Source: an uncultured Acidobacteriota bacterium
Lineage (GTDB): Bacteria; Acidobacteriota; Vicinamibacteria; Vicinamibacterales; 2-12-FULL-66-21
NCBI GenBank assembly: GCA_963804795.1
Contig: CAWDRS010000012.1
Coordinates: forward strand, 65,606-129,605
Direction: 5' to 3'
DNA: 64,000 nucleotides
The notes beneath the pieces were generated by a model. The model was given only the letters and a program-made list of their open reading frames with translations, did no database searches and had not been told where the DNA came from. Shown here piece by piece: positions 1 through 64,000 of the stretch (positions are counted from its first letter, which is position 1; each line of letters starts with the position of its first letter). A program made the translations under genes and the position numbers.

Positions 1-82
1 TTCGCGCTGCCGCTTGGTCAATGGCTGCATGGTCGCGCACTATATGCAAAGGAAAAGCGAAAGTCAATTGCTTTACTGTTGA

Positions 83-111
83 GTAACTTTCGCCAGGTTT
101 CGCTGGTCTAA
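83..111 (+). promoter_or_regulatory. candidate ECF-type promoter upstream of the first sigma factor gene
   Basis: gtAACTTT (83-90), a 16-nt spacer, then TCTAA (107-111). This resembles the GGAACTT-N16-TCxAA layout of autoregulated sigmaE/ECF promoters. It lies about 55 nt upstream of the ORF. Confidence 0.3.
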
Positions 112-163
112 TCTTTTGCGAGTACGTCTAATGGCCAATGTCTCTGCCGAGCCGTGACGTGCG

Positions 164-828
164 ATGCTGACTCGAACATGGACCGGTCATCTGGGTGGTT
201 CCCCGGGCATGCGGGTTCGCGTAACGACGCCCGTGCCGCGCGAGGTTCCGTTCGACGCCGCCTCGAGCGAATCGGCCGCAGTGGACGCCAATTGGCAGAC
301 CGCCGACGATCAGGCCCTCGTCGATGCCTCTCTCGACGGCCGTCCCGGCGCGTTCGACGTCATCGTCGAGCGCTATCGCAGGCAGGTGTATCAGCTCTGC
401 TACCGCTTCGTCGGCAATCACGAAGACGCCAGTGATCTCGCGCAGGACGTGTTCATTCGTGCCTATCGCGGACTGCGCGGGTTTCGCTCTCGCGTCCGCG
501 CTGGGCACGTGGCTGTACCGCATCGCGGTGAACGTCAGCCTCAATCGGATGGCGGTGAAGACGCCGCGAACCGAGGCGCTCGAAGCATCGAGAGCATCGG
601 GACTCGGAGGCTGTGCTGCCCGACACGGCGCTCCTCCGTGCTGAACGAGCCGGAGAAGTGCGGGCCGCCATCGCGCGGCTCCCGCGAAAACAGCGGGCGA
701 CGCTGATCCTGCGCGTCTATCATGAGCTGCCGCATCAGGAAATCGCCGAGATTCTCGGAAGCTCGGTGGGCGCGGTCAAGGCAAACTTTTTTCACGCGCT
801 GGCCAATCTGAAGAAGCTGCTGCAATGA
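164..828 (+). pseudogene. ECF (sigma-70 family) RNA polymerase sigma factor; reading frame broken twice (~480 and ~610)
   Basis: Region 2 (ERYRRQVYQLCYRFVGNHEDASDLAQDVFIRAYRGLRGF) is in frame 2. STWLYRIAVNVSLNRM is in frame 0. Region 4 (RKQRATLILRVYHELPHQEIAEILGSSVGAVKANFFHALANLKKLL) is in frame 1. Confidence 0.75.
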
Positions 829-1431
829 CACACCTCACGGACGCCGAATTCGTCGACCTCCTGGACGACGTGCTGCCGCCTGCCCGCCGCGCGCATCTAC
901 AAAAGTGCGAGGCATGCCGGACGCAGGCCAGCGAGATGGACTCGGTCTTCACCCGTGCGGTCGAGGGTGCGGAGATTCCGGAACCCTCTCCACTCTTCTG
1001 GGACCGCCTCTCTGACGCGGGTTCGCGAAGCTGTCGCCGTGACCCCCGTCCCTACAACGACACCAACGTGGCGCGAGCGGGTGTGGCGGCCCGGTACGGC
1101 GTGGGCTGCAGGTGTGGCATCTGTCGCGCTGGCTGTCGGGATATCCCACTCCATGCTGCCGCGGGCACCGCTTACGCGCCCGACTTCGATCGTCCTCAAG
1201 AGCCCGTCGCTGTCGGGGCCGTACGCGGCTGGATCGGAGCTGTCGGATGACATCGAAGCAGATGACGCATGGGCAGTCGTGCGCAACGTAGCGGACCAGA
1301 TCGAATGGGACGATGCGCATGATGCGGGCATCAGCACACGTCCCGACGCCGCAGAGCGCATGGCGGCGGAGTTGTCCAGGCGGGAACAGTCCGAGCTCGC
1401 ACGGCTGCTCGAACACGAGCTCAAACGGTGA
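825..1431 (+). pseudogene. anti-sigma factor (zf-HC2-like N-terminus, one TM segment); one frame break near 1010
   Basis: ATGA start/stop overlap with the sigma gene. The N-terminus reads AHLQKCEACRTQASEM. After the frame shift there is a TM-like segment, WAAGVASVALAVGI. Confidence 0.5.
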
Positions 1432-2067
1432 GGCGACCGGAAGTGACGAAGACGAATCGCGATCGATGGCTCTCGCTGGTGGTGATGCTCCTGATTGCTG
1501 GAGCGCTCGCCACCGTGCGCGCAGAGGGCCGGCTGAGGGCCACGACGCCGCGCCATGCGTCGCAGGACCCCAGCCCGACGGCGCCGAACCGCGGCACCCC
1601 GCCCGATTCGCCGGATCCGCTGGCGCCGGTTTCGACCGGCGGAGCTCGTCAATATGCTCGATACGTACGCGATCGTGCGGGCACAGGCCGAGCTCACCCT
1701 CAACGATACGCAGTACCCGCAGTTCGTCACCAGGCTCAAGCGACTGCAGGAAGCCCGCCGCCGCAATCAGCGTCAGCGGAACCAGATCCTCCAGGACCTC
1801 CGCAAGCTGACTGGCCCCCTGGCCCCGACGCCGATAGACGAGGCGGTGGTTCGCGAGCGCTTGAGGGCCCTGCGCGACCACGACGAACGAGCGACCGCCG
1901 AAATGCGCAAGGCCTACGAAACGCTCGACGAGGTGCTCGACGTCCGCCAGCAGGCCAGATTCCGGATTTTCGAGGAGACGATCGAGCGGCGGAAGCTCGA
2001 CCTCTTGATGCGGGCCCGCGAGCGCGCGCGCCACGGGACCCGGACGCGGCAGCCGCTAACGACCTGA
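1428..2067 (+). pseudogene. periplasmic Spy/CpxP-like (LTXXQ-type) protein; one frame break near 1640
   Basis: Signal/TM segment WLSLVVMLLIAGALATV, then in another frame a helical region with LTLNDTQ and LDVRQQARFRIFEE motifs. It is the third gene of a sigma / anti-sigma / periplasmic-protein triad. Confidence 0.45.
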
Positions 2068-2101
2068 TTGCAAGAGCCGGCCCTCCGTGTAGAATCGATT
2101 C

Positions 2102-2710
2102 ATGCGATGCTCGACGTCTCGCCGTCCTCGTGGCCGTGAGCGTGGTGACCGTCGGCCCTGCGGTCGCCCGGCAGCGCCCCTCCAAACTGGACTCCGATCG
2201 ATTCGAGGGCAAGCTCACGCGAATCGTGGCGTTCGGCAACGAGAAGCGCGCACGCGCCGGGACCCAGACGACCCCGATCTCCGAGGCCGAGATCAATGCC
2301 TACTTTCGAGCACGCCGCAAAGAGCCAGATTCCCCCCGGCATCGTCGAGCCTCGCCTGAGTGCCTCAGGGCGAGGGACGCGTCAGCGGACAGGCGGTGGT
2401 CGATCTGGATGCCGTGAGAAAGCAGAAGCAGCGGGGCTGGCTCGATCCGATGGCGTACCTCACCGGATCGCTGCCGCTGACGGCGAGCGGCCTCTTGATT
2501 ACAAAGGACGGCGTCGGGCCGGTTCCAGCTCGAGTCGGCGCGAGATCTCGGGAATTTCCGTCCCAAAGTCGCTGCTGCAGGAGCTGCTCGGCCTACTACT
2601 CGCGGACGCCGGAGAACCCGCGCGGCATCAGCATGGACGATCCGTTCGAGCTGCCCGCTCACATCCGCGAAATCCGGGTCGAGCGTGGGCAAGCCACTAT
2701 CTTGCAGTGA
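2102..2710 (+). pseudogene. hypothetical exported protein; several frame breaks
   Basis: Protein-like segments sit in three frames: LAVLVAVSVVTVGPAVA; KLTRIVAFGNEKRARAGTQTTPISEAEINAYF; and LTASGLLITKDGVGP...DDPFELPAHIREIRVERGQATILQ. Confidence 0.25.
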
Positions 2711-2734
2711 GGTTGGCTGCATGCTGAGCGCTGC

Positions 2735-4854
2735 ATGGACTACCTCGCCTCTGCACTCCAATACCTGAAGGGTGTCGGCCCGCGGCGCGCTGCGGATTTG
2801 CAGCGTGTCGGCCTGCACACGGTCGAAGATCTCCTGTATCGGTTCCCGATCCGCTACGAAGATCGGGGTCACTTCCAGACCATTGCGTCGCTCCGCCCTG
2901 GAGTGACCGCCTCGATCGTCGGCGAGGTCGTCAGCGGCGGCGTCAGGCCGACTCGTCGTCCGAGGTTCCGCATCTTCGAGTTGCTGGTGCGCGACGCGAC
3001 CGGCTCAATCCGGGCCATCTGGTTCAATCAGCCGTTCCTGGCTGACATCTTCCATCCACATCAGCGCGTCATCCTCTTCGGGAAGCTCGAGCTGACGTCG
3101 CATGGTCTCCAGCTGCAGAACCCCGCAGTACGAAGTGCTGCGGCAGGAAGGAGGCAGTGACCCGGCCGCGCACGACGGGGTCGAGGACGACACGCTTCAC
3201 ACGGGGAGGATCGTTCCCGTCTACGAGAAGACCGGGAACCTGACGGCGAAGATGCAGCGTGTCCTCGTGCACCAGGCGCTGACCGAGCTTCCCGGACGTG
3301 CTGCCCGATCCGATTCCTCCGGCCGTGCTCGCCCGCCAGGATCTCGTCGACCGCCGCACGGCACTTCAATTCGTGCACTTCCCACCGGAGGGCGCCAGCA
3401 TAGACGAGTTGAACCGCTTCCGGTCGCGCGCCCAGCGGCGGCTGATCTTCGAAGAGTTCTTCCTCTTCCAGCTCGGGTTGATCCTGCGGAAGCGGCGGGC
3501 CGAAGCGGAACAGAAGCCGCGCGCGGTCCGCATCACCGACGAGATCCGTGACGCCGTGCGGCGCGTGTTGCCGTTCCGGCTGACAGGGGATCAGAAGAAA
3601 GCGATCGCCGAGATCGTCGCCGACATGCAGCGGACGTCCCCGATGAACCGGCTCCTGCAGGGCGACGTGGGCTCCGGAAAAACCATCGTCGCGCTGATGG
3701 CCGCAGTGGTCGCGATGGAGAACGGCTTCCAGGTTGCCTTCATGGCGCCCACCGAGATCCTGGCAGAGCAGCACTACATCACGATCCGCAAGCTCCTCGA
3801 ATCATCCCGGTTCCGAATGACGCTGCTGACAGGTTCGACGCCGGCGCGCCAGCGGCGCGAGGCACACGCGGAGCTCTCGGCCGGCTCGATCCAGCTGGCG
3901 GTCGGCACGCACGCGCTCGTGCAGGATCCGATCGCGTTCCGCGAGCTGGGGCTCGTGATCATCGACGAGCAGCATCGTTTCGGAGTCATGCAGCGCGCGA
4001 CCCTCCGCTCCAAGGGGCTGCACCCCGACGTCCTGGTGATGACGGCGACGCCGATCCCCCGGACGCTCGCGCTGACGACTTACGGCGACCTCGACGTGTC
4101 GGTGATGAAGGAGATGCCGCCCGGGCGCCATCCGATCAAGACCATCGCCAAGCCCGAGTCGCGACGGGACGAGATCTATGCCTTCGTGCGCGAGCAGATC
4201 GACGCGGGCCGGCAGGTCTACGTCATCTATCCGCTGGTGGAGGAGTCCGAGAAGGTCGACCTCAAGGCTGCTACTGAAATGGCCGATCACCTCGCGCAGG
4301 AGGTCTTCCAGGCGTACCGCGTGGCGTTGCTGCACGGGCGGATGAAGCCGGACGCCAAGGACCGCGTCATGGGAGCGTTCGCACGAGGGGAAATCGACCT
4401 GCTTGTCTCGACGACCGTTGTCGAGGTCGGCGTGGATGTCTCGAACGCGTCGGTGATGCTCGTCGAGCACGCCGAGCGCTTCGGCCTGTCGCAGCTCCAT
4501 CAGCTGCGGGGACGCGTCGGCCGCGGCCCATACTCGTCGTTCTGCATCCTCCTCTATCAATCGCCGCTCAGCGATCAGGGACGGGATCGCCTCAAAGCAT
4601 TGACCGAGACGACCGATGGCTTCGTGATCGCCGAGCGCGACCTCGAGCAGCGCGGCCCGGGCGACTTCTTCGGCACCCGCCAGTCCGGGATGCCCACCCT
4701 GCGCGTCGGCGACCTCCTGCGCGATCATCAGCTGATGGAAGAAGCCCGCCGCGAGGCGATCGAGGCGCTCGACGACGTGCGGCAGTCGGAGACGCTCGCG
4801 GCTCTCGTGCGGAGCAGTTGGGAACAACGGTTCGGTTTGGTCGGAGTCGGATAG
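2735..4854 (+). pseudogene. recG: ATP-dependent DNA helicase RecG; two frame breaks between ~3110 and ~3300
   Basis: Wedge-domain N-terminus (LKGVGPRRAADLQRVGLHTVEDLLYRFPIRYEDR). Helicase motifs: LLQGDVGSGKT, VIIDEQHRFGV, MTATPIPRTL and QLHQLRGRVGRG. Confidence 0.9.
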
Positions 4855-5005
4855 TCGACCGTCGAGAGTCGGGGATCGGCAGTCGCAGTCGGGTCAACAG
4901 TCCGAAGTCATCATCCTCTTGTAGGATTTTCTGGTTGCTACCTGCGTTACGAACCGACTCCGCGAGCCCCGAGCGCCGAGCGCCGAACCCCGACAAGAAT
5001 CCCCC

Positions 5006-5554
5006 ATGCGCATCATCGCCGGCACCCTCAAGGGCCGCAGGATCGAATCGCCCGACTGGGAAGGGCTCAGGCCGACCTCCGATCGGCTGCGCGAGACGTT
5101 GTTCAACGTGCTCGCGCCACAGATCAGGGACGCTCACTTCCTCGACGGCTTCGCAGGGACCGGCGCGGTGGGGATCGAAGCGATGAGCCGCGGTGCGTCC
5201 CACGTGACCTTCGTCGAGCGCGACCCGCGTGCCGTCGGCCTCATCGAATCCAACCTGAGGCGGGCTGGCGTGAACGACCGCTATGCTATTATCCGGACTG
5301 GGTTTGCCCTCGCGTTCCCGAGCGCCGTGCCGCCCTCGTTCGACATCATCTTTCTCGATCCGCCGTACGGCCGCGCCTGTCTGGAGGATGCGCTCGACGC
5401 GGCGGCGCGGCTGATGACGGACGGCACGCTGCTGGTCATCGAGCACGCCCGTCGAGACGAGTCGCCTGCCGAACGGGGAACGCTCCGGCGGACTCGCGTG
5501 GTCCCTTCGGGCGACAGCGCCCTCGGCTTCTACCGGCGGACCGAGACAACATGA
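5006..5554 (+). CDS. rsmD: 16S rRNA (guanine966-N2)-methyltransferase RsmD
   Basis: MRIIAGTLKGRRI...RPTSDRLRETLFN...DGFAGTGAVGIEAMSRGA...FLDPPY. Confidence 0.85.
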   Translation: MRIIAGTLKGRRIESPDWEGLRPTSDRLRETLFNVLAPQIRDAHFLDGFAGTGAVGIEAMSRGASHVTFVERDPRAVGLIESNLRRAGVNDRYAIIRTGFALAFPSAVPPSFDIIFLDPPYGRACLEDALDAAARLMTDGTLLVIEHARRDESPAERGTLRRTRVVPSGDSALGFYRRTETT

Positions 5555-6051
5555 GCGTGATCGCCATCTATCCGGGATCGTTCGATCCGCTGACCAACGG
5601 CCACGTCGACATCATCCAGCGCGGCGCGCGGCTCTTCGACCGCATCGTCGTCGCGATGCTGCTCAACATGGACAAGGCGCCGCTCTTTACGGTCCCGGAG
5701 CGCGTGGACATCGCGCGTGAAGTGTTCAAAGACAACGCCAATGTCGAAGTGGACACCTTCGACGGACTCCTCGTCGAGTACGCTCGTCGGAAGCACGCCG
5801 GAGTCATCGTGCGGGGTCTGCGCGCCATCTCCGACTTCGAGTTCGAGATGCAGATGGCGCTGATGAACCGGCGGCTCAATCCTGAGGTCGAAACCGTGTT
5901 CATGATGCCGGCCGAGCCGTACACCTACGTCAGCTCGCGTCTGGTCAAAGAAGTCGTCGCTCTCGGCGGATCGGTGTCCGGCCTCGTGCCATCGATTGTC
6001 GAGCGGCGCCTGCGCGAGAAGAAGCTCGCGCGCGCAACGTTGAGGGCCTGA
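5551..6051 (+). CDS. coaD: pantetheine-phosphate adenylyltransferase
   Basis: IAIYPGSFDPLTNGHVDII...ISDFEFEMQMALMNR...SSRLVKEV. ATGA overlap with rsmD. Confidence 0.92.
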   Translation: MSVIAIYPGSFDPLTNGHVDIIQRGARLFDRIVVAMLLNMDKAPLFTVPERVDIAREVFKDNANVEVDTFDGLLVEYARRKHAGVIVRGLRAISDFEFEMQMALMNRRLNPEVETVFMMPAEPYTYVSSRLVKEVVALGGSVSGLVPSIVERRLREKKLARATLRA

Positions 6052-6054
6052 TAA

Positions 6055-7257
6055 ATGCTCGCCACCCGTGCAGGACGGATTGCCCAGTCGCCCACCATGA
6101 AGGTCACGGCGGAAGCCTTGAAGCTCAAGGCCGCCGGCGTGGACGTCGTCGACTTGGGCGCCGGCGAACCGGATTTCCCCACGCCGCCGCACATCGGTGC
6201 CGCGGCACACGCGGCGATCGACGCGAATTTCACGAAGTACACGACGAACTCCGGCACCGAAGAGCTCAAGCTTGCGATCGTCGCGCGCTACCGCGAGGAT
6301 TATGGCGTCGAGTACGCCACATCCGAGATCATCGTGACGGCGGGTGGCAAGCAGGCGCTCTACAACGCCGCGCTCGTCTTGTTCGGGGAAGGGGATGAGG
6401 TCGTCACGCACTCGCCGGGATGGCCGACGCTCGTCGAGCAGATCAAGCTGGCGGACGCGACGCCCGTCCTGGTGCATACGCACGCGGACGAAGGGTTTCG
6501 GATCGGCGCCGCGCCGTTCATCGCTGCGTTCACGCCCCGCACACGCGGCGTCATCATCAACTCCCCGGGGAACCCGACCGGCGCGCTGATGCCGGAGTCC
6601 GAGCTGGCGATCCTCGGAGAAGAGGCCGCGCGCCGCGACATCTGGATCCTCGTCGATCTCTGCTACGAGAAGCTGATTTACGACACGACACCACACAACC
6701 TTCCGGGCGTGCTTGCGCGAACGAACCCCGCACGATCGATCCTCTGCGGCTCTGCCTCCAAGGCATACGCCATGACGGGATGGCGGTGCGGCTGGGCGAT
6801 CGGGCCAACGAAGGTGATCGCAGCCTGCAACGCGCTTCAGAGCCACGCGACGTCGAACGTCTGTTCGATCACACAAAAGGCGGCCACCGCGGCGCTCATC
6901 GGTCCGCAGCGGTGTGTCGGAGACATGCTGGAGGAGTACCGCCATCGCCGGGACCAGCTCTGCGCGTGGCTCTCGGAGGAGCCACGGTTCCGGTTCGTGA
7001 CACCGGCCGGCGCCTTCTATCTTTTCGTCGACGTCTCAGAGTTCCTGTCGCCGGACGGAATCCGCACCTCCGCCGAGCTCGCACACTCCCTCCTGGACGA
7101 TGCGCGCGTGGCGGTGACGCCGGGTGAGGCGTTCGACGCGCCCGGGTTCCTGCGGCTGTCGTACGCGACATCGCTGACCGAGCTCGAACGGGGCACCCGG
7201 AAGATCATCGACTACCTCCGCGCGACGGCAAGCCGACCCAACGCCGTCGCCGGATAG
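6055..7257 (+). CDS. class I PLP-dependent aminotransferase (aspartate aminotransferase-like)
   Basis: GEPDFPTPPHI, INSPGNPTG, and the PLP-lysine motif SASKAYAMTGWRCGW. Confidence 0.85.
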   Translation: MLATRAGRIAQSPTMKVTAEALKLKAAGVDVVDLGAGEPDFPTPPHIGAAAHAAIDANFTKYTTNSGTEELKLAIVARYREDYGVEYATSEIIVTAGGKQALYNAALVLFGEGDEVVTHSPGWPTLVEQIKLADATPVLVHTHADEGFRIGAAPFIAAFTPRTRGVIINSPGNPTGALMPESELAILGEEAARRDIWILVDLCYEKLIYDTTPHNLPGVLARTNPARSILCGSASKAYAMTGWRCGWAIGPTKVIAACNALQSHATSNVCSITQKAATAALIGPQRCVGDMLEEYRHRRDQLCAWLSEEPRFRFVTPAGAFYLFVDVSEFLSPDGIRTSAELAHSLLDDARVAVTPGEAFDAPGFLRLSYATSLTELERGTRKIIDYLRATASRPNAVAG

Positions 7258-7265
7258 GCGGGCGC

Positions 7266-8696
7266 GTGCCCGTCGAAGGCTTCCTCGCCGAGCTCGAAGC
7301 TGTCGTCGGCCCCGCACATGTTCGTACCGACGCCGCCACGCGCCAGATCTACGGCACAGACGCCTTGAAGCGCGGCCATCCGGCCGACGTTGTCGTCTTC
7401 CCGGGCACCACATTGGAAGTCGCAGGCATCGTGCGGGTCTGCGCGGCGTATCGTGAGCCGATCGTGCCCCGCGGCGGCGGCAGCGGCTACACGGGCGGGT
7501 CGGTGCCGGTCCGCGGCGGCGTCGTGCTGTCGCTTGATCGGATGAACCGCATCCTCGAGATCGATCAGGTCAACCTTCTGGCGGTCGTCGAGCCGAACGT
7601 CATCACCGGTGATCTCCAGGACGCTGTGGAGAGGGTCGGCCTGTTCTACCCGCCGGATCCCTCGTCGCTGCGCCAGTCTGCGATCGGCGGCAACGTCGCC
7701 GAGTGCGCCGGAGGCCCGCGGGCGTTCAAGTACGGCACCACCAAGCAGTACGTCCTCGGGCTGGAAGCCGTCCTGCCAACCGGCGAGATCGTCGAGACCG
7801 GCGGCAAGGTGGTCAAGAACGTCGTCGGCTACGACCTGACGCACCTGCTGGTCGGGTCGGAGGGCACGCTGGCCATCATCACGAAGGTGGTGCTCAGGCT
7901 CGTGCCGCGGCCTCAGGTCCAGACGACGATTCGCGCCTGCTTCAGAGACGTCGGCGGGGCGGTGCAGGCGGTGACGAACATCATCAGCGAGCGAGTCGTG
8001 CCCGCGGCGCTCGAGCTCGTGGATGGAGACTCGCTCGAAGCGGTCGCCACCGCGCTCCAGACGCGGTCGCTCGCACCGGAAGGCACCGGCGCGATCCTGC
8101 TGCTGGAGGTCGACGGCGGGGTAGCGGCCGTCGCCGAGGACGCCGAGCGCGTCGAGCGAGCGTGCCGGGATGCCGCGGCCATCGAGGTCCGGCGCGCGGC
8201 AGACGATCGGGAACGCGCGGAGCTGTGGCGCGTCCGGCGTGAGCTCTCGCTGTCGCTGCGGATGATCGCTCCGATCAAGTACAACCACGACGTCGTTGTC
8301 CCGCGCGGCCGCATCCCGGAGCTCTTCGCGCTGGTCGATCGATTGAAGGCGCAGTTCGGCCTCCGGATTCCGTCGTTCGGCCATGCCGGCGACGGCAACA
8401 TCCACGTCAACATCATGTCGGACCCGCAGCGGCCGGGTGAGGTCGAGCGCGCGCATGCGGCCGAACGTGCGCTGTTCGAAGGCGTCGTCGCGCTCGAAGG
8501 CGCCATCAGCGGCGAGCACGGCATCGGCTTCTCGAAGGCTCGGTTCCTGGAGATCGAGCTGTCGCCAGACGAGATCGCGCTGATGAAACGGATCAAGCAG
8601 GCGTTCGACCCTCTGGGGATCCTGAATCCCGGGAAGATCTTTCCGGAACCCGCGGCGGCCGATGCCGCCGTGCGCCCCGAAGGGAAAGCGGTATGA
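7266..8696 (+). CDS. FAD-linked oxidase (GlcD / D-lactate dehydrogenase family)
   Basis: FAD-binding PCMH-type N-terminus (IVPRGGGSGYTGG, GGNVAECAGG). C-terminal FAD-oxidase_C motifs (HAGDGNIHVN, GEHGIG). GTG start. Confidence 0.8.
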   Translation: MPVEGFLAELEAVVGPAHVRTDAATRQIYGTDALKRGHPADVVVFPGTTLEVAGIVRVCAAYREPIVPRGGGSGYTGGSVPVRGGVVLSLDRMNRILEIDQVNLLAVVEPNVITGDLQDAVERVGLFYPPDPSSLRQSAIGGNVAECAGGPRAFKYGTTKQYVLGLEAVLPTGEIVETGGKVVKNVVGYDLTHLLVGSEGTLAIITKVVLRLVPRPQVQTTIRACFRDVGGAVQAVTNIISERVVPAALELVDGDSLEAVATALQTRSLAPEGTGAILLLEVDGGVAAVAEDAERVERACRDAAAIEVRRAADDRERAELWRVRRELSLSLRMIAPIKYNHDVVVPRGRIPELFALVDRLKAQFGLRIPSFGHAGDGNIHVNIMSDPQRPGEVERAHAAERALFEGVVALEGAISGEHGIGFSKARFLEIELSPDEIALMKRIKQAFDPLGILNPGKIFPEPAAADAAVRPEGKAV

Positions 8697-8716
8697 TGTC
8701 GGGTTAGACACCCCAA

Positions 8717-9475
8717 ATGCCAAAGCTTGCTTCCGTCACGCTGATCGCTTTGCTTTCGCTGTCCGGTCCGCAGACGCCGCAGGACGAGGTGGCGGCGCTC
8801 CGGAAAGAAGTCGAGACGCTGAAGGCGCAGCAGGCCGCCATCCAGCGGGACCTGACCGCCATCAAGAACTTCCTGCAGGCGCTGGCCCAGGCACAGCAGC
8901 CAGCGGAAGCGGCACTCGTCAACAAGACGGTCCAGGTCGATGGCGTGCCGACGAAGGGTGCAGCCACCGCGCGCGTGATGATGGTCGAGGTGTCGGACTA
9001 TCACTGCCCGTTCTGCCGCCGCTTCCGCCAGCAGACGCAACCGCAAATCGACGCGCAGTACATCGCGACCGGCAAGCTGCGGTATGCCTTCATCGACTAC
9101 CCGATCGCACAGCTCCATCCCGATGCGTTCCGCGCGCACGAAGCCGCCAACTGCGCGGGGGACCAGGGCAAGTACTGGGAGATGAACGGGCAGCTCTTCG
9201 ATCAGCCGGCGCGCGACGTGCCTTCGCTGGTGGCGCAGGCAGGGAAGGTCGGGCTCAACACGTCACAGTTCAAGAGCTGCCTCGAGGGAGGCAAATATTC
9301 GACGCCGGTGCGCGAGAGCGTTTCGCGGATGCAGACGCTCGGCCTCGACAGCACGCCGACCTTCCTCCTTGGCCTGACGCCATCAGCCGGCCAGCCGATG
9401 AAGGTGCTGAGAGTGGTCAAAGGCGCCGTCCCCTTCGAGGACTTCAAAGCCGTGCTGGATTCGATGCTGAAGTAG
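8717..9475 (+). CDS. exported DsbA-family thiol:disulfide oxidoreductase
   Basis: Signal peptide, a coiled-coil linker, then a thioredoxin fold with the CPFC active site (VSDYHCPFCRRF). Confidence 0.75.
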   Translation: MPKLASVTLIALLSLSGPQTPQDEVAALRKEVETLKAQQAAIQRDLTAIKNFLQALAQAQQPAEAALVNKTVQVDGVPTKGAATARVMMVEVSDYHCPFCRRFRQQTQPQIDAQYIATGKLRYAFIDYPIAQLHPDAFRAHEAANCAGDQGKYWEMNGQLFDQPARDVPSLVAQAGKVGLNTSQFKSCLEGGKYSTPVRESVSRMQTLGLDSTPTFLLGLTPSAGQPMKVLRVVKGAVPFEDFKAVLDSMLK

Positions 9476-9550
9476 GCCAGACCTTCAGGCCGGGTCTACG
9501 TCCGTCTTCACTACACTGCCACCCGTATCGCCGTTCGCTGACAGCGCTCA

Positions 9551-10207
9551 ATGGATCCCCGCACTCGTCAGCTGGCCGAGAAAATCTGGAACTACCATCA
9601 GCTGAATCATCAGCTGGCACCTGCTGACGCCATCCTCGTTCTTTGCAGTCATGACAAGGCCGTAGCCGAACGAGGCGCAGGCCTGTTTCTCGAAGGCCTG
9701 GCGCCGCTCCTCATCTATTCGGGCGGCCTTGGCTCAATCACCAGACACCTCTGGAAAGAGCCGGAGGCCAATCAGTTCGCCGAGATCGCGGTGAGCATGG
9801 GCGTGCCGCGCGAAAAAATCCTGATCGAGAATCGGTCGACGAACACCGGCGAGAACGTCCTCTTCACAAAGCAGCTGCTCAGCGACACGGGCATCGATCC
9901 GCAGGTGTTCATCGTCGTGCAGAAGCCGTACATGGAGAGGCGGAGCTACGCCACGTTCAGAAAGCTCTGGCCCGGGAAGACGCTCCTGGTGACCTCTCCC
10001 AGAGTGTCGTTCGACGAGTATCTTGGGAAGTACTCCAACGAGAGCCTCTCGAGCGACGATGTCGTCAGCATCATGGTGGGCGATCTGCAGCGCCTGCGAG
10101 TGTATGCAGACAGGGGTTTCCAAATCCCTCAGGACATCCCGGATGACGTGTGGCAGGCGTTCGAAGACCTGGTCCAGGCCGGGTTCAATCGTCACCTGAT
10201 CGCGTGA
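9551..10207 (+). CDS. YdcF/DUF218 family protein
   Basis: ILVLCSHD...LIYSGG...STNTGENV, the pattern typical of ElyC/SanA/YdcF proteins. Confidence 0.65.
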   Translation: MDPRTRQLAEKIWNYHQLNHQLAPADAILVLCSHDKAVAERGAGLFLEGLAPLLIYSGGLGSITRHLWKEPEANQFAEIAVSMGVPREKILIENRSTNTGENVLFTKQLLSDTGIDPQVFIVVQKPYMERRSYATFRKLWPGKTLLVTSPRVSFDEYLGKYSNESLSSDDVVSIMVGDLQRLRVYADRGFQIPQDIPDDVWQAFEDLVQAGFNRHLIA

Positions 10208-10296
10208 AGCGCCCGCCGCCGGCCGATTGCCGTTTCTTCACATTCGATTCGAACTTCCGGCCCTGCTCCGCGCCTCTTAGAGGATGAAGGGGAGGC

Positions 10297-10830
10297 GTGG
10301 GAACGTCCAGACAAGAGAAGCAATGGGTCCTTCGGGCCCAGTGTCACGACCGGGAGGCGCTCGAGGAGCTGCTCCGCAGCGTCCAACCGTCTCTTCGGCG
10401 TTACCTGCTCGGCCTGGTGGGCCCTCTGCACGCCGACGACACGGTGCAGGAGGTGCTCATCCTGATCTGCCGCAAGCTGGCCTGGCTGAAGTCGGCGGAT
10501 CTCTTTCGCCCGTGGGCGTTCAGGATCGCCAGCCGCGCCGGCTTCCGGCACTTGAAGAAAGAACGGCGGCGGCTCGATCAGACGGCTGACGAGTCCGTCA
10601 TCGAGAGCCTGCCTGCGCCCGACGCCCGTCCGGCGGACGATCTGCTCGAGGAGCTCCTCACAGACGGACGCGCGTCGCCGGCAAGCCGCGCAGTCCTGGT
10701 CTTGCATTTTCAGGAAGAGATGACCCTCGCCGAGGTCGCAGCGATCCTCGAGCTGCCTCTGGGCACGGTCAAGTCACGACTGGCATATGGCCTGGCGGCG
10801 CTTCGCCGGGATCGCGAGAAGGGAGTCTGA
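10297..10830 (+). CDS. ECF sigma factor
   Basis: Region 2 (ADDTVQEVLILICRKL...FRPWAFRIASR) and region 4 (ASRAVLVLHFQEEMTLAEVAAILELPLGTVKSRLAYGL). Confidence 0.8.
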   Translation: MGTSRQEKQWVLRAQCHDREALEELLRSVQPSLRRYLLGLVGPLHADDTVQEVLILICRKLAWLKSADLFRPWAFRIASRAGFRHLKKERRRLDQTADESVIESLPAPDARPADDLLEELLTDGRASPASRAVLVLHFQEEMTLAEVAAILELPLGTVKSRLAYGLAALRRDREKGV

Positions 10831-10831
10831 G

Positions 10832-11110
10832 ATGACGGAATCATCGGAGAGGGTTCTGCGGCAGTCGCTGGACTACGTCGATCGTCTGCGAAAGACGTTG
10901 GGTCATCACCATGGGCATCACGGCGGCACTGTCACAGGCCGCGTGGTTCCTGTTGATCTTCGGTGTCAAGGGCGCGGACGTGAAAGGGGCGCTTCTTCTT
11001 GCCACCTTCGCGCTCGCGATGACAGTGTTCGGCGGAGTATTCATGCTGGTCCTGCACATCACCAGGATGACGCAGAGAATTCTCCAGGCCATCGAGGTGC
11101 GTCCAAGGGC
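10832..11110 (+). pseudogene. small two-TM membrane protein after the ECF sigma gene (possible anti-sigma); frame break ~10910; 3' end uncertain
   Basis: ATG lies 1 nt after the sigma stop. MTESSERVLRQSLDYVDRLRKTLGHHH is followed, in another frame, by ITAALSQAAWFLLIFGV...GALLLATFALAMTVFGGVFMLVL. Confidence 0.3.
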
Positions 11111-11205
11111 TGATGTTTCGGGCAGGGGCCGCCCCGCTTGCCTTCGGCGTGACCAGAGTGCCATCGTGTGCCAGAGCGCTCGCACAATCCGTCCAGGAGC
11201 TTCGA

Positions 11206-11565
11206 ATGGCGACGACAGTCACACGTCCCAGGGTCGACGATCACTTCGAGAACCGTCCCGCCGTTCTCCGGAATGCGTACGACGCCGTCCTCGCGGCATC
11301 GCGGCGGTTCGGCCCGGTCAAGGTCGAGCCAAAGAAGACATCCATTCATCTCGTTCGCGTGAGCGCGTTTGCGGGTGTCGCCGTGCGCAAGACGGCAATC
11401 GTGCTCACCATCAAGGCCTCCCAGGACATCCGGAGCAGCAGGATCGACAAACACGAGCGCGCATCCGCGAATCGCTGGCATCTCGAGACGCGCCTCGAAG
11501 GGCCGGACGATGTCGACAAGGAGTTGATCGGCTGGCTCGCGGCGGCGTACGAGCTCGCCGATTAG
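11206..11565 (+). CDS. DUF5655-like protein
   Basis: AGGAGC lies 6 nt upstream of the ATG. The pattern FGPVKVEPKKTSIHLVRVSAFAGVAVRKTAIVLTIKA recalls DUF5655 (from memory). Confidence 0.45.
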   Translation: MATTVTRPRVDDHFENRPAVLRNAYDAVLAASRRFGPVKVEPKKTSIHLVRVSAFAGVAVRKTAIVLTIKASQDIRSSRIDKHERASANRWHLETRLEGPDDVDKELIGWLAAAYELAD

Positions 11566-11590
11566 GAGACCGATGTTGTCCGCCGAACTG

Positions 11591-11691
11591 ACTGCGTCTG
11601 ACAGGGAGGAAGCGAGGTAGGGAGGAGCGCGACAAGAAGAATAAGGCTAGGGTTCCTCCTGTCCTCCCTTCCTCCCTGTGAGACGCAGTCG
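11591..11691. terminator. long imperfect hairpin between convergent genes (possible bidirectional terminator)
   Basis: Arms are gactgcgtctgacagggaggaagcgaggtagggagga (11591-11627) and tcctcctgtcctcccttcctccctgtgagacgcagtc (11655-11691). The right arm overlaps the last codons of the radical SAM gene. No U-tract. Confidence 0.4.
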
Positions 11692-12801
11692 GAAAGAACC
11701 GCTCGGAGGCAAGAACGGCCTGTCGGTGATCTGCCCCTCGAACCGCGCACCCCATCGTCCCGGAATAGCGGTGTGGCAGTCCGGGCACGTGCCGCTCGAT
11801 GTCACGCGGTACTGCTGCACGAAGTACCCGAATCGCTCGACGAGGAGCGCCTGGCAGGCGTGACAGCGCGTGTTCTCCAGATCACCAACCTGGCCGGGCA
11901 GGTTGCCGGCGTAGATGTACTTCAGGCCGTTGGCACGTCCAATCGTGGCGGCGCGGAGCAGCATCTCCGGCGTGGTATTGGCCGGATCGTTCATCCGGTA
12001 GTCCTGGTGAAACGCCGTCACGTGCCACGGAATCAGCGGCGACACACTGGCGACGAACGACGTCAGGCGCTGCAGTTCGTCTTCTGAATCGTTGAACCCT
12101 GGAATCAGCAGCGTCACGATCTCGAGCCAGATGCCGCGGTCGTGCAGCGCGCGAATCGTCCAGAGGATCGGCTCGATTCGGCCACCGAGCTGGCGATAGT
12201 GCCGATCGTCGAAGCTCTTGAGGTCGACCTTGTAGAGGTCCACCCACGGCTGAATGTAGTCGAGGACCTGCGGCGTGCCGTTCCCGTTCGACACGTAGCC
12301 GGTGATGAGCCCCTTCGCCCGCGCGTCCTTGAAAATCGCGACGGCCCACTCGCTCGTGATGAGCGGCTCGTTGTACGTGCTGACGACGATGCGACCGCCC
12401 AGCGAGAGGGCCTGGTCGACGAGCCGGCGTGGGGTGACGTCTTTCGGCGGGGACAGCGCATCCGGATCGCGAAGCGCCTGCGAGGTCACCCAGTTCTGAC
12501 AGTAGGAGCAGTGAAGGTCACAGCCGAGCATCCCGAAGCTGAACGCGAGCGCGCCCGGGTAGGCATGGAAGAACGGCTTTTTCTCAACCGGGTCGCACTG
12601 CACGCCGCCAACGTAGCCAAAGGGCACGTGCAGCCGCCCACCACGGTTGAAGCGGACCTTGCAGACGCCAAGCGCGCCCTCAGGAATCGGGCACTGGTGC
12701 CCGCAGGCATAACAGCGGATCCGGCCCTTGTCGATCGATTCGACGAGCTCTGGAGCGGCCTCGACCGTTCGCGCCTCGAGTGTTTCGGCGAGCGACGGCA
12801 T
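11647..12801 (-). CDS. amrS: AmmeMemoRadiSam-system-type radical SAM enzyme
   Basis: GCDLHCSYCQNW radical-SAM cluster, an N-terminal Cys-rich motif (CYACGHQCPIPEGALGVCKVR), and a C-terminal CHAC...CPDC motif. Confidence 0.8.
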   Translation of the reverse strand: MPSLAETLEARTVEAAPELVESIDKGRIRCYACGHQCPIPEGALGVCKVRFNRGGRLHVPFGYVGGVQCDPVEKKPFFHAYPGALAFSFGMLGCDLHCSYCQNWVTSQALRDPDALSPPKDVTPRRLVDQALSLGGRIVVSTYNEPLITSEWAVAIFKDARAKGLITGYVSNGNGTPQVLDYIQPWVDLYKVDLKSFDDRHYRQLGGRIEPILWTIRALHDRGIWLEIVTLLIPGFNDSEDELQRLTSFVASVSPLIPWHVTAFHQDYRMNDPANTTPEMLLRAATIGRANGLKYIYAGNLPGQVGDLENTRCHACQALLVERFGYFVQQYRVTSSGTCPDCHTAIPGRWGARFEGQITDRPFLPPSGSFRLRLTGRKGGQEEP

Positions 12802-12817
12802 AGAGTCATCTTATCGT

Positions 12818-12932
12818 GATCGGGGATCAGGGATCAGGGATCCGGAAAACCTCGAGATTTCGCTCGAAGGCTTTCCCGATCCCCGATTTTGGATCCTCGA
12901 TTTCGGATCCCTGATCCCCGATCCCTGATCCC
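12818..12932. repeat. inverted repeat whose arms are GGGATCA-type heptamer tandem repeats
   Basis: The left arm, gatcggggatcagggatcagggatccg (12818-12844), is complementary to the right arm, cggatccctgatccccgatccctgatccc (12904-12932). Located between divergent genes. Confidence 0.6.
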
Positions 12933-12937
12933 GGCAT

Positions 12938-12946
12938 TGGTACAAT
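12938..12946 (+). promoter_or_regulatory. extended -10 element (TGgTACAAT) placed for a leaderless transcript
   Basis: TACAAT (12941-12946) ends 6 nt before the ATG at 12953. No Shine-Dalgarno sequence lies between them. Confidence 0.35.
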
Positions 12947-12952
12947 CCCTGG

Positions 12953-13324
12953 ATGGCGAAGATCGTGGCGGTGATCGGCGCATCGGGGAATCGTCGAAAG
13001 TACGGCAACAAGGCACTCCGGGCGTTCGAGAAGCAGGGCTATACGGTCATCCCCGTCAACACGCACGAGGCTGAAGTCGAGGGGCACCGCGCCTACCGAT
13101 CCGTGCTCGACATCCCCGGCCCGATCGACATGGCCACGGTCTACGTCCCCCCTTCCTCAGGCCTGGTCGTCGTCGAGGAGCTCGCACGCAAAGGTGTGCC
13201 CGAGGTCTGGTTGAACCCGGGCGCCGACGAGGACGAGGTCGTCGAAAAGGCTCGGGCGCTCGGCCTGAACATCGTCCAGGCCTGCAGCATCACGGGGGTC
13301 GGCGAGAGCCCATCGCGATTCTGA
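12953..13324 (+). CDS. CoA-binding domain protein
   Basis: IAVIGASGNRRKYGNKALRAFEKQGYTVIPVN...VYVPP...WLNPGA. Confidence 0.8.
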   Translation: MAKIVAVIGASGNRRKYGNKALRAFEKQGYTVIPVNTHEAEVEGHRAYRSVLDIPGPIDMATVYVPPSSGLVVVEELARKGVPEVWLNPGADEDEVVEKARALGLNIVQACSITGVGESPSRF

Positions 13325-13360
13325 GCCGTTCGCCTCTTCTTCGCTCAGGATGCTCCCGGA

Positions 13361-13388
13361 TTGACAGCTCGGCCTGAGCTGCTATACT
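13361..13388 (+). promoter_or_regulatory. sigma-70-type promoter of rho
   Basis: TTGACA (13361-13366), a 16-nt spacer, then TATACT (13383-13388). A ~160-nt leader follows before the rho ATG. Confidence 0.5.
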
Positions 13389-13552
13389 GCTCTTTGCCAA
13401 ATACAACCGCACCGCAAGACTTCCCCTGACGTATCGTCCGGGCGCTCCAGTCGCCCATCCGCAATAGACAACCAGAGATAGCGTCGATCGATTGCTTGCT
13501 GCCATTTTCAGAAGTTCACATCCACCATCTGACCGAGAACGCCGGTAGCCCC

Positions 13553-15046
13553 ATGCCACCAACCAACAAGCGCTCGTCCGGGCGCCAGACCGCCGAAGCA
13601 GCGGCCGCGCGCCAGTCGTCCACAGACACCATCGTCGAAACCCCGGAGCCCGATACGGCTTCGTCCCAGCCGCCGCCCCAGGCCGCGGCGCCACCAGCGC
13701 CGCCAGCGCCACCGCCTCCCGCCGCTCAAGCGCCTCCGGCCCAGCAGTCGCCGCAGAACCAGCAGCGCCAGGAAGGCCGTCGCGGTCAGGGCCTGAACAT
13801 CACCGAGCTGAAGGACATGTCGATCCAGAAGCTCACCCAGATCGCCAAGGACCTGAACGTCGCCGGCGCGACAGGCATGCGAAAGCAGGAGCTGATCTTT
13901 CAGATCCTGAAGGCGCAGACCGAGCAGAGCGGCTTCATCTTCTCCGAGGGTGTCCTGGAGGTCCTGCCGGACGGTTTCGGCTTCCTGCGCGCGCCCGACT
14001 ACAACTATCTGCCGGGACCGGACGACATCTACGTCTCGCCCTCGCAAATCCGCAAGTTCGACCTGCAGACGGGCGACACGGTCTCCGGCCAGATCCGGCC
14101 GCCGAAGGAAGGGGAGCGCTACTTCGCCCTGATCAAGGTCGAGGCGGTGAACTTCGAGGCACCCGACCAGGCGCGAGACAAGCTGTTCTTCGAGAACCTC
14201 ACGCCGCTCTACCCGCTGGAGCGCTTCGTCCTCGAGACCGCATCCGACAACCTCTCGGCCCGGGTCATGGACCTGATGACGCCCGTCGGCCGCGGGCAGC
14301 GTGGCCTGATCGTCTCGCCGCCACGGACCGGCAAGACGATGCTCCTCCAGAACATCGCGCAGTCCGTTGCGAAGAACCATCCGGAGGTGTACCTGATCGT
14401 GCTGCTCATCGACGAGCGGCCGGAAGAAGTCACCGACATGCAGCGTTCGGTGAACGGCGAGGTCATCTCGTCGACCTTCGACGAGCCTGCCCAGCGCCAC
14501 GTCCAGGTCGCCGAAATGGTGATCGAAAAGGCCAAGCGCCTCGTCGAGCACAAGAAGGACGTCCTGATCCTCCTCGACTCGATCACGCGGCTCGCGCGCG
14601 CGTACAACGCCGTCATCCCGCCGTCCGGAAAGGTCCTCTCCGGCGGTCTCGACTCCAACGCCCTCCAGAAGCCGAAGCGCTTCTTCGGCGCGGCGCGGAA
14701 CATCGAAGAAGGCGGCTCCCTCACGATCATCGCCACGGCGCTCGTCGACACCGGCTCCCGCATGGACGACGTGATCTTCGAAGAGTTCAAGGGAACCGGC
14801 AACATGGAGATCCACCTCGATCGGAAGCTCTCCGACAAGCGCGTGTTCCCGGCGATCGACATGCTGAAGAGCGGCACGCGCAAAGAGGAGCTCCTGCTTC
14901 CGCGCGAGGATCTCAACCGCGTGTGGGTGCTCCGCAAGGTGCTCAACCCGCTGTCGCCCGTGGAGGCGATGGAGCTCCTGCTCGAGCGGATGGGGAAGAC
15001 CAAGTCGAACAGCGACTTCCTCGCCGCCATGCAGAAGATGGGCTGA
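13553..15046 (+). CDS. rho: transcription termination factor Rho with a Pro/Ala/Gln-rich N-terminal extension
   Basis: Rho_N ([21 protein letters not shown]), the CSD-like RNA-binding domain, Walker A ([14 protein letters not shown]), and [28 protein letters not shown]. The start at MPPTNKR is chosen over the upstream TTG. Confidence 0.92.
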
Positions 15047-15166
15047 TCGATCGCGGCGGGCCCGCGGTGTCGTCTCCATCGATCGTTTCGAGCAGCGAAC
15101 CCGCTGCGCGATCGTGGTCATCGGTTTCAGCGCAGTCGTCCGAGTGCGAGCGGCGGCGGCCCTGAC

Positions 15167-18100
15167 ATGCTGGAACGGGGAAGGGTCTCGTCGACTCCAC
15201 CTCGCGGCCTGCTGTCCGGCATGGCTGGTACCGATACGTCCGGGCACACGACGTTGCCCGGGGATCGCGCGAGCAACCCGATGAACGTGCCGGACACCCG
15301 CGTCCCGAGCGACGCCCGCACGCGCCCGCTGTCGCGCACCGCCGCCATCATCTCGATTACCGCCGGGCTTCTGGTGCTGTTCGGGTGGCGCTTCGGCGTC
15401 ATTGGACCGCTGTCCGGCCCGCGCGGGTTCCGGGTGATGCAGCCAAACACCGCGCTGGCCTTCATCCTGGCTGGCGCGTCCCTCTGGTGTGCGCTGCACG
15501 GCACCACCACCAGCCGCAGAATCGGACGAACGCTCGCCGTAGCGCTCGCGTCGTTGGCTCTCCTCACGATGGGGGAGTCGGTGCTTTGGCCCGGCCTGCA
15601 GTTCTATCGCCTGTTCGCCCCCGTCTTGCCTGGCAGCGTCACCATCGCGCTCATGAGCCAGCTGAGCGCCTTCTGCTTCACGCTGCTCGGGATCGCCCTC
15701 CTCTCGCTGGGCAGACGGATCGCATGGCGCCGTATCGGCCACCTCTGCGCCCTGTCGACGGCCCTGCTCGCGACGATCGTCCTGGTGGACTACGCGTACA
15801 ACCTGACGCTGGAGTTCCGTCTCCTGTCGCAGTCGCTGATGGCGCTCCACACGGCCCTCACGATGGTGGCGATCGCCAGCGGCGTCCTGGCCGCCCAGCC
15901 CGACGTGGGGTTCGTACGTGTCCTGGCCAGAGACAGCCCCGGAGCCGCGCTCACGCGCACACTGCTGCCCGTGATTGTCGCCGTCCCATTCCTGCTCGGC
16001 TGGATCCGCCTGCACGCCCAGCAGCTTGGGTACCTCGGGTCGGAGGCGGGGGCCGCCGCGACGGCGGCCGCCAGCGCGCTCATCTGCGCCATGGTCGTGC
16101 TGATCTACGCCCGCCGGGTCGACGAGATAGACGACGTGCGGTCGGCGGCGGAGAAGCAGCTTCGTGACTCAGCCCAGTTCCATCGACAGATCCTCGACAG
16201 CGCCCAGGAAGGCATCGTCGTCACCGACCGCGAGTCGAGGTTTCTCCTCTGGAATCGCGTCATGGAACAACTCAGCGGCCTGCCTGAAGCAGAAGTGCTG
16301 GGTCATCGGCTGCGCGATATGTTCCCGTCCTTCAAGGATCCGAGGTCGTTCGAGGCCATCTCGCGCGTCCTGCGAGGTGAGACCGCTGCGCGCTTCGACG
16401 CGCAGCGTCCCTTCGCCGAAGCGGCGCTCTGGTTCGCCGTGAACCACGCCGGCCTCCGCTCCGCCACCGGTGAGGTCACGGGCGTCATCGTCACGTATCG
16501 CAACATCACGGACCGCAAGAACGCCGAGCAGGCGCTCCGCGAGTCGAGCCGGTTCAACCAGCAGATCATCGACAACCTCCGCGATGGCGTCGCCGTCTTC
16601 GACCGGGATCTCCACGTCGTGGCCTTCAACCCGTTTCTCGAGACAGTGACAGGAATCGAGGCGGAGGCCGCGATTGGAAGTCACGTGCTGGACGTGCTGC
16701 CTCAGGCGGAGCGGCACGGTCTCCGCGAGGCGCTCCAGAAGGCCCTCGCGGGGGAAACCGTCGACATGCCGGACGTGCGGCAGGAAGTCTCCGAACGTGA
16801 GTCGTGGAGCTGGATTCGATTGTCGCCGCTGCGCCGAGCGGACGGCGAGGTCTCGGGAGTGCTCGCGGTGATCTCCGACATCAGCGAGCGGAAGCGGACC
16901 GAGGTCGCGCTGCGCCTCGCGCAGGAGCGCACGAGCACAGCCCTTGCCGCCGCCAAGATGGCGGATTGGGAAATCGATCTCCAGACTCGGCGAGTGACCT
17001 GGTCGGAAAACCTCGCGGCGCTCTTCGGACGCCCGCTCGAGACGTTCGACAGCGCCTTCGGCAGTGGGTTGAAGTTCATTCACCAGGAAGATGCGCCACG
17101 CGTCCGACAGGCGCTGGAAGAGGCCATGACCAACCGGTCGGCATTTGTGGCCGACTTCCGTGTCGTGCTGCCGGACGGTCACATGCGCTGGCTGAGCAGC
17201 ACCGGGCACGTGTCGGACACAGGCGAACGCGGCCCACGGCTCATTGGAATCGTGACCGACGTGACAGAGCGGCGCACCCTCGAGTCACACCTGCGGCAAG
17301 CGCAGAAGATGGATGCCGTCGGGCAGCTCGCCGGAGGCATCGCCCACGACTTCAACAACCTGCTGACGGCAATCCTCGGCTATGCGCAGTTTCTCGCCGA
17401 AGTGGTGACCGACCCGCGCCAGAGGAGAGACGTCAACGAGATTCTGTCGGCGGCGAACCGTGCCGCCGCTCTGACCCGTCAGTTGCTGGCGTTCAGCCGG
17501 CGCGAGCCGGTCCAGATCACGACGCTTGACGTCAATCAAACCATCGGCGGTCTAACGAACATGCTGCAGCGGCTCGTCGGCGAGCACGTCGACCTGGGCA
17601 CGTCGCTCGCAAGTAATTTGCACGCCGTTCGCGCCGATCGTGGGCAGCTCGAACAGGTGCTCGTCAACCTCGTGGTAAACGCGAGGGACGCCATGCCAAG
17701 CGGCGGGTCCATCCGGATCGAAACCTCGAACCTGCAGCTCGCGAAAGACGCCATCGAACGGACGCTCGTGACTCCGGGCCCCTACGTGCAGCTGGCCGTG
17801 ACCGACACCGGCGTCGGCATCGCGGAAGCCATCCGGCCGCGCATCTTCGAGCCATTCTTCACGACGAAAGAGCCGGGCAAGGGCACCGGGCTCGGGCTGG
17901 CCACGGTCTACGGCATCGTGAGCCAGGCAGGAGGTCATGTCTCCGTCTACACCGAGCTCGGGCACGGAACGACGTTCAAGGTCTACCTCCCGGCGGCGCC
18001 GGGCGAAGCGGAGCGCGTCGATACGCTGAAGGAGGTGCCCCGGGCCGCGGTCACCAGCGCGGGCACGGTCCTCGTGGTCGAGGACGAGGACGCCGTCAGG

Positions 18101-18424
18101 TCGTTGACCGTCACGATTCTGGAACGAGCCGGGTACAGCGTCTTCTCGGCCCGGAACCCGCAGGAGGCGGAAGCGGCCTTCCGCGAATCAGGTCACGACG
18201 TGGCACTCCTGCTGACCGACGTGATCATGCCCGGTGGAACGGGGCCGGACCTGCACCGGCGCCTGTCGGCGAGCCGGTCACCTTTGCCGGTGCTCTACAT
18301 GTCCGGCTATGCCGGTCACGTGACACTCGATCAGCGCCGGCTGGAGACCGGCGCGCCCTTACTGCAGAAACCGTTCGACGCGGACCTTCTCCTGCGTGCC
18401 GTGAGACAGGCGTTGAACGGGTGA
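15167..18424 (+). CDS. hybrid sensor histidine kinase/response regulator with multi-TM N-terminus and repeated PAS domains
   Basis: H-box [17 protein letters not shown], HATPase motifs ([23 protein letters not shown]), and a receiver domain ([11 protein letters not shown]...[13 protein letters not shown]). Exact start uncertain. Confidence 0.85.
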
Positions 18425-18440
18425 CGCGGGCTCCGGAGTG

Positions 18441-18662
18441 GACGGAGGCAGCGGAGACGCTCACAAACCGAGCAACGGAATCAACGGAGAACGAACGGAG
18501 AAGAGGATTCGGATTCAACACTTCGAGCAGCTCGCGCGCCCGCCACGCGCTACGCGCGGCGCGAGCTGCGCGGTTGCCGCTGGCCATGCCGGCCTCTCCG
18601 TTTCGTCGCCGTTAGCTCCGTTCCTCCGTGTGAGCGTCTCCGTTCTCTCCGCCCCCTCCGTC
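18441..18662. repeat. ~220-bp palindromic (MITE/REP-like) element between convergent genes
   Basis: The arms are colinear and imperfectly complementary and are rich in ACGGAG. The left arm begins gacggaggcagcggagacgctcaca... (18441-18503). The right arm ends ...tgtgagcgtctccgttctctccgccccctccgtc (18594-18662). There is a central palindrome, GCAGCTCGCG...CGCGAGCTGC (18527-18569). Confidence 0.55.
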
Positions 18663-21600
18663 TATCTCGCGTCCAGCTTCCTCCCCGCATCCAGGTTGTC
18701 GTGGTTCAGGATCGCGTTCAGCACCAGAAAGTAGCTGCCCTGCGTCTCCCCGCGCCAGATCGGATTGTTCGAGAAGAGCACGACGTGCCCTTTGTCCATC
18801 GGGACATCGACGACCATCGGGCGTTGCGCGATCTCGGTGCCGGCATCGAGCAGACCCGAGACGAGCAGATCCCGCGCGTCGCCGTAGCGGAACACCACGC
18901 GCGGCCGCTGGGCGGGAGGAATCACGTTTACTCCGTTCCGGAGTTGCTCCTCGCGGATCGGCGTGGCCTGCCACGGGTCGACGCGCGGCTCGTCTGGCGC
19001 TGGCTCCGAGGGCTGACGTCCCTGCGGCTGATCCGGGTCGTCCGGCGTGCCGCGTCCCGTCGCGCGGCGCGGTTCGGCGCCGCCACCTCGCCCGCTCCGG
19101 CCGCCAACCAGGTTGCTCACGCCGAAGATGGGGCCGTCGGACGAATAAATCGACAGATTCTCGTCGTACCCGTACGCGATCGGGCTCGTCTCGTCGACCC
19201 GCTTCGAGCGCAGCACGGCTCCGGTGATCTTCAATCGCTGAGCGGGCGTCACCGACACGCCGCTGGTGAAGCCGAACTGCACCGCAAAGTTCGCCGTGTC
19301 GTCGACCGCAATCAACAATCCGCCTTCGCGGACGAATTTCTGGAGGTTGGCCATGCCCGACCAGCCCATGCCCGGCCGTATGTCGTCGGTCGAATCGACC
19401 GTTCCGAGATTCGGCGTGAGCTCCGTCTTCTTCCACGGGATCGGGTTGCCGTACATCGGCATGCCGGTGATGATCGCCTGGCCGGCCGCGCGCCCGATTG
19501 GCGGGAAGAGAATCACGTCGAACTTCGATCGCAGCGACGCATCGTCGGTCACATCCTGGGTGCTGATGTAGGTGAACGGCACGTCGATCTGATCCAGGGC
19601 GAGACGCCACCAGCCTTCATCCTGCGTGTTGATCCAGGTGTGCATCAGCGCGATGCGGGCCGCCCTTGCCGGATGTGTCGTCACCGTCGGCGCCGCTGCG
19701 AGCGCGACCGCCTTCAATCCGAGCTCGGTGGCGACCTTGCCCAGGGCGTCGGCACCGACGTTGCGGATGATGAACGACCCGCGGTTGAACTTCTCGTCGC
19801 CCGACTCGAACGGCTCCTCGGCCACGTCGACCTGCGCGTCTTTCAGGCGAAAGCGCAACGTCGCCAGCTTGGGATCCGCGTTGTGATTCACCGCGAACAC
19901 GGTGCCGGTGCCCTCAACGCCGCCCGGCGCCGCCAGTTCCCCCTTTACCGGCTCCATCGTCGCGTCGAGCACGCGCGCGTCGACCACGCGGACGACTCGC
20001 ACGTTGAACAGCTCGCCGAACGTCCAGCCTGTGTCGTCGTAGGGATTTCGCTGGGGATCGTCCGGCGCCCAGGTACCTGATAGTCGAGCAGCATGTCTGC
20101 GATGCGGCTATAGGGTTGATCCATGCGCAGCACGTACGACCCCGCAGGAAACGTGCGCATCTCCGGCTCGGCCGCGCGCTCCTGAGGCTTGTCCTGTGTC
20201 GAACGATCCTGCGACTGCTGGCCATCGTCCGGTCCGCCGCGACCCTGAACGCCGGAGTCGTTCGTGATCGCGCGCGCCGGCCGGCGGCGGCCAGGCACCA
20301 TCACGGTGAACGGAGTCGTCGCCCTCGAGATCTCGCACCCCTGCTGCTGCATGATCCGAAGGAGGGCTGCCTGTGGGCCGATGCGTGGATCGTCCCCTGG
20401 GAAGACGTAGGCAGCCGGCCCCTCGGTCTTCGGCTTCAGGATCGAACGCTTGCTCTTCAGATAGAAATTCTTGAGAAAGAGATTCTTGTTGTCCGCGAAA
20501 TGGTTGAGAGAGACGAGCAGCCCAGTCTCCTGGTAGTTGTTGTTGTTCCGCTGCGACCACTTGGCCTTCGGCAGCGGAGGGTTCTGCTTGTACCACGTCC
20601 GGGCCGTCTCGTTCGGGCCGAGGGTCCGCTCGAGCGTGTCTGCGCCGCCGTTGCCGAAGGTTTCGTACAACCGGCTGATGCCGTTGTGCGTCGCGGCGAT
20701 GAACATCAGATACCCGGGTGTCCAGGTGTCGAAGGTGCCGTGCGTGAACACGCCGGGCATGCCGAACTTCGTCATCTCGGAGACGTTGTGCCAGCCGATC
20801 ATCTGCCACTCGTCGGTGAGGATCGGATCCAGCCAGGCATTGTAAGGGCCGTCTCCCACGGTGTTGTCGTAGAGATACGCGACCGACTCGTGGAGGTCGT
20901 GCAGCACCTGTGCCTTCCACCCCACGTAGGTGTTCAGCACGTTCCGCGTCAGGTTCAGCGTGAGCGCCATCGCATCGCGGTTGTTGTCATGCGCGACGTA
21001 CTTGCCCCAGTAGAGCGTGGACGGCCAGTTCTTGCCCGGGTTCGCGAGATGCCAGCGATAGACGTCGACGTGGCGATCCCGCCCATCCACCTCGACGATC
21101 GGGGTGACGAGGGTAATCACGCGGTTGCGGATCTTCTGGATGTACGGGCTCTCGTCCACTGCGAGCCGGTAGACGAGCTCCATCAGCGCCGTGGGCGATC
21201 CCGTTTCCGGCGAGTGGATGGTGCCGGTGATGTAGTACACCGGCACGGACTGGTCGACAAGCTTGTCCGCCTCCGCGTCGTTCAAATTGATGGTGCGCGG
21301 ATCTGCGAGCTTGGCCAGCCTCGCGCGATTGTCTTCGAGCTTCGCAAGGTTGGCCTCGGACGAGATCGCGACCGCGATCATCTCGCGTCCTTCTTCCGTC
21401 TTGCCGATCGAGTAGACCTTGACCCTGGGGCTGGCCTTTTCGACCATCCGCATGTATGCGTAGACCTCATGCGAGTACGGCAGCTTGCCGGGAGCGCCGG
21501 CGATGTCGCCAATCACTTTGTCCGGCGTCGGCACCGTTTTCGAGGCGGGGAGGTAGTCCACCAGCGGCGACGAGAAGTATGTCTGAGTCGTGTATTCCTT

Positions 21601-21753
21601 GATCTTCTGCGTGTAGGGCTCGTCTACCGGCTGTTTCGCATCGCGCGCGTACGGGTTCGACGGCGACTGTGCGCCGCCACGCGAGCCGCTCGCAGCAAGA
21701 AGGGCGCACACCAGTACGAACATCGCTCTACGTCTCATTACGAGATGCCTCAT
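18662..21753 (-). pseudogene. exported M14-family zinc carboxypeptidase-like protein; at least two frame breaks at ~19990-20080
   Basis: Signal peptide, then the zinc-site context ITGTIHSPETGSPTALMELVYRL and YVAHDNNRD. The C-terminal half continues in ORF 18662-20002. Confidence 0.7.
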
Positions 21754-21842
21754 CGAATAAGGGGGCGAAAAAAGGGGGCGACCACCGGAACTGGGATTGT
21801 AGATCGTGGAGCTGCGGACCTGAGCACGCGGGAGACTCGTGC

Positions 21843-23753
21843 TCAGACCGGGGGGATTTCCGCGGGGATGGCGTCCGGCGCTTTCGGCGGCAGCGGCCCC
21901 ATAAGCGCCAGCAACTCCGCCGATTCGACGACTTCCACCTCGAGCAGCCGGGCAGACAGCGCGTCGAGGACCGACCGCCGCTCGACCAGCACCCTTCGGG
22001 CTTCGTCGTGCGCCCCGGCCAGGATCCGCTTGACCTCGGTGTCGATCAGAAGCGCCGTCTGCTCGGCGTAGACGCCTCGCTCCTGCTGGAAGGGCGACTC
22101 CAGGAACGGGTTCCGCTTGTGGCCGTTGTGGTTGACGAGACCGACGAGATCGCTCATCCCGAATTCGGTCACCATCGCCCTCGCGATGTCCGTCGCGCGC
22201 TGCAGATCGTTCTGGGCGCCAGTCGAGATCTCGCCGAACGCGATCTCTTCCGCCGTCCGTCCCCCGAGCAGCACCGCGAGCTGGCCGAGAAGGTCCGTGC
22301 GCGTCATCAGGTAGCGGTCCTCGAGCGGGAGCTGCATCGTGTAGCCGAGCGCGCCGAAGCCGCGTTGGACGATCGAAATCTTGTGCACCGGATCGAGCCC
22401 CGGCAGCACGGTGGCGACAATTGCGTGGCCGGACTCGTGGTAGGCGACAATGCGGCGCTCCTTGTCGCTCATCACGCGCTTCTTCTCGAGACCTGCGATG
22501 ACGCGGTCGATCGCCTCGTCGAAGTCCTTCATTTCGACGAGCGTCTTGTCGCGGCGTGCCGCCAGCAGCGCCGCCTCGTTGACGAGATTGGCCAGATCCG
22601 CGCCGGCAAAGCCGGCCGTGCGGGCCGCGATGACCTTCAGGTCGACGTTCGGCCCGACCTTCACGTTCTTCACGTGGATGCGGAGGATGTCCTCGCGCCC
22701 CTTGACGTCAGGCTTGTCGACGAGGACCTGCCGATCGAAGCGCCCGGGCCGGAGCAGGGCCGGGTCGAGCACCTCGGGACGGTTCGTCGCGCCCATGATG
22801 ATGACGCCCTTGCGCGCGTCGAAGCCGTCCATCTCCGCGAGGAGCTGATTGAGCGTCTGCTCGCGCTCTTCGTGGCTCCCCATCGGCGTCTGGATACGCA
22901 CTTTCCCCAACGCGTCGAGCTCGTCGATGAAGACGATGCAGGGCGCCTTGCCTTCGGCCTGCCCGAACAGATCCCGGACCCGCGCCGCGCCGACGCCCAC
23001 GAACATCTCGACGAACTCGGATCCGCTCAGCGAGAAGAACGGAACTTTCGCTTCGCCGGCAACCGCCCGCGCCAGGAGCGTCTTGCCCGTGCCGGGCGGA
23101 CCGACCAGCAGCACACCCTTCGGGATCCGGCCGCCGATGCTCGTATATTTCTTGGGAGTCTTCAGGAACTCGACAATCTCGCGCAGCTCTTCTTCCGCCT
23201 CGTCCACGCCCGCGACGTCGCCGAAGCGCACGGTCACGTCGTCTTCCGCGTAGATCTTCGCGCGGCTGCGCGCGAACGACATCACACCGCCTTCGGCACC
23301 GCCCATGCGACGAAAGAAGAAGCTCCACAGGGCGACAAGGAACACGAGCGGAATGACCCAGCCCAGGACCTCGCCGATCCAGCGACTCGTGACCTCGCCC
23401 GTGTACTTGACGCCGTGCGCCTCGAGGTCCTCGACGAGCTTCGGGTCTTCGATGCGGACGGCGCTGAAGTTGCGCGGCTTCCCGCTGGGGTTCTTGAGGG
23501 TACCGCGGATCCGGTCGTCGCCGAGCGTGATCTCGACCACCTGGTTATCGCGGATGGCCTTGCGAAAGTCGCTGTAGGAGAGCGTCTCGCCGGATTGGAC
23601 CGAGAAGAAGAAGGCCTGGCCGAGGGCGAGAAGGAGCAGGAGCCCCAGGACGTACCACATCGTCGAGCCCGGCGGCGTGCGTGCGCCCAGCTTCCGGTCA
23701 CCCGGCCGCCGTCCGCGCGGGTTCGGAGTCTTCCCTGAGGTCTGCTCAGCCAT
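21843..23753 (-). CDS. ftsH: ATP-dependent zinc metalloprotease FtsH
   Basis: Walker [19 protein letters not shown], the SRH motif [20 protein letters not shown], and the zinc motif HESGHAI. Confidence 0.95.
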
Positions 23754-23779
23754 CGATCTGATTGTACTGCCGCGTGGGC

Positions 23780-23844
23780 CAGGTCTTGCAGCGCCGCAAG
23801 GGGGTCAGGTCTTGCATTTGCAGATCCCGTCAGTGCAAGACCTG
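23780..23844. repeat. three copies of an 11-mer (CAGGTCTTGCA) in the clpB-ftsH junction: two direct, one inverted
   Basis: CAGGTCTTGCA occurs at 23780-23790 and 23806-23816. The inverted copy, TGCAAGACCTG, is at 23834-23844 and overlaps the last clpB codons. Confidence 0.5.
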
Positions 23845-26468
23845 CCCCCCCACCTGCGCGACGCCGCGCTCGGCGCGGACGAACTCGAGGTCGCCCCCGG
23901 ACACGTCGATTCGGACCCGATCTCCCTCGCGGAACTCTCCCTGGAGCACGCGCATTGCCAGCGGATCCAGGATCCGCCGCTGGATCGTGCGCTTGAGGGG
24001 ACGGGCGCCATACGTCGGGTCGTAGCCCTCCGCGATCAGCAGATCCTTCGCACGATCGGTCAGCTCCACGTGGATCTTGCGATCCTCCAGCCGCTTCGTC
24101 AGGCCTCGCAGCTGAATGTCGATGATCGAACGCATCTGCTCGCGGCTGAGCGCGTGGAAGATGATGATCTCGTCCACGCGGTTCAGGAACTCCGGCCGGA
24201 ACTGCGACCTGAGGAGGTCGAGCACCTGCCGGCGCGTTCCCTCGTCCAGCGACGTCGACCCGGCGCCCACCGTCTCGGCGATGAGGTGGCTGCCGACATT
24301 CGACGTCATGATCACCACGGTGTTCTTGAAATCGACGGTCCGCCCCTTGCCGTCGGTCAGCCGCCCGTCGTCGAGGAGCTGCAGCATGACGTTCAGCACC
24401 TCGCTATGGGCCTTCTCGATCTCGTCGAAGAGCACAACGGCGTACGGCCGCCGGCGGACGGCCTCGGTCAGCTGGCCGGCCTCCTCGTAGCCGACGTACC
24501 CGGGCGGCGCGCCGATCAACCTCGACACCGTGTGCTTCTCCTGGTACTCGGACATGTCGATCCGGATCATGGCCTGATCGTCGTCGAACAGGAACTCCGC
24601 GAGGGCGCGCGCGAGCTCCGTCTTGCCGACGCCGGTGGGCCCGAGGAAGATGAAGCTCCCGAGCGGCCGATTGGGATCCTGCAGGCCGGCGCGCGCACGG
24701 CGAATGGCGTTGGCCACGGCGCCGATCGCCTCGTCTTGACCGACCACGCGCTGGTGCAGGCGTTCCTCCATCTTGAGCAGCTTCTGGATTTCGCCTTCGA
24801 TCAGACGGCTGACGGGGATGTGCGTCCACCTGCTGACGACTTCGGCGATGTCCTCCTCGTCGACCTGTTCCTTGAGCATCCGCTTGTCCTGCTGCAGCTC
24901 GGCGAGGCGTCGTTCCTGCTCCTGGATCCGGCGCTCCATTTCCGGCAGCGCCCCATACTGCAGCTCGGACGCCTTGGCATAGTCGCCGCTCCGCTGGGCC
25001 TGCTCGATCTCGTGACGGACCTGCTCGAGCTCCTCCTTGAGTTTTCGGCCGGTCTGAATGGCGTCCTTCTCCTGCTGCCAGTGCGCCGCGAGGCGGTTCT
25101 TGTCTTCCTTGAGATTGGCGAGCTCCTTCTCCAACTTCTGCAGACGCTCCTTCGAGGGCTTGTCCGTCTCCTTGCGGAGCGCCTCGCGCTCGAATCTCGA
25201 GCTGCATGATCCGCCGCTGCACTTCGTCGAGCTCCGCGGGCATCGAGTCGATCTCCATCCGCAGCCGTGATGCCGCTTCGTCGATCAGATCGATGGCCTT
25301 GTCGGGCAGGAACCGATCGGTGATGTAGCGGTTCGAGAGGACTGCCGCCGCGACGAGCGCCGAGTCCTTGAACTTCACCCCGTGATGCACCTCGTAGCGC
25401 TCGCGGAGCCCGCGCAGGATGCTGATCGTGTCCTCGACCGTCGGCTCGCCAATCATCACGGGCTGGAACCGCCGCTCGAGTGCCGCATCTTTCTCGATGT
25501 GCTTCCGATATTCGTCGAGCGTCGTGGCGCCGACGGTGTGCAGCTCGCCCCGGGCGAGCATCGGCTTGAGCATGTTGGACGCATCCATCGCACCTTCCGC
25601 TGCTCCTGCGCCGACGACCGTGTGCAGCTCGTCGATGAACAGGATCACCTGGCCGGCAGCATCCGCGACCTCTTTCAGCACCGCCTTCAGACGCTCCTCG
25701 AATTCGCCTCTGGTACTTCGCGCCGGCAACGAGCGCACCCATGTCGAGGGCGACGATCCGCTTGTTCTTGAGGCCTTCCGGCACGTCCTGCCGAACGATG
25801 CGCTGTGCCAGCCCCTCGACGACGGCGGTCTTGCCGACGCCGGGCTCGCCGATGAGCACCGGGTTGTTCTTGGTGCGCCTGGACAGCACCTGAATCACGC
25901 GCCTGATCTCGTCGTCTCGACCGATGACGGGATCGAGCTTGCCCTTCCGCGCGAGCTCGGTGAGGTCGCGGCCGTAGCGCTCGAGTGCCTGGTAGGTCGT
26001 CTCCGGGTTCTGGCTGGTGACGCGCTGCGATCCGCGAATCGTGGTGAGCGCTTGCAGGATGGCGTCACGAGTGATGCCGCGCGACTGCAACAGGCGAGCG
26101 GATGCCGAACGCCCGCCCTCGGCGGCGATCGCCACGAGAAGATGCTCCGTGCTGACGTATTCGTCCTTCAGCCGTTCCGCTTCCTGCTCCGCTGCGTCCG
26201 TGACCTGGCGCAGCCGGGGAGACAGGGCGACCTGCGTGCCGCCGTGCGCGCGCGGAAGCTTCCCGAGCTCGGCGCGGATGCCCGCGGCAAGCGCGGCCGG
26301 ATCCGCATTCATCTTGCGCACGATCTCAGGGACAATGCCGTCCCGCTGTTCAAGCAGCGTGAGGAGCAGGTGCTCCGGTGTGATCTCTGGATGCCCTTCG
26401 CGATCAGTGAGCTGCTGCGCGCCGAGGATGGCTTCCTGGGCTTTCTCGGTGTATTTGTTGATATTCAT
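23830..26468 (-). pseudogene. clpB: chaperone ClpB; two frame breaks (~25190 and ~25720)
   Basis: Clp_N N-terminus, NBD1 ([18 protein letters not shown]; [14 protein letters not shown]), coiled-coil M-domain, and NBD2 ([19 protein letters not shown]; [11 protein letters not shown]). The pieces lie in three frames. Confidence 0.9.
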
Positions 26469-27463
26469 AACGACTTCTCGGATTTTCTGAGCGCCTCGTA
26501 GTGGTCTCGTTGCTCCTTCGTGAGCGAACGGGGCAGCTGGACGTCGACGGTCGCGTAGAGGTCTCCGCGATCGTCCGGCTTTCCGACCGCCGGCATCCCG
26601 TGTCCCTTGAGACGGAACACCTGGCCATTCTGCGTGCCTTCGGGGATCTTCAAACGAACGGCGCCGTTGATCGTCGGGATCTGCGCTTCGCCGCCGAGCA
26701 CTGCCGTCGTCACCGGGACGGCGACGCGCGTGTGCAGGTCGTCCCCCTTCCGTTCGAACATCGGATGGGGGCGAACCCGGACTCGGAGATACAGGTCGCC
26801 GGCGGTGCCGCCGTTGGCCCCCGATTCGCCCTCGCCGGCGGCACGGACGCGAGAGCCATCCTTCACGCCGACGGGGATGCGGACATCCACCGTGCGCGTG
26901 TGTCCGCCTTCCTTGATCGACATTCGCCGCGTCGTTCCGTGGAACGCCTCTTCCAGCGTGAGGTCGACCTCGTGTTCGATGTCCCGCCCCTTCTGGACCC
27001 GGGTGGCCCGGGCGGTCCGCTGGCGGCCGCCGACGCTCGGCCCGCCGCCGCCGAAGAACGTCTTGAAGAAGTCGGAAAACGGATCCTCGTTGCCGAAGAG
27101 GTCACGCATCTCCTCTTCGGTCATCGTGCGATAGGCACCCGTGCCGCCCGAGCCGCCCGTATTCACCGAGTACGCGCCGCCGCCAAACGGGGACCCGCCC
27201 CACGGCTGCCCCTGTTGCTGCGCCTGCTCGTACATCCGCCAGTTGGCGCCGAGCTCGTCGTATTTCCGCCGCTTCTCGGGGTCGCCCAGCACCTCGTAGG
27301 CCTCGTTGATCTCCTTGAACTTCGCTTCGGCCGACTTGTCGCCCGGGTTCACGTCGGGATGGTGCTTGCGCGCCAGCTTGCGGTACGCCTGTTTGATCTC
27401 TTTTTCCGACGCCGTCTTCGAGACGCCGAGCGTGGTGTAGTAGTCCTTGAAGTCCAATGCCAT
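26465..27463 (-). CDS. cbpA: DnaJ-class co-chaperone without zinc finger (CbpA type)
   Basis: J domain ([33 protein letters not shown]), a G-rich linker, no CxxCxGxG repeats, and DnaJ_C. Its stop overlaps the clpB ATG (ATGA). Confidence 0.8.
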
Positions 27464-27475
27464 CCTAACTAGATC

Positions 27476-27590
27476 CGGGGGCTACCGCCCCCCGGACCCC
27501 CTTACGCCGTCGCTCGCGGGGCCCCACGCCCCGCTTCGTTCGCTAAACTACGGCGGACGCGCCGAAGCCTTGGCGAAGGCGGGCCGCTCC
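27476..27590 (-). repeat. diverged, inverted third copy of the 31089/35000 repeat family
   Basis: The reverse complement reads GGCCCGCCTTCGCCAAGGCTTCGGCGCGTCCGCCGTAG...GGGGGTCCGGGGGGCGGTAGCCCCCGG. This is colinear with copy B, which reads GGCCCGCCTACGCCAAGGCTTCGGCGAGGTCTCGCCGTAG...GGGGAGTCCGAGGGGCGAAGCCCCTCGG. Confidence 0.45.
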
Positions 27591-28031
27591 GGCGGGGCGC
27601 GCCTGCGGCGCGCCTGTTCTCGGCGGAGCACATGACAGCCTAGCGATGACTGCCGCGCGACCGTCTACAGCCCGACCATCTGCCCGATTCGCTCGAATCT
27701 CGCGTGCCAGGCGCTTCCGCGTGTCGTGGCGGCCGTGCTCTTCCCGCACCAGCGGCCGGAGGCGCTGCACCGACTCGGCTATCGCCAGCAGCCGTTGAAC
27801 TCCGGCAAGGTTCACGCCCACTTCGTCGACGAGGTGCTTGATGAGACGCAGCCTTTCGAGCTCGTCTTCCGAATAGACGCGCATGCTGCCGACCGTGCGG
27901 GTCGGGCGCACCAGACCGAGGCGCTCGTACTTCCGCAGTGTCTGCGGGTGCATGTCGAGCAGCCGCGCGGCCATGCTGATAAAGTAGAGATCGTGTTCGA
28001 TCGTCATGCGTTTCTGAGCCGCTGAAGTCAT
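27543..28031 (-). CDS. hspR: MerR-family heat-shock repressor HspR (3' end runs into a repeat element)
   Basis: YFISMAARLLDMHPQTLRKYERLGLVRPTRTVGSMRVYSEDELERLRLIKHLVDEVGVNLAGVQRLL. It is the first gene of the hspR-cbpA-clpB string. Confidence 0.75.
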   Translation of the reverse strand: MTSAAQKRMTIEHDLYFISMAARLLDMHPQTLRKYERLGLVRPTRTVGSMRVYSEDELERLRLIKHLVDEVGVNLAGVQRLLAIAESVQRLRPLVREEHGRHDTRKRLAREIRANRADGRAVDGRAAVIARLSCAPPRTGAPQARPAGAARLRQGFGASAVV

Positions 28032-28081
28032 CTGCGGGTCTCCGGTGCCCCATGGGGAGCCGGCGTCCCTGCGTCGATCCA

Positions 28082-28111
28082 AATATAGACCTTGATACGA
28101 CTCGCGTCAAG
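28082..28111 (-). promoter_or_regulatory. hspR promoter overlapped by a HAIR-like inverted repeat (HspR operator)
   Basis: In minus sense: TTGACG (28110-28105), a 17-nt spacer, then TATATT (28087-28082). The inverted repeat CTTGATA-CGACTCG-CGTCAAG (28091-28111) compares with the HAIR consensus CTTGAGT-N7-ACTCAAG. Confidence 0.55.
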
Positions 28112-28126
28112 GTTGGCCCACTGTTG

Positions 28127-28858
28127 ATGGATGTTCACCTGACCGATTTTCTGACGATTGGCCTGCTCGTCCTTCTCGAAGGACTGCTCAGTGCCGACAA
28201 CGCGCTAGTGCTCGCGATCCTCGTGCTGGGGCTCCCGCGCAGCGAACAGCGCAAAGCGCTCCGATACGGCATTCTCGGCGCGTTCGCCTTTCGCATCCTC
28301 GCGACGCTGCTCGCCGTGCACCTGCTGCAGGTTGCGTGGGTCAAACTGATTGGCGCGTGCTACCTGCTGTACCTGACGTGGAGCCACTTCTTCGGGAGCG
28401 GCGACAGGGGACAACGTCGCGCGGTCAAGCCGGCGCGCGCGTGGATGGGACTGCCGGCGTTCTGGGCAACGGTGGTCAAGGTCGAGCTCACGGATCTCGT
28501 CTTTGCCGTGGACTCGATCCTCGTCGCCGTTGCGATGTCCCCGAAGACGTGGGTCATCATCAGCGGAGGCATCCTTGGCATCATCACGATGCGGATGGTG
28601 ATCGGCCAGCTGCTCGCGCTGGTCCGGCGCTACCCGGCGCTCGTGGACGGCGCGTTCATAATCATCGCGTGGGTGGGGCTCAAGCTGATGATCGAGTACC
28701 TGCACGCCGAGGGCTGGATCCACTTCCAGGTCAACAAGTGGCTGTCGTTCGGATTGATCGTCGTGATCTTCGGGATCGCCTACCTCTACGCGCGTCGTCA
28801 GGGACCGTCTCCGGACAGCGCGGAGGACGAAGCCACGGCGCTCCTGAACGAGCCGTAG
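28127..28858 (+). CDS. TerC-family integral membrane protein
   Basis: LLVLLEGLLSADNALVLAILV...FAVDSILVAVAM, with multiple TM helices. Confidence 0.85.
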   Translation: MDVHLTDFLTIGLLVLLEGLLSADNALVLAILVLGLPRSEQRKALRYGILGAFAFRILATLLAVHLLQVAWVKLIGACYLLYLTWSHFFGSGDRGQRRAVKPARAWMGLPAFWATVVKVELTDLVFAVDSILVAVAMSPKTWVIISGGILGIITMRMVIGQLLALVRRYPALVDGAFIIIAWVGLKLMIEYLHAEGWIHFQVNKWLSFGLIVVIFGIAYLYARRQGPSPDSAEDEATALLNEP

Positions 28859-29107
28859 GCCGGGGCTTGCAGGGCGGAGCCGGCTTTCGGGCAACCCCAA
28901 GCCGCCGCGGCATCGTCAGCAATCGCTGGAGGCGTATTTTTCCGCGCGTCAGGCCGCGGCGCGGGACCGAGGTGGCTTCGACGCGCTCCGCTCTTCCGCC
29001 TGAAGGCGGAAGCCACACGAATAAATTCACAGGCTCTTCAGGCCTGCCACTCCGACGCGCGCAGTTCTGAAGGGCTGCGCTACAGCCACCACGAGTGAAT
29101 CGCGGGA

Positions 29108-30935
29108 CTAGGCTCCTCCGATCTTCAGATCGAGCGTCTTGCTTTCGCCCTCACCGAGCGAGAAGCGCTGGGCCTTCGGCTTCAGCCGCTCGAGGAGCTC
29201 CGGATCGCTCCATTCGCCCTGGGCGATGTAATCCACGGCGATCGCGTAGTAGCTGCCCGGAGGCATGCTGCGCACGCCGAACCGGCCGTCCTGGTCGGGC
29301 CGGGTTCCGGTCACCCACCGTGTCGAGGGGACCGTCCATTTCTGCGAATCTTCGGAGAAGACGACGACCGTGTAGTCCTTGATCGCGGTGCCGTCGCCGC
29401 CGCTCACGCCTCCTGCGATCTCCGTGGTCTTGGGAGAGAGAAGAATCTCGATCCCGCTGATCGGCTCCGCTCCTTTGATCTCGACGCCCGTATCCGTCAC
29501 ATCGATTCCGCTCTGCTCGACGGCCTTGAGAGTCCAGCCGGCCGGAAGCCCATTGACCCGGAACACGCGCTGCGGGCCAGCCAGTCCCTTCAGCTCGAAC
29601 GTTCCATCGGGCTTCAAGCCCGCGCCGGCGGTGCCTCCCAGCGCCGGCCCTTCGGTGTTGGCCGCCATCGACGTCACGCGCAGGTTGTTGGCCGAGGCCG
29701 GGCGTTCGCCGTCGAACGTGACCCTTCCCGTCGCTGTCGCGCCCTTCGATGTCGTGATCACGACGTTGGTGAGATCTTCGCCGCTGACCGACAGCGGCTG
29801 CGCCGCGAACTCTGACTCGCCACCCATTCCGGCCGCCATTCGCGTGAACATCATCGTGTCACCGCCGTCGCTCGATGACGTGACGACCCTGATCGATCGC
29901 ACTTGCAGCGTGTACTCGCCCGGCGCGACGTTGTTGAGGGTGAATGCGCCTTCGCGGGTGGTGCGTCCGCCACCGCCTCCCATCATCCCGAACCCGTCGG
30001 GTCCGCGGCTTGGCACGGCGGACACCATCGCGCCGTCGACCGGCCGGCCCTCCGAATTGAGGACGAAGCCGGTGATGCGCGCGAATCGCACGGGCACCAG
30101 CGCGAAGTCGGTGCCTTGGGATTCCTGTCCAGCCACGACCACGATCTTCTGAGCTTCGGATACTGACGACGTTCCTGGATAGTAGGTCGGCGCGTAGCCC
30201 GAGCGCGGCGCAGCCGGGCTGTAGACTGGAGCGTCGGTGCCAGGGAGCAGCAGCTCCAGCGGCGGCCCCTCGAGGTTCCGGACCGTCGCGCTGACGTAAT
30301 AGTCGCCGGGAGGCAGGCCGTACAGACGGAATTGCCCGAGGTCGTTCGTCTGTGCGCCGCGACCCGCGCTCACGAGCCGCCGGCGTCCACCTATCCACTG
30401 CTGGCGCATCGCCGTGACGCTGGCGTCGGCGAGTGGATCACCGAGCTCATCCACGATTCGCCCGACGATCACGCTCCCGCGCGGAAGCGCCATGTCCGCC
30501 TTGTCCATCACTTGCTTGTCGGCGAGCTGGATCGGCTTTCCCGACTCGAACGGGCGCGTCTGCCCGTACCTGGACGGCCATGTAACCGGCCTTGCTGGCC
30601 AACACCGTGAAGCGCCCATCCGGCAGATCGGCGAACTCGAACCGGCCATTGGCATCGGTCAGCGCCGTGCGCGGGGCGATGTCCGGACCGGTGACGCGGA
30701 CCTGTGCACGCCGCACCGGCGAGCCGGACTCGGCGGAGATCACGCGGCCGCGGATTCGTCCGCTGCCGGTTCTCTGCTGCCGGCCCGGCGGTCCGACCTG
30801 CTGCAGTGGATCGTCGCCGAGGACCTCCACCTGCTGCTGGAACTGGATCTGCTGCGCCCGTGCCTCGACGCTGCACGCGACACACACCAGGGCGGACCAA
30901 AAAGCGATTCGGAGCGTCTGCATACGGAGCCTCAT
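29108..30935 (-). pseudogene. exported carboxypeptidase-regulatory-like (CarboxypepD_reg) repeat protein; one frame break ~30570
   Basis: Signal peptide, then GRVISAESGSPVRRAQVRVTG...TDANGRFEFADLPDGRFTVLASKAGY, followed by further beta-sandwich repeats (GRIVDELGDPLADASV; GFVLNSEGRPVDGAMV). Confidence 0.7.
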
Positions 30936-31021
30936 CGATCCCAGGAGCTTTGCGAAGCGGCACCAGTGTCACATGAATCGGCTGTTAAGAATGTTAAACA
31001 ACGGAAGGGGGGAGTCCTGTC

Positions 31022-31049
31022 GGGATCAGGGATCAGGGATCAGGGATCC
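31022..31049. repeat. GGGATCA x3 + GGGATCC tandem heptamers
   Basis: gggatcagggatcagggatcagggatcc. The same unit forms the hairpin arms at 12818-12932. Confidence 0.6.
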
Positions 31050-31088
31050 GACAGCGGGAAGCCTCGGTCTGGAGAACCTTGATCTCGT

Positions 31089-31272
31089 ACGTATCTCACA
31101 AATGCGGCGCGAGCGAGCACCGCGAGCGAGCCACGCGATCGGCCCGCCTTCGCGCCGCAGGCGCTACGGCGAGGTCTCGCCGTAGCTTAAGCGGAGGCGG
31201 AAGCGCGCCGACGAAGCGGCGCGCGAGAGAGCGTGTCGGGGAGTCCGAGGGGCGAAGCCCCTCGGTTGAGAC
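31089..31272 (+). repeat. ~184-bp structured intergenic repeat, copy A
   Basis: Near-identical ends with copy B (acgtatctcac..aatgcggcgcgagcgagcaccgcgagcgagccacgcga and ggggagtccgaggggcgaagcccctcggttgagac). Internal perfect hairpins: CGGCGAG/CTCGCCG, GCGCGCCG/CGGCGCGC and CCGAGGGGC/GCCCCTCGG. Confidence 0.7.
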
Positions 31273-32274
31273 TAGGAGTCAGCGGCCTTTCGTCCGATCG
31301 GCAGCGGCCGGCCGCGTTCGTACCGTTGGACAGTCGCCGTCACGACGTCCGCGAGCATGTCGAGGAAGACCGGGTGGTCGCCGACCGTCCCCGCACGGGA
31401 GAGCGTCAGCCCGATCTCGTTGGCGACCGCGCCCGCCTCGGTATCGAGGTCGTAGAGCACCTCGATGTGATCGATGAGGAAACCGACCGGGCAAATCACC
31501 GCGGCACTCACTCTGCGCCCCGGCATGCCGCGGAGGTATTCGCAGACGTCGGGTCCGAGCCAGGGATCTTCCGGCCGGCCGCTTCGGCTTTGGTACACCG
31601 TCGCGTAGTCGAACCAGTTCGTCGGATCGCGGCCCTCGTTGACACGTGCCGCGACGAGCCGCGCGGTTTCTTCGAACTGCTGGCGGTACGGGTAACGTTC
31701 CGCCATCGACACCGGAATGCTGTGCGCCGTGAACACCAGCTCCGCGCGGTCCCTGAGCGTCGCGGGCAGGCGATCGAACGCCTCGGCGAGGCGCAGCGCG
31801 TTCGCGTGATGAAAGCGTCGTGGGTGTGCCAGTCCCCGACGTAAGTGACCTCGACGTCAGCCAGCCCTCCTTGCTTCAACGCCGCACGCGCCGCGTCGAC
31901 GTTCTCGCGGTACTGCAGGCAGCTCGAGTAGCTCCGGTGCGCCGCCGCAATGAAGCCGACGGCCCGCCTGACTCCAGCGCGCGACATCTCGGCCAGCGTG
32001 TCCTCCAGGAACGGGTGCCAGTTGCGCATGCCCACGTGGACCGGCAGCGGCGGCCCGCCGCCTCGAGCCGCGCGCGCAGCCCGTCCGCCTGCCGGAACGT
32101 CAGCGCCGTCAGCGGAGACACCCCACCGAAGAGCTCGTAGTGATGCGCGACCTCCTCGAGCCGAGCAGGCGCGATCCGCCGCCCTCGCACCACGTTCTGC
32201 AGGAACGGCCGGATGTCGTTCACTCCCTGCGGCCCGCCGAACGAGATCATCAGAACGGCGTCGAATGGAGCCAT
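31272..32274 (-). pseudogene. hemH: ferrochelatase; two frame breaks (~31740 and ~32030)
   Basis: MISFGGP, GMRNWHPFLEDTL, FTAHSIPVSMA and ICPVGFLIDHIEVLYDLD, spread over three frames. Confidence 0.85.
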
Positions 32275-32299
32275 GAAGGCGGATTATGGCAGGTTCCCA

Positions 32300-32385
32300 G
32301 AACCCCAGAGCCCTCTCGAACCTCGAACCCTTAGAACCCTGAACCGCGAACCTTTGGAACCCGAGAACCGTAAAACCCTAGAACC
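32300..32385. repeat. array of at least ten GAACC(C) motifs at ~7-9-bp spacing in the hemH/permease divergent region
   Basis: cagaaccccagagccctctcgaacctcgaacccttagaaccctgaaccgcgaacctttggaacccgagaaccgtaaaaccctagaaccg. Confidence 0.5.
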
Positions 32386-32402
32386 GATATGATCCTGCCC
32401 CC

Positions 32403-34881
32403 ATGGACACGCTCTTCCAGGATCTGAAGTTCGCTCTGCGTCTGCTCGCCAAGGATCGAGCCTTCGCGGCGACGACCATCCTGACTCTCGCGCTGTGCAT
32501 CGGCGCGAACACGGCCATCTTCACCGTCGTGCGCTCGGTGTTGTTGCGTCCGCTTCCGTATCGCGGAGGCCGACCGCCTGGTGTTCGAGTACGACTCGTT
32601 CCCGGGAGCGGGTGTCGAGCGCGCAGGAACGTCGGTGCCCAACTACTTCGACCGCCTCGCCTTCACCGATATCCTCGAATCGCAGGCGCTCTATCGCTCC
32701 AACGGCTTGAAGGTTGGCACCGGGCCCGGGGGCCGAGGACGTGCCGGCGATGGAAGTGACGCCGTCGTTCTTCACGCGTCTTGCGCGCTCGCGCCGTTCG
32801 CGGACGGCTGTTCACCGAAGCCGACGGCGAGGTCGGCCACAACCACGTCGTCGCTCCTCAGTCATGCCTTCGCGGCCAAGCAGCCCGGCGGAATGGACGG
32901 CATCGTCGGCCGAGACCTGCGCCTGAACGACGAACCGTATCTCGTCGTCGGCGTTCTGTCCGAGGGCTTCGCCTTCCTCGATCCGGAGGTCCGCATCTTC
33001 ACGCCGCTGGCGTTCGACGCGAAAGCGCGCTCGGAAGAAGCGCGCCACAGCCAGAACCACCAGATGATTGGCCGGCTCGCCGGCGGGCGCCACCGTGGAA
33101 CAGGCCATGGCTCGAATCGACGCCCTGAATCAGCGCATCATCGAGCGCGCCGGGCCCGCTCAAAACGGCACTCATCAACGCCCGCTACCGCACCATCGTC
33201 GTCCCGCTCGAGGCCGACATCGTTCGGAACGTCCGTGCTGTCCTGAATCTGCTGTGGGGCGGCGCGCTGTTCGTGCTGCTCATTGCCGCCGTCAACATCA
33301 CGAACCTCGCGCTCGTTCGCGCGAGCGGCCGGCTCAAAGAGGTGGCCACGCGCCACGCTCTGGGCGCCGCACGCCGTCGGGTCGCGCGCCAGCTGGTGAC
33401 CGAAGCCATGCTGCTGACGATTGCCGGCGGCGTGCTCGGCCTGATGCTCGGATGGTGGAGCCTGGGTTGGTTGACGAGCGTCGGCCTGGCCGATGTGCCG
33501 CGAAGCTACGAGGTCAGGTTCGACGCCGTCGTCTTCCTCTTCATCCTGGGATTGGCGTTCGTGCTCGGACTCGTCATCGGCGCGGTGCCTTCGATGCAGC
33601 TCGCAGGGTTGAACCTGAGCGCCGTGCTTCGAGACGAAGGCCGGAGCGGAACTGCCGGTCGAGGCGCGCGCCGCGTTCGACGAGGACTGGTCGTGACGCA
33701 AGTGGGGCTGGCGTTCGTGCTGCTCGTCAGCGCGGGCCTGTTGCTCACGAGCTTTCGACTGCTGCTGCGCGTCGACCCTGGCTTTTCGCCCGATCACGTC
33801 CTCACCGGACGTGTCACTCCACTCGAAACCAAGTATCCGAGCGACCCGTCGGTGCGCGCCTACGCCGCTCGTACGCTCGAGCGGATCCGAGCGCTGCCCG
33901 GCGTGACATCAGTGGGCCTGACCACCTATCTGCCCTTCAGCTGGGATTCGAGCAGCAGCGTCATCATCGCGGAGGGTTACACGCCGGCGCCCGGCGAGTC
34001 GGTGGTTTCGCCCAACCAGCTCGTATGTCTCGTCTGGCTACCTGGAGACGATGCGCGTGCCGTTGAGGCGCGGACGGTACTTCCTGGATAGCGACAAGGC
34101 CGATTCGCCGCGGGTGGTGATCATCGACGAGCAGCTCGCTCAGAAGTTCTGGCCGAATGCCGATCCGATCGGCCGCCGGATGTACAAGCCGAACAGCCCG
34201 CAGGACGTAGTCAAACCAGGCCCTGACACGAAATGGATGCAAGTCGTGGGCGTCGTCGCCGCCGTCAAGCTCCAGGGCCTGATCGAGGGAGAACGTGCGC
34301 GCGTCGGCGCGTACTACATCCCGCTCGAGCAGGAGACGCAGCGCGACGTCGCCTTCGCGATTCGCACCACGAACGAACCCGGCGCGATGACCCCACCGTG
34401 CAGCGAGCGCTCGCCGAGATCGATCCCGAGCTGCAGATGTCCGACGTGTTCACGATGCAGGAGAGGGTAGAGAAGTCGCTCACTCCGCAGCGCACGCCGA
34501 TGGTCCTCTCGATGGCGTTTGCTGTCGTCGCGCTCCTGCTCGCGGCAATCGGCATCTACGGTGTGCTGGCTTACGAGGTGTCGCAGCGCACGCGTGAGTT
34601 CGGCATTCGGATGGCTCTGGGCAGCGACGCGCGCAAGGTCCTCGGCCTCGTGCTGCGGGAGGGCGTCGTGCTGGTGGTCGTGGGCCTGGCCGCGGGTGTC
34701 GTCGGCGCCGCCCTGCTGCGTCGTCTGATTGCGTCGCAGCTCTACGGCGTCGGAGCCTTCGATCCGATGGTGCTGCTGGCCGTGACTGGCGTCCTCGCGC
34801 TCGTCTCGTTGTTCGCGTGTCTCGGTCCCGCCCGTCGCGCAGCCACCGTCGATCCCGTCAATCGCTCTGGGACAACAGTAA
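32403..34881 (+). pseudogene. duplicated FtsX/MacB-type ABC transporter permease (ADOP family); many frame breaks
   Basis: N-terminus DLKFALRLLAKDRAFAATTILTLALCIGANTAIFTVV. First FtsX block LLIAAVNITNLALVRASGRLKEVATRHALGA. Second FtsX block EFGIRMALGSDARKVLGLVLREG. Skipping a60 at 34860 restores the family-typical end VDPVIALGQQ-stop (TAA 34879-34881). Confidence 0.8.
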
Positions 34882-34999
34882 GGGCTGTCGTTCCCGCACT
34901 GTCGCGGCTTCGCCACTGCCATACCGGCATTGCGCTGGACTTCCATCTTCACGCCCGGCCGTCAGACCGGAGGGGTCGAGACGACTGCAGCGCACTAGA

Positions 35000-35180
35000 A
35001 CGTATCTCACCAATGCGGCGCGAGCGAGCACCGCGAGCGAGCCACGCGACCGGCCCGCCTACGCCAAGGCTTCGGCGAGGTCTCGCCGTAGCGCTTCGCG
35101 CGGAGCGGAAGCGCGCCGGCGACGCGGCGCGCGAGGGAGCGTGTAGGGGAGTCCGAGGGGCGAAGCCCCTCGGTTGAGAC
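35000..35180 (+). repeat. ~181-bp structured intergenic repeat, copy B
   Basis: See copy A at 31089-31272. Same termini and the same three hairpins; the middle is diverged. Confidence 0.7.
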
Positions 35181-35198
35181 CAGAGTTTCAGGGTTCGC

Positions 35199-35208
35199 CT
35201 GATATAAT
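35199..35208 (+). promoter_or_regulatory. extended -10 (cTGaTATAAT) close to the surE start
   Basis: TATAAT at 35203-35208 with TG at 35200-35201. The ATG at 35219 is only 10 nt downstream, implying a very short leader. Confidence 0.35.
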
Positions 35209-35218
35209 AGTGAACCCC

Positions 35219-36014
35219 ATGCCCCGCATCCTGGTGACCAACGACGATGGCGTTCGCTCCGAACGGCATCCACGTGCTCGCAGACGCGCTCCGGCGGCTG
35301 GGGGAGGTGATCATCGTCGCGCCGAACGTGGAGGCGAGCGCGATCGGTCACGCGCTGACGCTGCGGCGGCCGCTCCGGATGGAGCAGATCTCCGAGGGCG
35401 TCTTCGAGGTGGACGGCACACCCACCGATTGTGTGAACATCGCGCTCACGCAGCTCTTCGACGGGCGCCTGGACTTCGTCGTCTCGGGTATCAACAAGGG
35501 CTACAACATCGGCGACGACATCACCTATTCGGGAACGGTGGCGGGGGCGATGGAAGGGGCCCTGCTGGGGATTCCGAGCGTGGCGGTATCGCTGGAGCGG
35601 AGCGTGGGCACCTACGATTTCGATCCGGCGGCGGCAGCCGCGGCGACCGTCGTCGAAGCCGCGCTGCGCGGCGGGCTGCCGGCCCGGACGTTCCTCAATC
35701 TCAACGTGCCGCCGGGGCAGCCGAAGGGCCTGCGCGTCACGTTCCAGGCCAAACGCAACCACGTCACCGTCGTCGATCACCGCGAGGACCCGCGCGGCCG
35801 TCCGTATTACTGGATCGAGGAAGGGGAGAACGAGTGGGAGCCGCACGACCGGTCGGACTACCAGGCCGTCAAGGACGGCTTCGTGTCGGTGACGCCGCTG
35901 CAGGTCGACCTGACGGCATATGCGGCCATCGGGCTCGTCGAGACGCTGCTCGGTCAGCAGCTGTCGGAGCGTGGCGAACAGTTGTTGCTGGATCCTCGCG
36001 TTGAGGTAGAATAG
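35219..36014 (+). pseudogene. surE: 5'/3'-nucleotidase SurE; single-base frame break at ~35252
   Basis: MPRILVTNDDG, then removing g35252 gives FAPNGIHVLADAL... Also GINKGYNIGDDITYSGTVAGAMEG. Confidence 0.85.
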
Positions 36015-36028
36015 TCGTTCACGTCTGT

Positions 36029-36105
36029 CGGGGCGTGGCTCAGCCTGGTAGAGCACTCGGTTCGGGACCGAGGGGTCGGTGGTTCGAATCCACTCGCCCC
36101 GACCA
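36029..36105 (+). tRNA. tRNA-Pro (anticodon CGG)
   Basis: Acceptor stem CGGGGCG/CGCCCCG, discriminator A and an encoded CCA. D-loop GCTCAGCCTGGTAGAGC. Anticodon stem-loop CTCGG-TTCGGGA-CCGAG. T-arm GGTGGTTCGAATCCACT. Confidence 0.95.
36057..36105 (+). repeat. attL-like 49-bp direct repeat (3' part of tRNA-Pro, from the anticodon stem to CCA)
   Basis: tcggttcgggaccgaggggtcggtggttcgaatccactcgccccgacca is identical to 58243-58291. Confidence 0.85.
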
Positions 36106-36709
36106 CTTTTCCTCGCAGATTCCTCCGGTTTTTGTCGTGGCATCTCGGTTGCTGTCAGGTCGTGTCGGGCAGCGTTGAGCACATTTTGAGCACGTTCGGT
36201 TCGCTGGATGTGCTTCAAGGCTTCGCGAACACGCGCGACCCGACCGGTCGCGGCGCTCCTTCATTCGCAACATCCATCCCGACAGCAGTAGTCCAGTCGC
36301 TTCGTTCATCGGCGTCATCTGCATGTACGCCTTCCCGCATACTCGGCATTCACGGGTCAACGTGAAGCTCGCTGGAGAATCCTCCCAAATCGTCCGTGAC
36401 GGTAAGTAGCTTCCACGCCGCACTTCTCGCACGGCGCATTCTTCGTGGGTGGTTTGGTCATACCCCTCACTGGGATGCCTTCTTGGCGGACCCTTTTGAC
36501 CCTGCTCGTCTCTCGTCCAGCCGGTCCAGCCTTGAACGGCACCCCTGTTTGTTAACGGCTCCAACTCAGCGGGACACCGTACCAATCGCGAAACCCATCT
36601 ATTGAGTCCCAGATATGCGCCTGATTTGAAGCCGACCCACAACATGTCGTGCTTTTCCCTGAACAGTCGTGGTAACGTATCTGACCCGAAAAAAAGGCGA
36701 ACCCCCACC

Positions 36710-38158
36710 ATGACGAACCGCGCGCTCGTCTTCGTGAGCCATGCGAATCCTGAAGACAACGTCTTCAGCCGGTGGCTCTCCCTCAAGCTCGCAGCCGCGG
36801 GCTATCAAGTTTGGTCCGACGTCACAAAGCTACTGGGTGGCGAGGATTTCTGGCGTGATATCGAACCCGCCATACGCGACGGTTCAATCAAGTTTCTGTA
36901 CGTCCTCTCGCGTGCATCGAATACCAAAGTCGGTGCTCTGAAGGAACTCCGAGTCGCGCACGCGACCGCGAAGAAACAGCTACTCAAGGACTTCGTCATC
37001 CCGCTCCGCATCGATGACCTGCCACACGACGAAATCAACATCGAAATCGGACGGCTGAACGTCATTGAATTCGGCGGCAGTTGGGCAGCGGGATTGAAGC
37101 AGCTTCTAAAGAAGCTGGCAGCGGAAGGCGTTCCAAAGAGCGCAGCAAGTGGTCCAGACGTCGTACGCCAGTGGTGGGGTCGCGAGTTCGCCGCCGACAC
37201 CGGGGTCACCGAAGAACCGGAAGTTCACTACTCCAACTGGTTTCCGATTGAGCTACCGAAGCGAATCTATCGGTACTCGTCAATCGGGTTGGTCAACGAA
37301 CACGAAGACCCTGAATGGTCGTTCCCAACCCGATGGCACAACTACCGGCTCGTGACGTTTGCCTCCGCGGCAGACGTCGAACCCGGTCTTGGTTCTCTTA
37401 AGATTCAGCATGCAGAGCAGCGCGAGACGGCGTTGTTCCTGTCTGAAGAGAGTGCTGAGCGCCGTGACCGGCAGAACATTGTCACGGCGATGTTGAACGA
37501 TGCATGGGAGCAGTTCGCACTGTCGCGCGGACTCAAGAGGTATGAGATGGCGAACGGGAAGCCCGCCTTCTACTTCGACCTCGATGTGCTTCCAACCGGT
37601 GACGTGTGGTTCACGTCCGTTGAAGGGAAGAAAACGTTTCGGGGGTTGATGGGGTACAAGACGCGGAAGCCGCGTCCGGGCGTCGACCCGAACGCAGCCC
37701 CGACCCTTCGGCACTGGCATTTTGCGGTGAGCGCACGAACGGCACTGCACCCGTTCCCGATGCTTCAACTCCGTGCCCACGTGCTGTTCTCCGACGACGG
37801 ACGCAACGTGTGGTCTGCGCCAACCGCGAAGGGGCGCGAACGGGTACTGCGAGCGATGCATCGCACCCGTCGTAGCCAGTGCAAGCAGTGGTGGAACGAC
37901 GATTGGCGTGACCGGATTTTGGCGACGATGGCGTGGCTTGTGGGAGACGCGCTAACGCTGGACCTCCCGTTGTCTCTTGGTACCGCGGTCGCCGCGGTCA
38001 ATCCCCGCCCGGTGGAATTCGTCAGTCCGGTGAAATTGCGCGAACCCCGCGCCACAATTGCTGAGCCCACGCCGGACGAAGTCGATGAGGATGAGGATGA
38101 CGACGAGGATGCGATAGAGGACGTCCAGACCTCCGAAGCAGTGAAGGTGGAGAAGTGA
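36710..38158 (+). CDS. TIR-APAZ protein (SPARTA effector subunit)
   Basis: The TIR N-terminus reads ALVFVSHANPEDNVFSRWLSLKLAAAGYQVWSDV...FWRDIEPAIRDGSIKFLYVLS. A conserved Glu sits in GALKELRVA (codon 36944-36946). APAZ-like motifs: NWFPIELP, WHFAVSARTALHPFPML and KQWWNDDWRDRILA. Acidic tail DEVDEDEDDDEDAIED. Confidence 0.9.
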   Translation: MTNRALVFVSHANPEDNVFSRWLSLKLAAAGYQVWSDVTKLLGGEDFWRDIEPAIRDGSIKFLYVLSRASNTKVGALKELRVAHATAKKQLLKDFVIPLRIDDLPHDEINIEIGRLNVIEFGGSWAAGLKQLLKKLAAEGVPKSAASGPDVVRQWWGREFAADTGVTEEPEVHYSNWFPIELPKRIYRYSSIGLVNEHEDPEWSFPTRWHNYRLVTFASAADVEPGLGSLKIQHAEQRETALFLSEESAERRDRQNIVTAMLNDAWEQFALSRGLKRYEMANGKPAFYFDLDVLPTGDVWFTSVEGKKTFRGLMGYKTRKPRPGVDPNAAPTLRHWHFAVSARTALHPFPMLQLRAHVLFSDDGRNVWSAPTAKGRERVLRAMHRTRRSQCKQWWNDDWRDRILATMAWLVGDALTLDLPLSLGTAVAAVNPRPVEFVSPVKLREPRATIAEPTPDEVDEDEDDDEDAIEDVQTSEAVKVEK

Positions 38159-39675
38159 GCCGTCTTCCACTGCTCAAATTGACGGAACCGAGGCTGCGAT
38201 TCGGGTTCGAACAGGCGTTGGAAGACCCACGCGATGGACTGACGCTGTTCGGACCACTTGACGAGAGCAAGGTGTTCGCCGTTCGTCCCGCAGTCGTCGG
38301 TACTCCGGATGGCATCCGCCGTTTCCGGCGTTGGCTGGACGAAATTCAGCGACCCATTGACGACGCTAAGACTTCGCGCCCGCCGTATCCGGGATTCGAA
38401 GCCGCCTTCAACGTGCCGTTCAGCACGAAGCCGGTCTTCGAAATCCCACTGAACGAACGCGAACTGATTGACGCGTGCCACATCGAAGACCAGCATCAAC
38501 GTGTTCATCGCGTCGTGCAGTTGTACTCGGAGCCGATTAGGAATGTGGTCAAGGACGATGAAGCTGAAGCCGATGTATGGTTCGTCATCGTCCCTGAGGA
38601 AGTTTACGTAAGCTGCCGTCCTGAGTCCGTTGTCCCGAAAAGTCTGCGGACTCCCTTGGAAGGCGCCATCAGCGCCCGCATCGCACGAAAGCTGCTGTCA
38701 ACGCCGAGCTTCTTTCCAGACTTGAATGAGGACGCCACACCGTACAGATACCAACCGCATTTCCACAATCAATTGAAGGCACGGTTGCTTGACGTGGGTG
38801 TGCCGACGCAGGTCATTCGGGAAACGACCATCGCGCCGACCGACTTCTTGAACGTTGCCGGACATCCGAAGCGGCGCGTTGGACTGCGTTCTGAGATTGC
38901 GTGGAATCTCTGCACGACGGCGTTTTATAAGGCGGGCGCGCGACCGTGGAAGCTCGCAGATATCCGTCCGGGTGTGTGCTACCTCGGCATCGTGTTCAAG
39001 CAAGACGACGCGAGTCCGAACAAGGGATGGGCCTCCTGCGGGGCGCAGATGTTTCTTGATTCCGGTGACGGGCTCGTGTTCAAGGGCACGGGCGGACCGT
39101 GGTACTCCGCATCAACGCACAGCTTTCACTTGAACGAAGAGGCAGCGCGCGAACTCGTGGAGACAGCCGTGCGCGAGTACGCCATTCGTGTCGGTAAGCC
39201 GCCGGATGAACTCTTCATTCACGGGAAGGCGCGCTTTGACGACACGGAGTGGCGTGGTTTTCGCGCTGGAGCGTCAGACGGCACCCGCGTTGTTGGCGTT
39301 CGAATTCGGTTAGCGGAGGACCTGAGAATCTACCGTCCCGGTCGTCATGCGATTCTTCGGGGACTCGCGCACATCCGGGACGAGCGGACAGGGTTCCTGT
39401 GGGCGAACGGCTTCATCCCACGTCTCCAGACATATCCCGGACGCGAAGTGCCTCGTGGATTGTTAGTAGACGTCTGCCGTGGGCACGCGGACATTCGAAC
39501 CGTGCTGAACGACGTCTACGCGCTGACGAAGTTGAATTACAACGCCTGCGTCTACGGAGATGGGGAACCCGTCACTCTGAGCTTTGCCGACGCGGTCGGA
39601 GAGATTCTGACCGCGGGACCCGTGTCGGGTGCGCCACTGCCATTCAAGCTTGTACATCTGACGCCAACCTGTTAG
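38155..39675 (+). CDS. short prokaryotic Argonaute (MID-PIWI only; SPARTA sensor subunit)
   Basis: The GTG start overlaps the TIR-APAZ stop (GTGA). Motifs: DGLTLFGPL, PYPGFEAAFN, DVWFVIVPEEVYVSCRP, FHNQLKARLLDVGVPTQVIRETT, IAWNLCTTAFYKAGARPWKL, CGAQMFLDSGDGLVFKG and LTKLNYNACVYGDGEPVTLSFADAVGEILTAGP. At 506 aa there is no room for N/PAZ lobes. Confidence 0.9.
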   Translation: MSRLPLLKLTEPRLRFGFEQALEDPRDGLTLFGPLDESKVFAVRPAVVGTPDGIRRFRRWLDEIQRPIDDAKTSRPPYPGFEAAFNVPFSTKPVFEIPLNERELIDACHIEDQHQRVHRVVQLYSEPIRNVVKDDEAEADVWFVIVPEEVYVSCRPESVVPKSLRTPLEGAISARIARKLLSTPSFFPDLNEDATPYRYQPHFHNQLKARLLDVGVPTQVIRETTIAPTDFLNVAGHPKRRVGLRSEIAWNLCTTAFYKAGARPWKLADIRPGVCYLGIVFKQDDASPNKGWASCGAQMFLDSGDGLVFKGTGGPWYSASTHSFHLNEEAARELVETAVREYAIRVGKPPDELFIHGKARFDDTEWRGFRAGASDGTRVVGVRIRLAEDLRIYRPGRHAILRGLAHIRDERTGFLWANGFIPRLQTYPGREVPRGLLVDVCRGHADIRTVLNDVYALTKLNYNACVYGDGEPVTLSFADAVGEILTAGPVSGAPLPFKLVHLTPTC

Positions 39676-39679
39676 GTGT

Positions 39680-40519
39680 ATGGATATTCAGACTCTGCTG
39701 AGCATTCGTGAGACCAAGGCTCGCACCTTGGACGGCGTCCTTCGCCTTAAAGACAGATTCGTGCGGTACGTGGAACTGTTGAAGGGCGTGAGCAACGGCA
39801 GCAATTCTGTCGAGGAAGTCAACAAAGCCCAACACGAACGACTCCTTCGGTTGCGAAACGACGAAAACCGTTTCAACGAATGGGACAACGGGGAACAGAT
39901 GCTGAATCCGGACGTGTTCGGGCTAGCGGAGTCACCGAATGAATACCTGAAGCCGTCCTTGCTTTCCAGTGCTTCAGAGCGAGCGATTGCAAAGTTCGAC
40001 CATCTAGTCGAAGAAGCTCGCGACGAACTCACGGAAGTCGAAGCACAGATTGTTGCCATGACACCGGCAAGCGGGCATCCTGTCCCAAGCGAAGCCCTGT
40101 TTGGCAAGGGGCAGCAGTACGACGCACTCCGTCAGGTGCAAGCGATTCTCAACGGCGCGAAGCGTCAGATTCAAATTGTGGATGGGTACATCGACGCGCG
40201 CGTTTTGGATTTGCTAAAAGACAAAAACGCCGCTGTCAGGGTCGAAATCCTGACCAAAGAACAAAGCGCGAAGCCGTCGGTGACGTTGGCAGCCAATGCT
40301 TTCAATCAGCAATACAAAGGGCTGGAGCTTCGCACTTCAAACGTTTTTCACGACCGCTTTGTCATCATCGATGATGAGGATGTCTACCACTTCGGGGCGT
40401 CGATAAAGGACGCTGGCAAGTCCGGTTTCATGTTCACGAGGATTGAGGGACCTGACATGAAGGAGGCTGTCAGGCGAAGCTGGACCGCGGCGTGGGGCGC
40501 CGCGAAACTGGTAACGTAG
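39680..40519 (+). CDS. uncharacterised protein: coiled-coil N-terminal half plus degenerate PLD-fold-like C-terminal domain (HDR instead of HxK)
   Basis: Starts 4 nt after the pAgo stop. The C-terminus reads RQIQIVDGYIDARVLDLLKD...VRVEILTKE...LELRTSNVFHDRFVIIDDEDVYHFGASIKDAGKSGFMFTRIE (HDR codons 40349-40357). Confidence 0.6.
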   Translation: MDIQTLLSIRETKARTLDGVLRLKDRFVRYVELLKGVSNGSNSVEEVNKAQHERLLRLRNDENRFNEWDNGEQMLNPDVFGLAESPNEYLKPSLLSSASERAIAKFDHLVEEARDELTEVEAQIVAMTPASGHPVPSEALFGKGQQYDALRQVQAILNGAKRQIQIVDGYIDARVLDLLKDKNAAVRVEILTKEQSAKPSVTLAANAFNQQYKGLELRTSNVFHDRFVIIDDEDVYHFGASIKDAGKSGFMFTRIEGPDMKEAVRRSWTAAWGAAKLVT

Positions 40520-40533
40520 TCGAGAGGTTCGTC

Positions 40534-40899
40534 ATGAGCGCAGACGATTTCCGACAACTCTTCCACCTGACGCCCAGCCGCTGGGTCGAAGGGAAGTCCG
40601 CCAGCTACGCCCGAATTGAGGACTGGGAGACTGACCGTCCTGCAGATGCACTGGAGACGTGGGAAGAGCATCTGACGCAAAGCTCCATTTACTCACCTAC
40701 GTATTCGTCCAAGAAGTTGCTGTGGCGGCATCCGGAGCATTCTCAGGAAGAATGCGATGATGCCATCGCCGCTCAGTTCAAAAAGCCGTTTCACGGCGAT
40801 GCACCGGGACCGCTAGACGGCAACCGGCGCGAACAAAGAAGCGGCACAGCGAAGCCGAAGCCGGACACTCCGCCGCGCCTTCGATTTGACGACGAATAA
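40534..40899 (+). CDS. hypothetical protein (121 aa)
   Basis: Open frame with a start 14 nt after the previous stop, co-directional with its neighbours. No recognisable motif (MSADDFRQLFHLTPSRWVEGKSASYARIEDWETDRP...). Confidence 0.35.
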   Translation: MSADDFRQLFHLTPSRWVEGKSASYARIEDWETDRPADALETWEEHLTQSSIYSPTYSSKKLLWRHPEHSQEECDDAIAAQFKKPFHGDAPGPLDGNRREQRSGTAKPKPDTPPRLRFDDE

Positions 40900-40949
40900 C
40901 TGACGATTCGACCCGTCCCCGTTCGTTCAGTCTCAGGTGATTGAAGTCC

Positions 40950-42489
40950 ATGCTCACAGGCGAAATCCGCAGCCAAATCGACGCCATCTGGAACGCCTTC
41001 TGGACCGGCGGCATCTCGAACCCGCTGGAAGTCATCGAGCAGATTACCTATCTGCTGTTCCTGAAGCGACTGGACGACCTGCACACGCTGGAAGAGAACA
41101 AGGCCGCACGGCTGAAGAAGCCGATCGAGCGGCGCATCTTCCCCGAAGGCGCGGACCCGAAGGGTCGTCCCTACGAAGACCTTCGGTGGTCGCGGTTCAA
41201 GAACCTCGCGCCAGCCGAGATGTTCACGCGTCGTCAACGACCACGTGTTCCCGTTCCTGCGGACGCTGGGCGGCGACGACTCGACCTACGCCCATCACAT
41301 GAAGGACGCCCGGTTCACGATTCCGACTCCGGCGCTGCTGGCGAAGGTCGTGGACATGCTGGACCACGTCCCGATGGACGACCGGGACACGAAGGGCGAC
41401 CTGTACGAATACATGCTCGGCAAGATTGCGACGGCTGGGCAGAACGGGCAGTTCCGGACGCCCCGGCACATCATCCGCCTGATGGTCGAGATGATGGAGC
41501 CGACCGCCACGGACGTGATTTGCGACCCGGCCTGCGGCACATGCGGGTTCCTGGTGGCAGCGGGTGAACATCTCCGCGAGCGGCATCCCGAGATTCTGCG
41601 AGACGCCACCAGCCGAGAGCATTTCCACCACGGGATGTTCCACGGGTTCGACTTCGACAACACGATGCTCCGCATCGGCAGCATGAACATGCTGCTGCAC
41701 GGCGTCGAGAACCCGGACATCCGCTATCGGGATTCGCTGGCGCAGGACCACGCGGGCGAAGACGAGAAATACACGCTGGTGCTGGCGAACCCGCCGTTCG
41801 CCGGGTCGCTGGACTACGAGACGGTCGCCAAGGACTTGCTGGCGGTCGTCAAGACGAAGAAGACCGAACTGCTGTTTCTGGCGCTGTTCATTCGGCTGCT
41901 GAAGCCCGGTGGACGGGCAGCGGTCATCGTGCCGGACGGCGTGCTGTTCGGGTCGTCCAAGGCCCACAAGGAACTGCGGCGGATTCTGGTTGAGGACCAA
42001 AAGCTGGATGCGGTGATTTCGCTGCCCAGCGGTGTGTTCCGTCCCTACGCGGGTGTCTCGACGGCGATTCTGACGTTCACGAAGACGAACTCGGGCGGCA
42101 CGGACTTCGTGTGGTTCTACGACGTGGATGCGGACGGATGGAGCCTGGACGACAAGCGGACGCCGCTGCTGCCGGACGAGAAGCTGGGTCCGCTTCCGAA
42201 GCAGCCGCTGACGGCAGACGAGCACGAGAAGAACAACCTGCCGGACGTGCTGGCGCGATGGAGCCAACACGCCAAGGCTGAACGGGAACGTCCCCGAACG
42301 GCTCAGAGTTTCTGCGTGCCCAAGGCGGACATCGCTGCCGCTGGCTACGACCTGTCGCTGAACCGCTACAAGGAAGTCGTCCACGAAGAAGTGCAGCACC
42401 GGGCACCGAAGGACATTCTGGCGGACCTTGAGAAGCTGGAAGCGGAGATTCAGCAGGGACTCAAGGAACTTGAAGGGATGCTGAAGTGA
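40950..42489 (+). pseudogene. hsdM: type I restriction-modification methyltransferase subunit HsdM; one frame break (~41229)
   Basis: HsdM_N (IRSQIDAIWNAFWTGGISNPLEVIEQITYLLFLKRLDD), AdoMet motif DPACGTCGFL, catalytic LANPPFAGS. AGGTGA RBS at 40935-40940. Confidence 0.9.
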
Positions 42490-43735
42490 GCTGCGACGTG
42501 GCCGACGAGTTGACGCTCGGCGAATCGACTGCTGTTCGAGATCGGCGACCGTCGGAAGGCACTCGGCCGCCGACGAATCGGCGACTTCGTGCAGGGCGGT
42601 CCATGCATTCGAGAATCGAATCTCGGCGTACGAGTCGGCGACTTCGCTGACACGGTCGTATGTCAGCAAGAGCACGAGCGCAATCGACTGCGCGACGGCA
42701 ATCTCGCGATCGGTGACGTTCTGCTCAGCTCAACGCGGCATCGCTTGGCCAAGTCGCACGGCGACTTCCGCAGACTGAACGATTCGACTACGCGACTTCG
42801 CCAGCATTCGTGACGAAGCTGAGCTCCGACACCCGTCGACGTTCGACATCGTCTTCACTTGCTGGCTTCAATACGCCGGATGCACTGAGCTCGAGCTGCT
42901 CGGCGCAGGCGGCGACGGTCAACGACATCTGACATCGGCATAGTGCAGCGTTCGCAGTTCCTCTCCCGCCCCTTCCCGAACAACGCCGCATCGCGGCCAT
43001 CTTGGACAAAGCGGACGAGTTGCGGGCGAAGCGACGGGCAGCGTTGGAGCAACTGAACGGTCTCACGCAGTCGATGTTCTTGGAGATGTTCGGTGACCCG
43101 GTGACGAATCCGACAGGGTTGGCAACTCGTGCCGCATTGGTCGACGTTGCGTCGAGGCACTCGCTAACGGCGGTCCGTCGAAGCCATCGCAGAATACGTG
43201 CGACGGCGAGAGTGCCGTCTATGAGCACGAGTCACTGCGATTGCGGCGACGTACGCGTCATCTGATGACGATCACTGCACGTCGAAGTACACGCTGACCG
43301 ACATGACGCTCAGACGTGAAGCACGGTGACAGTCGGCGACTGTTCTGTCACGAAGCGCTGCGACATTGGCGTGCAATGCTCGTGCGAGGTCGACACGCGC
43401 GATGCCGTATGCGTGCTGACATCAGACGTTTGCTGCGATCGTCTGACACGCAGATCGAGCCGCGATATCTGCGTCAGCATTGTCGAGACTCAGCCTACGC
43501 AACGCGAGCTTGGCCAGACGTGACAGACCGGCATCGCAGATCGATCGAACTATCATGAAGTCAAAGCTTCGCAGTTCACGATTATCGCTGCCACCGCTGA
43601 CTCTGCAGCGAGAGTTTCGCACGACGGTTGGCAGCCGTGGAGCGACTGAGACGCTGCAGCGAGATCGCCGTCGCAGCAGTTGATGACGCTCTGTTCGCAT
43701 CTCTTCAGCACCAAGCCTTCAGCGGAGCACTCTGA
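42486..43735 (+). pseudogene. hsdS: type I R-M specificity subunit HsdS; multiply disrupted
   Basis: Right length and position (GTGA overlap with hsdM; stop 2 nt before hsdR). The conserved central helix is recognisable ([51 protein letters not shown]). So is the conserved C-terminal region (LPPLTLQREF...LFASLQHQAFSGAL-stop). The variable target-recognition regions contain stops in every frame. Confidence 0.6.
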
Positions 43736-43737
43736 CG

Positions 43738-46700
43738 GTGAGCAACTTCGCCTTCCTGCAGCCGGAGTGGGCGACACTCCACGAATCGGCGCGGAAGGCT
43801 GAACGGCTGGTCTACGCCGACCCACGGGCATCCTGCTTCTACGCCCGTCGCGCCTTGGAACTCGCCGTGTCGTGGCTCTACAAACACGACAGCGGGCTGC
43901 GCTTGCCGTATCAGGACCACCTGAGTGCCCTGATTCACGAACCGACGTTCCGGCAGACCGTGGGCGATGCCGTCTTCAACAAGGCGCGGGTCATCAAAGA
44001 CCTTGGCAATCTCGCCGTCCACAGCCAGCGTCCGGTGCGGCAGTTCGATGCGCTGACGGCGACCAAGGAACTGTTCCACGTCTGCTACTGGCTGGCGCAC
44101 ACCTACTCGACAGGCGCGAAGCCCGCCGCTGGCCTGACGTTCGACCCCGCCAGCGTGCCGAAGCCCGCAGCGGCTCCGACACCCGCAGCCGTCCCGACGC
44201 AGACCGTTGACCAACTGAAACGGCTGGAACAGGAACTCCGCGAACGAGACGAGAAGCTGTCGGCGCTGCTGGCCGACCGGACGACGCTGGATGCCGAACT
44301 GGTGCGGCTCCGTGAGGAAGTGGCGGCGGCGAAGAAGGCCAACACCGCCACGCCCGACGCGCACGACTATTCCGAAGCCGAGACCCGCGATTTCTTCATC
44401 GACCTGCTGCTGAAGGAAGCGGGCTGGGCACTGGACCGGCCACAGGACCGCGAATACGAAGTCACGGGGATGCCCAACGCCGAAGGCAAGGGCTTCGTGG
44501 ACTACGTGCTGTGGGGCGACGACGGGAAGCCGCTGGGTCTGGTGGAAGCCAAGCGCACCAAGCGGGATGCCCGCGTCGGTCAACAGCAAGCGAAGCTGTA
44601 TGCCGACTGTCTAGAGAAGCAGTTCGGCCAGCGTCCCGTCATCTTCTACTCGAACGGCTACGACCACTGGCTGTGGGACGACACGAACTACCCGCCCCGT
44701 CCGGTGCAGGGGTTCTACAAGAAGGCCGAACTCCAACTGCTGGTGCAGCGGCGAACGACCCGCAAGGCGCTGGCGGATGCGCCCATCAACGACGCCATCG
44801 TGGAGCGGTTCTACCAGACCCGCGCCATCCGCCGCATTGCGGAGACGTTCGAGAGGGACCACCAGCGGAAAGCCTTGGTCGTCATGGCGACCGGCGCGGG
44901 CAAGACCCGCACGGTCATTGCCCTGTGCGACTTGCTGATGCGGTGCAACTGGGTCAAGCGGGTGCTGTTCCTGGCCGACCGCATCGCACTGGTCAACCAA
45001 GCCGTCAACGCCTTCAAGAAGCATCTGCCGGATTCGTCGCCGGTCAATCTGGTGACGGACAAGGACGAAGAGGGTCGGGTGTTCGTCTCCACGTATCCGA
45101 CGATGATGGGCCTGATTGACGACGCCACGGACGGGCAGCGTCGGTTCGGCGTCGGGCACTTCGACGTGGTCATCATCGATGAAGCCCACCGGTCGGTGTA
45201 TCAGAAATACGGGGCCATCTTCGACTACTTCGATTCGCTGCTGGTCGGACTGACCGCCACGCCGAAGGACGAAATCGACCGGAACACCTACCGGCTCTTT
45301 GACCTTGAACGGGGTGTCCCGACCGATGCCTACGCGCTTGGACGACGCGGTGAACGACGGCTTTCTGGTCCCGGCCAAAGCCGTGGCCGTGCCGCTCAGG
45401 TTCCCGCGAGAGGGCATCAAGTACGCCGACCTGTCGGAAGAAGAACAGGAACAGTGGGACGCACTGGAATGGGACGACGAAGGCCACGCGCCGGACCACG
45501 TGGAAGCCGCCGCCGTCAACCGCTGGCTGTTCAACGAAGACACGGTGGACAAGGTGCTGGAACACCTGATGACCCGTGGGCAGACCGTGGCGGGTGGGGA
45601 CCGGCTCGGCAAGACCATCGTCTTCGCGAAGAACAACGACCACGCCCTGTTCATCGCGGACCGGTTCAACAAGAACTACCCGCACTACAAGGGCGAGTTC
45701 GCCCGGGTCATCACGTTCAAGACGGAATACGCCCAGAGCCTGATTGACAGCTTCGCCAATCCCGCGAAGTCGCCGCACATCGCCATCTCCGTGGACATGC
45801 TGGACACGGGCATCGACATCCCCGAAGTCGTCAATCTCGTGTTCTTCAAGCTGGTGCGGTCGAAGACGAAGTTCTGGCAGATGGTCGGACGCGGCACCCG
45901 GCTGTGTCCCGACCTGTTCGGTCCCGGCAAGGACAAGGAGTTCTTCTACCTGTTCGACTACTGCCAGAACCTGGAGTTCTTCAGCCAGAAGATGCCGACG
46001 ACGGACGGTGCGCTGGGCGAATCGCTGGGCACACGCCTGTTCAAGACGCGCGTCGGACTGCTTGTGGCGTTGGACCAGCGGCTTGCGGAAGTCGGCATCG
46101 GTCCGTTCGCGACGGCTGGACGGCATGGCGAGAGAGGCCAGTCCCGCCTACGGCGAGACGGAGCACGGCGTGCGTGACGAGACCGCGACGTTGCTGCGGT
46201 CACAGGTCGCCGCGATGAATCTCGACAACTTCATCGTCCGTCCGAAGCGTCGGTTCGTGGAGCGATACGCGCAGGAAGAACCGTGGAAGAAGCTGGGCGA
46301 GGAACAGGTCGGAGAGTTGGTGCAGGAAGTCGCATCGCTGCCGACCGAACTCACCGACGACGACGAAGAGGCCAAGCGGTTCGACTTGCTGATGCTGAAC
46401 CTGCAACTGGCCGTGCTGCACGTCAAGCCGGGGTTCGAGCGTCTGAAGGAGCAGGTGCGGTCCATCGTCGGGATGCTGGAAGACAAGAGCAGCATTCCGA
46501 TGGTGCGGGAGCAGATGCCGCTGATTGACGCCGTGGCCGGTGAGGAATGGTGGCAGGACGTGACCGTGCCGATGCTGGAAACGGCGCGGAAGCGGCTGCG
46601 GTTGCTCATCAAGCTGATTGAGAAGGTCCATCGGAAGCCGGTCTACACCGACTTCGAGGACCAGATGGGTGCCGAGACCGCCGTTCCCGCTGCCCGAGTT

Positions 46701-47186
46701 CACAGCGTGGCCGACCGCACGAAGTTCGTGGCGAAGGCGCGGCAGTTCCTCAAGGCGAACGAGAATCACATCACCATTCCCGACTGCGGCTCAACCAGCC
46801 GTTGACGGCATCGGACCTCGCTGAACTCGAACGCATGATGGTGGACGCCGGGGTCGGGACGGCGGACGACATCGCACGGGAAAAGGAGCAAGAGCCAAGG
46901 GCTTGGGCGTGTTCATCCGGTCGCTGGTCGGCTTGGACCGGGAAGCGGCGAAGCAGGCGTTCAGCCAGTTCTTGTCGGGCGGGACGGCGACGGCGAACCA
47001 GGTCGAGTTCGTGAACATGATCGTGGACTACCTGACCGAGAACGGCGTGATGGACCCGAAGCGGCTCTACGAGTCGCCGTTCACGGACGTGAGCCCGAGA
47101 GGTCCAGAGGGCGTGTTTTCGTCCGTGCAGGTGGACCAACTCGTGGCGGTCTGGCGGAGATTCGGGAACGGGCGGCGGCGGCGTAG
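43738..47186 (+). pseudogene. hsdR: type I restriction enzyme R subunit HsdR (DUF4145-type N-terminus); at least four frame breaks
   Basis: SNFAFLQPEWATLHESARKAE..., VMATGAGKTRT, VIIDEAHRS, LVGLTATP and MLDTGIDIPEVVNLVFF. The C-terminal EcoEI_R_C-like part ends, after frame correction, in LVAVLAEIRERAAAA-stop (TAG 47184-47186). Confidence 0.9.
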
Positions 47187-47203
47187 TGTCCAAAAGGACG
47201 CCT

Positions 47204-47860
47204 ATGGAGAACACCGGCGCACTGACACTGTCGCAGCATCTCTTGGATGAGGCGAACCGCTTCATGTTTTATCCCGTCAAGTCTCGGAGAGACCGCATTA
47301 CGCTTGCCGCTCAGAAAACGCTCGATGCTGCCATGAGGCATCTCTTGGAGTGGCGAAAGACGTTCGTGCCGGATGAGCACCGAAAGGCGCTTGAGATTCT
47401 TTGGTCGAACCCCACGCTCTTGAACCAGATTCACTGTCGTCAGCAACTTTCGGCGGTCCCTGACATTGTCGAAAGAACTCTCGCGTTACGGTCACTGACG
47501 CTGGCGGGTATTCCTGATGCGGAATCGCTCGCGTACCTGCGAGAGGCTGCGAACAGCTACATCTTGGGACTCCCGCTCGCGACGGTTGCTCTCTCGCGTG
47601 CAGCCGTCGAACGTGCGCTTAAACAGGCCTGCGCGAAGCGATTCGGAGCCCGCGCAGTCGAAGAGGCGTGTCTTGACGAGGTAATCGAGCGATTCGCGCC
47701 CAGCGTGCTGAGCAAGGGCGCGTGCGCCTTGGCGAACATCGTTCGGAAAAAGGGAAACGAGGTTCTGCACCCAAAGGGTCGCACCGCGCCAAGTGTGGCA
47801 GCATCGCTACAGGTACTGGAAGCGGCGCGGGATGTTCTTCGAGACCTTCCTCGAGTCTAG
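47204..47860 (+). CDS. DUF4145-like protein
   Basis: The C-terminal pattern is ATVALSRAAVERALKQACAKRFG...ALANIVRKKGNEVLHPKG. It resembles the DUF4145 helix pair also seen at the HsdR N-terminus. Confidence 0.5.
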   Translation: MENTGALTLSQHLLDEANRFMFYPVKSRRDRITLAAQKTLDAAMRHLLEWRKTFVPDEHRKALEILWSNPTLLNQIHCRQQLSAVPDIVERTLALRSLTLAGIPDAESLAYLREAANSYILGLPLATVALSRAAVERALKQACAKRFGARAVEEACLDEVIERFAPSVLSKGACALANIVRKKGNEVLHPKGRTAPSVAASLQVLEAARDVLRDLPRV

Positions 47861-47909
47861 CTGCGCCGATGCGCGCATACTTGGATTCACCACGTCACAA
47901 GGCGCAAGC

Positions 47910-48017
47910 ATGAACCGCGTTGTGCTCATTTCATGCGCTAGCCGGAAGCTTCAGCACCGTGCGAAGGCGGCGGACCTGTACGTCAGCGACCTGTTTCGTC
48001 TGAGTCTTGGGTTTGCT
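47910..48017 (+). pseudogene. 5' fragment of a DUF6884-like gene, truncated by IS66 insertion
   Basis: MNRVVLISCASRKLQHRAKAADLYVSDLFRLSLGFA stops exactly at the IS terminal repeat GTAAGACCTCGCC (48018). Confidence 0.4.
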
Positions 48018-48090
48018 GTAAGACCTCGCCGCGCCCCGTCTAGTCAAATGCGCCTCGGCGGTCCACACTTCTCCGCACCAGGAGGATGGG

Positions 48091-48449
48091 ATGGATCACG
48101 ACGTGAAGGCGTTTCGTGCGGCGGCGGGGCGGGAGAATGGGAGCCGGACGGGCCTGCAGCGGCGGTACTCGCCGGCGTTGCGCGCGCAGGCGGTGCGCTG
48201 CTGGCGCGTGCGGCGGCGAGCGGGCGAGTCGCTGCGTGATGTGGCGGTGGCGCTGGGCGTGGCGCCGTGGAGTCTCCATCGCTGGACGCGGTCATCGCCG
48301 ACGCGAACGCGCTTCATCCCGTGCAGGTGGTGTCGGCTGCGGCGCCGAGCGTCGATGGGGGCATCGTCGTCGTGCTCAACGGGGAGAGCACGCGGGTGGA
48401 AGGCCTGGACGTGGTGTCCGTCGCGCGGTTGCTCGGGCTGCTGCGATGA
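48091..48449 (+). pseudogene. tnpA: IS66 TnpA (orf1), copy 1; one frame break ~48290
   Basis: RYSPALRAQAVRCWRVRRRAGESLRDVAVALGVAPWSLHRWTR, then in another frame VVVLNGESTRVEGLDVVSVARLLGLLR. Confidence 0.7.
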
Positions 48450-48826
48450 GATGGCATGGCCGGCGCGTGACGGTGTATGCGTACGGGCGCCCGACCGACA
48501 TGCGCAAAGGCTTTGATGGGCTCTCGGCCCTCGTGACGCAGGACTTGGCGCGCGACCCGCTCAGCGGCGAGATCTTCATCTTCGTCAGCCGCGATCGCGT
48601 CAGGACCAAAGTGCTCCAGTGGGACGGCACCGGGTTATGCGTGTACGCGAAGCGTCTGGAGCGCGGGCGGTTCGCGTCTCTTTGGCGTGACGACGCCGAC
48701 CCGCCGATCGCGCTGACGATCACCGAGCTCGATCTCTTTCTCGACGGCAGCACGTTGGTGGGGCGTGTCGCGCTATCGCCGCCGGCGATCACGCACTTTT
48801 CGCTTGCGTCGGATCGTGCCAAATAA
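48446..48826 (+). CDS. tnpB: IS66 accessory protein TnpB (orf2), copy 1
   Basis: MRWHGRRVTVYAYGRPTDMRKGFDGLSALVTQDLARDPLSGEIFIFVSRDRVRTKVLQWDGTGLCVYAKRLERGRF. ATGA overlap with tnpA. Confidence 0.85.
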   Translation: MRWHGRRVTVYAYGRPTDMRKGFDGLSALVTQDLARDPLSGEIFIFVSRDRVRTKVLQWDGTGLCVYAKRLERGRFASLWRDDADPPIALTITELDLFLDGSTLVGRVALSPPAITHFSLASDRAK

Positions 48827-48954
48827 TAAAATGAATTCTTGGATTGTGGAGCTTACCTACGAGGGGGATGTCGACACGCTTCGCCAGATTGAGTGTAAGT
48901 CCTCGCCGTGGCCCGTCGGTCCTCGTTCAGTGACGGCTCGCGGCCGGCCGGAGT

Positions 48955-50441
48955 TCAGGCGGTCGGGAGGAGCGTGTCCGGCAGCGTGACGGTGCCGGGG
49001 CCGGCGAGTGCGGCGTCGATCGCGACGGTCAGATACGCGTGGGCATCGACCCCGATGAGGCGTGCGCTTTCGCAGAGGGTGTAGAAGAGGGCCGCGACCT
49101 GCGTCCCGCGCAGCGAGCGCGAGCCGTAATGATTCTTGCGGCCGACGACGGGACCCCGCAGCGCGCGTTCCGCGGCGTTGTTGTCGAGCGGGATCCGCGG
49201 ATCGGTGAGAAAGCGCGTCAGGCCGGCCCACCGCTCGAGCATGTAGCGGACGGCCTTGCCGAAGTCGCTGCGGGGCAAGCCGACCTGTACAGTGGCCCAG
49301 TCCCAGATGCGATCGAGCACCGGCTGCGATCGCTCGCGGCGGAGCTGGTGGCGTAACGCTTGGGCCTCGGCGTTGCCAGGGAACGGACCGGGCACCTCGC
49401 GTTCGATCGCGTAGAGCTCGCCGATCAGTCCGGCGATCGCCTCACACGCGACCGGCCACTGGTCCGCGATGTCGTCGTACTTGCGTTTCGCGTGCGCCCA
49501 GCAATGCGCGAGCGTGAAGCCCGGCCCGTCGCGCGCGAGCACCTCGTACACCGCGAATCCATCCACGACCGCGATCCCGCGATACCCGGCCAGCACCTGG
49601 CGCCCTTCCTCCGTCGACTTGCCCGGCAGGATGCGATAGAACGACTCGGTCGGCGTGCGCACGGTCCACACCGTGCCGGCCGCCGGCTTGGCCGAGCCCA
49701 TGATCGCCCACCGGGTTTCGTCGACGTTGATCACCGGCGCCTCAAGGGCCCGGCGGCCCAGCGCCTCGTAGGTCGGCTCCAGATGGCGCGCCAGCGCGTT
49801 GAGCTGATCCCACAGCGTCTGCGATTCGACGATCAGCCCTTCGCGCGCCATCATCCGGACCTGGCGTTCGAGCGGCAGATGATCCGCGTACTTCGCGACG
49901 GCGACGCCCACGGCAAACGCCGGCGCATAGCGCCGCCGGGGATGAGCTGCGCCGGGCCGGGCGCCGTCACGACCGCGCCGTTGCACCCGCAGCGGTACTT
50001 CTGCCGGAGATGCTGTTCGATGTGGTACGTGAGCTTCACCGTGGTCACGCGCTCCGACGTCTCGTCTGGCCCGCCATGGCGGTCACCTCGCCGCCGCACG
50101 CCGGACACGCGCGTTGATCCGGCGCGAGCTCGTGACGGATCTCGACGGTGGGCAACGTGGGCTGCGCGCGCGGGCCGTGCCCCGGTCGTGCCGGCCGCGG
50201 GCGCCGGCGGCGGGCGGGCGCGGCGCGCGCGCCAAGGCCTGCGCGCGCGCCTGCTCGAGCGCTGTCGGAGCGCGAGTTCGAGTTGCTCGGGATCGGCCAC
50301 GCCGCGCAGGCGCGCGAGCTCCGCGGTCAGCTGCAGATTCTTGGCGATGAGGCGCTGGTTTTCACGATCGAGGAGGAGGCTGATCTGGCGCAGCGTGTCG
50401 AGGTCGCGCTCGTCCGTGAGCTCCACCATGCAGGAGAGCAT
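48955..50441 (-). pseudogene. tnpC: IS66 transposase TnpC, copy 2; frame breaks in the N-terminal third
   Basis: N-terminus MLSCMVELTDERDLDTLRQISLLLDRENQRLIAKNLQLTAELARLRG. The zinc-finger region is frame-shifted. The C-terminal 343 aa are intact (VINVDETRW...AHCWAHAKRKY...PLDNNAAERALRGPVVGRKN). Confidence 0.85.
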
Positions 50442-50445
50442 TTGA

Positions 50446-50825
50446 TCATGTGGCCCGATCCGACGCAAGCGAAAAGTGCGTCATCGCGGGCGGCGACAGC
50501 GCGATGCGGCCGACGAGCGTGCTGCCATCGAGAAACAGATCCAGCTCGCTGATCGTCAGCGCGATCGGCGGCTCGCCGTCGTCCCGCCAGAGACACGCGA
50601 ATCGTCCCCGCTCGAGCCGCTTCGCATAGACGCAGAGCCCGTCCCATCCCAATGGAGCACCTTGGTCCTGACGCGATCGCGACTGACGAAGATGAAGACC
50701 TCCCCACTCAGCGGATCGCGCGCCAGGTCCTGCGTCACGAGGGCGCACAACCCATCGAAACCCTTGCGCATGTCCGTGGGCCGTCCGTAGGCGTACACCG
50801 TCACCCGCCGGCCGTGCCATCTCAT
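50446..50825 (-). pseudogene. tnpB: IS66 TnpB, copy 2; one frame break ~50640
   Basis: MRWHGRRVTVYAYGRPTDMRKGFDGLCALVTQDLARDPLSGEVFIFVSRDRVRTKVLHWDGTG, then a shift to LCVYAKRLERGRFACLWRDDGEPPIALTISELDLFLDG. Confidence 0.8.
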
Positions 50826-51180
50826 CGCAGCAGCGCGAGCAGCCGGGCCGCGGTCTCCACGTCCAGTCCTTCGACACGCGTGGACGTCGCGCCCACGACG
50901 ACCACGAGGTCCGCGCTCCCGGTGCGTCGCTCCGGAGCGACGATCTGCCACGGGATGAAAGCGCGCACGTGCGGCGACGCACGGGTCCAGCGGTAGAGAC
51001 TCCACGGGGCGACGCCGAGCGCCACCGCCACATCACGCAGCGCCTCGCCCGCCGCTTGCCGCGCACGCCAACACCGGACCGCCTGCCCTCGCACGCCGGC
51101 GAGTAGCGCCGCTGCAGCCCCGTTCGCTGCCCATTCTCCCGTTGCCGCCGCCGCGCGAAACGCCTGACGTCCTGATCCAT
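50822..51180 (-). pseudogene. tnpA: IS66 TnpA, copy 2; one frame break ~51095
   Basis: MDQDVRRFARRRQRENGQRTGLQRRYSPA, then a shift to RGQAVRCWRARQAAGEALRDVAVALGVAPWSLYRWTR...RVEGLDVETAARLLALLR. Confidence 0.7.
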
Positions 51181-51252
51181 CGCATCCTCCTGGTGCGGAG
51201 AACTGTGGACCACTTTGCGTGTTTGACTAGACGGGGTGCGGCGAGGTCTTAC

Positions 51253-51345
51253 AGATCAGTCTCCTCCTCATCGCGAAAATCAACGCCTCATCGCGAAGAA
51301 TCTGCCGCTGACCGCGGAGTCGCGCCGCACTGCGGGTCACCGATG
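51253..51345 (+). pseudogene. tnpC: continuation of copy-1 tnpC after the copy-2 insertion, then lost (deletion junction)
   Basis: QISLLL.RENQRLIAKNLPLTAE matches residues ~19-43 of copy-2 TnpC. Similarity ends near 51345. Confidence 0.5.
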
Positions 51346-51460
51346 TGGCGACAGCCATTCGTCTAGCCAGACCAGCGACGCCTGCAACTATGACCGTCAG
51401 AGGAACACGCTCTCACGAAGGAAAGCCAATCGAGTGATGTGATGAAGGCTACTCGCCGAG

Positions 51461-53807
51461 TTGGCACCCGGCATGACGGTGGGCACCCACCGATTGGAAC
51501 GTCTACTTGGCCGCGGCGGGATGGGGGCCGTCTTTCTTGCGTACGACATGCGGCTTCATCGTCATGTGGCGCTGAAAGTCCTTGACCGCGACGCAGCCGA
51601 TGCCACTTCGAGCCCCGCCTCCTGCGCGAGGCCCGCAATGCCGCGGCGCTGAATCATCCGGCATCTGCACGATCCACGAAGTGGGCGAGGCCGATGGCAC
51701 CGCGTTCATCGCCATGGAATATGTCGAGGGCCGTTCGCTGCGCGATCGCGTCGACGAGGGCGCGCTGCCGATGGGCGAGGCGGTGCGCCTCGGCATTCAG
51801 GCTGCCGACGCCCTGGCCTACGCGCATGAACACGGCGTCGTCCATCGCGACTTCAAAGCCGCCAATGCCATCGTCGGCGAAACGGCCGGCTGAAAGTCGT
51901 CGATTTCGGCCTGGCCCGGAGTGAGGACCCGCAGGTGTCCGAGGCGACGACGATGGCGTCGATGGTGCCGTCCGGCGCAGCGGCGGGTACGCCGTACGCC
52001 ATGGCGCCGGAACAAGTGCGAGGTGAGACCGCCGATGCGCGCACCGACATATGGGCGCTCGGCGTGCTGCTCTACGAGATGGCGACCGGTGCGCGGCCGT
52101 TCGCGGCCAGTCGTGAGCTTTTTCCTCGATTCTCACTAGACCACCGGCGCCGCCCTGTCGACAGTGCCAGTCCATTGACCGCTGTCATCGAGCGGTGTCT
52201 GGAGAAGGATCCCGCGCGCCGGTATCAGCGGGCGGAAGAGGTTCGGGCTGTGCTCGAGGCGATCGCAGCGGGCACGGCGGCGCCATGGAGCACCTGGGGT
52301 TATCATCTGCGTCGCCGACCGGCCATCGCCCCAATCGCGGGCCTTGTGGCGGCCTTCGCTGTGCTGGTGGGATTCAACGTGGGCGGGCTGCGGAACAGGC
52401 TCACCGGTGTCCCGCGCGAACAGGCTCCGATCAAATTGGCCGTATTACCGTTCGAAAACCTCACGGCGATCCCGAGCAGGAGTATTTCAGCGACGGCCTG
52501 ACCGACGAAATGATCACGCAACTGGGCCGGTTGCACCCGCAGCGTCTGAGTGTCATCGCACGGACGTCGTCGATGCGGTACAAGACGACGCGACCTGTCG
52601 ATGGATCAGATCGCACGCGAGCTCGGCGTGGACTATGTCATGGAGGGCAGCGCAAGGCGTGAGGGGAATCGCGTCAGGATCAGCGCGAGTCTCATCCAGG
52701 TACGTGATCAGACGCAGCGATGGAGCGACAGCTTCGAGCGGGAAATGGCCAATGTCCTCACGCTCCAGAGCGATGTTGCCCGCGGTGTCGCGCGCACGCT
52801 GGCCATCACGCTTCTTCCCGCCGAACAGGGTCGTCTTGCCGCGGCTCGTCCCGTCAATCCAGAGGCCTACGAGGCGTATCTGAAGGGACGGTTCCAGTGG
52901 CAGACCATGGCGCCGAAGGCGCTCGATGCGGCGATGGGTTACTTCGAGCTCGCCGTCCAGAAGGATCCGAATTACGCGGCGCCCTACACGGGAATGGGAA
53001 CGGTCTGGGGCCTGCGCTGCAACAACGGCGTGATGCGGTGCCGTGAGGCGGTGGCGAAATGGAAAGAGGTCGTCCGCAAAGCCAAAGAGCTCGAGCCGGA
53101 CCTCCCGCAGGTCCAGGCGCAGACAGCCGCCATTGCCTACTACGTGGATTGGGATTGGCCCGCGGCCGAACGCGAGTTTCGGCGCGCGATCGAGGTCGCC
53201 GCCGCCGATCCCGACGTGCACATGTGGTACGCCGACTATCTTGCTGAACGTCGCCGGTCGCGTCGATGACGCGATCGCGGAAGCCAGGCGGGCTGTGGAA
53301 TTGGACCCGCAGAACTCTTTGTACCAAGTTCGGCTGGCGGTCGCGTTCATGGACGCGCACCGTGAGGACGACGCGATCGCCGTGCTGCAGCAGGTGTTGA
53401 AAGCCGACCCAGGTATGCGGCAGGCGCAGATCAACCTGGTGCAGGCGTTCGCCGCAAAGCGCATGTACAAAGAGGCACTGGCAATGATGGCACAAAACAA
53501 CGCGAACAATCGCGCAGTGGTCGAAGCACAGCAGCGCGCCTACCAGGAAGGGGGATTTCCAAGAGTCGCGCGCATACGTCCAGACGCGTTGGTTCGCCAG
53601 TCGCAGAGCACCTATGTGTCACCTGGAGGCATTGCCGCTGCCTACGCCCGCGCCGGAGAAGCCGCACTGGCGCTGGATTATTTGGAAAAGGCCTACGAGG
53701 AACACGAGACGATGATGGTGTCGCTTAAAGCCGGGAGGGCCTGGGATGCTGTGCGCAGTGAGCCGCGTTTTGAAGCAATACTTCGACGGATGAACCTTTC
53801 GAATTAG
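51461..53807 (+). pseudogene. Ser/Thr protein kinase with TM segment, TolB_N-like region and C-terminal TPR repeats; at least five frame breaks
   Basis: [53 protein letters not shown]...EYFSDGLTDEMITQLG, and TPR-like LDPQNSLYQVRLAVAFMDAHREDDAIAVLQQVLKADP. Start uncertain (TTG 51461 or ATG 51473). Confidence 0.8.
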
Positions 53808-53823
53808 CAACCGAAAAGCGCCA

Positions 53824-54125
53824 TCACTGACAAAGCTGGCTAACCAGGCGCTGCAGCCGACGAACCGCGCGCGGCGACGAGCCAGATCGAGAAAACGAAC
53901 TCTCGCGGCTCGCGGCTGAGCGCCGGACGTTAGCCAGCCAGGTCTTCCTTTGCGATGATGCCATGACGCACAGTGGTACACGCGCCGCGAGTCCACGCCG
54001 AACCGTTGATGCAGCGCGTCCCGATGCACTTGAGCATCGACGAGGGTGTTGTGTCGAATTTTGTGTCTGCATGTAGGCAGTCGTCCGCGCCGCATGCGTG
54101 CGATGTCGCCGAGTGAAAATCCCAT
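53824..54125 (-). CDS. possible small phage-type protein; frame and end uncertain
   Basis: MGFSLGDIARMRRGRLPTCRHKIRHNTLVDAQVHRDALHQRFGVDSRRVYHCASWHH resembles small phage C..HK..R...A...(n)..VY.C..WH proteins (from memory). No clean stop unless the frame shifts. Confidence 0.2.
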
Positions 54126-54196
54126 TACCGCACCCGGAAGCACGTTGCTGATGTTCGCTGCAGGCCGACGGATGTCAATCGGCTCTGCTCTCGCCT

Positions 54197-54796
54197 CTAC
54201 GCCATCGCTTCGATCTGACGGGACTGCTCGGCTCGCGCCACATTCAGCGAACCGAAATCTGGATCGCCATCGGCCGCCTGGCTGAGCACCTGACCTACCA
54301 ACCAGGTGATTCTCTGCTCCTGTGGCGGAAGCGAAGGCTCATGGGGGATCGGCGTGTCGAGGCCGTACTGACGCACGAGTTCCTTCAGGCGTACGATCAC
54401 GCTTCCCGTCTCCCGCCGAGCGGCAGTCAAGAGCCGCACCGCAGCCTCGACCTGCTCCACGGCCGCGACAGACGACGCTCGTGCATCGTTGAAACGCGCG
54501 ATCCCGGACTGGACCTCTCGAACGAGCGCGTCGGCCTCCACTGTCGCCTTCTGAACGGCCTCGGCGCTCGGCAGCTGCTCTTCGAGCGCCCGAATTCGGT
54601 CCTTGAGATCTCTGAGCCGCTCTTCGATTCGAGCTTGCTGGTGCCGTGCCTCGCGCACGCGGTTCTCATCGTAGCGAGCCGGCTCGACGGCCAGCGCACC
54701 CGCCAGAGCTAGCTGGTACTGCGCGCGGGTCTTCTCGAACTCCTCGACCTGCGGAAGATATTTGTGGATCGCGTTTTTGATTTCTCCAGCGGTCAT
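54197..54796 (-). CDS. hypothetical coiled-coil protein
   Basis: Intact 199-aa ORF with a heptad-rich centre (RHQQARIEERLRDLKDRIRALEEQL). ATGA overlap with the upstream gene. Confidence 0.5.
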   Translation of the reverse strand: MTAGEIKNAIHKYLPQVEEFEKTRAQYQLALAGALAVEPARYDENRVREARHQQARIEERLRDLKDRIRALEEQLPSAEAVQKATVEADALVREVQSGIARFNDARASSVAAVEQVEAAVRLLTAARRETGSVIVRLKELVRQYGLDTPIPHEPSLPPQEQRITWLVGQVLSQAADGDPDFGSLNVARAEQSRQIEAMA

Positions 54797-55293
54797 CGCG
54801 TCTTCTCCTTCGAGCGCGCTGCCAGCGCCTTCTTCTCCATTGTGGTAATCGCTGCGGCGTACGGGTCCGGCGGCTTCGTGTAGTAGATGTCGTTGGTCGC
54901 TGGCGGCAGCCCGAGACCGGCGGTCAGCGCGTACTCGCGGAGGCGGTCACGGAACGCCGCCATGGCCCGCAGCGCGTCGGTGACGTCGGGCGCGTCGGGG
55001 ATACCTTGCGCCGCACGCAGCTTCGCGAGTCCGGCCTCGTAGGGGTCCGGGGGCGCGTCGAGTTGCACGCTGCCGTAGCCTTGGAGTGCGCGACCGAGGG
55101 CATCGTGCTGCGCACTCGCGTTGGTGGATGTGCGGAACTCGCTCTGCGAGGCACTGCGCAGCCCTCGCGCGTGATTCTCAGCTTCGATGCGGGCGGCACC
55201 CTCCTCCGGTGACTCGTTCAAGATGTGCGAACAGTAACGGCAGCACCGTGGGCCGCCGCAGCTGTCGTAGTGGTGGTGGGGATCAATCTGCAT
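54793..55293 (-). CDS. hypothetical protein with His/Cys-rich N-terminus
   Basis: A strong RBS (AGGAGAAGGAGA) lies 7 nt upstream of the ATG at 55293. The N-terminus reads MQIDPHHHYDSCGGPRCCRYCSHILNE. Confidence 0.45.
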   Translation of the reverse strand: MQIDPHHHYDSCGGPRCCRYCSHILNESPEEGAARIEAENHARGLRSASQSEFRTSTNASAQHDALGRALQGYGSVQLDAPPDPYEAGLAKLRAAQGIPDAPDVTDALRAMAAFRDRLREYALTAGLGLPPATNDIYYTKPPDPYAAAITTMEKKALAARSKEKTR

Positions 55294-55360
55294 CGGATAT
55301 CTCCTTCTCCTGACGTTTGCTGAATGACGGTCGATCCAGACATGAGGAACCTCTTTCGAG

Positions 55361-56748
55361 TTACCAGGCAGCAAACTCCGCCTCGGGCACCTGCGCGGCG
55401 GCGACCAGCGCGCCGGCGGCGGCGTTCGCCACGTCATCGAGTTGGCGCGGTGCGTGGTCAATGCTGTCCTTGCCGCCGCGCGCGCATCGCCGCTCCAGCC
55501 CGGCGAGTTGCTTCAGCAGGCGGGCATGATCCAGCAGCTCGCACGTGCCCGACATGATCAACGGCAAACTGTCTTGATAAATCTGCGACTTCGTGCGCTC
55601 ACTCGGCTCCACCGTGATGCCCACCTTCTGAAACGCTTCAGTGGGCCACGAGCCCGCATACCGGTCGCTCGTGGCGGTGGTGATCCGGAAAGCCTTGAGC
55701 ACCGCCGCGAACTCCCGGACCACCGCCTCAGGGGAAAACGGCGGCCGCACTTCGCGGATCACGTCGAGCACCGCCCGCCCGTCGTGGTGGTGCGCGATGG
55801 CCAACGTCATCGAGTCGGAACCTGTGCCGCCGCTGGGATCGAGGAAGGCGTAGTATTGTACACGGAGGCATACGACTGCTCGAACCGCCCCGGCATGCGC
55901 ACGGCGTTGAGCACGTCAAGGGGGAGGAAGGCCTCCACATCGGTTCGAAATTCGCCGGCAAACTCCGCCGCCGCCGCCATGGGATCGTCCTCGTACGCCT
56001 TCTCGATCACACGGTGATCAATGCACGGGTTCATCACCCACGTCGGCGCATTCACCACGAGCACATCGGCCGATTCGTTGCGCCCGAAATGGGTGTCATA
56101 CGTCCTCCACACTTCGGCGCGTCTGGCGTAGACGCTCGTCAAGGCAATCAGCATCGCGCTGGGTACGGACGCCATCGAGGCTCGCAATGCGATCAGCGCT
56201 TCACGATCTGGGTTGGCCGAGTCGTCATCGGCCCAGAAGGCGACTTCATCGCAGGCCGCGCCGATGCAGGTGTACCCACGGAGTGATCGAAACGAACAGG
56301 TGTGAATTTCAATGCAGAGACCGTTCGTCAGCCAGATCCCCTCGACCGTCTCGTGGTCCACAAGTGCATTGAGCGATGGATGCGATCTGAAGAGGCCGCT
56401 GACGTACTTCTTAACGACGCGCGCCTGTCGCCGGTCGCTCGCGATGCACATAAAGACGCCCGTTTCGCCGGGGCGAGCGTGTACGAGCGACAGGTGGTCG
56501 CGAACACCGCGAGCAAGGCCGCGATGATGGATTTGCCAGACCGGCGCCCGAGGAGCAACCACAGTTCACGCACAGGACCCGAAGGGAACGTGGAGCGTTG
56601 GGTCAGCGGTGCGAAGTACACGATGGTCCTCATCACTCAGATCGAGGGCATGCGCGGCTTTGAGCACGCACCGCCACGTCGCCCAAGTGTCGGCCCCGAA
56701 CGTCGAGCCGAGAACACGATTCATGAGCGTATGGCTGCGCACGGGCAC
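55361..56748 (-). pseudogene. phage terminase large subunit; at least three frame breaks; N-terminus possibly truncated
   Basis: Walker A LLLGRRSGKSIIAALLAVF, Walker B-like CDEVAFWADDDS, and a nuclease half LAIAHHHDGRAVLDVIREVRPPFSPEAVV...SDRYAGSWPTEAFQKVGI. Confidence 0.75.
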
Positions 56749-57003
56749 ACCGCTGGTCAGCAGGTGCTCGTCGTAAACCTGCCGAAGATGGGCCGGGTGA
56801 TGCTCTCAGGAGATCTGTATCACTTCCGGGAAGAACGGGAACAGCGGGTCTTGCCACATAGCCTCGAGCACGATCGGGAGAAGTCACGCCAGTCGCGCGT
56901 CCGGCTCGAGGCGTGGGCGACGCAGAACAACGTGCCCATCTGGATCGAGCACGACACACGCTTGTATGCGACGCTGAAGAAGGCTCCGGCCTATCTCGAA
57001 TAG
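56735..57003 (+). pseudogene. 3' fragment of an MBL-fold hydrolase (N-acyl-homoserine-lactonase-like)
   Basis: HGHTAGQQVLVVNLPKMGRVMLSGDLYHF...NVPIWIEHDTRLYATLKKAPAYLE-stop. There is no N-terminal HxHxDH part. It abuts the terminase 5' end. Confidence 0.5.
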
Positions 57004-57150
57004 GAGAGCTCCTCCAGCTTGGGAGGATCGTATGCCCTGCGCGCGCTGCACGGCCGCGCTGGAAGGCCGCGTGCGGCGTTGCGGCGGGCGACCGGCGTCG
57101 CGGAATGGCGTCGAATCGACGCCAAGTGCTACATGTGACACAATGCGCAT

Positions 57151-57381
57151 ATGCGAACCGCCGGTGTCCGTGAAGCCCGTCAGAACCTCACCGATCTACT
57201 CGAGGACGTGAAGAAGGGACGCGAGGTCGTAATCACCGATCGCGGCCGTCCGGTCGCTCGCCTGGCGCCCGTCGCACGTCGCCGTCCCTTCCCCGATCTC
57301 GCGCGTGTACGCGCCGCATTCCGCGGACCCGATCCCACACTGTCACAGGCCGTCCTCGAAGAACGGGAAGATCGCCTGTGA
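57151..57381 (+). CDS. Phd/YefM-family antitoxin
   Basis: MRTAGVREARQNLTDLLEDVKKGREVVITDRGRPVARLAPV. The stop overlaps the toxin start. Confidence 0.8.
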   Translation: MRTAGVREARQNLTDLLEDVKKGREVVITDRGRPVARLAPVARRRPFPDLARVRAAFRGPDPTLSQAVLEEREDRL

Positions 57382-57848
57382 GCCCGTCCGATACCGCCGA
57401 CGCCGCAGCCGAACGCTGGGCAGAGCCGGTCTATCTGGACGCGAGCGCCCTGGTGAAGTTGTTCGTGCCAGAAACTGAAAGCGACGAGTTGAATAAGGCG
57501 CTCGCCGGCATGACCGACGTAATCGTCTCCGACCTCGCCCTGACCGAGATGGCGTCTGCCCTTGGCCGCCGCACGCGCGAACACCTCCTCACTCGCAAGG
57601 AAGCGCAGCGCCTGTATCGTGAAGCGTCGAAGTTGCACATGTCCTCACTCAGTGCCGAGCTGACGCCGCCGATCCACCGCCGCGCCGAGAGGCTGATGCT
57701 CTCGCTGGCGATCCCGCTGCGCGCGCTCGATGCCCTTCATCTGGCCACGGCGCTCGACGCCGAAGCGGCGACGGTCGTCACCTTCGATTCCCGTCTGCGT
57801 GATGCGGCCCTCTCTCAAGGATTGTTCGTGGCGCCTCAGGGCGTCTGA
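57378..57848 (+). CDS. vapC: PIN-domain toxin (VapC family)
   Basis: VYLDASALVKLFVPE...LALTEMASAL...LRALDALHLATAL...VVTFDSRLRDAA (the four acidic PIN positions are present). Confidence 0.8.
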   Translation: MSPSDTADAAAERWAEPVYLDASALVKLFVPETESDELNKALAGMTDVIVSDLALTEMASALGRRTREHLLTRKEAQRLYREASKLHMSSLSAELTPPIHRRAERLMLSLAIPLRALDALHLATALDAEAATVVTFDSRLRDAALSQGLFVAPQGV

Positions 57849-58242
57849 CATGGTGCGGAAGACGATTCGCTGACACGAATCCAACCGCTGGCTTCTCGAA
57901 CGAACGGCCCTTCACCGACGCCCAACACGATCGCTTGAACCGAGCCGCGTTCGCCCAGTCCCGTGCTCGTCGATGATTGCTTCGACTGTCTTGATCATCA
58001 GATGCCTCGTCCGGCTAGCCGACCGCCTCCTCTTCAGGGTCGCATCGTCTGCGTCCACCGTCAGGGGCCCGCCGACTAGGCCGGAGGACAGAGATGCCGG
58101 AGCTCTCCCGAACCTGCCGGGCACTGACGAAATCGGCCGGCATGGTCGGCGAAGGTCGGATCTGGCCGCCGCCGAATCACTACCCCGATGCTACCCGCGT
58201 TTGAAAAACCAAGGAATCCTTCGGAAATCTGCAGGTAGACGT

Positions 58243-58291
58243 TCGGTTCGGGACCGAGGGGTCGGTGGTTCGAATCCACTCGCCCCGACCA
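58243..58291 (+). repeat. attR-like 49-bp direct repeat (orphan 3' end of tRNA-Pro)
   Basis: Identical to 36057-36105. The preceding sequence has no tRNA 5' half. Confidence 0.85.
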
Positions 58292-59087
58292 ATCAACACT
58301 GCAAGTTCGGGCCCGGTTTTCCGGGCCTTCTTGCTGTGACGGACGATCGGGGACCTGACGGATCCGCATTTGAAGCAACGTGCGCAACCGAGTAGTCGGC
58401 GCCTCAAGTCCTCCCTGATCACAGGCCAACCTGACGAAACGCTCAACAAATCCGCACGCTGAGCTCACTGACCGCGCTTCCCGCGGGCGGCGAATCGCTA
58501 CCCTCAACATGGTCGTCATCGGCTCGGCGTGCCGGCGCCGGCGCGGAGCTCGCCGCCCTGTACGACAACCAGGACGACATCGACCCGCTCTCGGCTGCGC
58601 TGCAGACCGAGCCAACTGTTCGGACGACGTCCGATCGCCGAACGCTCTATCGGGACGTGATCGTCGACCAAAGCCCCCGGAAGTTCCTATGCTGAGGCCT
58701 GCCGAAAAGCCGAGGGGGCTCAACCCGATTCTGCAGCGATCGCTCATGTTGTACGACCAGGTCGACAACCGGGACGTCTGGGACGTGAGCGTCGAGGGGC
58801 TGAGCTGCCGCGTCGGCGCCGCTCCTGACTGAGAGCGTGAAAGGGAAGACCCTGGCCGAGGAGACGCGCTGTTCACGCGCTTGGCGGATTGTTGGGCCGT
58901 CCCCGTCGCGCCGTCGACGATCTCGGTGCGCTGTCGGCGTTGGCAGGGCGTCCGGCGATTCCCCGTCCGCGTGAAATGCCCGGCGTGCAGTGGCACGCGT
59001 TTCGCGCCGCCGCGGGCGGCGGACGAGGTTCTGACCAGAGAACAGAGGCGGTTGCCGGCACGTCCGGGTTGTGCCATCGTAGATTCG

Positions 59088-60200
59088 ATGGATCGGCGCG
59101 AGACAGAGCGGCTCCTCGACGCGATCCGCCAGGCGCGCGCGGCTGGCGAGCCAGCGGCGTTGGCTACGGTGGTGCGGGTCAAAGGGAGCGCGTACCGCCG
59201 CGAAGGCACACGGATGTTCGTCCGGCAGAACGGCACCTACGAATGCGCGCTGTCTGGCGGATGCCTAGAACCGACGGTTGCCGAGGCGGCAGCGCGCGTC
59301 ATCGCGACCGGCGAGCCGGTCATCGTGAGCTACGACCTGGCTGAGGATTCGATCTGGGGCCTGGGTATCGGCTGCAGCGGCGCGGTAGACATCCGCATCG
59401 AGCGGATCGGCGACGATGCGATCACGAACGACTGGTTGACGATTCTCGAACGCGGGGAGGCCGCCGTGCTCGTCACGCCCCTCTCCGGCGTGTCGGGCAG
59501 GGTGATCGTTCGCGGCACGGGCGGCATCGTCGGAGGGTTGACCGATCCGATTGTCGAGCAGCGGGCGGTCGCAAGTGCCCGCGCGCGCCTTGGGGCGCCG
59601 TATCCGGCCTCTGGTCCCGAGCGTCTGGGCAGCGCGGACGTGTTCTACGAAATCACGACGCCGGCACCCGATCTCGTGATCTTCGGCGCCGGACACGACG
59701 CGGCGCCCGTCGCGCAGCTGGCCTGGACGCTCGGGTTCGCTGTCACCGTGGTCGATGTGCGCGAAACGTTCCTGACGAAGGAGCGGTTCGGCAGCGCGAC
59801 GCGGGTGTGTGCGCATTTCAGCCAGTTCGCCGAGCGCGTGGCGCTCGGCCCAGGCAGCTTCGCGCTGATCATGAACCACCACGTCGAGCGTGACCAGGAG
59901 AGTCTTCGGTTCAGCCTCGAATCGAATGCGGCTTACATCGGCGTGCTCGGGCCCCGGTCACGCTACGACAAGCTGCTGGCAGGCCTGGCGGAGCAGGGGT
60001 ACGTGCCGGACCCGATGAGGGCCGCCCGCGTGCGAAGCCCGGTGGGACTCTCGCTGGGGGCTGAGACACCGGAAGAAGTGGCGACCTCCATTCTGGGGGA
60101 ACTGCTCGCGATTCGCCGCGGTTTCGGCGGCGGGTTTCTCAGCGGGTCCATCGCCAGCCTTCACCGCCCGGAGGACAGTCGGCTCTTGGCCAGCTCGTAG
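59088..60200 (+). CDS. XdhC/CoxI-family molybdoenzyme maturation protein
   Basis: ALATVVRVKGSAYRREGTRM...CLEP...GLGIGCSGAVDI, and a Rossmann-like part VIFGAGHDAAPVAQLAWTLGF...IGVLGPRSR. Confidence 0.8.
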   Translation: MDRRETERLLDAIRQARAAGEPAALATVVRVKGSAYRREGTRMFVRQNGTYECALSGGCLEPTVAEAAARVIATGEPVIVSYDLAEDSIWGLGIGCSGAVDIRIERIGDDAITNDWLTILERGEAAVLVTPLSGVSGRVIVRGTGGIVGGLTDPIVEQRAVASARARLGAPYPASGPERLGSADVFYEITTPAPDLVIFGAGHDAAPVAQLAWTLGFAVTVVDVRETFLTKERFGSATRVCAHFSQFAERVALGPGSFALIMNHHVERDQESLRFSLESNAAYIGVLGPRSRYDKLLAGLAEQGYVPDPMRAARVRSPVGLSLGAETPEEVATSILGELLAIRRGFGGGFLSGSIASLHRPEDSRLLASS

Positions 60201-60745
60201 TCCTCGGGCGTGTCGATATCCACCAGCAGATCCGGCGGAAACCGCAGGATCGTGGTCCGCTCGACGTGGCGCTGCAGTACGGAACGCGCGCCGTGCTGGA
60301 GCTCCGCGAGCTCGGGGAAGAACTCACGCTCGAACAGATGCGGCGGCGCCATGACTTCGCCGTACCGGACGCTGACGATGGGCGGCGCATGCTGGCGGTA
60401 GGTATCGAGCACCGTCCGGTACTCGTTCGTCGTCACGAACGGCTGATCGGCGAGCGCGAACATGGCGGCGGCGCTGTCATCCAGATGCCCGACCGCCGTG
60501 CGGAACGAGCTGCCCATCCCGCTGGCGAACTGCATGTTGATGGCGTGCCTGACAGGTAGCCCCTCGAGCGCTGCCAGCGTGGCCTCGTGTTCGCTCCCCA
60601 GCACGACAAGGACATCGTCGAAGTCCGCGGCGAGGACCTGCCGGACCGCCCGGCGGAGGAGCGGCTCGTTGCCGAACGGCAGGAGGAGCTTTTGAGTCCC
60701 CATCCTCGTCGACGCGCCTGCCGCGAGCACCACTGCGCTCACCAT
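60161..60745 (-). CDS. mocA: molybdenum cofactor cytidylyltransferase (MocA-like nucleotidyltransferase)
   Basis: VVLAAGASTRMGTQKLLLPF...LADQPFV...DIDTPEDY. Confidence 0.75.
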   Translation of the reverse strand: MVSAVVLAAGASTRMGTQKLLLPFGNEPLLRRAVRQVLAADFDDVLVVLGSEHEATLAALEGLPVRHAINMQFASGMGSSFRTAVGHLDDSAAAMFALADQPFVTTNEYRTVLDTYRQHAPPIVSVRYGEVMAPPHLFEREFFPELAELQHGARSVLQRHVERTTILRFPPDLLVDIDTPEDYELAKSRLSSGR

Positions 60746-60879
60746 GTCGGAGTAGTGTAGCGGCAACGCGTGATCCAGCGACATCCGGCTGTAGTAGAAT
60801 CAGCTTTCTCAGGATCACCTTTGCGACGCCCGCGTGGCCATCGCCACGTGCGGCACTGCCGAGGCAGGAGGTTGGCGAC

Positions 60880-61758
60880 GTGATTCCTGCAGCCTTCGAT
60901 TACCTTCGGGCCCACACGACAGACGAGGCGTTCGCACATCTGCAGCAGCACGGGGCCGAGGCCCGTGTGCTGGCCGGTGGGCAGAGCCTCATTCCAGCCA
61001 TGCGGTTCCGGCTCGCGCGCCCCGCTGTCCTTGTCGACATCAACTCCCTGACCGATCTGGGGCAGCTGCGCATCAGCGATCACGTGCTGGCGGTCGGTGC
61101 GATCGCGCGAGACAGCGACATCGAGCGCGCGCCGTGGATCGGCGAGCGCCGGTGGAGTCTGATCCACGACGCGTCGCGTGTGGTCGCCGATCCGGTCGTG
61201 CGGCAGATGGGCACGGTCGTCGGCAGCTTGTGCCACAACGATCCCGCCGGCGACTGGACGGCGGTCGCGCTCGCTTCTCGCGCCACCGTCGTCGTTCGCG
61301 GCACCGGCGGAACCCGCCGCGTTCCCATCGACGATTTTCTCGTCGACAGCTTCTCTACAGCAGTCGAGGATGGCGAGATGGCGCTGGGCGCGGAGTTTCC
61401 GGTGCCGGACGATGCCACCGCCGGGTCGTACCAGAAAGTCGAGCGCAAGGTCGGCGACTTCGCGACCGCTGCCGCTGCCGTGCAGGTGTCGTTGAATCCC
61501 GACGGCACGATCCGGGCTGCCGGCGTGGCGCTGTCCGGTGCAGGCGCCTGCGCGGTGCGCGTGGACGCGGCCGAACACCTGCTGGCCGGCCAGAAACCAT
61601 CCGCGGAGCTGATTCGCGCCGCTTCCAACGCCGCGTGGCAGCGCAGCGCGCCGCAGGCGGACCTGCGCGGCACCGTCGAATTCAAGAAGCATCTGGCGGG
61701 CGTGCTCGTCGCGCGGGGTCTGCGTCAGGCGCTCGCGCGGCTGGGGGTCCAGGCATGA
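60880..61758 (+). CDS. coxM: CO dehydrogenase / xanthine dehydrogenase family FAD-binding medium subunit
   Basis: [17 protein letters not shown]...[25 protein letters not shown]...[14 protein letters not shown]. Confidence 0.85.
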
Positions 61759-62237
61759 AGGTCCACGTCACGATCAACGGCGTCAGCTACGAACGAGATG
61801 TCGAGCCGCGCACGCTGCTCGCGTACTTCCTGCGGGAAGACTGCGGGCTGACCGGCACGCATGTCGGCTGCGACACGTCGAGCTGCGGCTGCTGCGTCGT
61901 CGTGATGGACGGCACGCGAGCGGTGAAGTCCTGTTCGATGTTCGCGGTGCAGGCCGACGGCCACGAGATCCTTACCGTCGAGGGGCTTGCGGAGGGCGGC
62001 AAGCTGCACGCGCTGCAGCAGGGTTTCTGGGACCAGCACGGCCTGCAGTGCGGCTATTGCACACCTGGCATGCTGCTCACGTCGTACGCGCTGCTGAAAC
62101 ACCAGGAGAATCCGAGCGAGGCCGACATCCGCGAGGCGCTCGCCGGAAACCTGTGCCGGTGCACCGGCTACAACAACATCGTGAAAGCCGTCCAGCAGGC
62201 GGCGGCGACGCTCCGCCAGCCGGTCGGCGCGAAGTAA
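61755..62237 (+). CDS. coxS: (2Fe-2S)-binding small subunit
   Basis: [20 protein letters not shown] and [15 protein letters not shown] overlap with coxM. Confidence 0.9.
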
Positions 62238-62258
62238 CGACGGCACCAAGGAACAGCG

Positions 62259-64000
62259 ATGAGCATTCAGGCGAAGCCGTTGCACTCGGTCGGCGTGCCG
62301 ATTAAGCGCAAGGAGGATCCGCGCTTCATCCAGGGCAAAGGGAATTACGTCGACGACCTCTCGTTTCCCGGCATGCTCTACCTCTCGCTCGTGCGTAGCA
62401 CCTACCCTCACGCCGAGATCAAGCACATCGACATCAGCGAGGCAATGAAGGTGCCCGGCGTCAAGGCCGTGATCACCGGCAAGGACCTCGAGGCCGCCGG
62501 GCTCGGATGGCTGCCGACGTTCCACGGGTTCGATAAGCAGATGGTGCTCGCGATCGGCAAGGTGCTCTTCCAGTATCAGGAAGTCGCCGCTGTGTTCGCC
62601 GAGACGCGCGCCGCGGCCGTCGACGGCGCCGAAGCGGTGCAGGTCGACTACGCGCCACTGCCTGTCGTCGCCGATCCGTTCACCTCGAAGACGGACAAGG
62701 TGCTGCTGCGGCCGGACCGCGAGAGCAAGACCAACCACATCTTCCATTGGGAAGTCGGCGACAAGGAAGGCACCGCCCGCGCCATGGCGTCGAGCCCGAA
62801 GCGGATCAAGCAGCGCCTCTGGTTCCAGCGCTGCCACCCGGCGCCGCTCGAGCCGTGCGGCTGCGTGGCGTACTTCGACACGATGGGGCGGCTGCAGTTC
62901 CACGTGACGTCGCAGGCGCCACACGTCTATCGCACGGCGCTGTCGCTCGTCACCGGTATTCCCGAGGACAAGATCCACGTGATGTCGCCGGATCTCGGCG
63001 GCGGCTTCGGTAACAAAGTGCCGGTCTATCCCGGATACGTGTGCGCGATCGTTGGCGCGCTCAAGATCGGACGACCGGTCAAGTGGATCGAGACGCGCAC
63101 GGAGAACCTGACGAGCACCGGCTTCGCGCGCGATTACCACATGGACGTGGAGATCGGCGCGACCGCCGACGGCAAGGTCACGGCCCTGCACGTCGCGACG
63201 ACGGCCGATCACGGCGCGTTCGATGCGGCTGCCGATCCGAGCAAGTACCCGGCGGGCATCTTCGGCATCGTCACCGGCAGCTACACGTTCCCGGTCGCCC
63301 ACGCCGAGGTCGACGCGTACTTCACGAACAAGGCGCCGGGCGGTATCGCCTACCGCTGTTCGTTCCGCGTCACGGAAGCGAGCTACGCGATCGAACGCGG
63401 CATGGACATCCTGGCCGATGAGCTGGGCATGGATGCCGTCGAGCTGCGCAGGAAGAATTTCATCAAGAAGGATCAGTTCCCGTACCCGTCGGCGCTGGGG
63501 TTCACCTACGACAGCGGCGACTATCACAAGACGCTCGACGTCGCGCTCGAGAAGATCGGCTATGGCGCCCTCCTGAAAGAACAGGCGGAGAAGCGCGCGC
63601 GGGGGGAGCTCATGGGCATCGGCCTCTCGACCTTCACCGAGGTGGTGGGCGCCGGGCCATCGAAGCACTTCGACATCCTCGGCATCAAGATGTTCGACAG
63701 CGCGGAGATCCGCATCCATCCCACAGGCGCCGGCATCGTGCGCACGGGCACCAAGTCGCAGGGCCAGGGCCACGAAACGACCTGGGCGCAGGTCGTCGCC
63801 GAGGAACTGGGGCTCGATCCGCAGAACATCATGGTCGAGGAAGGCGATACCGACACGGCGCCCTATGGCCTCGGCACGTATGCGAGCCGCAGCACGCCGG
63901 TCGCCGGCGCCGCCATCGTGATGGCCGCGCGCCGCATTCGCGAGAAGGCACGCAAGATTGCCGCGCATCTGCTCGAAGTGGGCGAGGCCGACATCGAGTG
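62259..64000 (+). CDS. coxL: molybdopterin-binding large subunit with form I CO dehydrogenase active-site loop (partial, runs off the window)
   Basis: I translated frame 0 by hand and it is open from ATG 62259 to the window end. GVPIKRKEDPRFIQGKGNYVDD; active-site loop GGIAYRCSFRVTEA (AYRCSFR = 63348-63368); GTKSQGQGHETT. Confidence 0.9.
   Translation, partial: MSIQAKPLHSVGVPIKRKEDPRFIQGKGNYVDDLSFPGMLYLSLVRSTYPHAEIKHIDISEAMKVPGVKAVITGKDLEAAGLGWLPTFHGFDKQMVLAIGKVLFQYQEVAAVFAETRAAAVDGAEAVQVDYAPLPVVADPFTSKTDKVLLRPDRESKTNHIFHWEVGDKEGTARAMASSPKRIKQRLWFQRCHPAPLEPCGCVAYFDTMGRLQFHVTSQAPHVYRTALSLVTGIPEDKIHVMSPDLGGGFGNKVPVYPGYVCAIVGALKIGRPVKWIETRTENLTSTGFARDYHMDVEIGATADGKVTALHVATTADHGAFDAAADPSKYPAGIFGIVTGSYTFPVAHAEVDAYFTNKAPGGIAYRCSFRVTEASYAIERGMDILADELGMDAVELRRKNFIKKDQFPYPSALGFTYDSGDYHKTLDVALEKIGYGALLKEQAEKRARGELMGIGLSTFTEVVGAGPSKHFDILGIKMFDSAEIRIHPTGAGIVRTGTKSQGQGHETTWAQVVAEELGLDPQNIMVEEGDTDTAPYGLGTYASRSTPVAGAAIVMAARRIREKARKIAAHLLEVGEADIE

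Follow-up and report, generated by a model that had tools for sequence, protein, structure and literature searches.

How did 22 kb of accessory DNA come to lie between two perfect copies of the 3' half of a proline tRNA gene, with no integrase in sight? The window analysed here, a stretch of 64,000 nucleotides, contains a single tRNA called by ARAGORN, an intact tRNA-Pro(CGG) on the forward strand at 36029–36105 (Rfam tRNA score 63.4 bits), which follows SurE in an order conserved in L001–L034. Its last 49 bp, which begin at base 2 of the anticodon stem and include the CCA end (36057–36105, the proximal or attL core copy), recur at 58243–58291 on the same strand with 49/49 identity. The block has two copies in the whole window, and the repeat search returned no other long direct repeat across 34000–60500. 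The bases bordering the copies are unlike (C/T before, C/A after), so the repeat is exactly 49 bp long, and chance cannot account for an exact 49-mer repeat. As a tRNA gene the distal copy does not qualify: its Rfam tRNA score is 19.6 bits (gathering score 29), and the 28 nt preceding it match the tRNA 5' half at 4/28 positions in a by-eye comparison and lack the acceptor strand. The original observation of an exact 49-bp recurrence with no 5' half in front of it is thus borne out. A perfect repeat is also consistent with one recent event, and by rough arithmetic the gene decay observed in the island is compatible with 0 changes in 49 bp, so that repeat identity cannot separate a single-event origin from a composite one.

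Temperate phages bear on the nature of the repeat. Tyrosine integrases of four of them (L081, L091, L095 and L096) have an attP that contains the same block from anticodon stem to CCA end, so the block is employed by a known integrase system. In L081 a PF00589 integrase reads into a copy of the block; the other three phage contexts (L091/L093, L095 and L096) have integrases of the same 36-member family and a common gene order, HTH_17, int, and then attP with the block 60–85 bp past int. The left edge of identity is identical to the base in five lineages and coincides with the edge of the phage attP, to within 1 base in L081 and 3 bases in L095. This agreement supports the reading of the 49-bp repeat as the core of a site-specific recombination (att) site of the tRNA anticodon-loop class. 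In all four phage attPs, the P and P' arms share one tandem motif, at −78 to −55 and +81 to +105. The result is a concrete, testable att layout for one phage integrase family, comprising the tRNA-Pro block and putative tandem arm sites with an 11-bp period.

Comparison with relatives indicates that the locus is variable well beyond this genome. The closest relatives, L001 (SurE identity 95%) and L002, both keep the SurE/tRNA and xdhC/mobA flanks without the 22 kb, in agreement with the proposal that the DNA between the repeat copies is accessory. The distance from tRNA-Pro to xdhC is 6.0 kb in L001, 1.9 kb in L002 and 22.9 kb in the window, and the intervening sequences are unrelated. The exact empty site proposed as a check, with 36105 joined to 58292, was not found among relatives. 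The tRNA 3' half is present a second time in L001, L003, L005, L024, L082, L085 and L089, and L001 has an additional third, decayed copy. Judged from these loci, tRNA-Pro(CGG) is an integration hot spot.

The right edge of the variable DNA probably lies beyond the distal copy: the next 752 bp are also missing from L001 and L002, and synteny with them resumes at 59044–59048. Directly after the distal copy, a terminator scan placed an intrinsic-terminator-like hairpin on the forward strand at 58305–58335 (GGGCCCGG-TTTT-CCGGGCC, then TTCTT); the fold of 58292–58345 has −27.6 kcal/mol and z = −5.7. In L005, L085 and L002, a comparable hairpin lies downstream of tRNA-Pro or of the distal copy, whereas the trailer of the intact tRNA in the window has no terminator hairpin (fold z = −0.1). 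The native-type terminator is therefore positioned after the distal copy and not after the intact tRNA. The stretch from 58336 to 59043 has no counterpart in L001 or L002, no coding signal and no Pfam match. It contains a weak resemblance to the P' arm of L085 at 58383–58418 (score 20 vs null 12.5 +/- 1.3) and a single GAATCGCTACCC at +206, also weak, and is possibly the relic of a further element. The segment 36106–58242 is the variable filling of the tRNA-Pro(CGG) hot spot in a Vicinamibacterales (Acidobacteriota) chromosome, and the filling probably extends to 59043.

The absence of a tyrosine or serine recombinase, originally judged from the open reading frames, held under four independent methods. 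Two were Pfam scans, and neither the full set of ORFs nor, at E <= 0.1, 106 stop-free pieces from the six frames contained PF00589 or any resolvase or recombinase family. The third, a motif scan, found no recombinase signature in any frame, and the fourth was an integrase profile specific to the family. The integrase search proposed for the island was also negative, both for tblastn with the L081 integrase and for the profile of the 36-member family, which was run at --max over the whole window (best E = 3). Relaxase or type IV secretion families were not returned by Pfam, PADLOC or PHROG. The stretch upstream of the first island operon (36201–36710) has no protein-like ORF and no Pfam family at E <= 0.1 in any frame; its 248-aa minus-strand ORF has GC that is flat by codon position and matches neither Pfam nor PHROG. 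The description of about 600 bp past the tRNA without protein-like ORFs is therefore accurate. The suggestion that an integrase remnant should be sought there is not: the first 85–95 bp past the tRNA are a conserved P' arm and not gene debris. In the sole integrase family found with this block, int lies 60–85 bp upstream of the core, so that an integrase would be expected beside the distal copy and not beside the tRNA.

An attP of the lambda type consists of a core flanked by arm-type Int-binding sites. The phage attPs described here resemble it in having a core (the tRNA block) with the same 11-bp-period tandem on both arms at fixed distances, near HTH_17 and int, and the putative arm tandems of the window have the same period at comparable distances. 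The difference is that the motifs vary between elements and, in the window, between arms. The P' arm beside the tRNA ("X type", 36106–36200, forward strand) is 79% identical over 143 bp to L008 10767–10909 and has the tandem TTGAGCACATT/TTGAGCACGTT at 36175–36193 (+70 to +88), in which TTGAGCAC occurs twice, as it does in L008. In position and period it agrees with the tandems on the P' arms of the phage attPs. The P arm upstream of the distal copy ("Y type", 58123–58242, forward strand) has the tandem CTACCCCGATG/CTACCCGCGTT with an 11-bp period from 58180 (−62 to −41), and matches no Rfam family and no integrase profile. Together with the core copy, it shares 83% identity with L090 over 169 bp, 80% with L085 over 120 bp and 92% with L003 over 79 bp, and the GCTACCC-type motif is also present in the arms of L085, L089 and L082.

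The two arms of the window thus belong to different groups, the tRNA-side arm with L008 and the distal arm with L085, L090, L003 and L024. They have 0 common 9-mers, and TTGAGCAC on one side faces a GCTACCC-type tandem on the other. A small islet in L085, by comparison, has GCTACCC on both arms, and the P arms of L003 and L024 have lost the tandem. These arm-type sites are putative, being read from the sequence pattern. Since the window motifs differ and the arms of the phage attPs match, the island is more likely a composite built by two or more integration events, and its two ends probably come from different ones. Of the original attL/attR reading, the att core stands, given that four int-adjacent phage attPs share the block, but one element with matching attL and attR looks unlikely. 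An integrase-bearing relative with either arm type of the window was not found, and the arms are absent from IMG/VR.

The cargo was originally described as defence genes, IS66 elements, phage debris and a toxin-antitoxin (TA) pair, and each of these was recovered by Pfam, PADLOC or PHROG. Nearest the tRNA lies what appears from its genes to be an intact SPARTA operon on the forward strand. It comprises a full-length TIR-APAZ gene (36711–38158; PADLOC Aga_TIR-PNTD1-PNTD2 E = 9.3e-127, profile 2–441 of 443; Pfam TIR_2 E = 4.9e-18) and, adjacent to it, a full-length class I short prokaryotic Argonaute (38155–39675; PADLOC pAgo_I E = 2.9e-186, profile 4–490 of 493), whose first 4 bp overlap the end of the TIR-APAZ gene. 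SPARTA is a short prokaryotic Argonaute with TIR-APAZ, and its guide-dependent NADase activity causes abortive infection (Koopal et al., 2022, PMC9097488). It is an anti-plasmid defence system. The window operon resembles that system in having the TIR-APAZ and short pAgo genes side by side, each full length by its PADLOC profile, and differs in its host, an uncultured acidobacterium. SPARTA is island cargo and lies outside the integration machinery. The next gene on the same strand (39680–40519) encodes a PLD-like nuclease, the candidate defence gene PDC-S05 (PADLOC E = 2.4e-38), with a Pfam PLDc_2 match (E = 5e-5) below the curated cutoff.

Base composition is not uniform across this cargo. 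Against a host GC3 of 0.82 +/- 0.05 (34 flank genes), the SPARTA and PLD-like genes have 0.64–0.67 (TIR-APAZ 0.64, pAgo 0.67, PLD-like 0.65), whereas hsdM and the IS66 transposase gene have 0.84–0.86. The island is compositionally a mosaic, and the impression that its left half is more AT-rich at third codon positions holds for 36.7–40.5 kb (0.64–0.67 vs 0.82) but not elsewhere.

Beyond the PLD-like gene, most of the cargo is decayed. A type I restriction-modification system on the forward strand is broken in all three genes. In hsdM (40941–42489), HsdM_N (profile 1–81 of 135, in 40941–41249) and N6_Mtase (ORF 41245–42489, E = 4.6e-60) lie in different frames. The hsdS remnant (42490–43737) has no plus-strand ORF piece above 110 aa and only a 34-aa Methylase_S C-terminal match, in 42933–43262. 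By its Pfam domains, hsdR (43738–47250) is in at least three pieces and two frames, with DUF4145, HSDR_N and ResIII in 43738–45747, Helicase_C in another frame in 45299–46177 and EcoEI_R_C in 46903–47250. Some of the frameshifts in the island could stem from misassembly, although the flanks, 41 kb in all, appear clean.

The IS66 pair marks a deletion. The 5' part of an older copy (48016–48889, forward strand, IS coordinates 1–872) retains its IRL and a TnpB_IS66 (Orf2) domain (E = 1.8e-28) and is interrupted by a complete IS66-family element inserted inversely (48894–51254, minus strand), to which it is 81% identical over coordinates 1–872. The inserted element has TGTAAG... terminal repeats at both ends, TnpB_IS66 and a DDE_Tnp_IS66 match (E = 4e-69 in 48955–49986, minus strand), so that the terminal inverted repeats, tnpB and DDE tnpC of the family are all present; its tnpA is without a Pfam model match and its transposase appears frame-broken. 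In blastn against the complete copy, the older copy resumes on the forward strand at 51252–51325 (IS coordinates 868–943) and then ends. It is cut at IS coordinate ~943 with ~1.5 kb gone, which places a deletion endpoint at ~51.33 kb and confirms the IS66-associated deletion proposed near 51345. A kinase gene without its 5' end adjoins the truncated copy.

This Ser/Thr kinase-TPR gene (51576–53807, forward strand) is also frameshifted, with Pkinase profile positions 57–131 in 51576–51890, 156–253 in another frame in 51935–52501 and TPR matches in 53043–53807. It shares only 39–46% amino acid identity with kinases in the L001 and L005 islands. Two minus-strand ORFs of 199 and 222 aa (54197–55461) have no significant Pfam or PHROG family; the 199-aa ORF has weak coiled-coil-type matches, and PADLOC returned only weak SMC-like matches. 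Terminase large-subunit debris follows on the minus strand (55361–56562), comprising a 251-aa ORF (55807–56562, PHROG E = 8.6e-8) and a 149-aa ORF (55361–55810) with no family match, which is assigned by position alone. No viral relatives were found, and the terminase fragment is the only structural match in PHROG. Prophage identity was considered and rejected, as a coherent set of structural, replication and lysis genes is lacking. A type II TA pair (57151–57848, forward strand) lies just inside the distal copy, as TA pairs also do in L003 and L085. Its Phd/YefM antitoxin (57151–57381) was recognised among the 106 stop-free pieces (PhdYeFM_antitox E = 1.1e-10) and shares 36% identity with the Phd of L003, itself confirmed by Pfam; the toxin is a PIN protein (57378–57848, E = 9.4e-16).

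Taken together, the island is probably the product of successive integrations at the hot spot followed by decay, which would have left a CIME-like relic with ends from at least two events. Elements with a tyrosine integrase and a block-bearing attP would recombine at or close to the anticodon loop of the tRNA. An incoming element would give the gene a new 3' end, and the old 3' end would be displaced to the far side as the 49-bp fragment. At least two such events may have taken place at tRNA-Pro, the youngest leaving the P' arm with its TTGAGCAC tandem beside the tRNA and an older one leaving the P arm with its GCTACCC-type tandem, together with the TA pair, beside the distal fragment. The junction between the elements and any xis or int would have been lost, plausibly in the IS66-linked deletion, while the remaining DNA decayed around the SPARTA operon, the PLD-like gene and the Phd/PIN pair as survivors. 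We infer this order and number of events and this site of integrase loss. The island had been described as immobilised; however, its core copies and putative arm-type sites survive, so movement via an integrase in trans could still occur. Excision would be possible only with a compatible integrase in trans, and the mismatched arms make even that doubtful.

A single 22-kb element could instead have integrated once, the two 49-bp copies being its attL and attR, and become fixed after a deletion, at the IS66 site or an edge, had removed its integrase. The perfect direct repeat in two copies, the lack of the 22 kb in L001 and L002, the real IS66-associated deletion and the failure to find a recombinase are all as this history would have them. 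It is nevertheless unlikely, as the arm tandems differ where those of the four phage attPs and the L085 islet match, the left arm groups with L008 and the right with L085, L090, L003 and L024, GC3 is mosaic, and the tRNA-adjacent stretch is conserved arm without integrase debris. The rule of the same motif on both arms comes from four phages with one integrase family, and a single element with dissimilar arms is conceivable. Integration might also be dispensed with altogether, the distal 49 bp being the remnant of a tandem tRNA duplication or the anchor of a cassette exchanged by homologous recombination. In its favour, every relative varies at this locus, and the highly conserved tRNA block could act as a homology anchor. 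This explanation is very improbable, given a left boundary that is base-identical in five lineages and coincides with that of int-adjacent phage attPs (<=1 base in L081, 3 in L095), no upstream trace of the tRNA 5' half or acceptor strand, and copies flanked by conserved non-tRNA arms with tandem motifs.

A different possibility concerns the islets with GCTACCC-type arms, including at least the right part of the island, which might be integrase-less, cis-mobilisable TA/defence cassettes still moved in trans by an integrase that a phage or another element encodes at a different place in the genome. None of the four complete islets with arms has an integrase (window; L085, 4.2 kb; L003/L089, 1.6 kb; L024/L082, 1.7 kb), and the P arm is ~80–93% conserved (tRNA core included in the alignments) between lineages whose tRNAs differ in their T-stem variants. 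The tandem motif is on both L085 arms, and the window, L024 and L089 have perfect or almost perfect core copies. Yet no cognate integrase was found and the arms are not in IMG/VR; the window arms are mismatched, the tandem is lost from the P arms of L003 and L024, the distal copies of L085/L083 and L087/L088 carry point changes as drifting relics would, and the window cargo is heavily decayed. We consider such cassettes quite unlikely. Equally speculative is the extension that a Vicinamibacterales family of small integrase-less tRNA-Pro(CGG) cassettes, with GCTACCC-type arms and a TA module by the distal att copy, carries defence genes from one lineage to another with an integrase borrowed from temperate phages that have the same target, the right end of the island being one such cassette fused to a younger element.

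The composite relic favoured here can be placed among known integrated elements. Islander defines tDNA islands by a tRNA gene and its displaced fragment and requires a PF00589 integrase inside (Hudson, Lau and Williams, 2015, PMC4383910); 2083/3919 of its islands belong to the "anticodon-centred attP site A" class (PMC4383910; sublocation classes of Williams, 2002). The window island likewise has a regenerated tRNA gene with a cognate 3' fragment in direct orientation on the same strand, an identity block that starts at the anticodon stem (site A class), foreign composition and no counterpart in relatives. It differs in having no internal PF00589 integrase and in its mismatched element-side arms. 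In Streptococcus thermophilus, CIMEs and tandem accretion are known from ICESt1-related elements (Pavlovic et al., 2004, summarised in PMC5704250). The window is alike in having a core copy at each end, in lacking an integrase and in bearing signs of at least two events; integration and transfer genes are absent. It differs in that no conjugation or mobilisation genes or remnants were seen in it and the only att-block integrases are those of phages. Its core copies are perfect, but the arm motifs differ between the ends, so that one integrase may not act on both.

The locus is an ordinary, though well-documented, decayed genomic island and leaves current concepts unchallenged. It suggests that an island flanked by repeats but devoid of an integrase can be a composite whose ends were never one unit, which matters for automated island callers that pair a tRNA with the nearest fragment. 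It also shows how defence genes are housed in an uncultured soil phylum that has received little study, here at a tRNA hot spot that temperate phages strike repeatedly.

The only tRNA gene in the window is a tRNA-Pro(CGG) gene on the forward strand (36029-36105; ARAGORN), which scores 63.4 bits in Rfam. Its 3' part, which starts at the second anticodon-stem base and includes the CCA end (36057-36105), recurs at 58243-58291 with 49 of 49 bases identical, and a repeat finder returned no other long direct repeat between 34 and 60.5 kb. The bases adjoining both copies differ on either side, and the repeat is therefore exactly 49 bp long. At the distal position there is only a fragment of the gene: this copy scores 19.6 bits against the tRNA model (threshold 29), and neither an acceptor strand nor positional similarity to a 5' half was found before it. 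A decayed full tRNA at this position was ruled out by that score and by the would-be 5' half, which matches at only 4 of 28 positions. The original prediction of a perfect 49-bp repeat of the tRNA-Pro 3' part, with a second copy that has no 5' half, was thus confirmed as written by ARAGORN, Rfam and the repeat finder. A strong terminator hairpin follows the distal copy (-27.6 kcal/mol, z = -5.7), whereas the intact tRNA has none (z = -0.1), the pattern expected if the native end was displaced to the distal copy. No further decayed att copies were found within the island.

The same block is used by phages. A viral contig (L081) bears the block; the gene of a 471-aa tyrosine integrase (PF00589) runs directly into it, and genes for terminase and prohead protease come next. 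This integrase is one of a family of 36. In the phage genomes of three further family members, on long contigs (L091/L093, L095 and L096), an HTH_17 (excisionase-type) gene is followed by int and then, 60-85 bp past int, by an attP that holds the tRNA-Pro(CGG) block (HTH_17-int-attP module loci: L081 8201-9869; L091 3772-5709; L095 3618-5650; L096 3734-5649). The left boundary of the phage block lies within a few bases of that in the window, and is exact in L091 and L096. The phage blocks differ in their T-stem variant, that of L096 being identical to the tRNA of the lineage of L003, a related genome; given such phage-specific variants, both copies in each bacterial genome share that genome's own variant. 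Judged from sequence, the 49-bp repeat is an att site, and the proposed attL/attR-type signature is supported by phage attPs that carry the same block next to integrases. The site fits the Islander principle and the commonest, anticodon-centred attP class (PMC4383910).

Integration with this attP layout puts int beside the distal copy and not beside the tRNA, so the tRNA edge, where an integrase remnant had been expected, is the less likely end. Four approaches found no recombinase in the window: Pfam on every candidate ORF; Pfam (E <= 0.1) on 106 stop-free pieces of at least 45 aa from all frames of all unassigned stretches of 36106-59050; a six-frame scan of the whole window for tyrosine- and serine-recombinase signature motifs; and tblastn plus a profile of the 36 integrases tied to this att block, run unfiltered on six-frame pieces of at least 20 aa (best profile E-value 3). 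The whole-window motif and profile scans also found none outside the island. The earlier statement that no frame holds a tyrosine or serine recombinase, for which a tblastn and profile check had been proposed, is therefore borne out. The conserved distal P arm, the sequence upstream of the core, was considered as the 3' end of a fossil integrase; pairwise tests gave a weak hint of this, with p about 0.003 for one frame out of 15, but the family profile finds nothing, and the candidate was rejected. Recombinase motif matches in two related genomes, L002 and L029, were spurious; the L002 spacer contains two toxin-antitoxin (TA) pairs.

By a search with the flanking SurE protein, the window belongs to the order Vicinamibacterales of the Acidobacteriota. 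The order SurE then tRNA-Pro(CGG) is kept in about thirty related species-level genomes, and the rest of the window, going by the 25 of 57 families listed, consists of housekeeping genes, including FtsH, Rho, DnaJ and ferrochelatase. The right flank (xdhC, mobA) is common only to the two closest relatives, L001 (95% SurE identity) and L002. Similarity of the window to both ends at the tRNA and restarts at 59044-59048, and the filling between these points is 22.9 kb in the window, 6.0 kb in L001 and 1.9 kb in L002, the three being mutually unrelated. As these relatives have both flanks with unrelated fillings, the 22 kb is, on this comparison, accessory and specific to the lineage. The suggested check for an empty tRNA-Pro site, with 36105 joined directly to 58292, gave no support: an exact search of the metagenome collection for the tRNA followed by ATCAAC returned 0 matches. 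Exact-protein look-ups found no identical SurE, pAgo or PIN protein on record.

Between the distal copy and xdhC lie 752 bp (58292-59043) with no counterpart in L001, where the distance is 184 bp, or in L002; they showed neither coding signal nor a Pfam match. A 19/21 match to the tRNA-side arm of a metagenome contig (L085) and a single GAATCGCTACCC at +206 give this stretch a weak likeness to an arm. These weak hints, on which we do not rely, would make it yet another relic. The left flank has two indels, 28859-31294 being missing from L001 and present in L003, L005 and L006, and 32273-35196 being shared by the window with L001 alone. In the metagenome-assembled genome L001, tblastn aligns each of the xdhC and mobA homologues (16837-18545) in two pieces, separated by a break. 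An assembly frameshift could explain this, which cautions that frameshifts in assemblies of this kind should be verified.

The 3' half of the tRNA occurs a second time, 1.6-5.8 kb downstream of the gene, in the related genomes L001, L003, L005 and L024, and second copies are also present in the metagenome contigs L082, L085 and L089. A third, decayed copy occurs in L001, which thus has three att copies within 6 kb, counting the intact tRNA. Its two P arms (11029-11088 and 16561-16653) each comprise a tandem CTTATGCT and then the core, the one nearer the tRNA being decayed, and a PIN fragment just inside its distal copy is 71% identical to the L002 PIN. The L003 islet holds a Phd-PIN pair, and that of L024 a DUF899 protein and an antitoxin-like ORF. 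The L085 islet (1-4463 of Ga0055471_10000770) is complete, with 4.2 kb between tRNA-Pro and the displaced fragment, and encodes a 1102-aa PLD-helicase-DUF3427 protein and a RelE-like TA pair, of which the antitoxin appears by eye to be very similar to that of the L024 islet. It has GCTACCC tandems on both arms. The complete small islets of L003, L024 and L085 contain no integrase, and that of L085 is the cleanest candidate seen for a CIME-like element. In L003, L085 and the window, the distal copy has a TA module immediately on its inner side, and these modules are not orthologous; the window, L003 and L002 pairs, at 33-36% identity, belong to the same family without being orthologues. Relics abound at the tRNA-Pro locus, a hot spot of phage integration.

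All four phage attPs carry one phage-specific tandem with an 11-bp period on both arms, at -78 to -55 and +81 to +105 relative to the block, which, by the lambda paradigm, would correspond to a lambda-type arrangement of arm-type sites. The arms of the L085 islet likewise match each other, whereas those of the window do not, and have no 9-mer in common. The tRNA-side arm of the window has a tandem TTGAGCACATT/TTGAGCACGTT at +70 to +88 and matches its counterpart in L008, a related genome, at 79% identity over 143 bp. On the distal arm the tandem is another one, CTACCCCGATG/CTACCCGCGTT at -62 to -41, and this arm is akin to the distal arms of L085, L003 and L090, the last at 83% over 169 bp with the core counted in; its GCTACCC motif also recurs in the arm beside the tRNA in L085, L089 and L082. 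Searches found no window-type arms in IMG/VR, no cognate integrase for either window arm type, no known RNA families in the arms and no GCTACCC tandem inside the island that would mark a former left end. The tRNA-side tandem has as its motif the octamer TTGAGCAC, which occurs seven times in the window against 1.7 expected, a count reached in none of 100 shuffles; its sites include 55695, 55907 and 56660 (+), all in the region of terminase debris, and also 14939 and 48372 (-).

The left part of the island holds a SPARTA system of which both genes are full length, TIR-APAZ (36711-38158, +; PADLOC E 9e-127) and short pAgo (38155-39675, +; E 3e-186), and next comes a PLD-like PDC-S05 candidate (39680-40519, +). 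GC3 in these three genes is 0.64-0.67, against 0.82 +/- 0.05 in 34 flank genes, and the block was thus probably imported recently from a donor of lower GC. There is no terminator between tRNA-Pro and this same-strand block 600 bp downstream, so read-through from the tRNA promoter into it is possible. In the non-coding stretch past the tRNA-side arm, a short broken frame on the reverse strand (36200-36450) has two CxxC pairs (MTKPPTKNAPCEKCG... / ...CRVCGKAY), and the sole Pfam match of the six-frame scan there, a very weak zinc-finger (E = 0.04), may belong to this frame.

Much of the remaining cargo is in pieces. A type I restriction-modification system is wrecked, with the N-terminal and methylase domains of hsdM in different frames, hsdS reduced to a 34-aa match and hsdR in at least three pieces; a PDB sequence search with the fragments was uninformative. 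Within 48016-51325, a complete second IS66 copy in inverse orientation interrupts an older one, which restarts for 74 bp and ends at about IS coordinate 943. The Ser/Thr kinase-TPR gene directly beside this stop is missing its 5' end and has a frameshift as well, so that the predicted IS66-associated deletion is real. Orthology of this kinase with the island kinases of L001 and L005 was ruled out by paralog-level identity (39-46% aa). The right part holds two unknown ORFs, a terminase large-subunit fragment, for which no viral relatives were found, and a Phd/YefM-PIN pair. A 233-aa ORF (56302-57003, +) overlaps the terminase fragment on the opposite strand without a match in Pfam, PADLOC or PHROG; by eye, its C-terminal part resembled that of a metallo-beta-lactamase-fold hydrolase. 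As 34 long ORFs in the flanks are clean, the frameshifts in the island are probably genuine, with some assembly error conceivable.

The original prediction of a single 22-kb island is probably wrong, given the mismatched arm motifs of its ends, the mosaic GC3 and the internal deletion. On the simplest reading, for the same reasons, two or more elements would have integrated in succession at tRNA-Pro, each newcomer displacing older material to the right, and the junction between the elements, as well as the integrases, would have been lost later. Such a history resembles the decay-and-accretion route known for CIMEs (PMC5704250), and the island is CIME-like in keeping its core sites with the recombinase absent. 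That the islets with GCTACCC arms are trans-mobilised cassettes of defence and TA genes is an unlikely reading. The island, which carries an intact SPARTA system, probably represents a composite and for the most part decayed insert at a hot spot of phage integration. It belongs to a well-known kind, of which this composite with its intact SPARTA would be a further example.

Follow-up and report, generated by a model that had tools for sequence, protein, structure and literature searches.

A probable SPARTA operon with a frame break at the 3′ end of its Argonaute gene in a tRNA-Pro element of a Vicinamibacterales chromosome

The locus and its genomic setting

The window, by which we mean the whole stretch of 64,000 nucleotides that was analysed, derives from a soil acidobacterium and carries two overlapping genes on its forward strand, one for a TIR-APAZ protein and one for a short prokaryotic Argonaute (pAgo) with MID and PIWI domains only (Table 1). 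Such pairs are known as SPARTA, a bacterial suicide-defence system that was defined in 2022 and for which dozens of structures have been solved. The coordinates and lengths of both open reading frames given in the original prediction were confirmed, as was the GTGA overlap of stop and start codons, and every peptide motif that it had quoted was found in the translations. A four-nucleotide overlap is the modal arrangement of TIR-APAZ and pAgo genes in the family (31 of 64 loci), and pAgo lies directly downstream of TIR-APAZ in 84 of 86 related loci, the remaining two being truncated by contig ends. A longer open reading frame with a TTG start at 36602 was considered as the beginning of the first gene and rejected, as the N-termini of homologs do not support it.

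Table 1 Features of the SPARTA locus and of the element that carries it (window coordinates).
Feature	Position	Strand	Description and basis
tRNA-Pro(CGG)	36029–36105	+	ARAGORN; Rfam tRNA, 63 bits
attL core	36057–36105	+	3′ 49 nt of tRNA-Pro; repeat alignment
TIR-APAZ gene	36710–38158	+	482 aa, ATG start; putative SPARTA NADase effector subunit; profile, PDB and Foldseek matches
TIR domain	36728–37108	+	aa 7–133; Pfam TIR_2, 4e-18
APAZ domain	37187–38038	+	about aa 160–443; residue mapping, AF2 secondary structure
APAZ insertion 1	37676–37705	+	aa 323–332, hairpin loop; sublineage-specific; AF2 secondary structure
APAZ insertion 2	37826–37852	+	aa 373–381, TAKGRERVL, lengthens the basic entry helix; sublineage-specific
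Acidic C-terminal tail	38039–38155	+	aa 444–482, 39 aa, 44% Asp/Glu; composition
GTGA stop/start overlap (translational coupling)	38155–38158	+	Shine-Dalgarno AAGGTGGAG just upstream; sequence
Short pAgo gene (MID-PIWI only)	38155–39675	+	GTG start; 506 aa as read, 501 aa without the extra base
MID 5′-phosphate pocket and RNA-guide contacts	38764–38931	+	residue mapping
+1 frame break at pAgo 3′ end	39649–39661	+	CTT-G-TAC-ATC-TGA; extra base at 39650–39652 (AAGCTTGTACATCTGA)
PLD-like gene, PADLOC candidate PDC-S05	39680–40519	+	279 aa; PADLOC 2e-38; Pfam PLDc_2 5e-5, below the Pfam cutoff
attR	58243–58291	+	perfect 49-nt copy of the tRNA-Pro 3′ half; pattern search, 2 matches against 0 expected; alignment

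The pair lies in an integrated element of about 22.2 kb (36106–58291) that is delimited by att repeats, and the 49-nt repeat at its far end supports the earlier proposal of a tRNA-Pro island. GC and GC3 of the island are low relative to the host, and the neighbours of SPARTA within it are a type I restriction-modification (R-M) module, the PDC-S05 candidate and a PIN toxin. The host, previously described as probably acidobacterial, was identified as a member of the Vicinamibacterales, Acidobacteriota. This had been offered as a point of interest, but such a host is not unusual: SPARTA is very common in Acidobacteriota, the phylum of the majority of the 80 top-scoring matches out of at least 574 species-representative ones, and Acidobacteria were already present in the SPARTA tree of 2022 (PMC9097488).

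A contrast between intact SPARTA genes and frame-broken R-M genes had also been drawn; this contrast is an assembly artefact and not biological. Frame breaks of a single base are found throughout the window, among them one in the housekeeping gene surE and, outside the island, one in an FtsX permease; a second copy of the island encodes an intact HsdM of 469 aa; and the synonymous to nonsynonymous differences between the two island copies (40:5 in hsdM and 63:11 in hsdR) indicate that the R-M genes are under strong purifying selection. The window is a low-accuracy assembly, and the apparent pseudogenes in it (the R-M genes, surE and permeases) should not be taken as biology.

The two subunits and their predicted mechanism

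HMM searches, proposed as a check in the original prediction, matched the first gene to Pfam TIR_2 (4e-18) and to PADLOC Aga_TIR-PNTD1-PNTD2 (7e-127, model positions 2–441 of 443), and the second to PADLOC pAgo_I (2.9e-186). The TIR-APAZ chains in the PDB from the characterised S2A systems of Maribacter polysiphoniae, Crenotalea thermophila and a Bacillales bacterium (Map, Crt and BabSPARTA) align to aa 5–470 of the first product (E=4e-65), and the top 35 Foldseek PDB matches of its AF2 model (pLDDT 81.8) are all SPARTA TIR-APAZ, the model being about 30–33% identical to these chains. The protein opens with the TIR domain at aa 7, with no Mrr/REase domain N-terminal to it, and the PADLOC REase-TIR model matches from model position 159 onward only. 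Glu79 (codon 36944–36946), which had been singled out within GALKELRVA as the glutamate expected for NADase activity, aligns with catalytic Glu77 of Map/Crt TIR-APAZ, and the BB-loop reads G44-x-D46-F47-W48, in which W48 aligns with Map/Crt Trp46 and G44 and F47 are likewise conserved; in the family, the catalytic Glu is conserved in 64 and the BB-loop Trp in 63 of 65 members. In the PDB alignment, His106 occupies the position of Map Tyr105, a second catalytic residue whose mutation in MapSPARTA strongly lowers NADase activity (TIR residue roles from PMC9097488, PMC10899771 and PMC11156904). His106 is the consensus or majority residue of the acidobacterial subclade; others carry Tyr or Phe here.

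Residue mapping shows that N176, R388 and K392 of the APAZ domain are kept. The basic entry helix was modelled by AF2 at aa 373–390 (for its role, see bioRxiv 2023.07.12.548734), and both APAZ insertions, the one that lengthens this helix and the one in the hairpin loop, are missing from 64 of 64 genome-derived relatives. The acidic tail is typical of the family (median 36 aa, 45% Asp/Glu), and 19 of 64 relatives have a tail of at least this length. Published SPARTA C-tails span 16–46 aa with 21–45% Asp/Glu and plug the nucleic-acid channel (PMC10899771), in agreement with the resting state that the original prediction had described; by analogy, the tail here, which is disordered in the AF2 monomer, is predicted to be an auto-inhibitory plug of that channel.

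The pAgo aligns over residues 6–498 to residues 4–504 of the 507-aa Bab, Crt and Map pAgos (E=1e-136), is collinear with BabAgo over its full length and 44% identical to it over 490 aligned positions, and has no N or PAZ domain, the alignment leaving no extra domains. Its homologs number more than 3,995 (best identity 81%), and its best Foldseek matches are exclusively SPARTA pAgo. The residues H204, K208, Q219, R222, T225 and K259 correspond to, and are all identical with, Map H207, K211, Q222, R225, T228 and K263 of the MID pocket and guide contacts (roles from PMC10355822 and PMC11156904); R155 and N463 are also kept. The profile search gave no match of the Pfam Piwi model to this protein, and homology to the Map/Crt pAgos, which display no cleavage (PMC9097488), suggests that its PIWI domain lacks the DEDX catalytic tetrad.

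Like Map, Crt and BabSPARTA (Koopal et al. 2022; cryo-EM and crystal structures of 2023–2025), the locus is an operon of two genes, TIR-APAZ first and then pAgo with an overlapping start, and it has in common with them the catalytic Glu, the BB-loop Trp, the H-K-Q-K pocket of the MID domain, the guide contacts R222/T225, the H-x-F-H core of the sensor loop, the basic entry helix and the acidic C-tail. It differs from them in its host (Acidobacteriota rather than Bacteroidota or Bacillota), in TIR His106 in place of Tyr105, in the 9-aa entry-helix and 10-aa hairpin-loop insertions (common only to the P0241 sublineage), in changes at the pAgo-pAgo interface (N129V, N131D, K135E and P499A), and in a pAgo C-terminus that is frameshifted as read. 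The closest database relatives are metagenomic or MAG SPARTA pairs from Vicinamibacterales and other Acidobacteriota (P0001, P0241, L007–L009 and L023), with identities of 81% to the P0001 pAgo and 80% to the P0241 TIR-APAZ, which is also 482 aa long and has both insertions. These relatives share the architecture, the overlap and subclade residues such as His106; their flanking genes differ from those of this locus, as is usual for defence islands, and, unlike this locus, all complete ones end in ...K/R-x-Y-I-stop.

Given Pfam, PADLOC and PDB E-values of 4e-18 to 2.9e-186 and a full-length alignment to the PDB chains, the similarity to SPARTA is far above chance. We computed the gene architecture and the homology, which is full-length, and the mapped functional residues are kept except at TIR His106 and the pAgo C-terminus. 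The core identification of the original prediction, a TIR-APAZ protein with a short MID-PIWI Argonaute as SPARTA, is fully borne out by the PADLOC, PDB and Foldseek matches. We consider it highly likely (probability roughly 0.88) that the locus is a two-gene SPARTA system of clade S2A, carried as cargo of the 22-kb tRNA-Pro element in a Vicinamibacterales chromosome.

The mechanism predicted for this copy is taken over from the experimentally characterised Map, Crt and Bab systems (PMC9097488, PMC10899771, PMC10355822, PMC10474274, PMC11156904, bioRxiv 2023.07.12.548734); the RNA-guided DNA sensing, oligomerisation and NAD(P)+ depletion named in the original prediction agree with this literature (PMC9097488, PMC10899771, bioRxiv 2023.07.12.548734). 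TIR-APAZ and the MID-PIWI pAgo would form a heterodimer in which, at rest, the acidic C-tail would lie along the basic APAZ entry helix and plug the guide/target channel, and the TIR domain would be held inactive by the MID domain. Small RNAs with a 5′-phosphate would be loaded in the MID pocket (H204/K208/Q219/K259 plus Mg2+), and pairing with complementary ssDNA of a highly transcribed, multicopy invader would expel the tail and move the PIWI sensor loop, leading to dimerisation between pAgos and to tetramerisation. One TIR would then insert its BB-loop (W48) into the next TIR to give a composite active site around Glu79, and the resulting hydrolysis of NAD(P)+ would cause cell death or arrest (abortive infection).

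The frame break at the end of the Argonaute gene

The single oddity of the locus is a one-base frameshift that alters the last two residues of the Argonaute. The frame shifts two codons ahead of the native stop (39659–39661), and the C-terminus as read is ...KLVHLTPTC*; deletion of one base yields ...KLYI* (the frame-intact alternative within 39640–39665 is AAGCTGTACATCTGA), and ...YI* ends 118 of the 120 closest pAgo homologs. The C-terminal Ile507 helps to coordinate, via its terminal carboxylate, the Mg2+ that holds the guide 5′-phosphate (PMC10474274, PMC11156904), and a free C-terminal Ile at this site is not present in the pAgo open reading frame as read. Because a +1 frameshift replaces the terminal Tyr-Ile, the predicted activity of this copy depends on whether the extra base is real; the missing Ile bears on the intactness of the copy, not on its family membership. 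Both genes had been described as essentially intact, which does not strictly hold for pAgo. The extra base is also present in L100, the independent sister contig with the only other known copy, and may be either a genuine mutation or a systematic error in the sequence.

It is possible, though we regard it as somewhat doubtful, that the +1 frameshift is genuine and has recently disabled or weakened this SPARTA: lacking the terminal Ile carboxylate and extended by seven residues, the protein would not hold the Mg2+ and guide 5′-phosphate in its MID pocket, loading and NADase activation would be lost or strongly weakened, and the locus would be on its way to becoming a defence pseudogene. Two separate assemblies, which differ elsewhere (their R-M modules are ~8% divergent and their indel error profiles differ), carry the identical extra base, and none of the three other frame breaks in the window that are checkable against L100 occurs there, which makes a shared random error very unlikely. 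The C-terminal YI is moreover near-invariant and functionally implicated, and SPARTA inactivation does occur in nature, a relative (L004) having an IS element between TIR-APAZ and pAgo. Against a genuine frameshift, errors that insert a single base abound in the window, one of them in surE, and the break in its hsdR, GCTG to GCTTG, is the same type of change and lies where L100 is misread too, so that a context-specific systematic error may be common to both assemblies. These might come from one sample and one sequencing technology, and the remainder of both genes is flawless, with every other functional residue kept.

Less probable again, and in our estimate unlikely, is a frameshift that is real, has passed to at least two variants of the island and is tolerated, with SPARTA in this sublineage running without the terminal Tyr-Ile carboxylate at the Mg2+/5′-phosphate site. 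Such a tolerated change would mean altered anchoring of the guide 5′ end or a raised activation threshold, and its joint effect with the long acidic tail and with the basic entry helix, lengthened in this sublineage specifically, would be a tighter auto-inhibition latch.

The downstream gene, clade placement and standing of the locus

The PLD-like gene has the same orientation as pAgo and starts 5 nt past its stop as read; no terminator lies in between, and the gene is probably co-transcribed with the SPARTA pair. It is a neighbour and not a SPARTA component; the original prediction had noted an extra gene directly after the pair without assigning it to the system, of which it is indeed no conserved component. 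The SPARTA and PLD block is ~99% identical between the window and L100, against ~92% for the adjacent R-M module, which suggests that the block moved together recently, and the gene matches a PADLOC defence candidate. These observations would suit a three-component system with the PLD-like protein as second effector or regulator, but we think this very improbable: a PLD homolog lies within 6–8 kb in 0 of 86 related SPARTA loci, TIR-APAZ or pAgo lies near PLD-like homologs in 0 of 13 loci, the downstream genes of the closest SPARTA relatives are unrelated, PDC-S05 is catalogued as a single-gene candidate, and no gene other than that for the APAZ protein was found to be specifically associated with short pAgos (Koopal 2022, PMC9097488).

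The label S2B, which had been attached to this pair, is not retained: SPARTA is S2A, the (Mrr-)TIR-APAZ clade, and S2B comprises the DUF4365, DHS-like and nuclease-APAZ systems (Koopal 2022, PMC9097488), and by the refuting condition that the original prediction had itself set, the S2B placement fails. The pAgo scores 454–459 bits against SPARTA pAgos and at most 163 bits against SPARHA, SPARDA and SiAgo, and on this score ranking it appears to group with S2A rather than S1 or S2B; the Foldseek order agrees for both subunits, with SPARTA first and SPARHA and SPARDA far behind. The S2B systems (SPARDA, SPARHA and DUF4365- or DHS-like-APAZ) resemble this locus in their MID-PIWI pAgo, their APAZ partner with an acidic C-terminal extension and their activation by guide-dependent oligomerisation; they differ in having a nuclease or other non-TIR domain as effector, and their matches are weaker (1e-46 to 1e-33 against 1e-136 for pAgo, and 1e-11 or worse against 1e-37 for APAZ). 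SPARSA (S1A/S1B; SIR2-APAZ with or fused to pAgo) also has a short pAgo controlling NAD+ depletion, but its effector is SIR2 and it is without the acidic C-tail; the PADLOC SIR2-APAZ model gives only a weak match (2e-15). That the pair belongs to another short-pAgo clade (S2B) or follows another effector logic (nuclease, signalling TIR) instead of NAD depletion is scarcely credible, as the earlier S2B label and His106 in place of the Tyr105 of characterised TIRs are set against a TIR partner where non-TIR APAZ fusions define S2B, matches to the S2B-type SPARDA and SPARHA structures that are 10–25 orders of magnitude worse than those to SPARTA for both subunits, and the kept Glu79 and BB-loop Trp.

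The two-gene S2A SPARTA assignment makes this a further, ordinary copy that shares about 80% identity with its nearest database relatives, and its discovery value is small, SPARTA being well known, with homologs in the thousands, of which many occur in Acidobacteriota. If the frameshift is real, the locus would provide a natural allele that tests the dependence of SPARTA on the Argonaute C-terminal carboxylate, and an example of a suicide-defence system that has been disabled or tuned in nature.

Identity of the TIR-APAZ/pAgo pair

Both ORFs of the original prediction, a TIR-APAZ gene (gene 1) and a short pAgo gene (gene 2), were recovered at exactly the coordinates listed in the table, as were all of the quoted peptide motifs, with the codon for Glu79 at 36944-36946. 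Gene 1 stops with TGA (38156-38158) and gene 2 starts with GTG (38155-38157), two codons that overlap; a Shine-Dalgarno sequence, AAGGTGGAG, lies just 5' of the GTG. A longer, TTG-initiated gene 1 ORF from 36602 was rejected, as the N-termini of homologs all fall at the MxNR position. A sigma-70 promoter scan gave no match, and the tRNA was the only match in a search of Rfam.

The profile matches expected for the pair were obtained in Pfam for the TIR domain (TIR_2, aa 7-133, 4e-18) but not for PIWI: no Pfam model, Piwi included, and no NCBIfam model matched the pAgo, which was recognized instead by PADLOC. The PADLOC models span the full length of both proteins (Aga_TIR-PNTD1-PNTD2, 7e-127, for gene 1; pAgo_I, 2.9e-186, for gene 2). 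The missing Pfam and NCBIfam matches are false negatives, the short pAgos having diverged too far for such models to recognize them. Among PDB sequences, residues 5-470 of gene 1 match the TIR-APAZ chains of the characterized systems MapSPARTA, CrtSPARTA, and BabSPARTA (4e-65), and residues 6-498 of gene 2 match their 507-aa short pAgos (1e-136); the next-best Argonautes to gene 2 are SPARHA, SPARDA, and SiAgo (1e-46 to 1e-13). AlphaFold models had a pLDDT of 81.8 for TIR-APAZ and a weaker 65.3 for the pAgo, the latter model being poor and used for fold ranking only; with either, the top ~35 Foldseek matches were solely SPARTA structures, and SPARHA and SPARDA ranked far lower. We found more than 3,995 pAgo homologs at E<1e-20 (best 81% identity) and 817 TIR-APAZ homologs (best full-length one 80-82% identity).

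By score ranking of sequence and fold matches the pair is placed in clade S2A. The S2B label first given to it was a mislabel, since S2B short pAgos make up the APAZ systems without TIR and TIR-APAZ pairs belong to S2A (Koopal 2022, PMC9097488). By homology, the mechanism here would be the published one: a TIR-APAZ/pAgo heterodimer, auto-inhibited at rest, would take up a 5'-phosphorylated RNA guide; bound target ssDNA would displace the acidic tail; the pAgo would drive tetramerisation, in which the TIRs would build a composite active site; and NAD(P)+ would be depleted, leading to abortive infection.

Coordinates of genes, ORFs, and frame breaks in the window
Feature	Position	Strand	Remarks
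Gene 1, TIR-APAZ	36710-38158	+	ATG start, 482 aa
Gene 2, short pAgo	38155-39675	+	GTG start, 506 aa as read
PLD-like gene	39680-40519	+	279 aa
ORF	40492-40899	+	135 aa; beside R-M module; no Pfam match
ORF	47186-47860	+	224 aa; beside R-M module; no Pfam match; weak PHROG 'DNA binding protein' (2e-4)
TnpB_IS66	48116-48826	+	Frame-broken in assembly
TnpB + DDE_Tnp_IS66 transposase	48955-51213	-	Frame-broken in assembly
Terminase-large-subunit-like remnant	55361-56562	-	PHROG 8.5e-8; frame-broken; near attR
PIN-domain toxin	57378-57848	+	Pfam 9e-16; near attR
Frame break, surE	35264		Single inserted C; outside island
Frame break, hsdM	~41229		Island
Frame breaks, hsdR	~45337, ~46124		Island
Frame breaks, FtsX/MacB permease	32.4-35.2 kb		At least 4 frame segments; outside island
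Frame breaks, Ser/Thr-kinase-TPR gene	51.9-53.8 kb		Island
Further frame breaks	25.2-27.5, 31.3-32.3, 55.4-56.5, 60.9-62.2 kb		

Functional residues and a small sublineage

We transferred published essential residues, known from structures and mutagenesis (PMC9097488, PMC10899771, PMC10355822, PMC10474274, PMC11156904), onto the window proteins through HMMER alignments. TIR-APAZ retains the catalytic Glu79 (= E77), the BB-loop residues G44/D46/F47/W48 (= G42...W46), N176 (= N174), and the tail-contacting R388 and K392 (= R362, K366). Kept in the pAgo are the MID 5'-phosphate pocket H204/K208/Q219/K259 (= H207/K211/Q222/K263), the RNA-guide contacts R222 and T225, R155 (= R152), and the Mg2+ ligand N463 (= N468). 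In a comparison with 64 TIR-APAZ proteins taken from related genome loci, the catalytic Glu is kept in 64/65 and the BB-loop Trp in 63/65. At 39 aa and 44% D/E, the acidic tail (aa 444-482) is typical, the family median being 36 aa and 45% and the published range 16-46 aa and 21-45% (PMC10899771). Whereas Map has a tyrosine described as catalytic, Tyr105 (PMC11156904), the window TIR has His106 in its place, and His is the consensus in the acidobacterial subclade.

Two in-frame APAZ insertions (24-30 nt) are missing from all 64 genome relatives and present in P0241, a database TIR-APAZ relative with 80% identity, and therefore mark a small sublineage; being in-frame and conserved in P0241, they were rejected as frameshift artefacts. 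In the predicted structure, the insertion at aa 323-332 enlarges a beta-hairpin loop, and that at aa 373-381 (TAKGRERVL) adds about two turns to the basic "entry helix". The acidic tail of CrtSPARTA lies along this helix (bioRxiv 2023.07.12.548734).

The tRNA-Pro island and the PLD-like gene

The 49 nt at the 3' end of tRNA-Pro (36057-36105) are repeated without mismatch, in direct orientation, at 58243-58291, and the two copies bound an integrated element of ~22.2 kb, in agreement with the tRNA-Pro island proposed originally; the guess of an acidobacterial host likewise gains support from surE, whose nearest named relatives are Vicinamibacterales. The host is less unusual than was thought: SPARTA is very common in Acidobacteriota, which account for the majority of the 80 best among at least 574 species-representative matches, and Acidobacteria were present in the 2022 SPARTA tree (PMC9097488). 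GC and GC3 of the SPARTA genes are below those of the host.

The island carries SPARTA, the PLD-like PDC-S05 gene, type I R-M, inverted IS66 elements, a kinase-TPR gene, a terminase-like remnant, and a PIN toxin; no integrase was found within it. The inverted IS66-family sequences occupy 48016-51254, with arms 82-93% complementary (I1-I7). The terminase remnant and PIN toxin near attR, one of the bounding repeats, suggest that a phage-like element was the island's ancestor or a source of captured parts.

The island is known in one more copy, ENA contig_31775 (L100; 22,637 nt), which aligns to window positions 36102-47567. As it begins at attL, the other bounding repeat, and is about the island's length, L100 may be the island in excised form or as it occurs in a variant strain. 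Identity is ~99% across the SPARTA and PLD-like block (36102-40900) and ~92% across hsdM and hsdR (block 40941-47567), where changes are nearly all synonymous; in the hsdS region, 1.25 kb contain 165 indels and 159 mismatches. The island is a mosaic, and the failure of hsdS to align cleanly points to another specificity subunit and to an exchange of modules in the recent past. In a close relative, an ISAZ013-type insertion separates a truncated TIR-APAZ (401 aa) from a pAgo with 72% identity (L004:4758-9506), a natural case of SPARTA inactivation; the pair is intact on the sister contig L003.

The PLD-like gene starts 5 nt past the pAgo stop as read, inside the near-identical block common to L100. 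Its product matches PADLOC PDC-S05 (2e-38), the NCBIfam VPA1262 N-terminal domain (2e-10), and, under the cutoff, Pfam PLDc_2 (5e-5). Conservation in metagenomic homologs (40-44% identity) is confined to the C-terminal half (aa ~131-261), and nothing matches the N-terminal ~130 aa. We regard this gene as an adjacent defence candidate and not a SPARTA subunit, because no PLD-like homolog lies within 6-8 kb of related SPARTA loci (0/86), no SPARTA genes lie near PLD-like homolog loci (0/13), the genes that follow the pair in the closest SPARTA loci showed no homology to it, and the APAZ protein is the sole gene specifically tied to short pAgos (Koopal 2022, PMC9097488).

Frame breaks and the pAgo C-terminus

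The window has some 15-20 single-base frame breaks in its 64 kb, the majority of them +1 insertions outside homopolymers; a change of GCTG to GCTTG recurs at two sites and is absent from the others. Island genes and housekeeping genes alike are affected, among the latter surE; its best homolog has 100% identity to one flank of the break and 94% to the other. L100 has an unbroken hsdM (469 aa), and its TIR-APAZ and pAgo genes are broken by seven single-base deletions. Synonymous to nonsynonymous changes between window and L100 number 40:5 in hsdM and 63:11 in hsdR, so the R-M genes are functional and under purifying selection, and their apparent pseudogenes in the window are almost certainly assembly errors. 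Comparison with L100 and close homologs indicates that the window's breaks are generally assembly or sequencing indel errors, and reading them as gene decay is unsafe. The contrast drawn initially between intact SPARTA and broken R-M genes accordingly dissolves, with hsdM whole in L100 and breaks also outside the island.

The view that both SPARTA genes are essentially intact stands for gene 1; the pAgo is, as read, not strictly intact, an extra base shifting the frame at its 3' end. The protein ends in [K/R]-x-Y-I in 118/120 of its closest homologs, and the window ORF in KLVHLTPTC; the nearest relatives read AAG CTG TAC ATC TGA, the window AAG CTT G TAC ATC TGA. Deleting one base restores a 501-aa protein ending in PLPFKLYI, with the native stop at 39659-39661. 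The altered terminus is of consequence: in SPARTA pAgos the C-terminal residue, Ile507, adjoins the Mg2+ by which the guide 5'-phosphate is bound, and mutation of guide-phosphate-orienting residues abolishes NADase activity (PMC10474274, PMC11156904).

The extra base is identical in L100, which shares none of the three other window breaks that could be checked against it, making independent random error very unlikely. This leaves two readings, a real mutation that both island variants inherited and a systematic error tied to the sequence context, and the site taken alone leans towards the former. That the frameshift is both real and disabling is favored by its recurrence in the second copy and by the loss of a near-invariant Y-I terminus placed at the Mg2+/5'-phosphate site in SPARTA structures; given how abundant single-base breaks are across the window, surE included, we nevertheless consider it unlikely. 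This SPARTA occurs on only two contigs, the window's own (366,767 nt) and L100, in a 15-billion-protein collection; a search of IMG/VR for another copy of the pAgo 3' end found none, and the partner pAgo of P0241 leaves its contig ~8 codons before the end.

If the 3' site truly reads AAGCTGTACATCTGA, the break is an artefact and this SPARTA is intact and canonical; if it reads AAGCTTGTACATCTGA, the lesion is real. Apart from a free C-terminal Ile, and with His106 at the position of Tyr105, the pair has the defining SPARTA features that could be tested; its PIWI domain is predicted by homology to lack the DEDX tetrad. It belongs to an already known kind to which it adds another member. What keeps the locus of interest is the C-terminal frameshift common to both copies, together with the longer entry helix of its sublineage.
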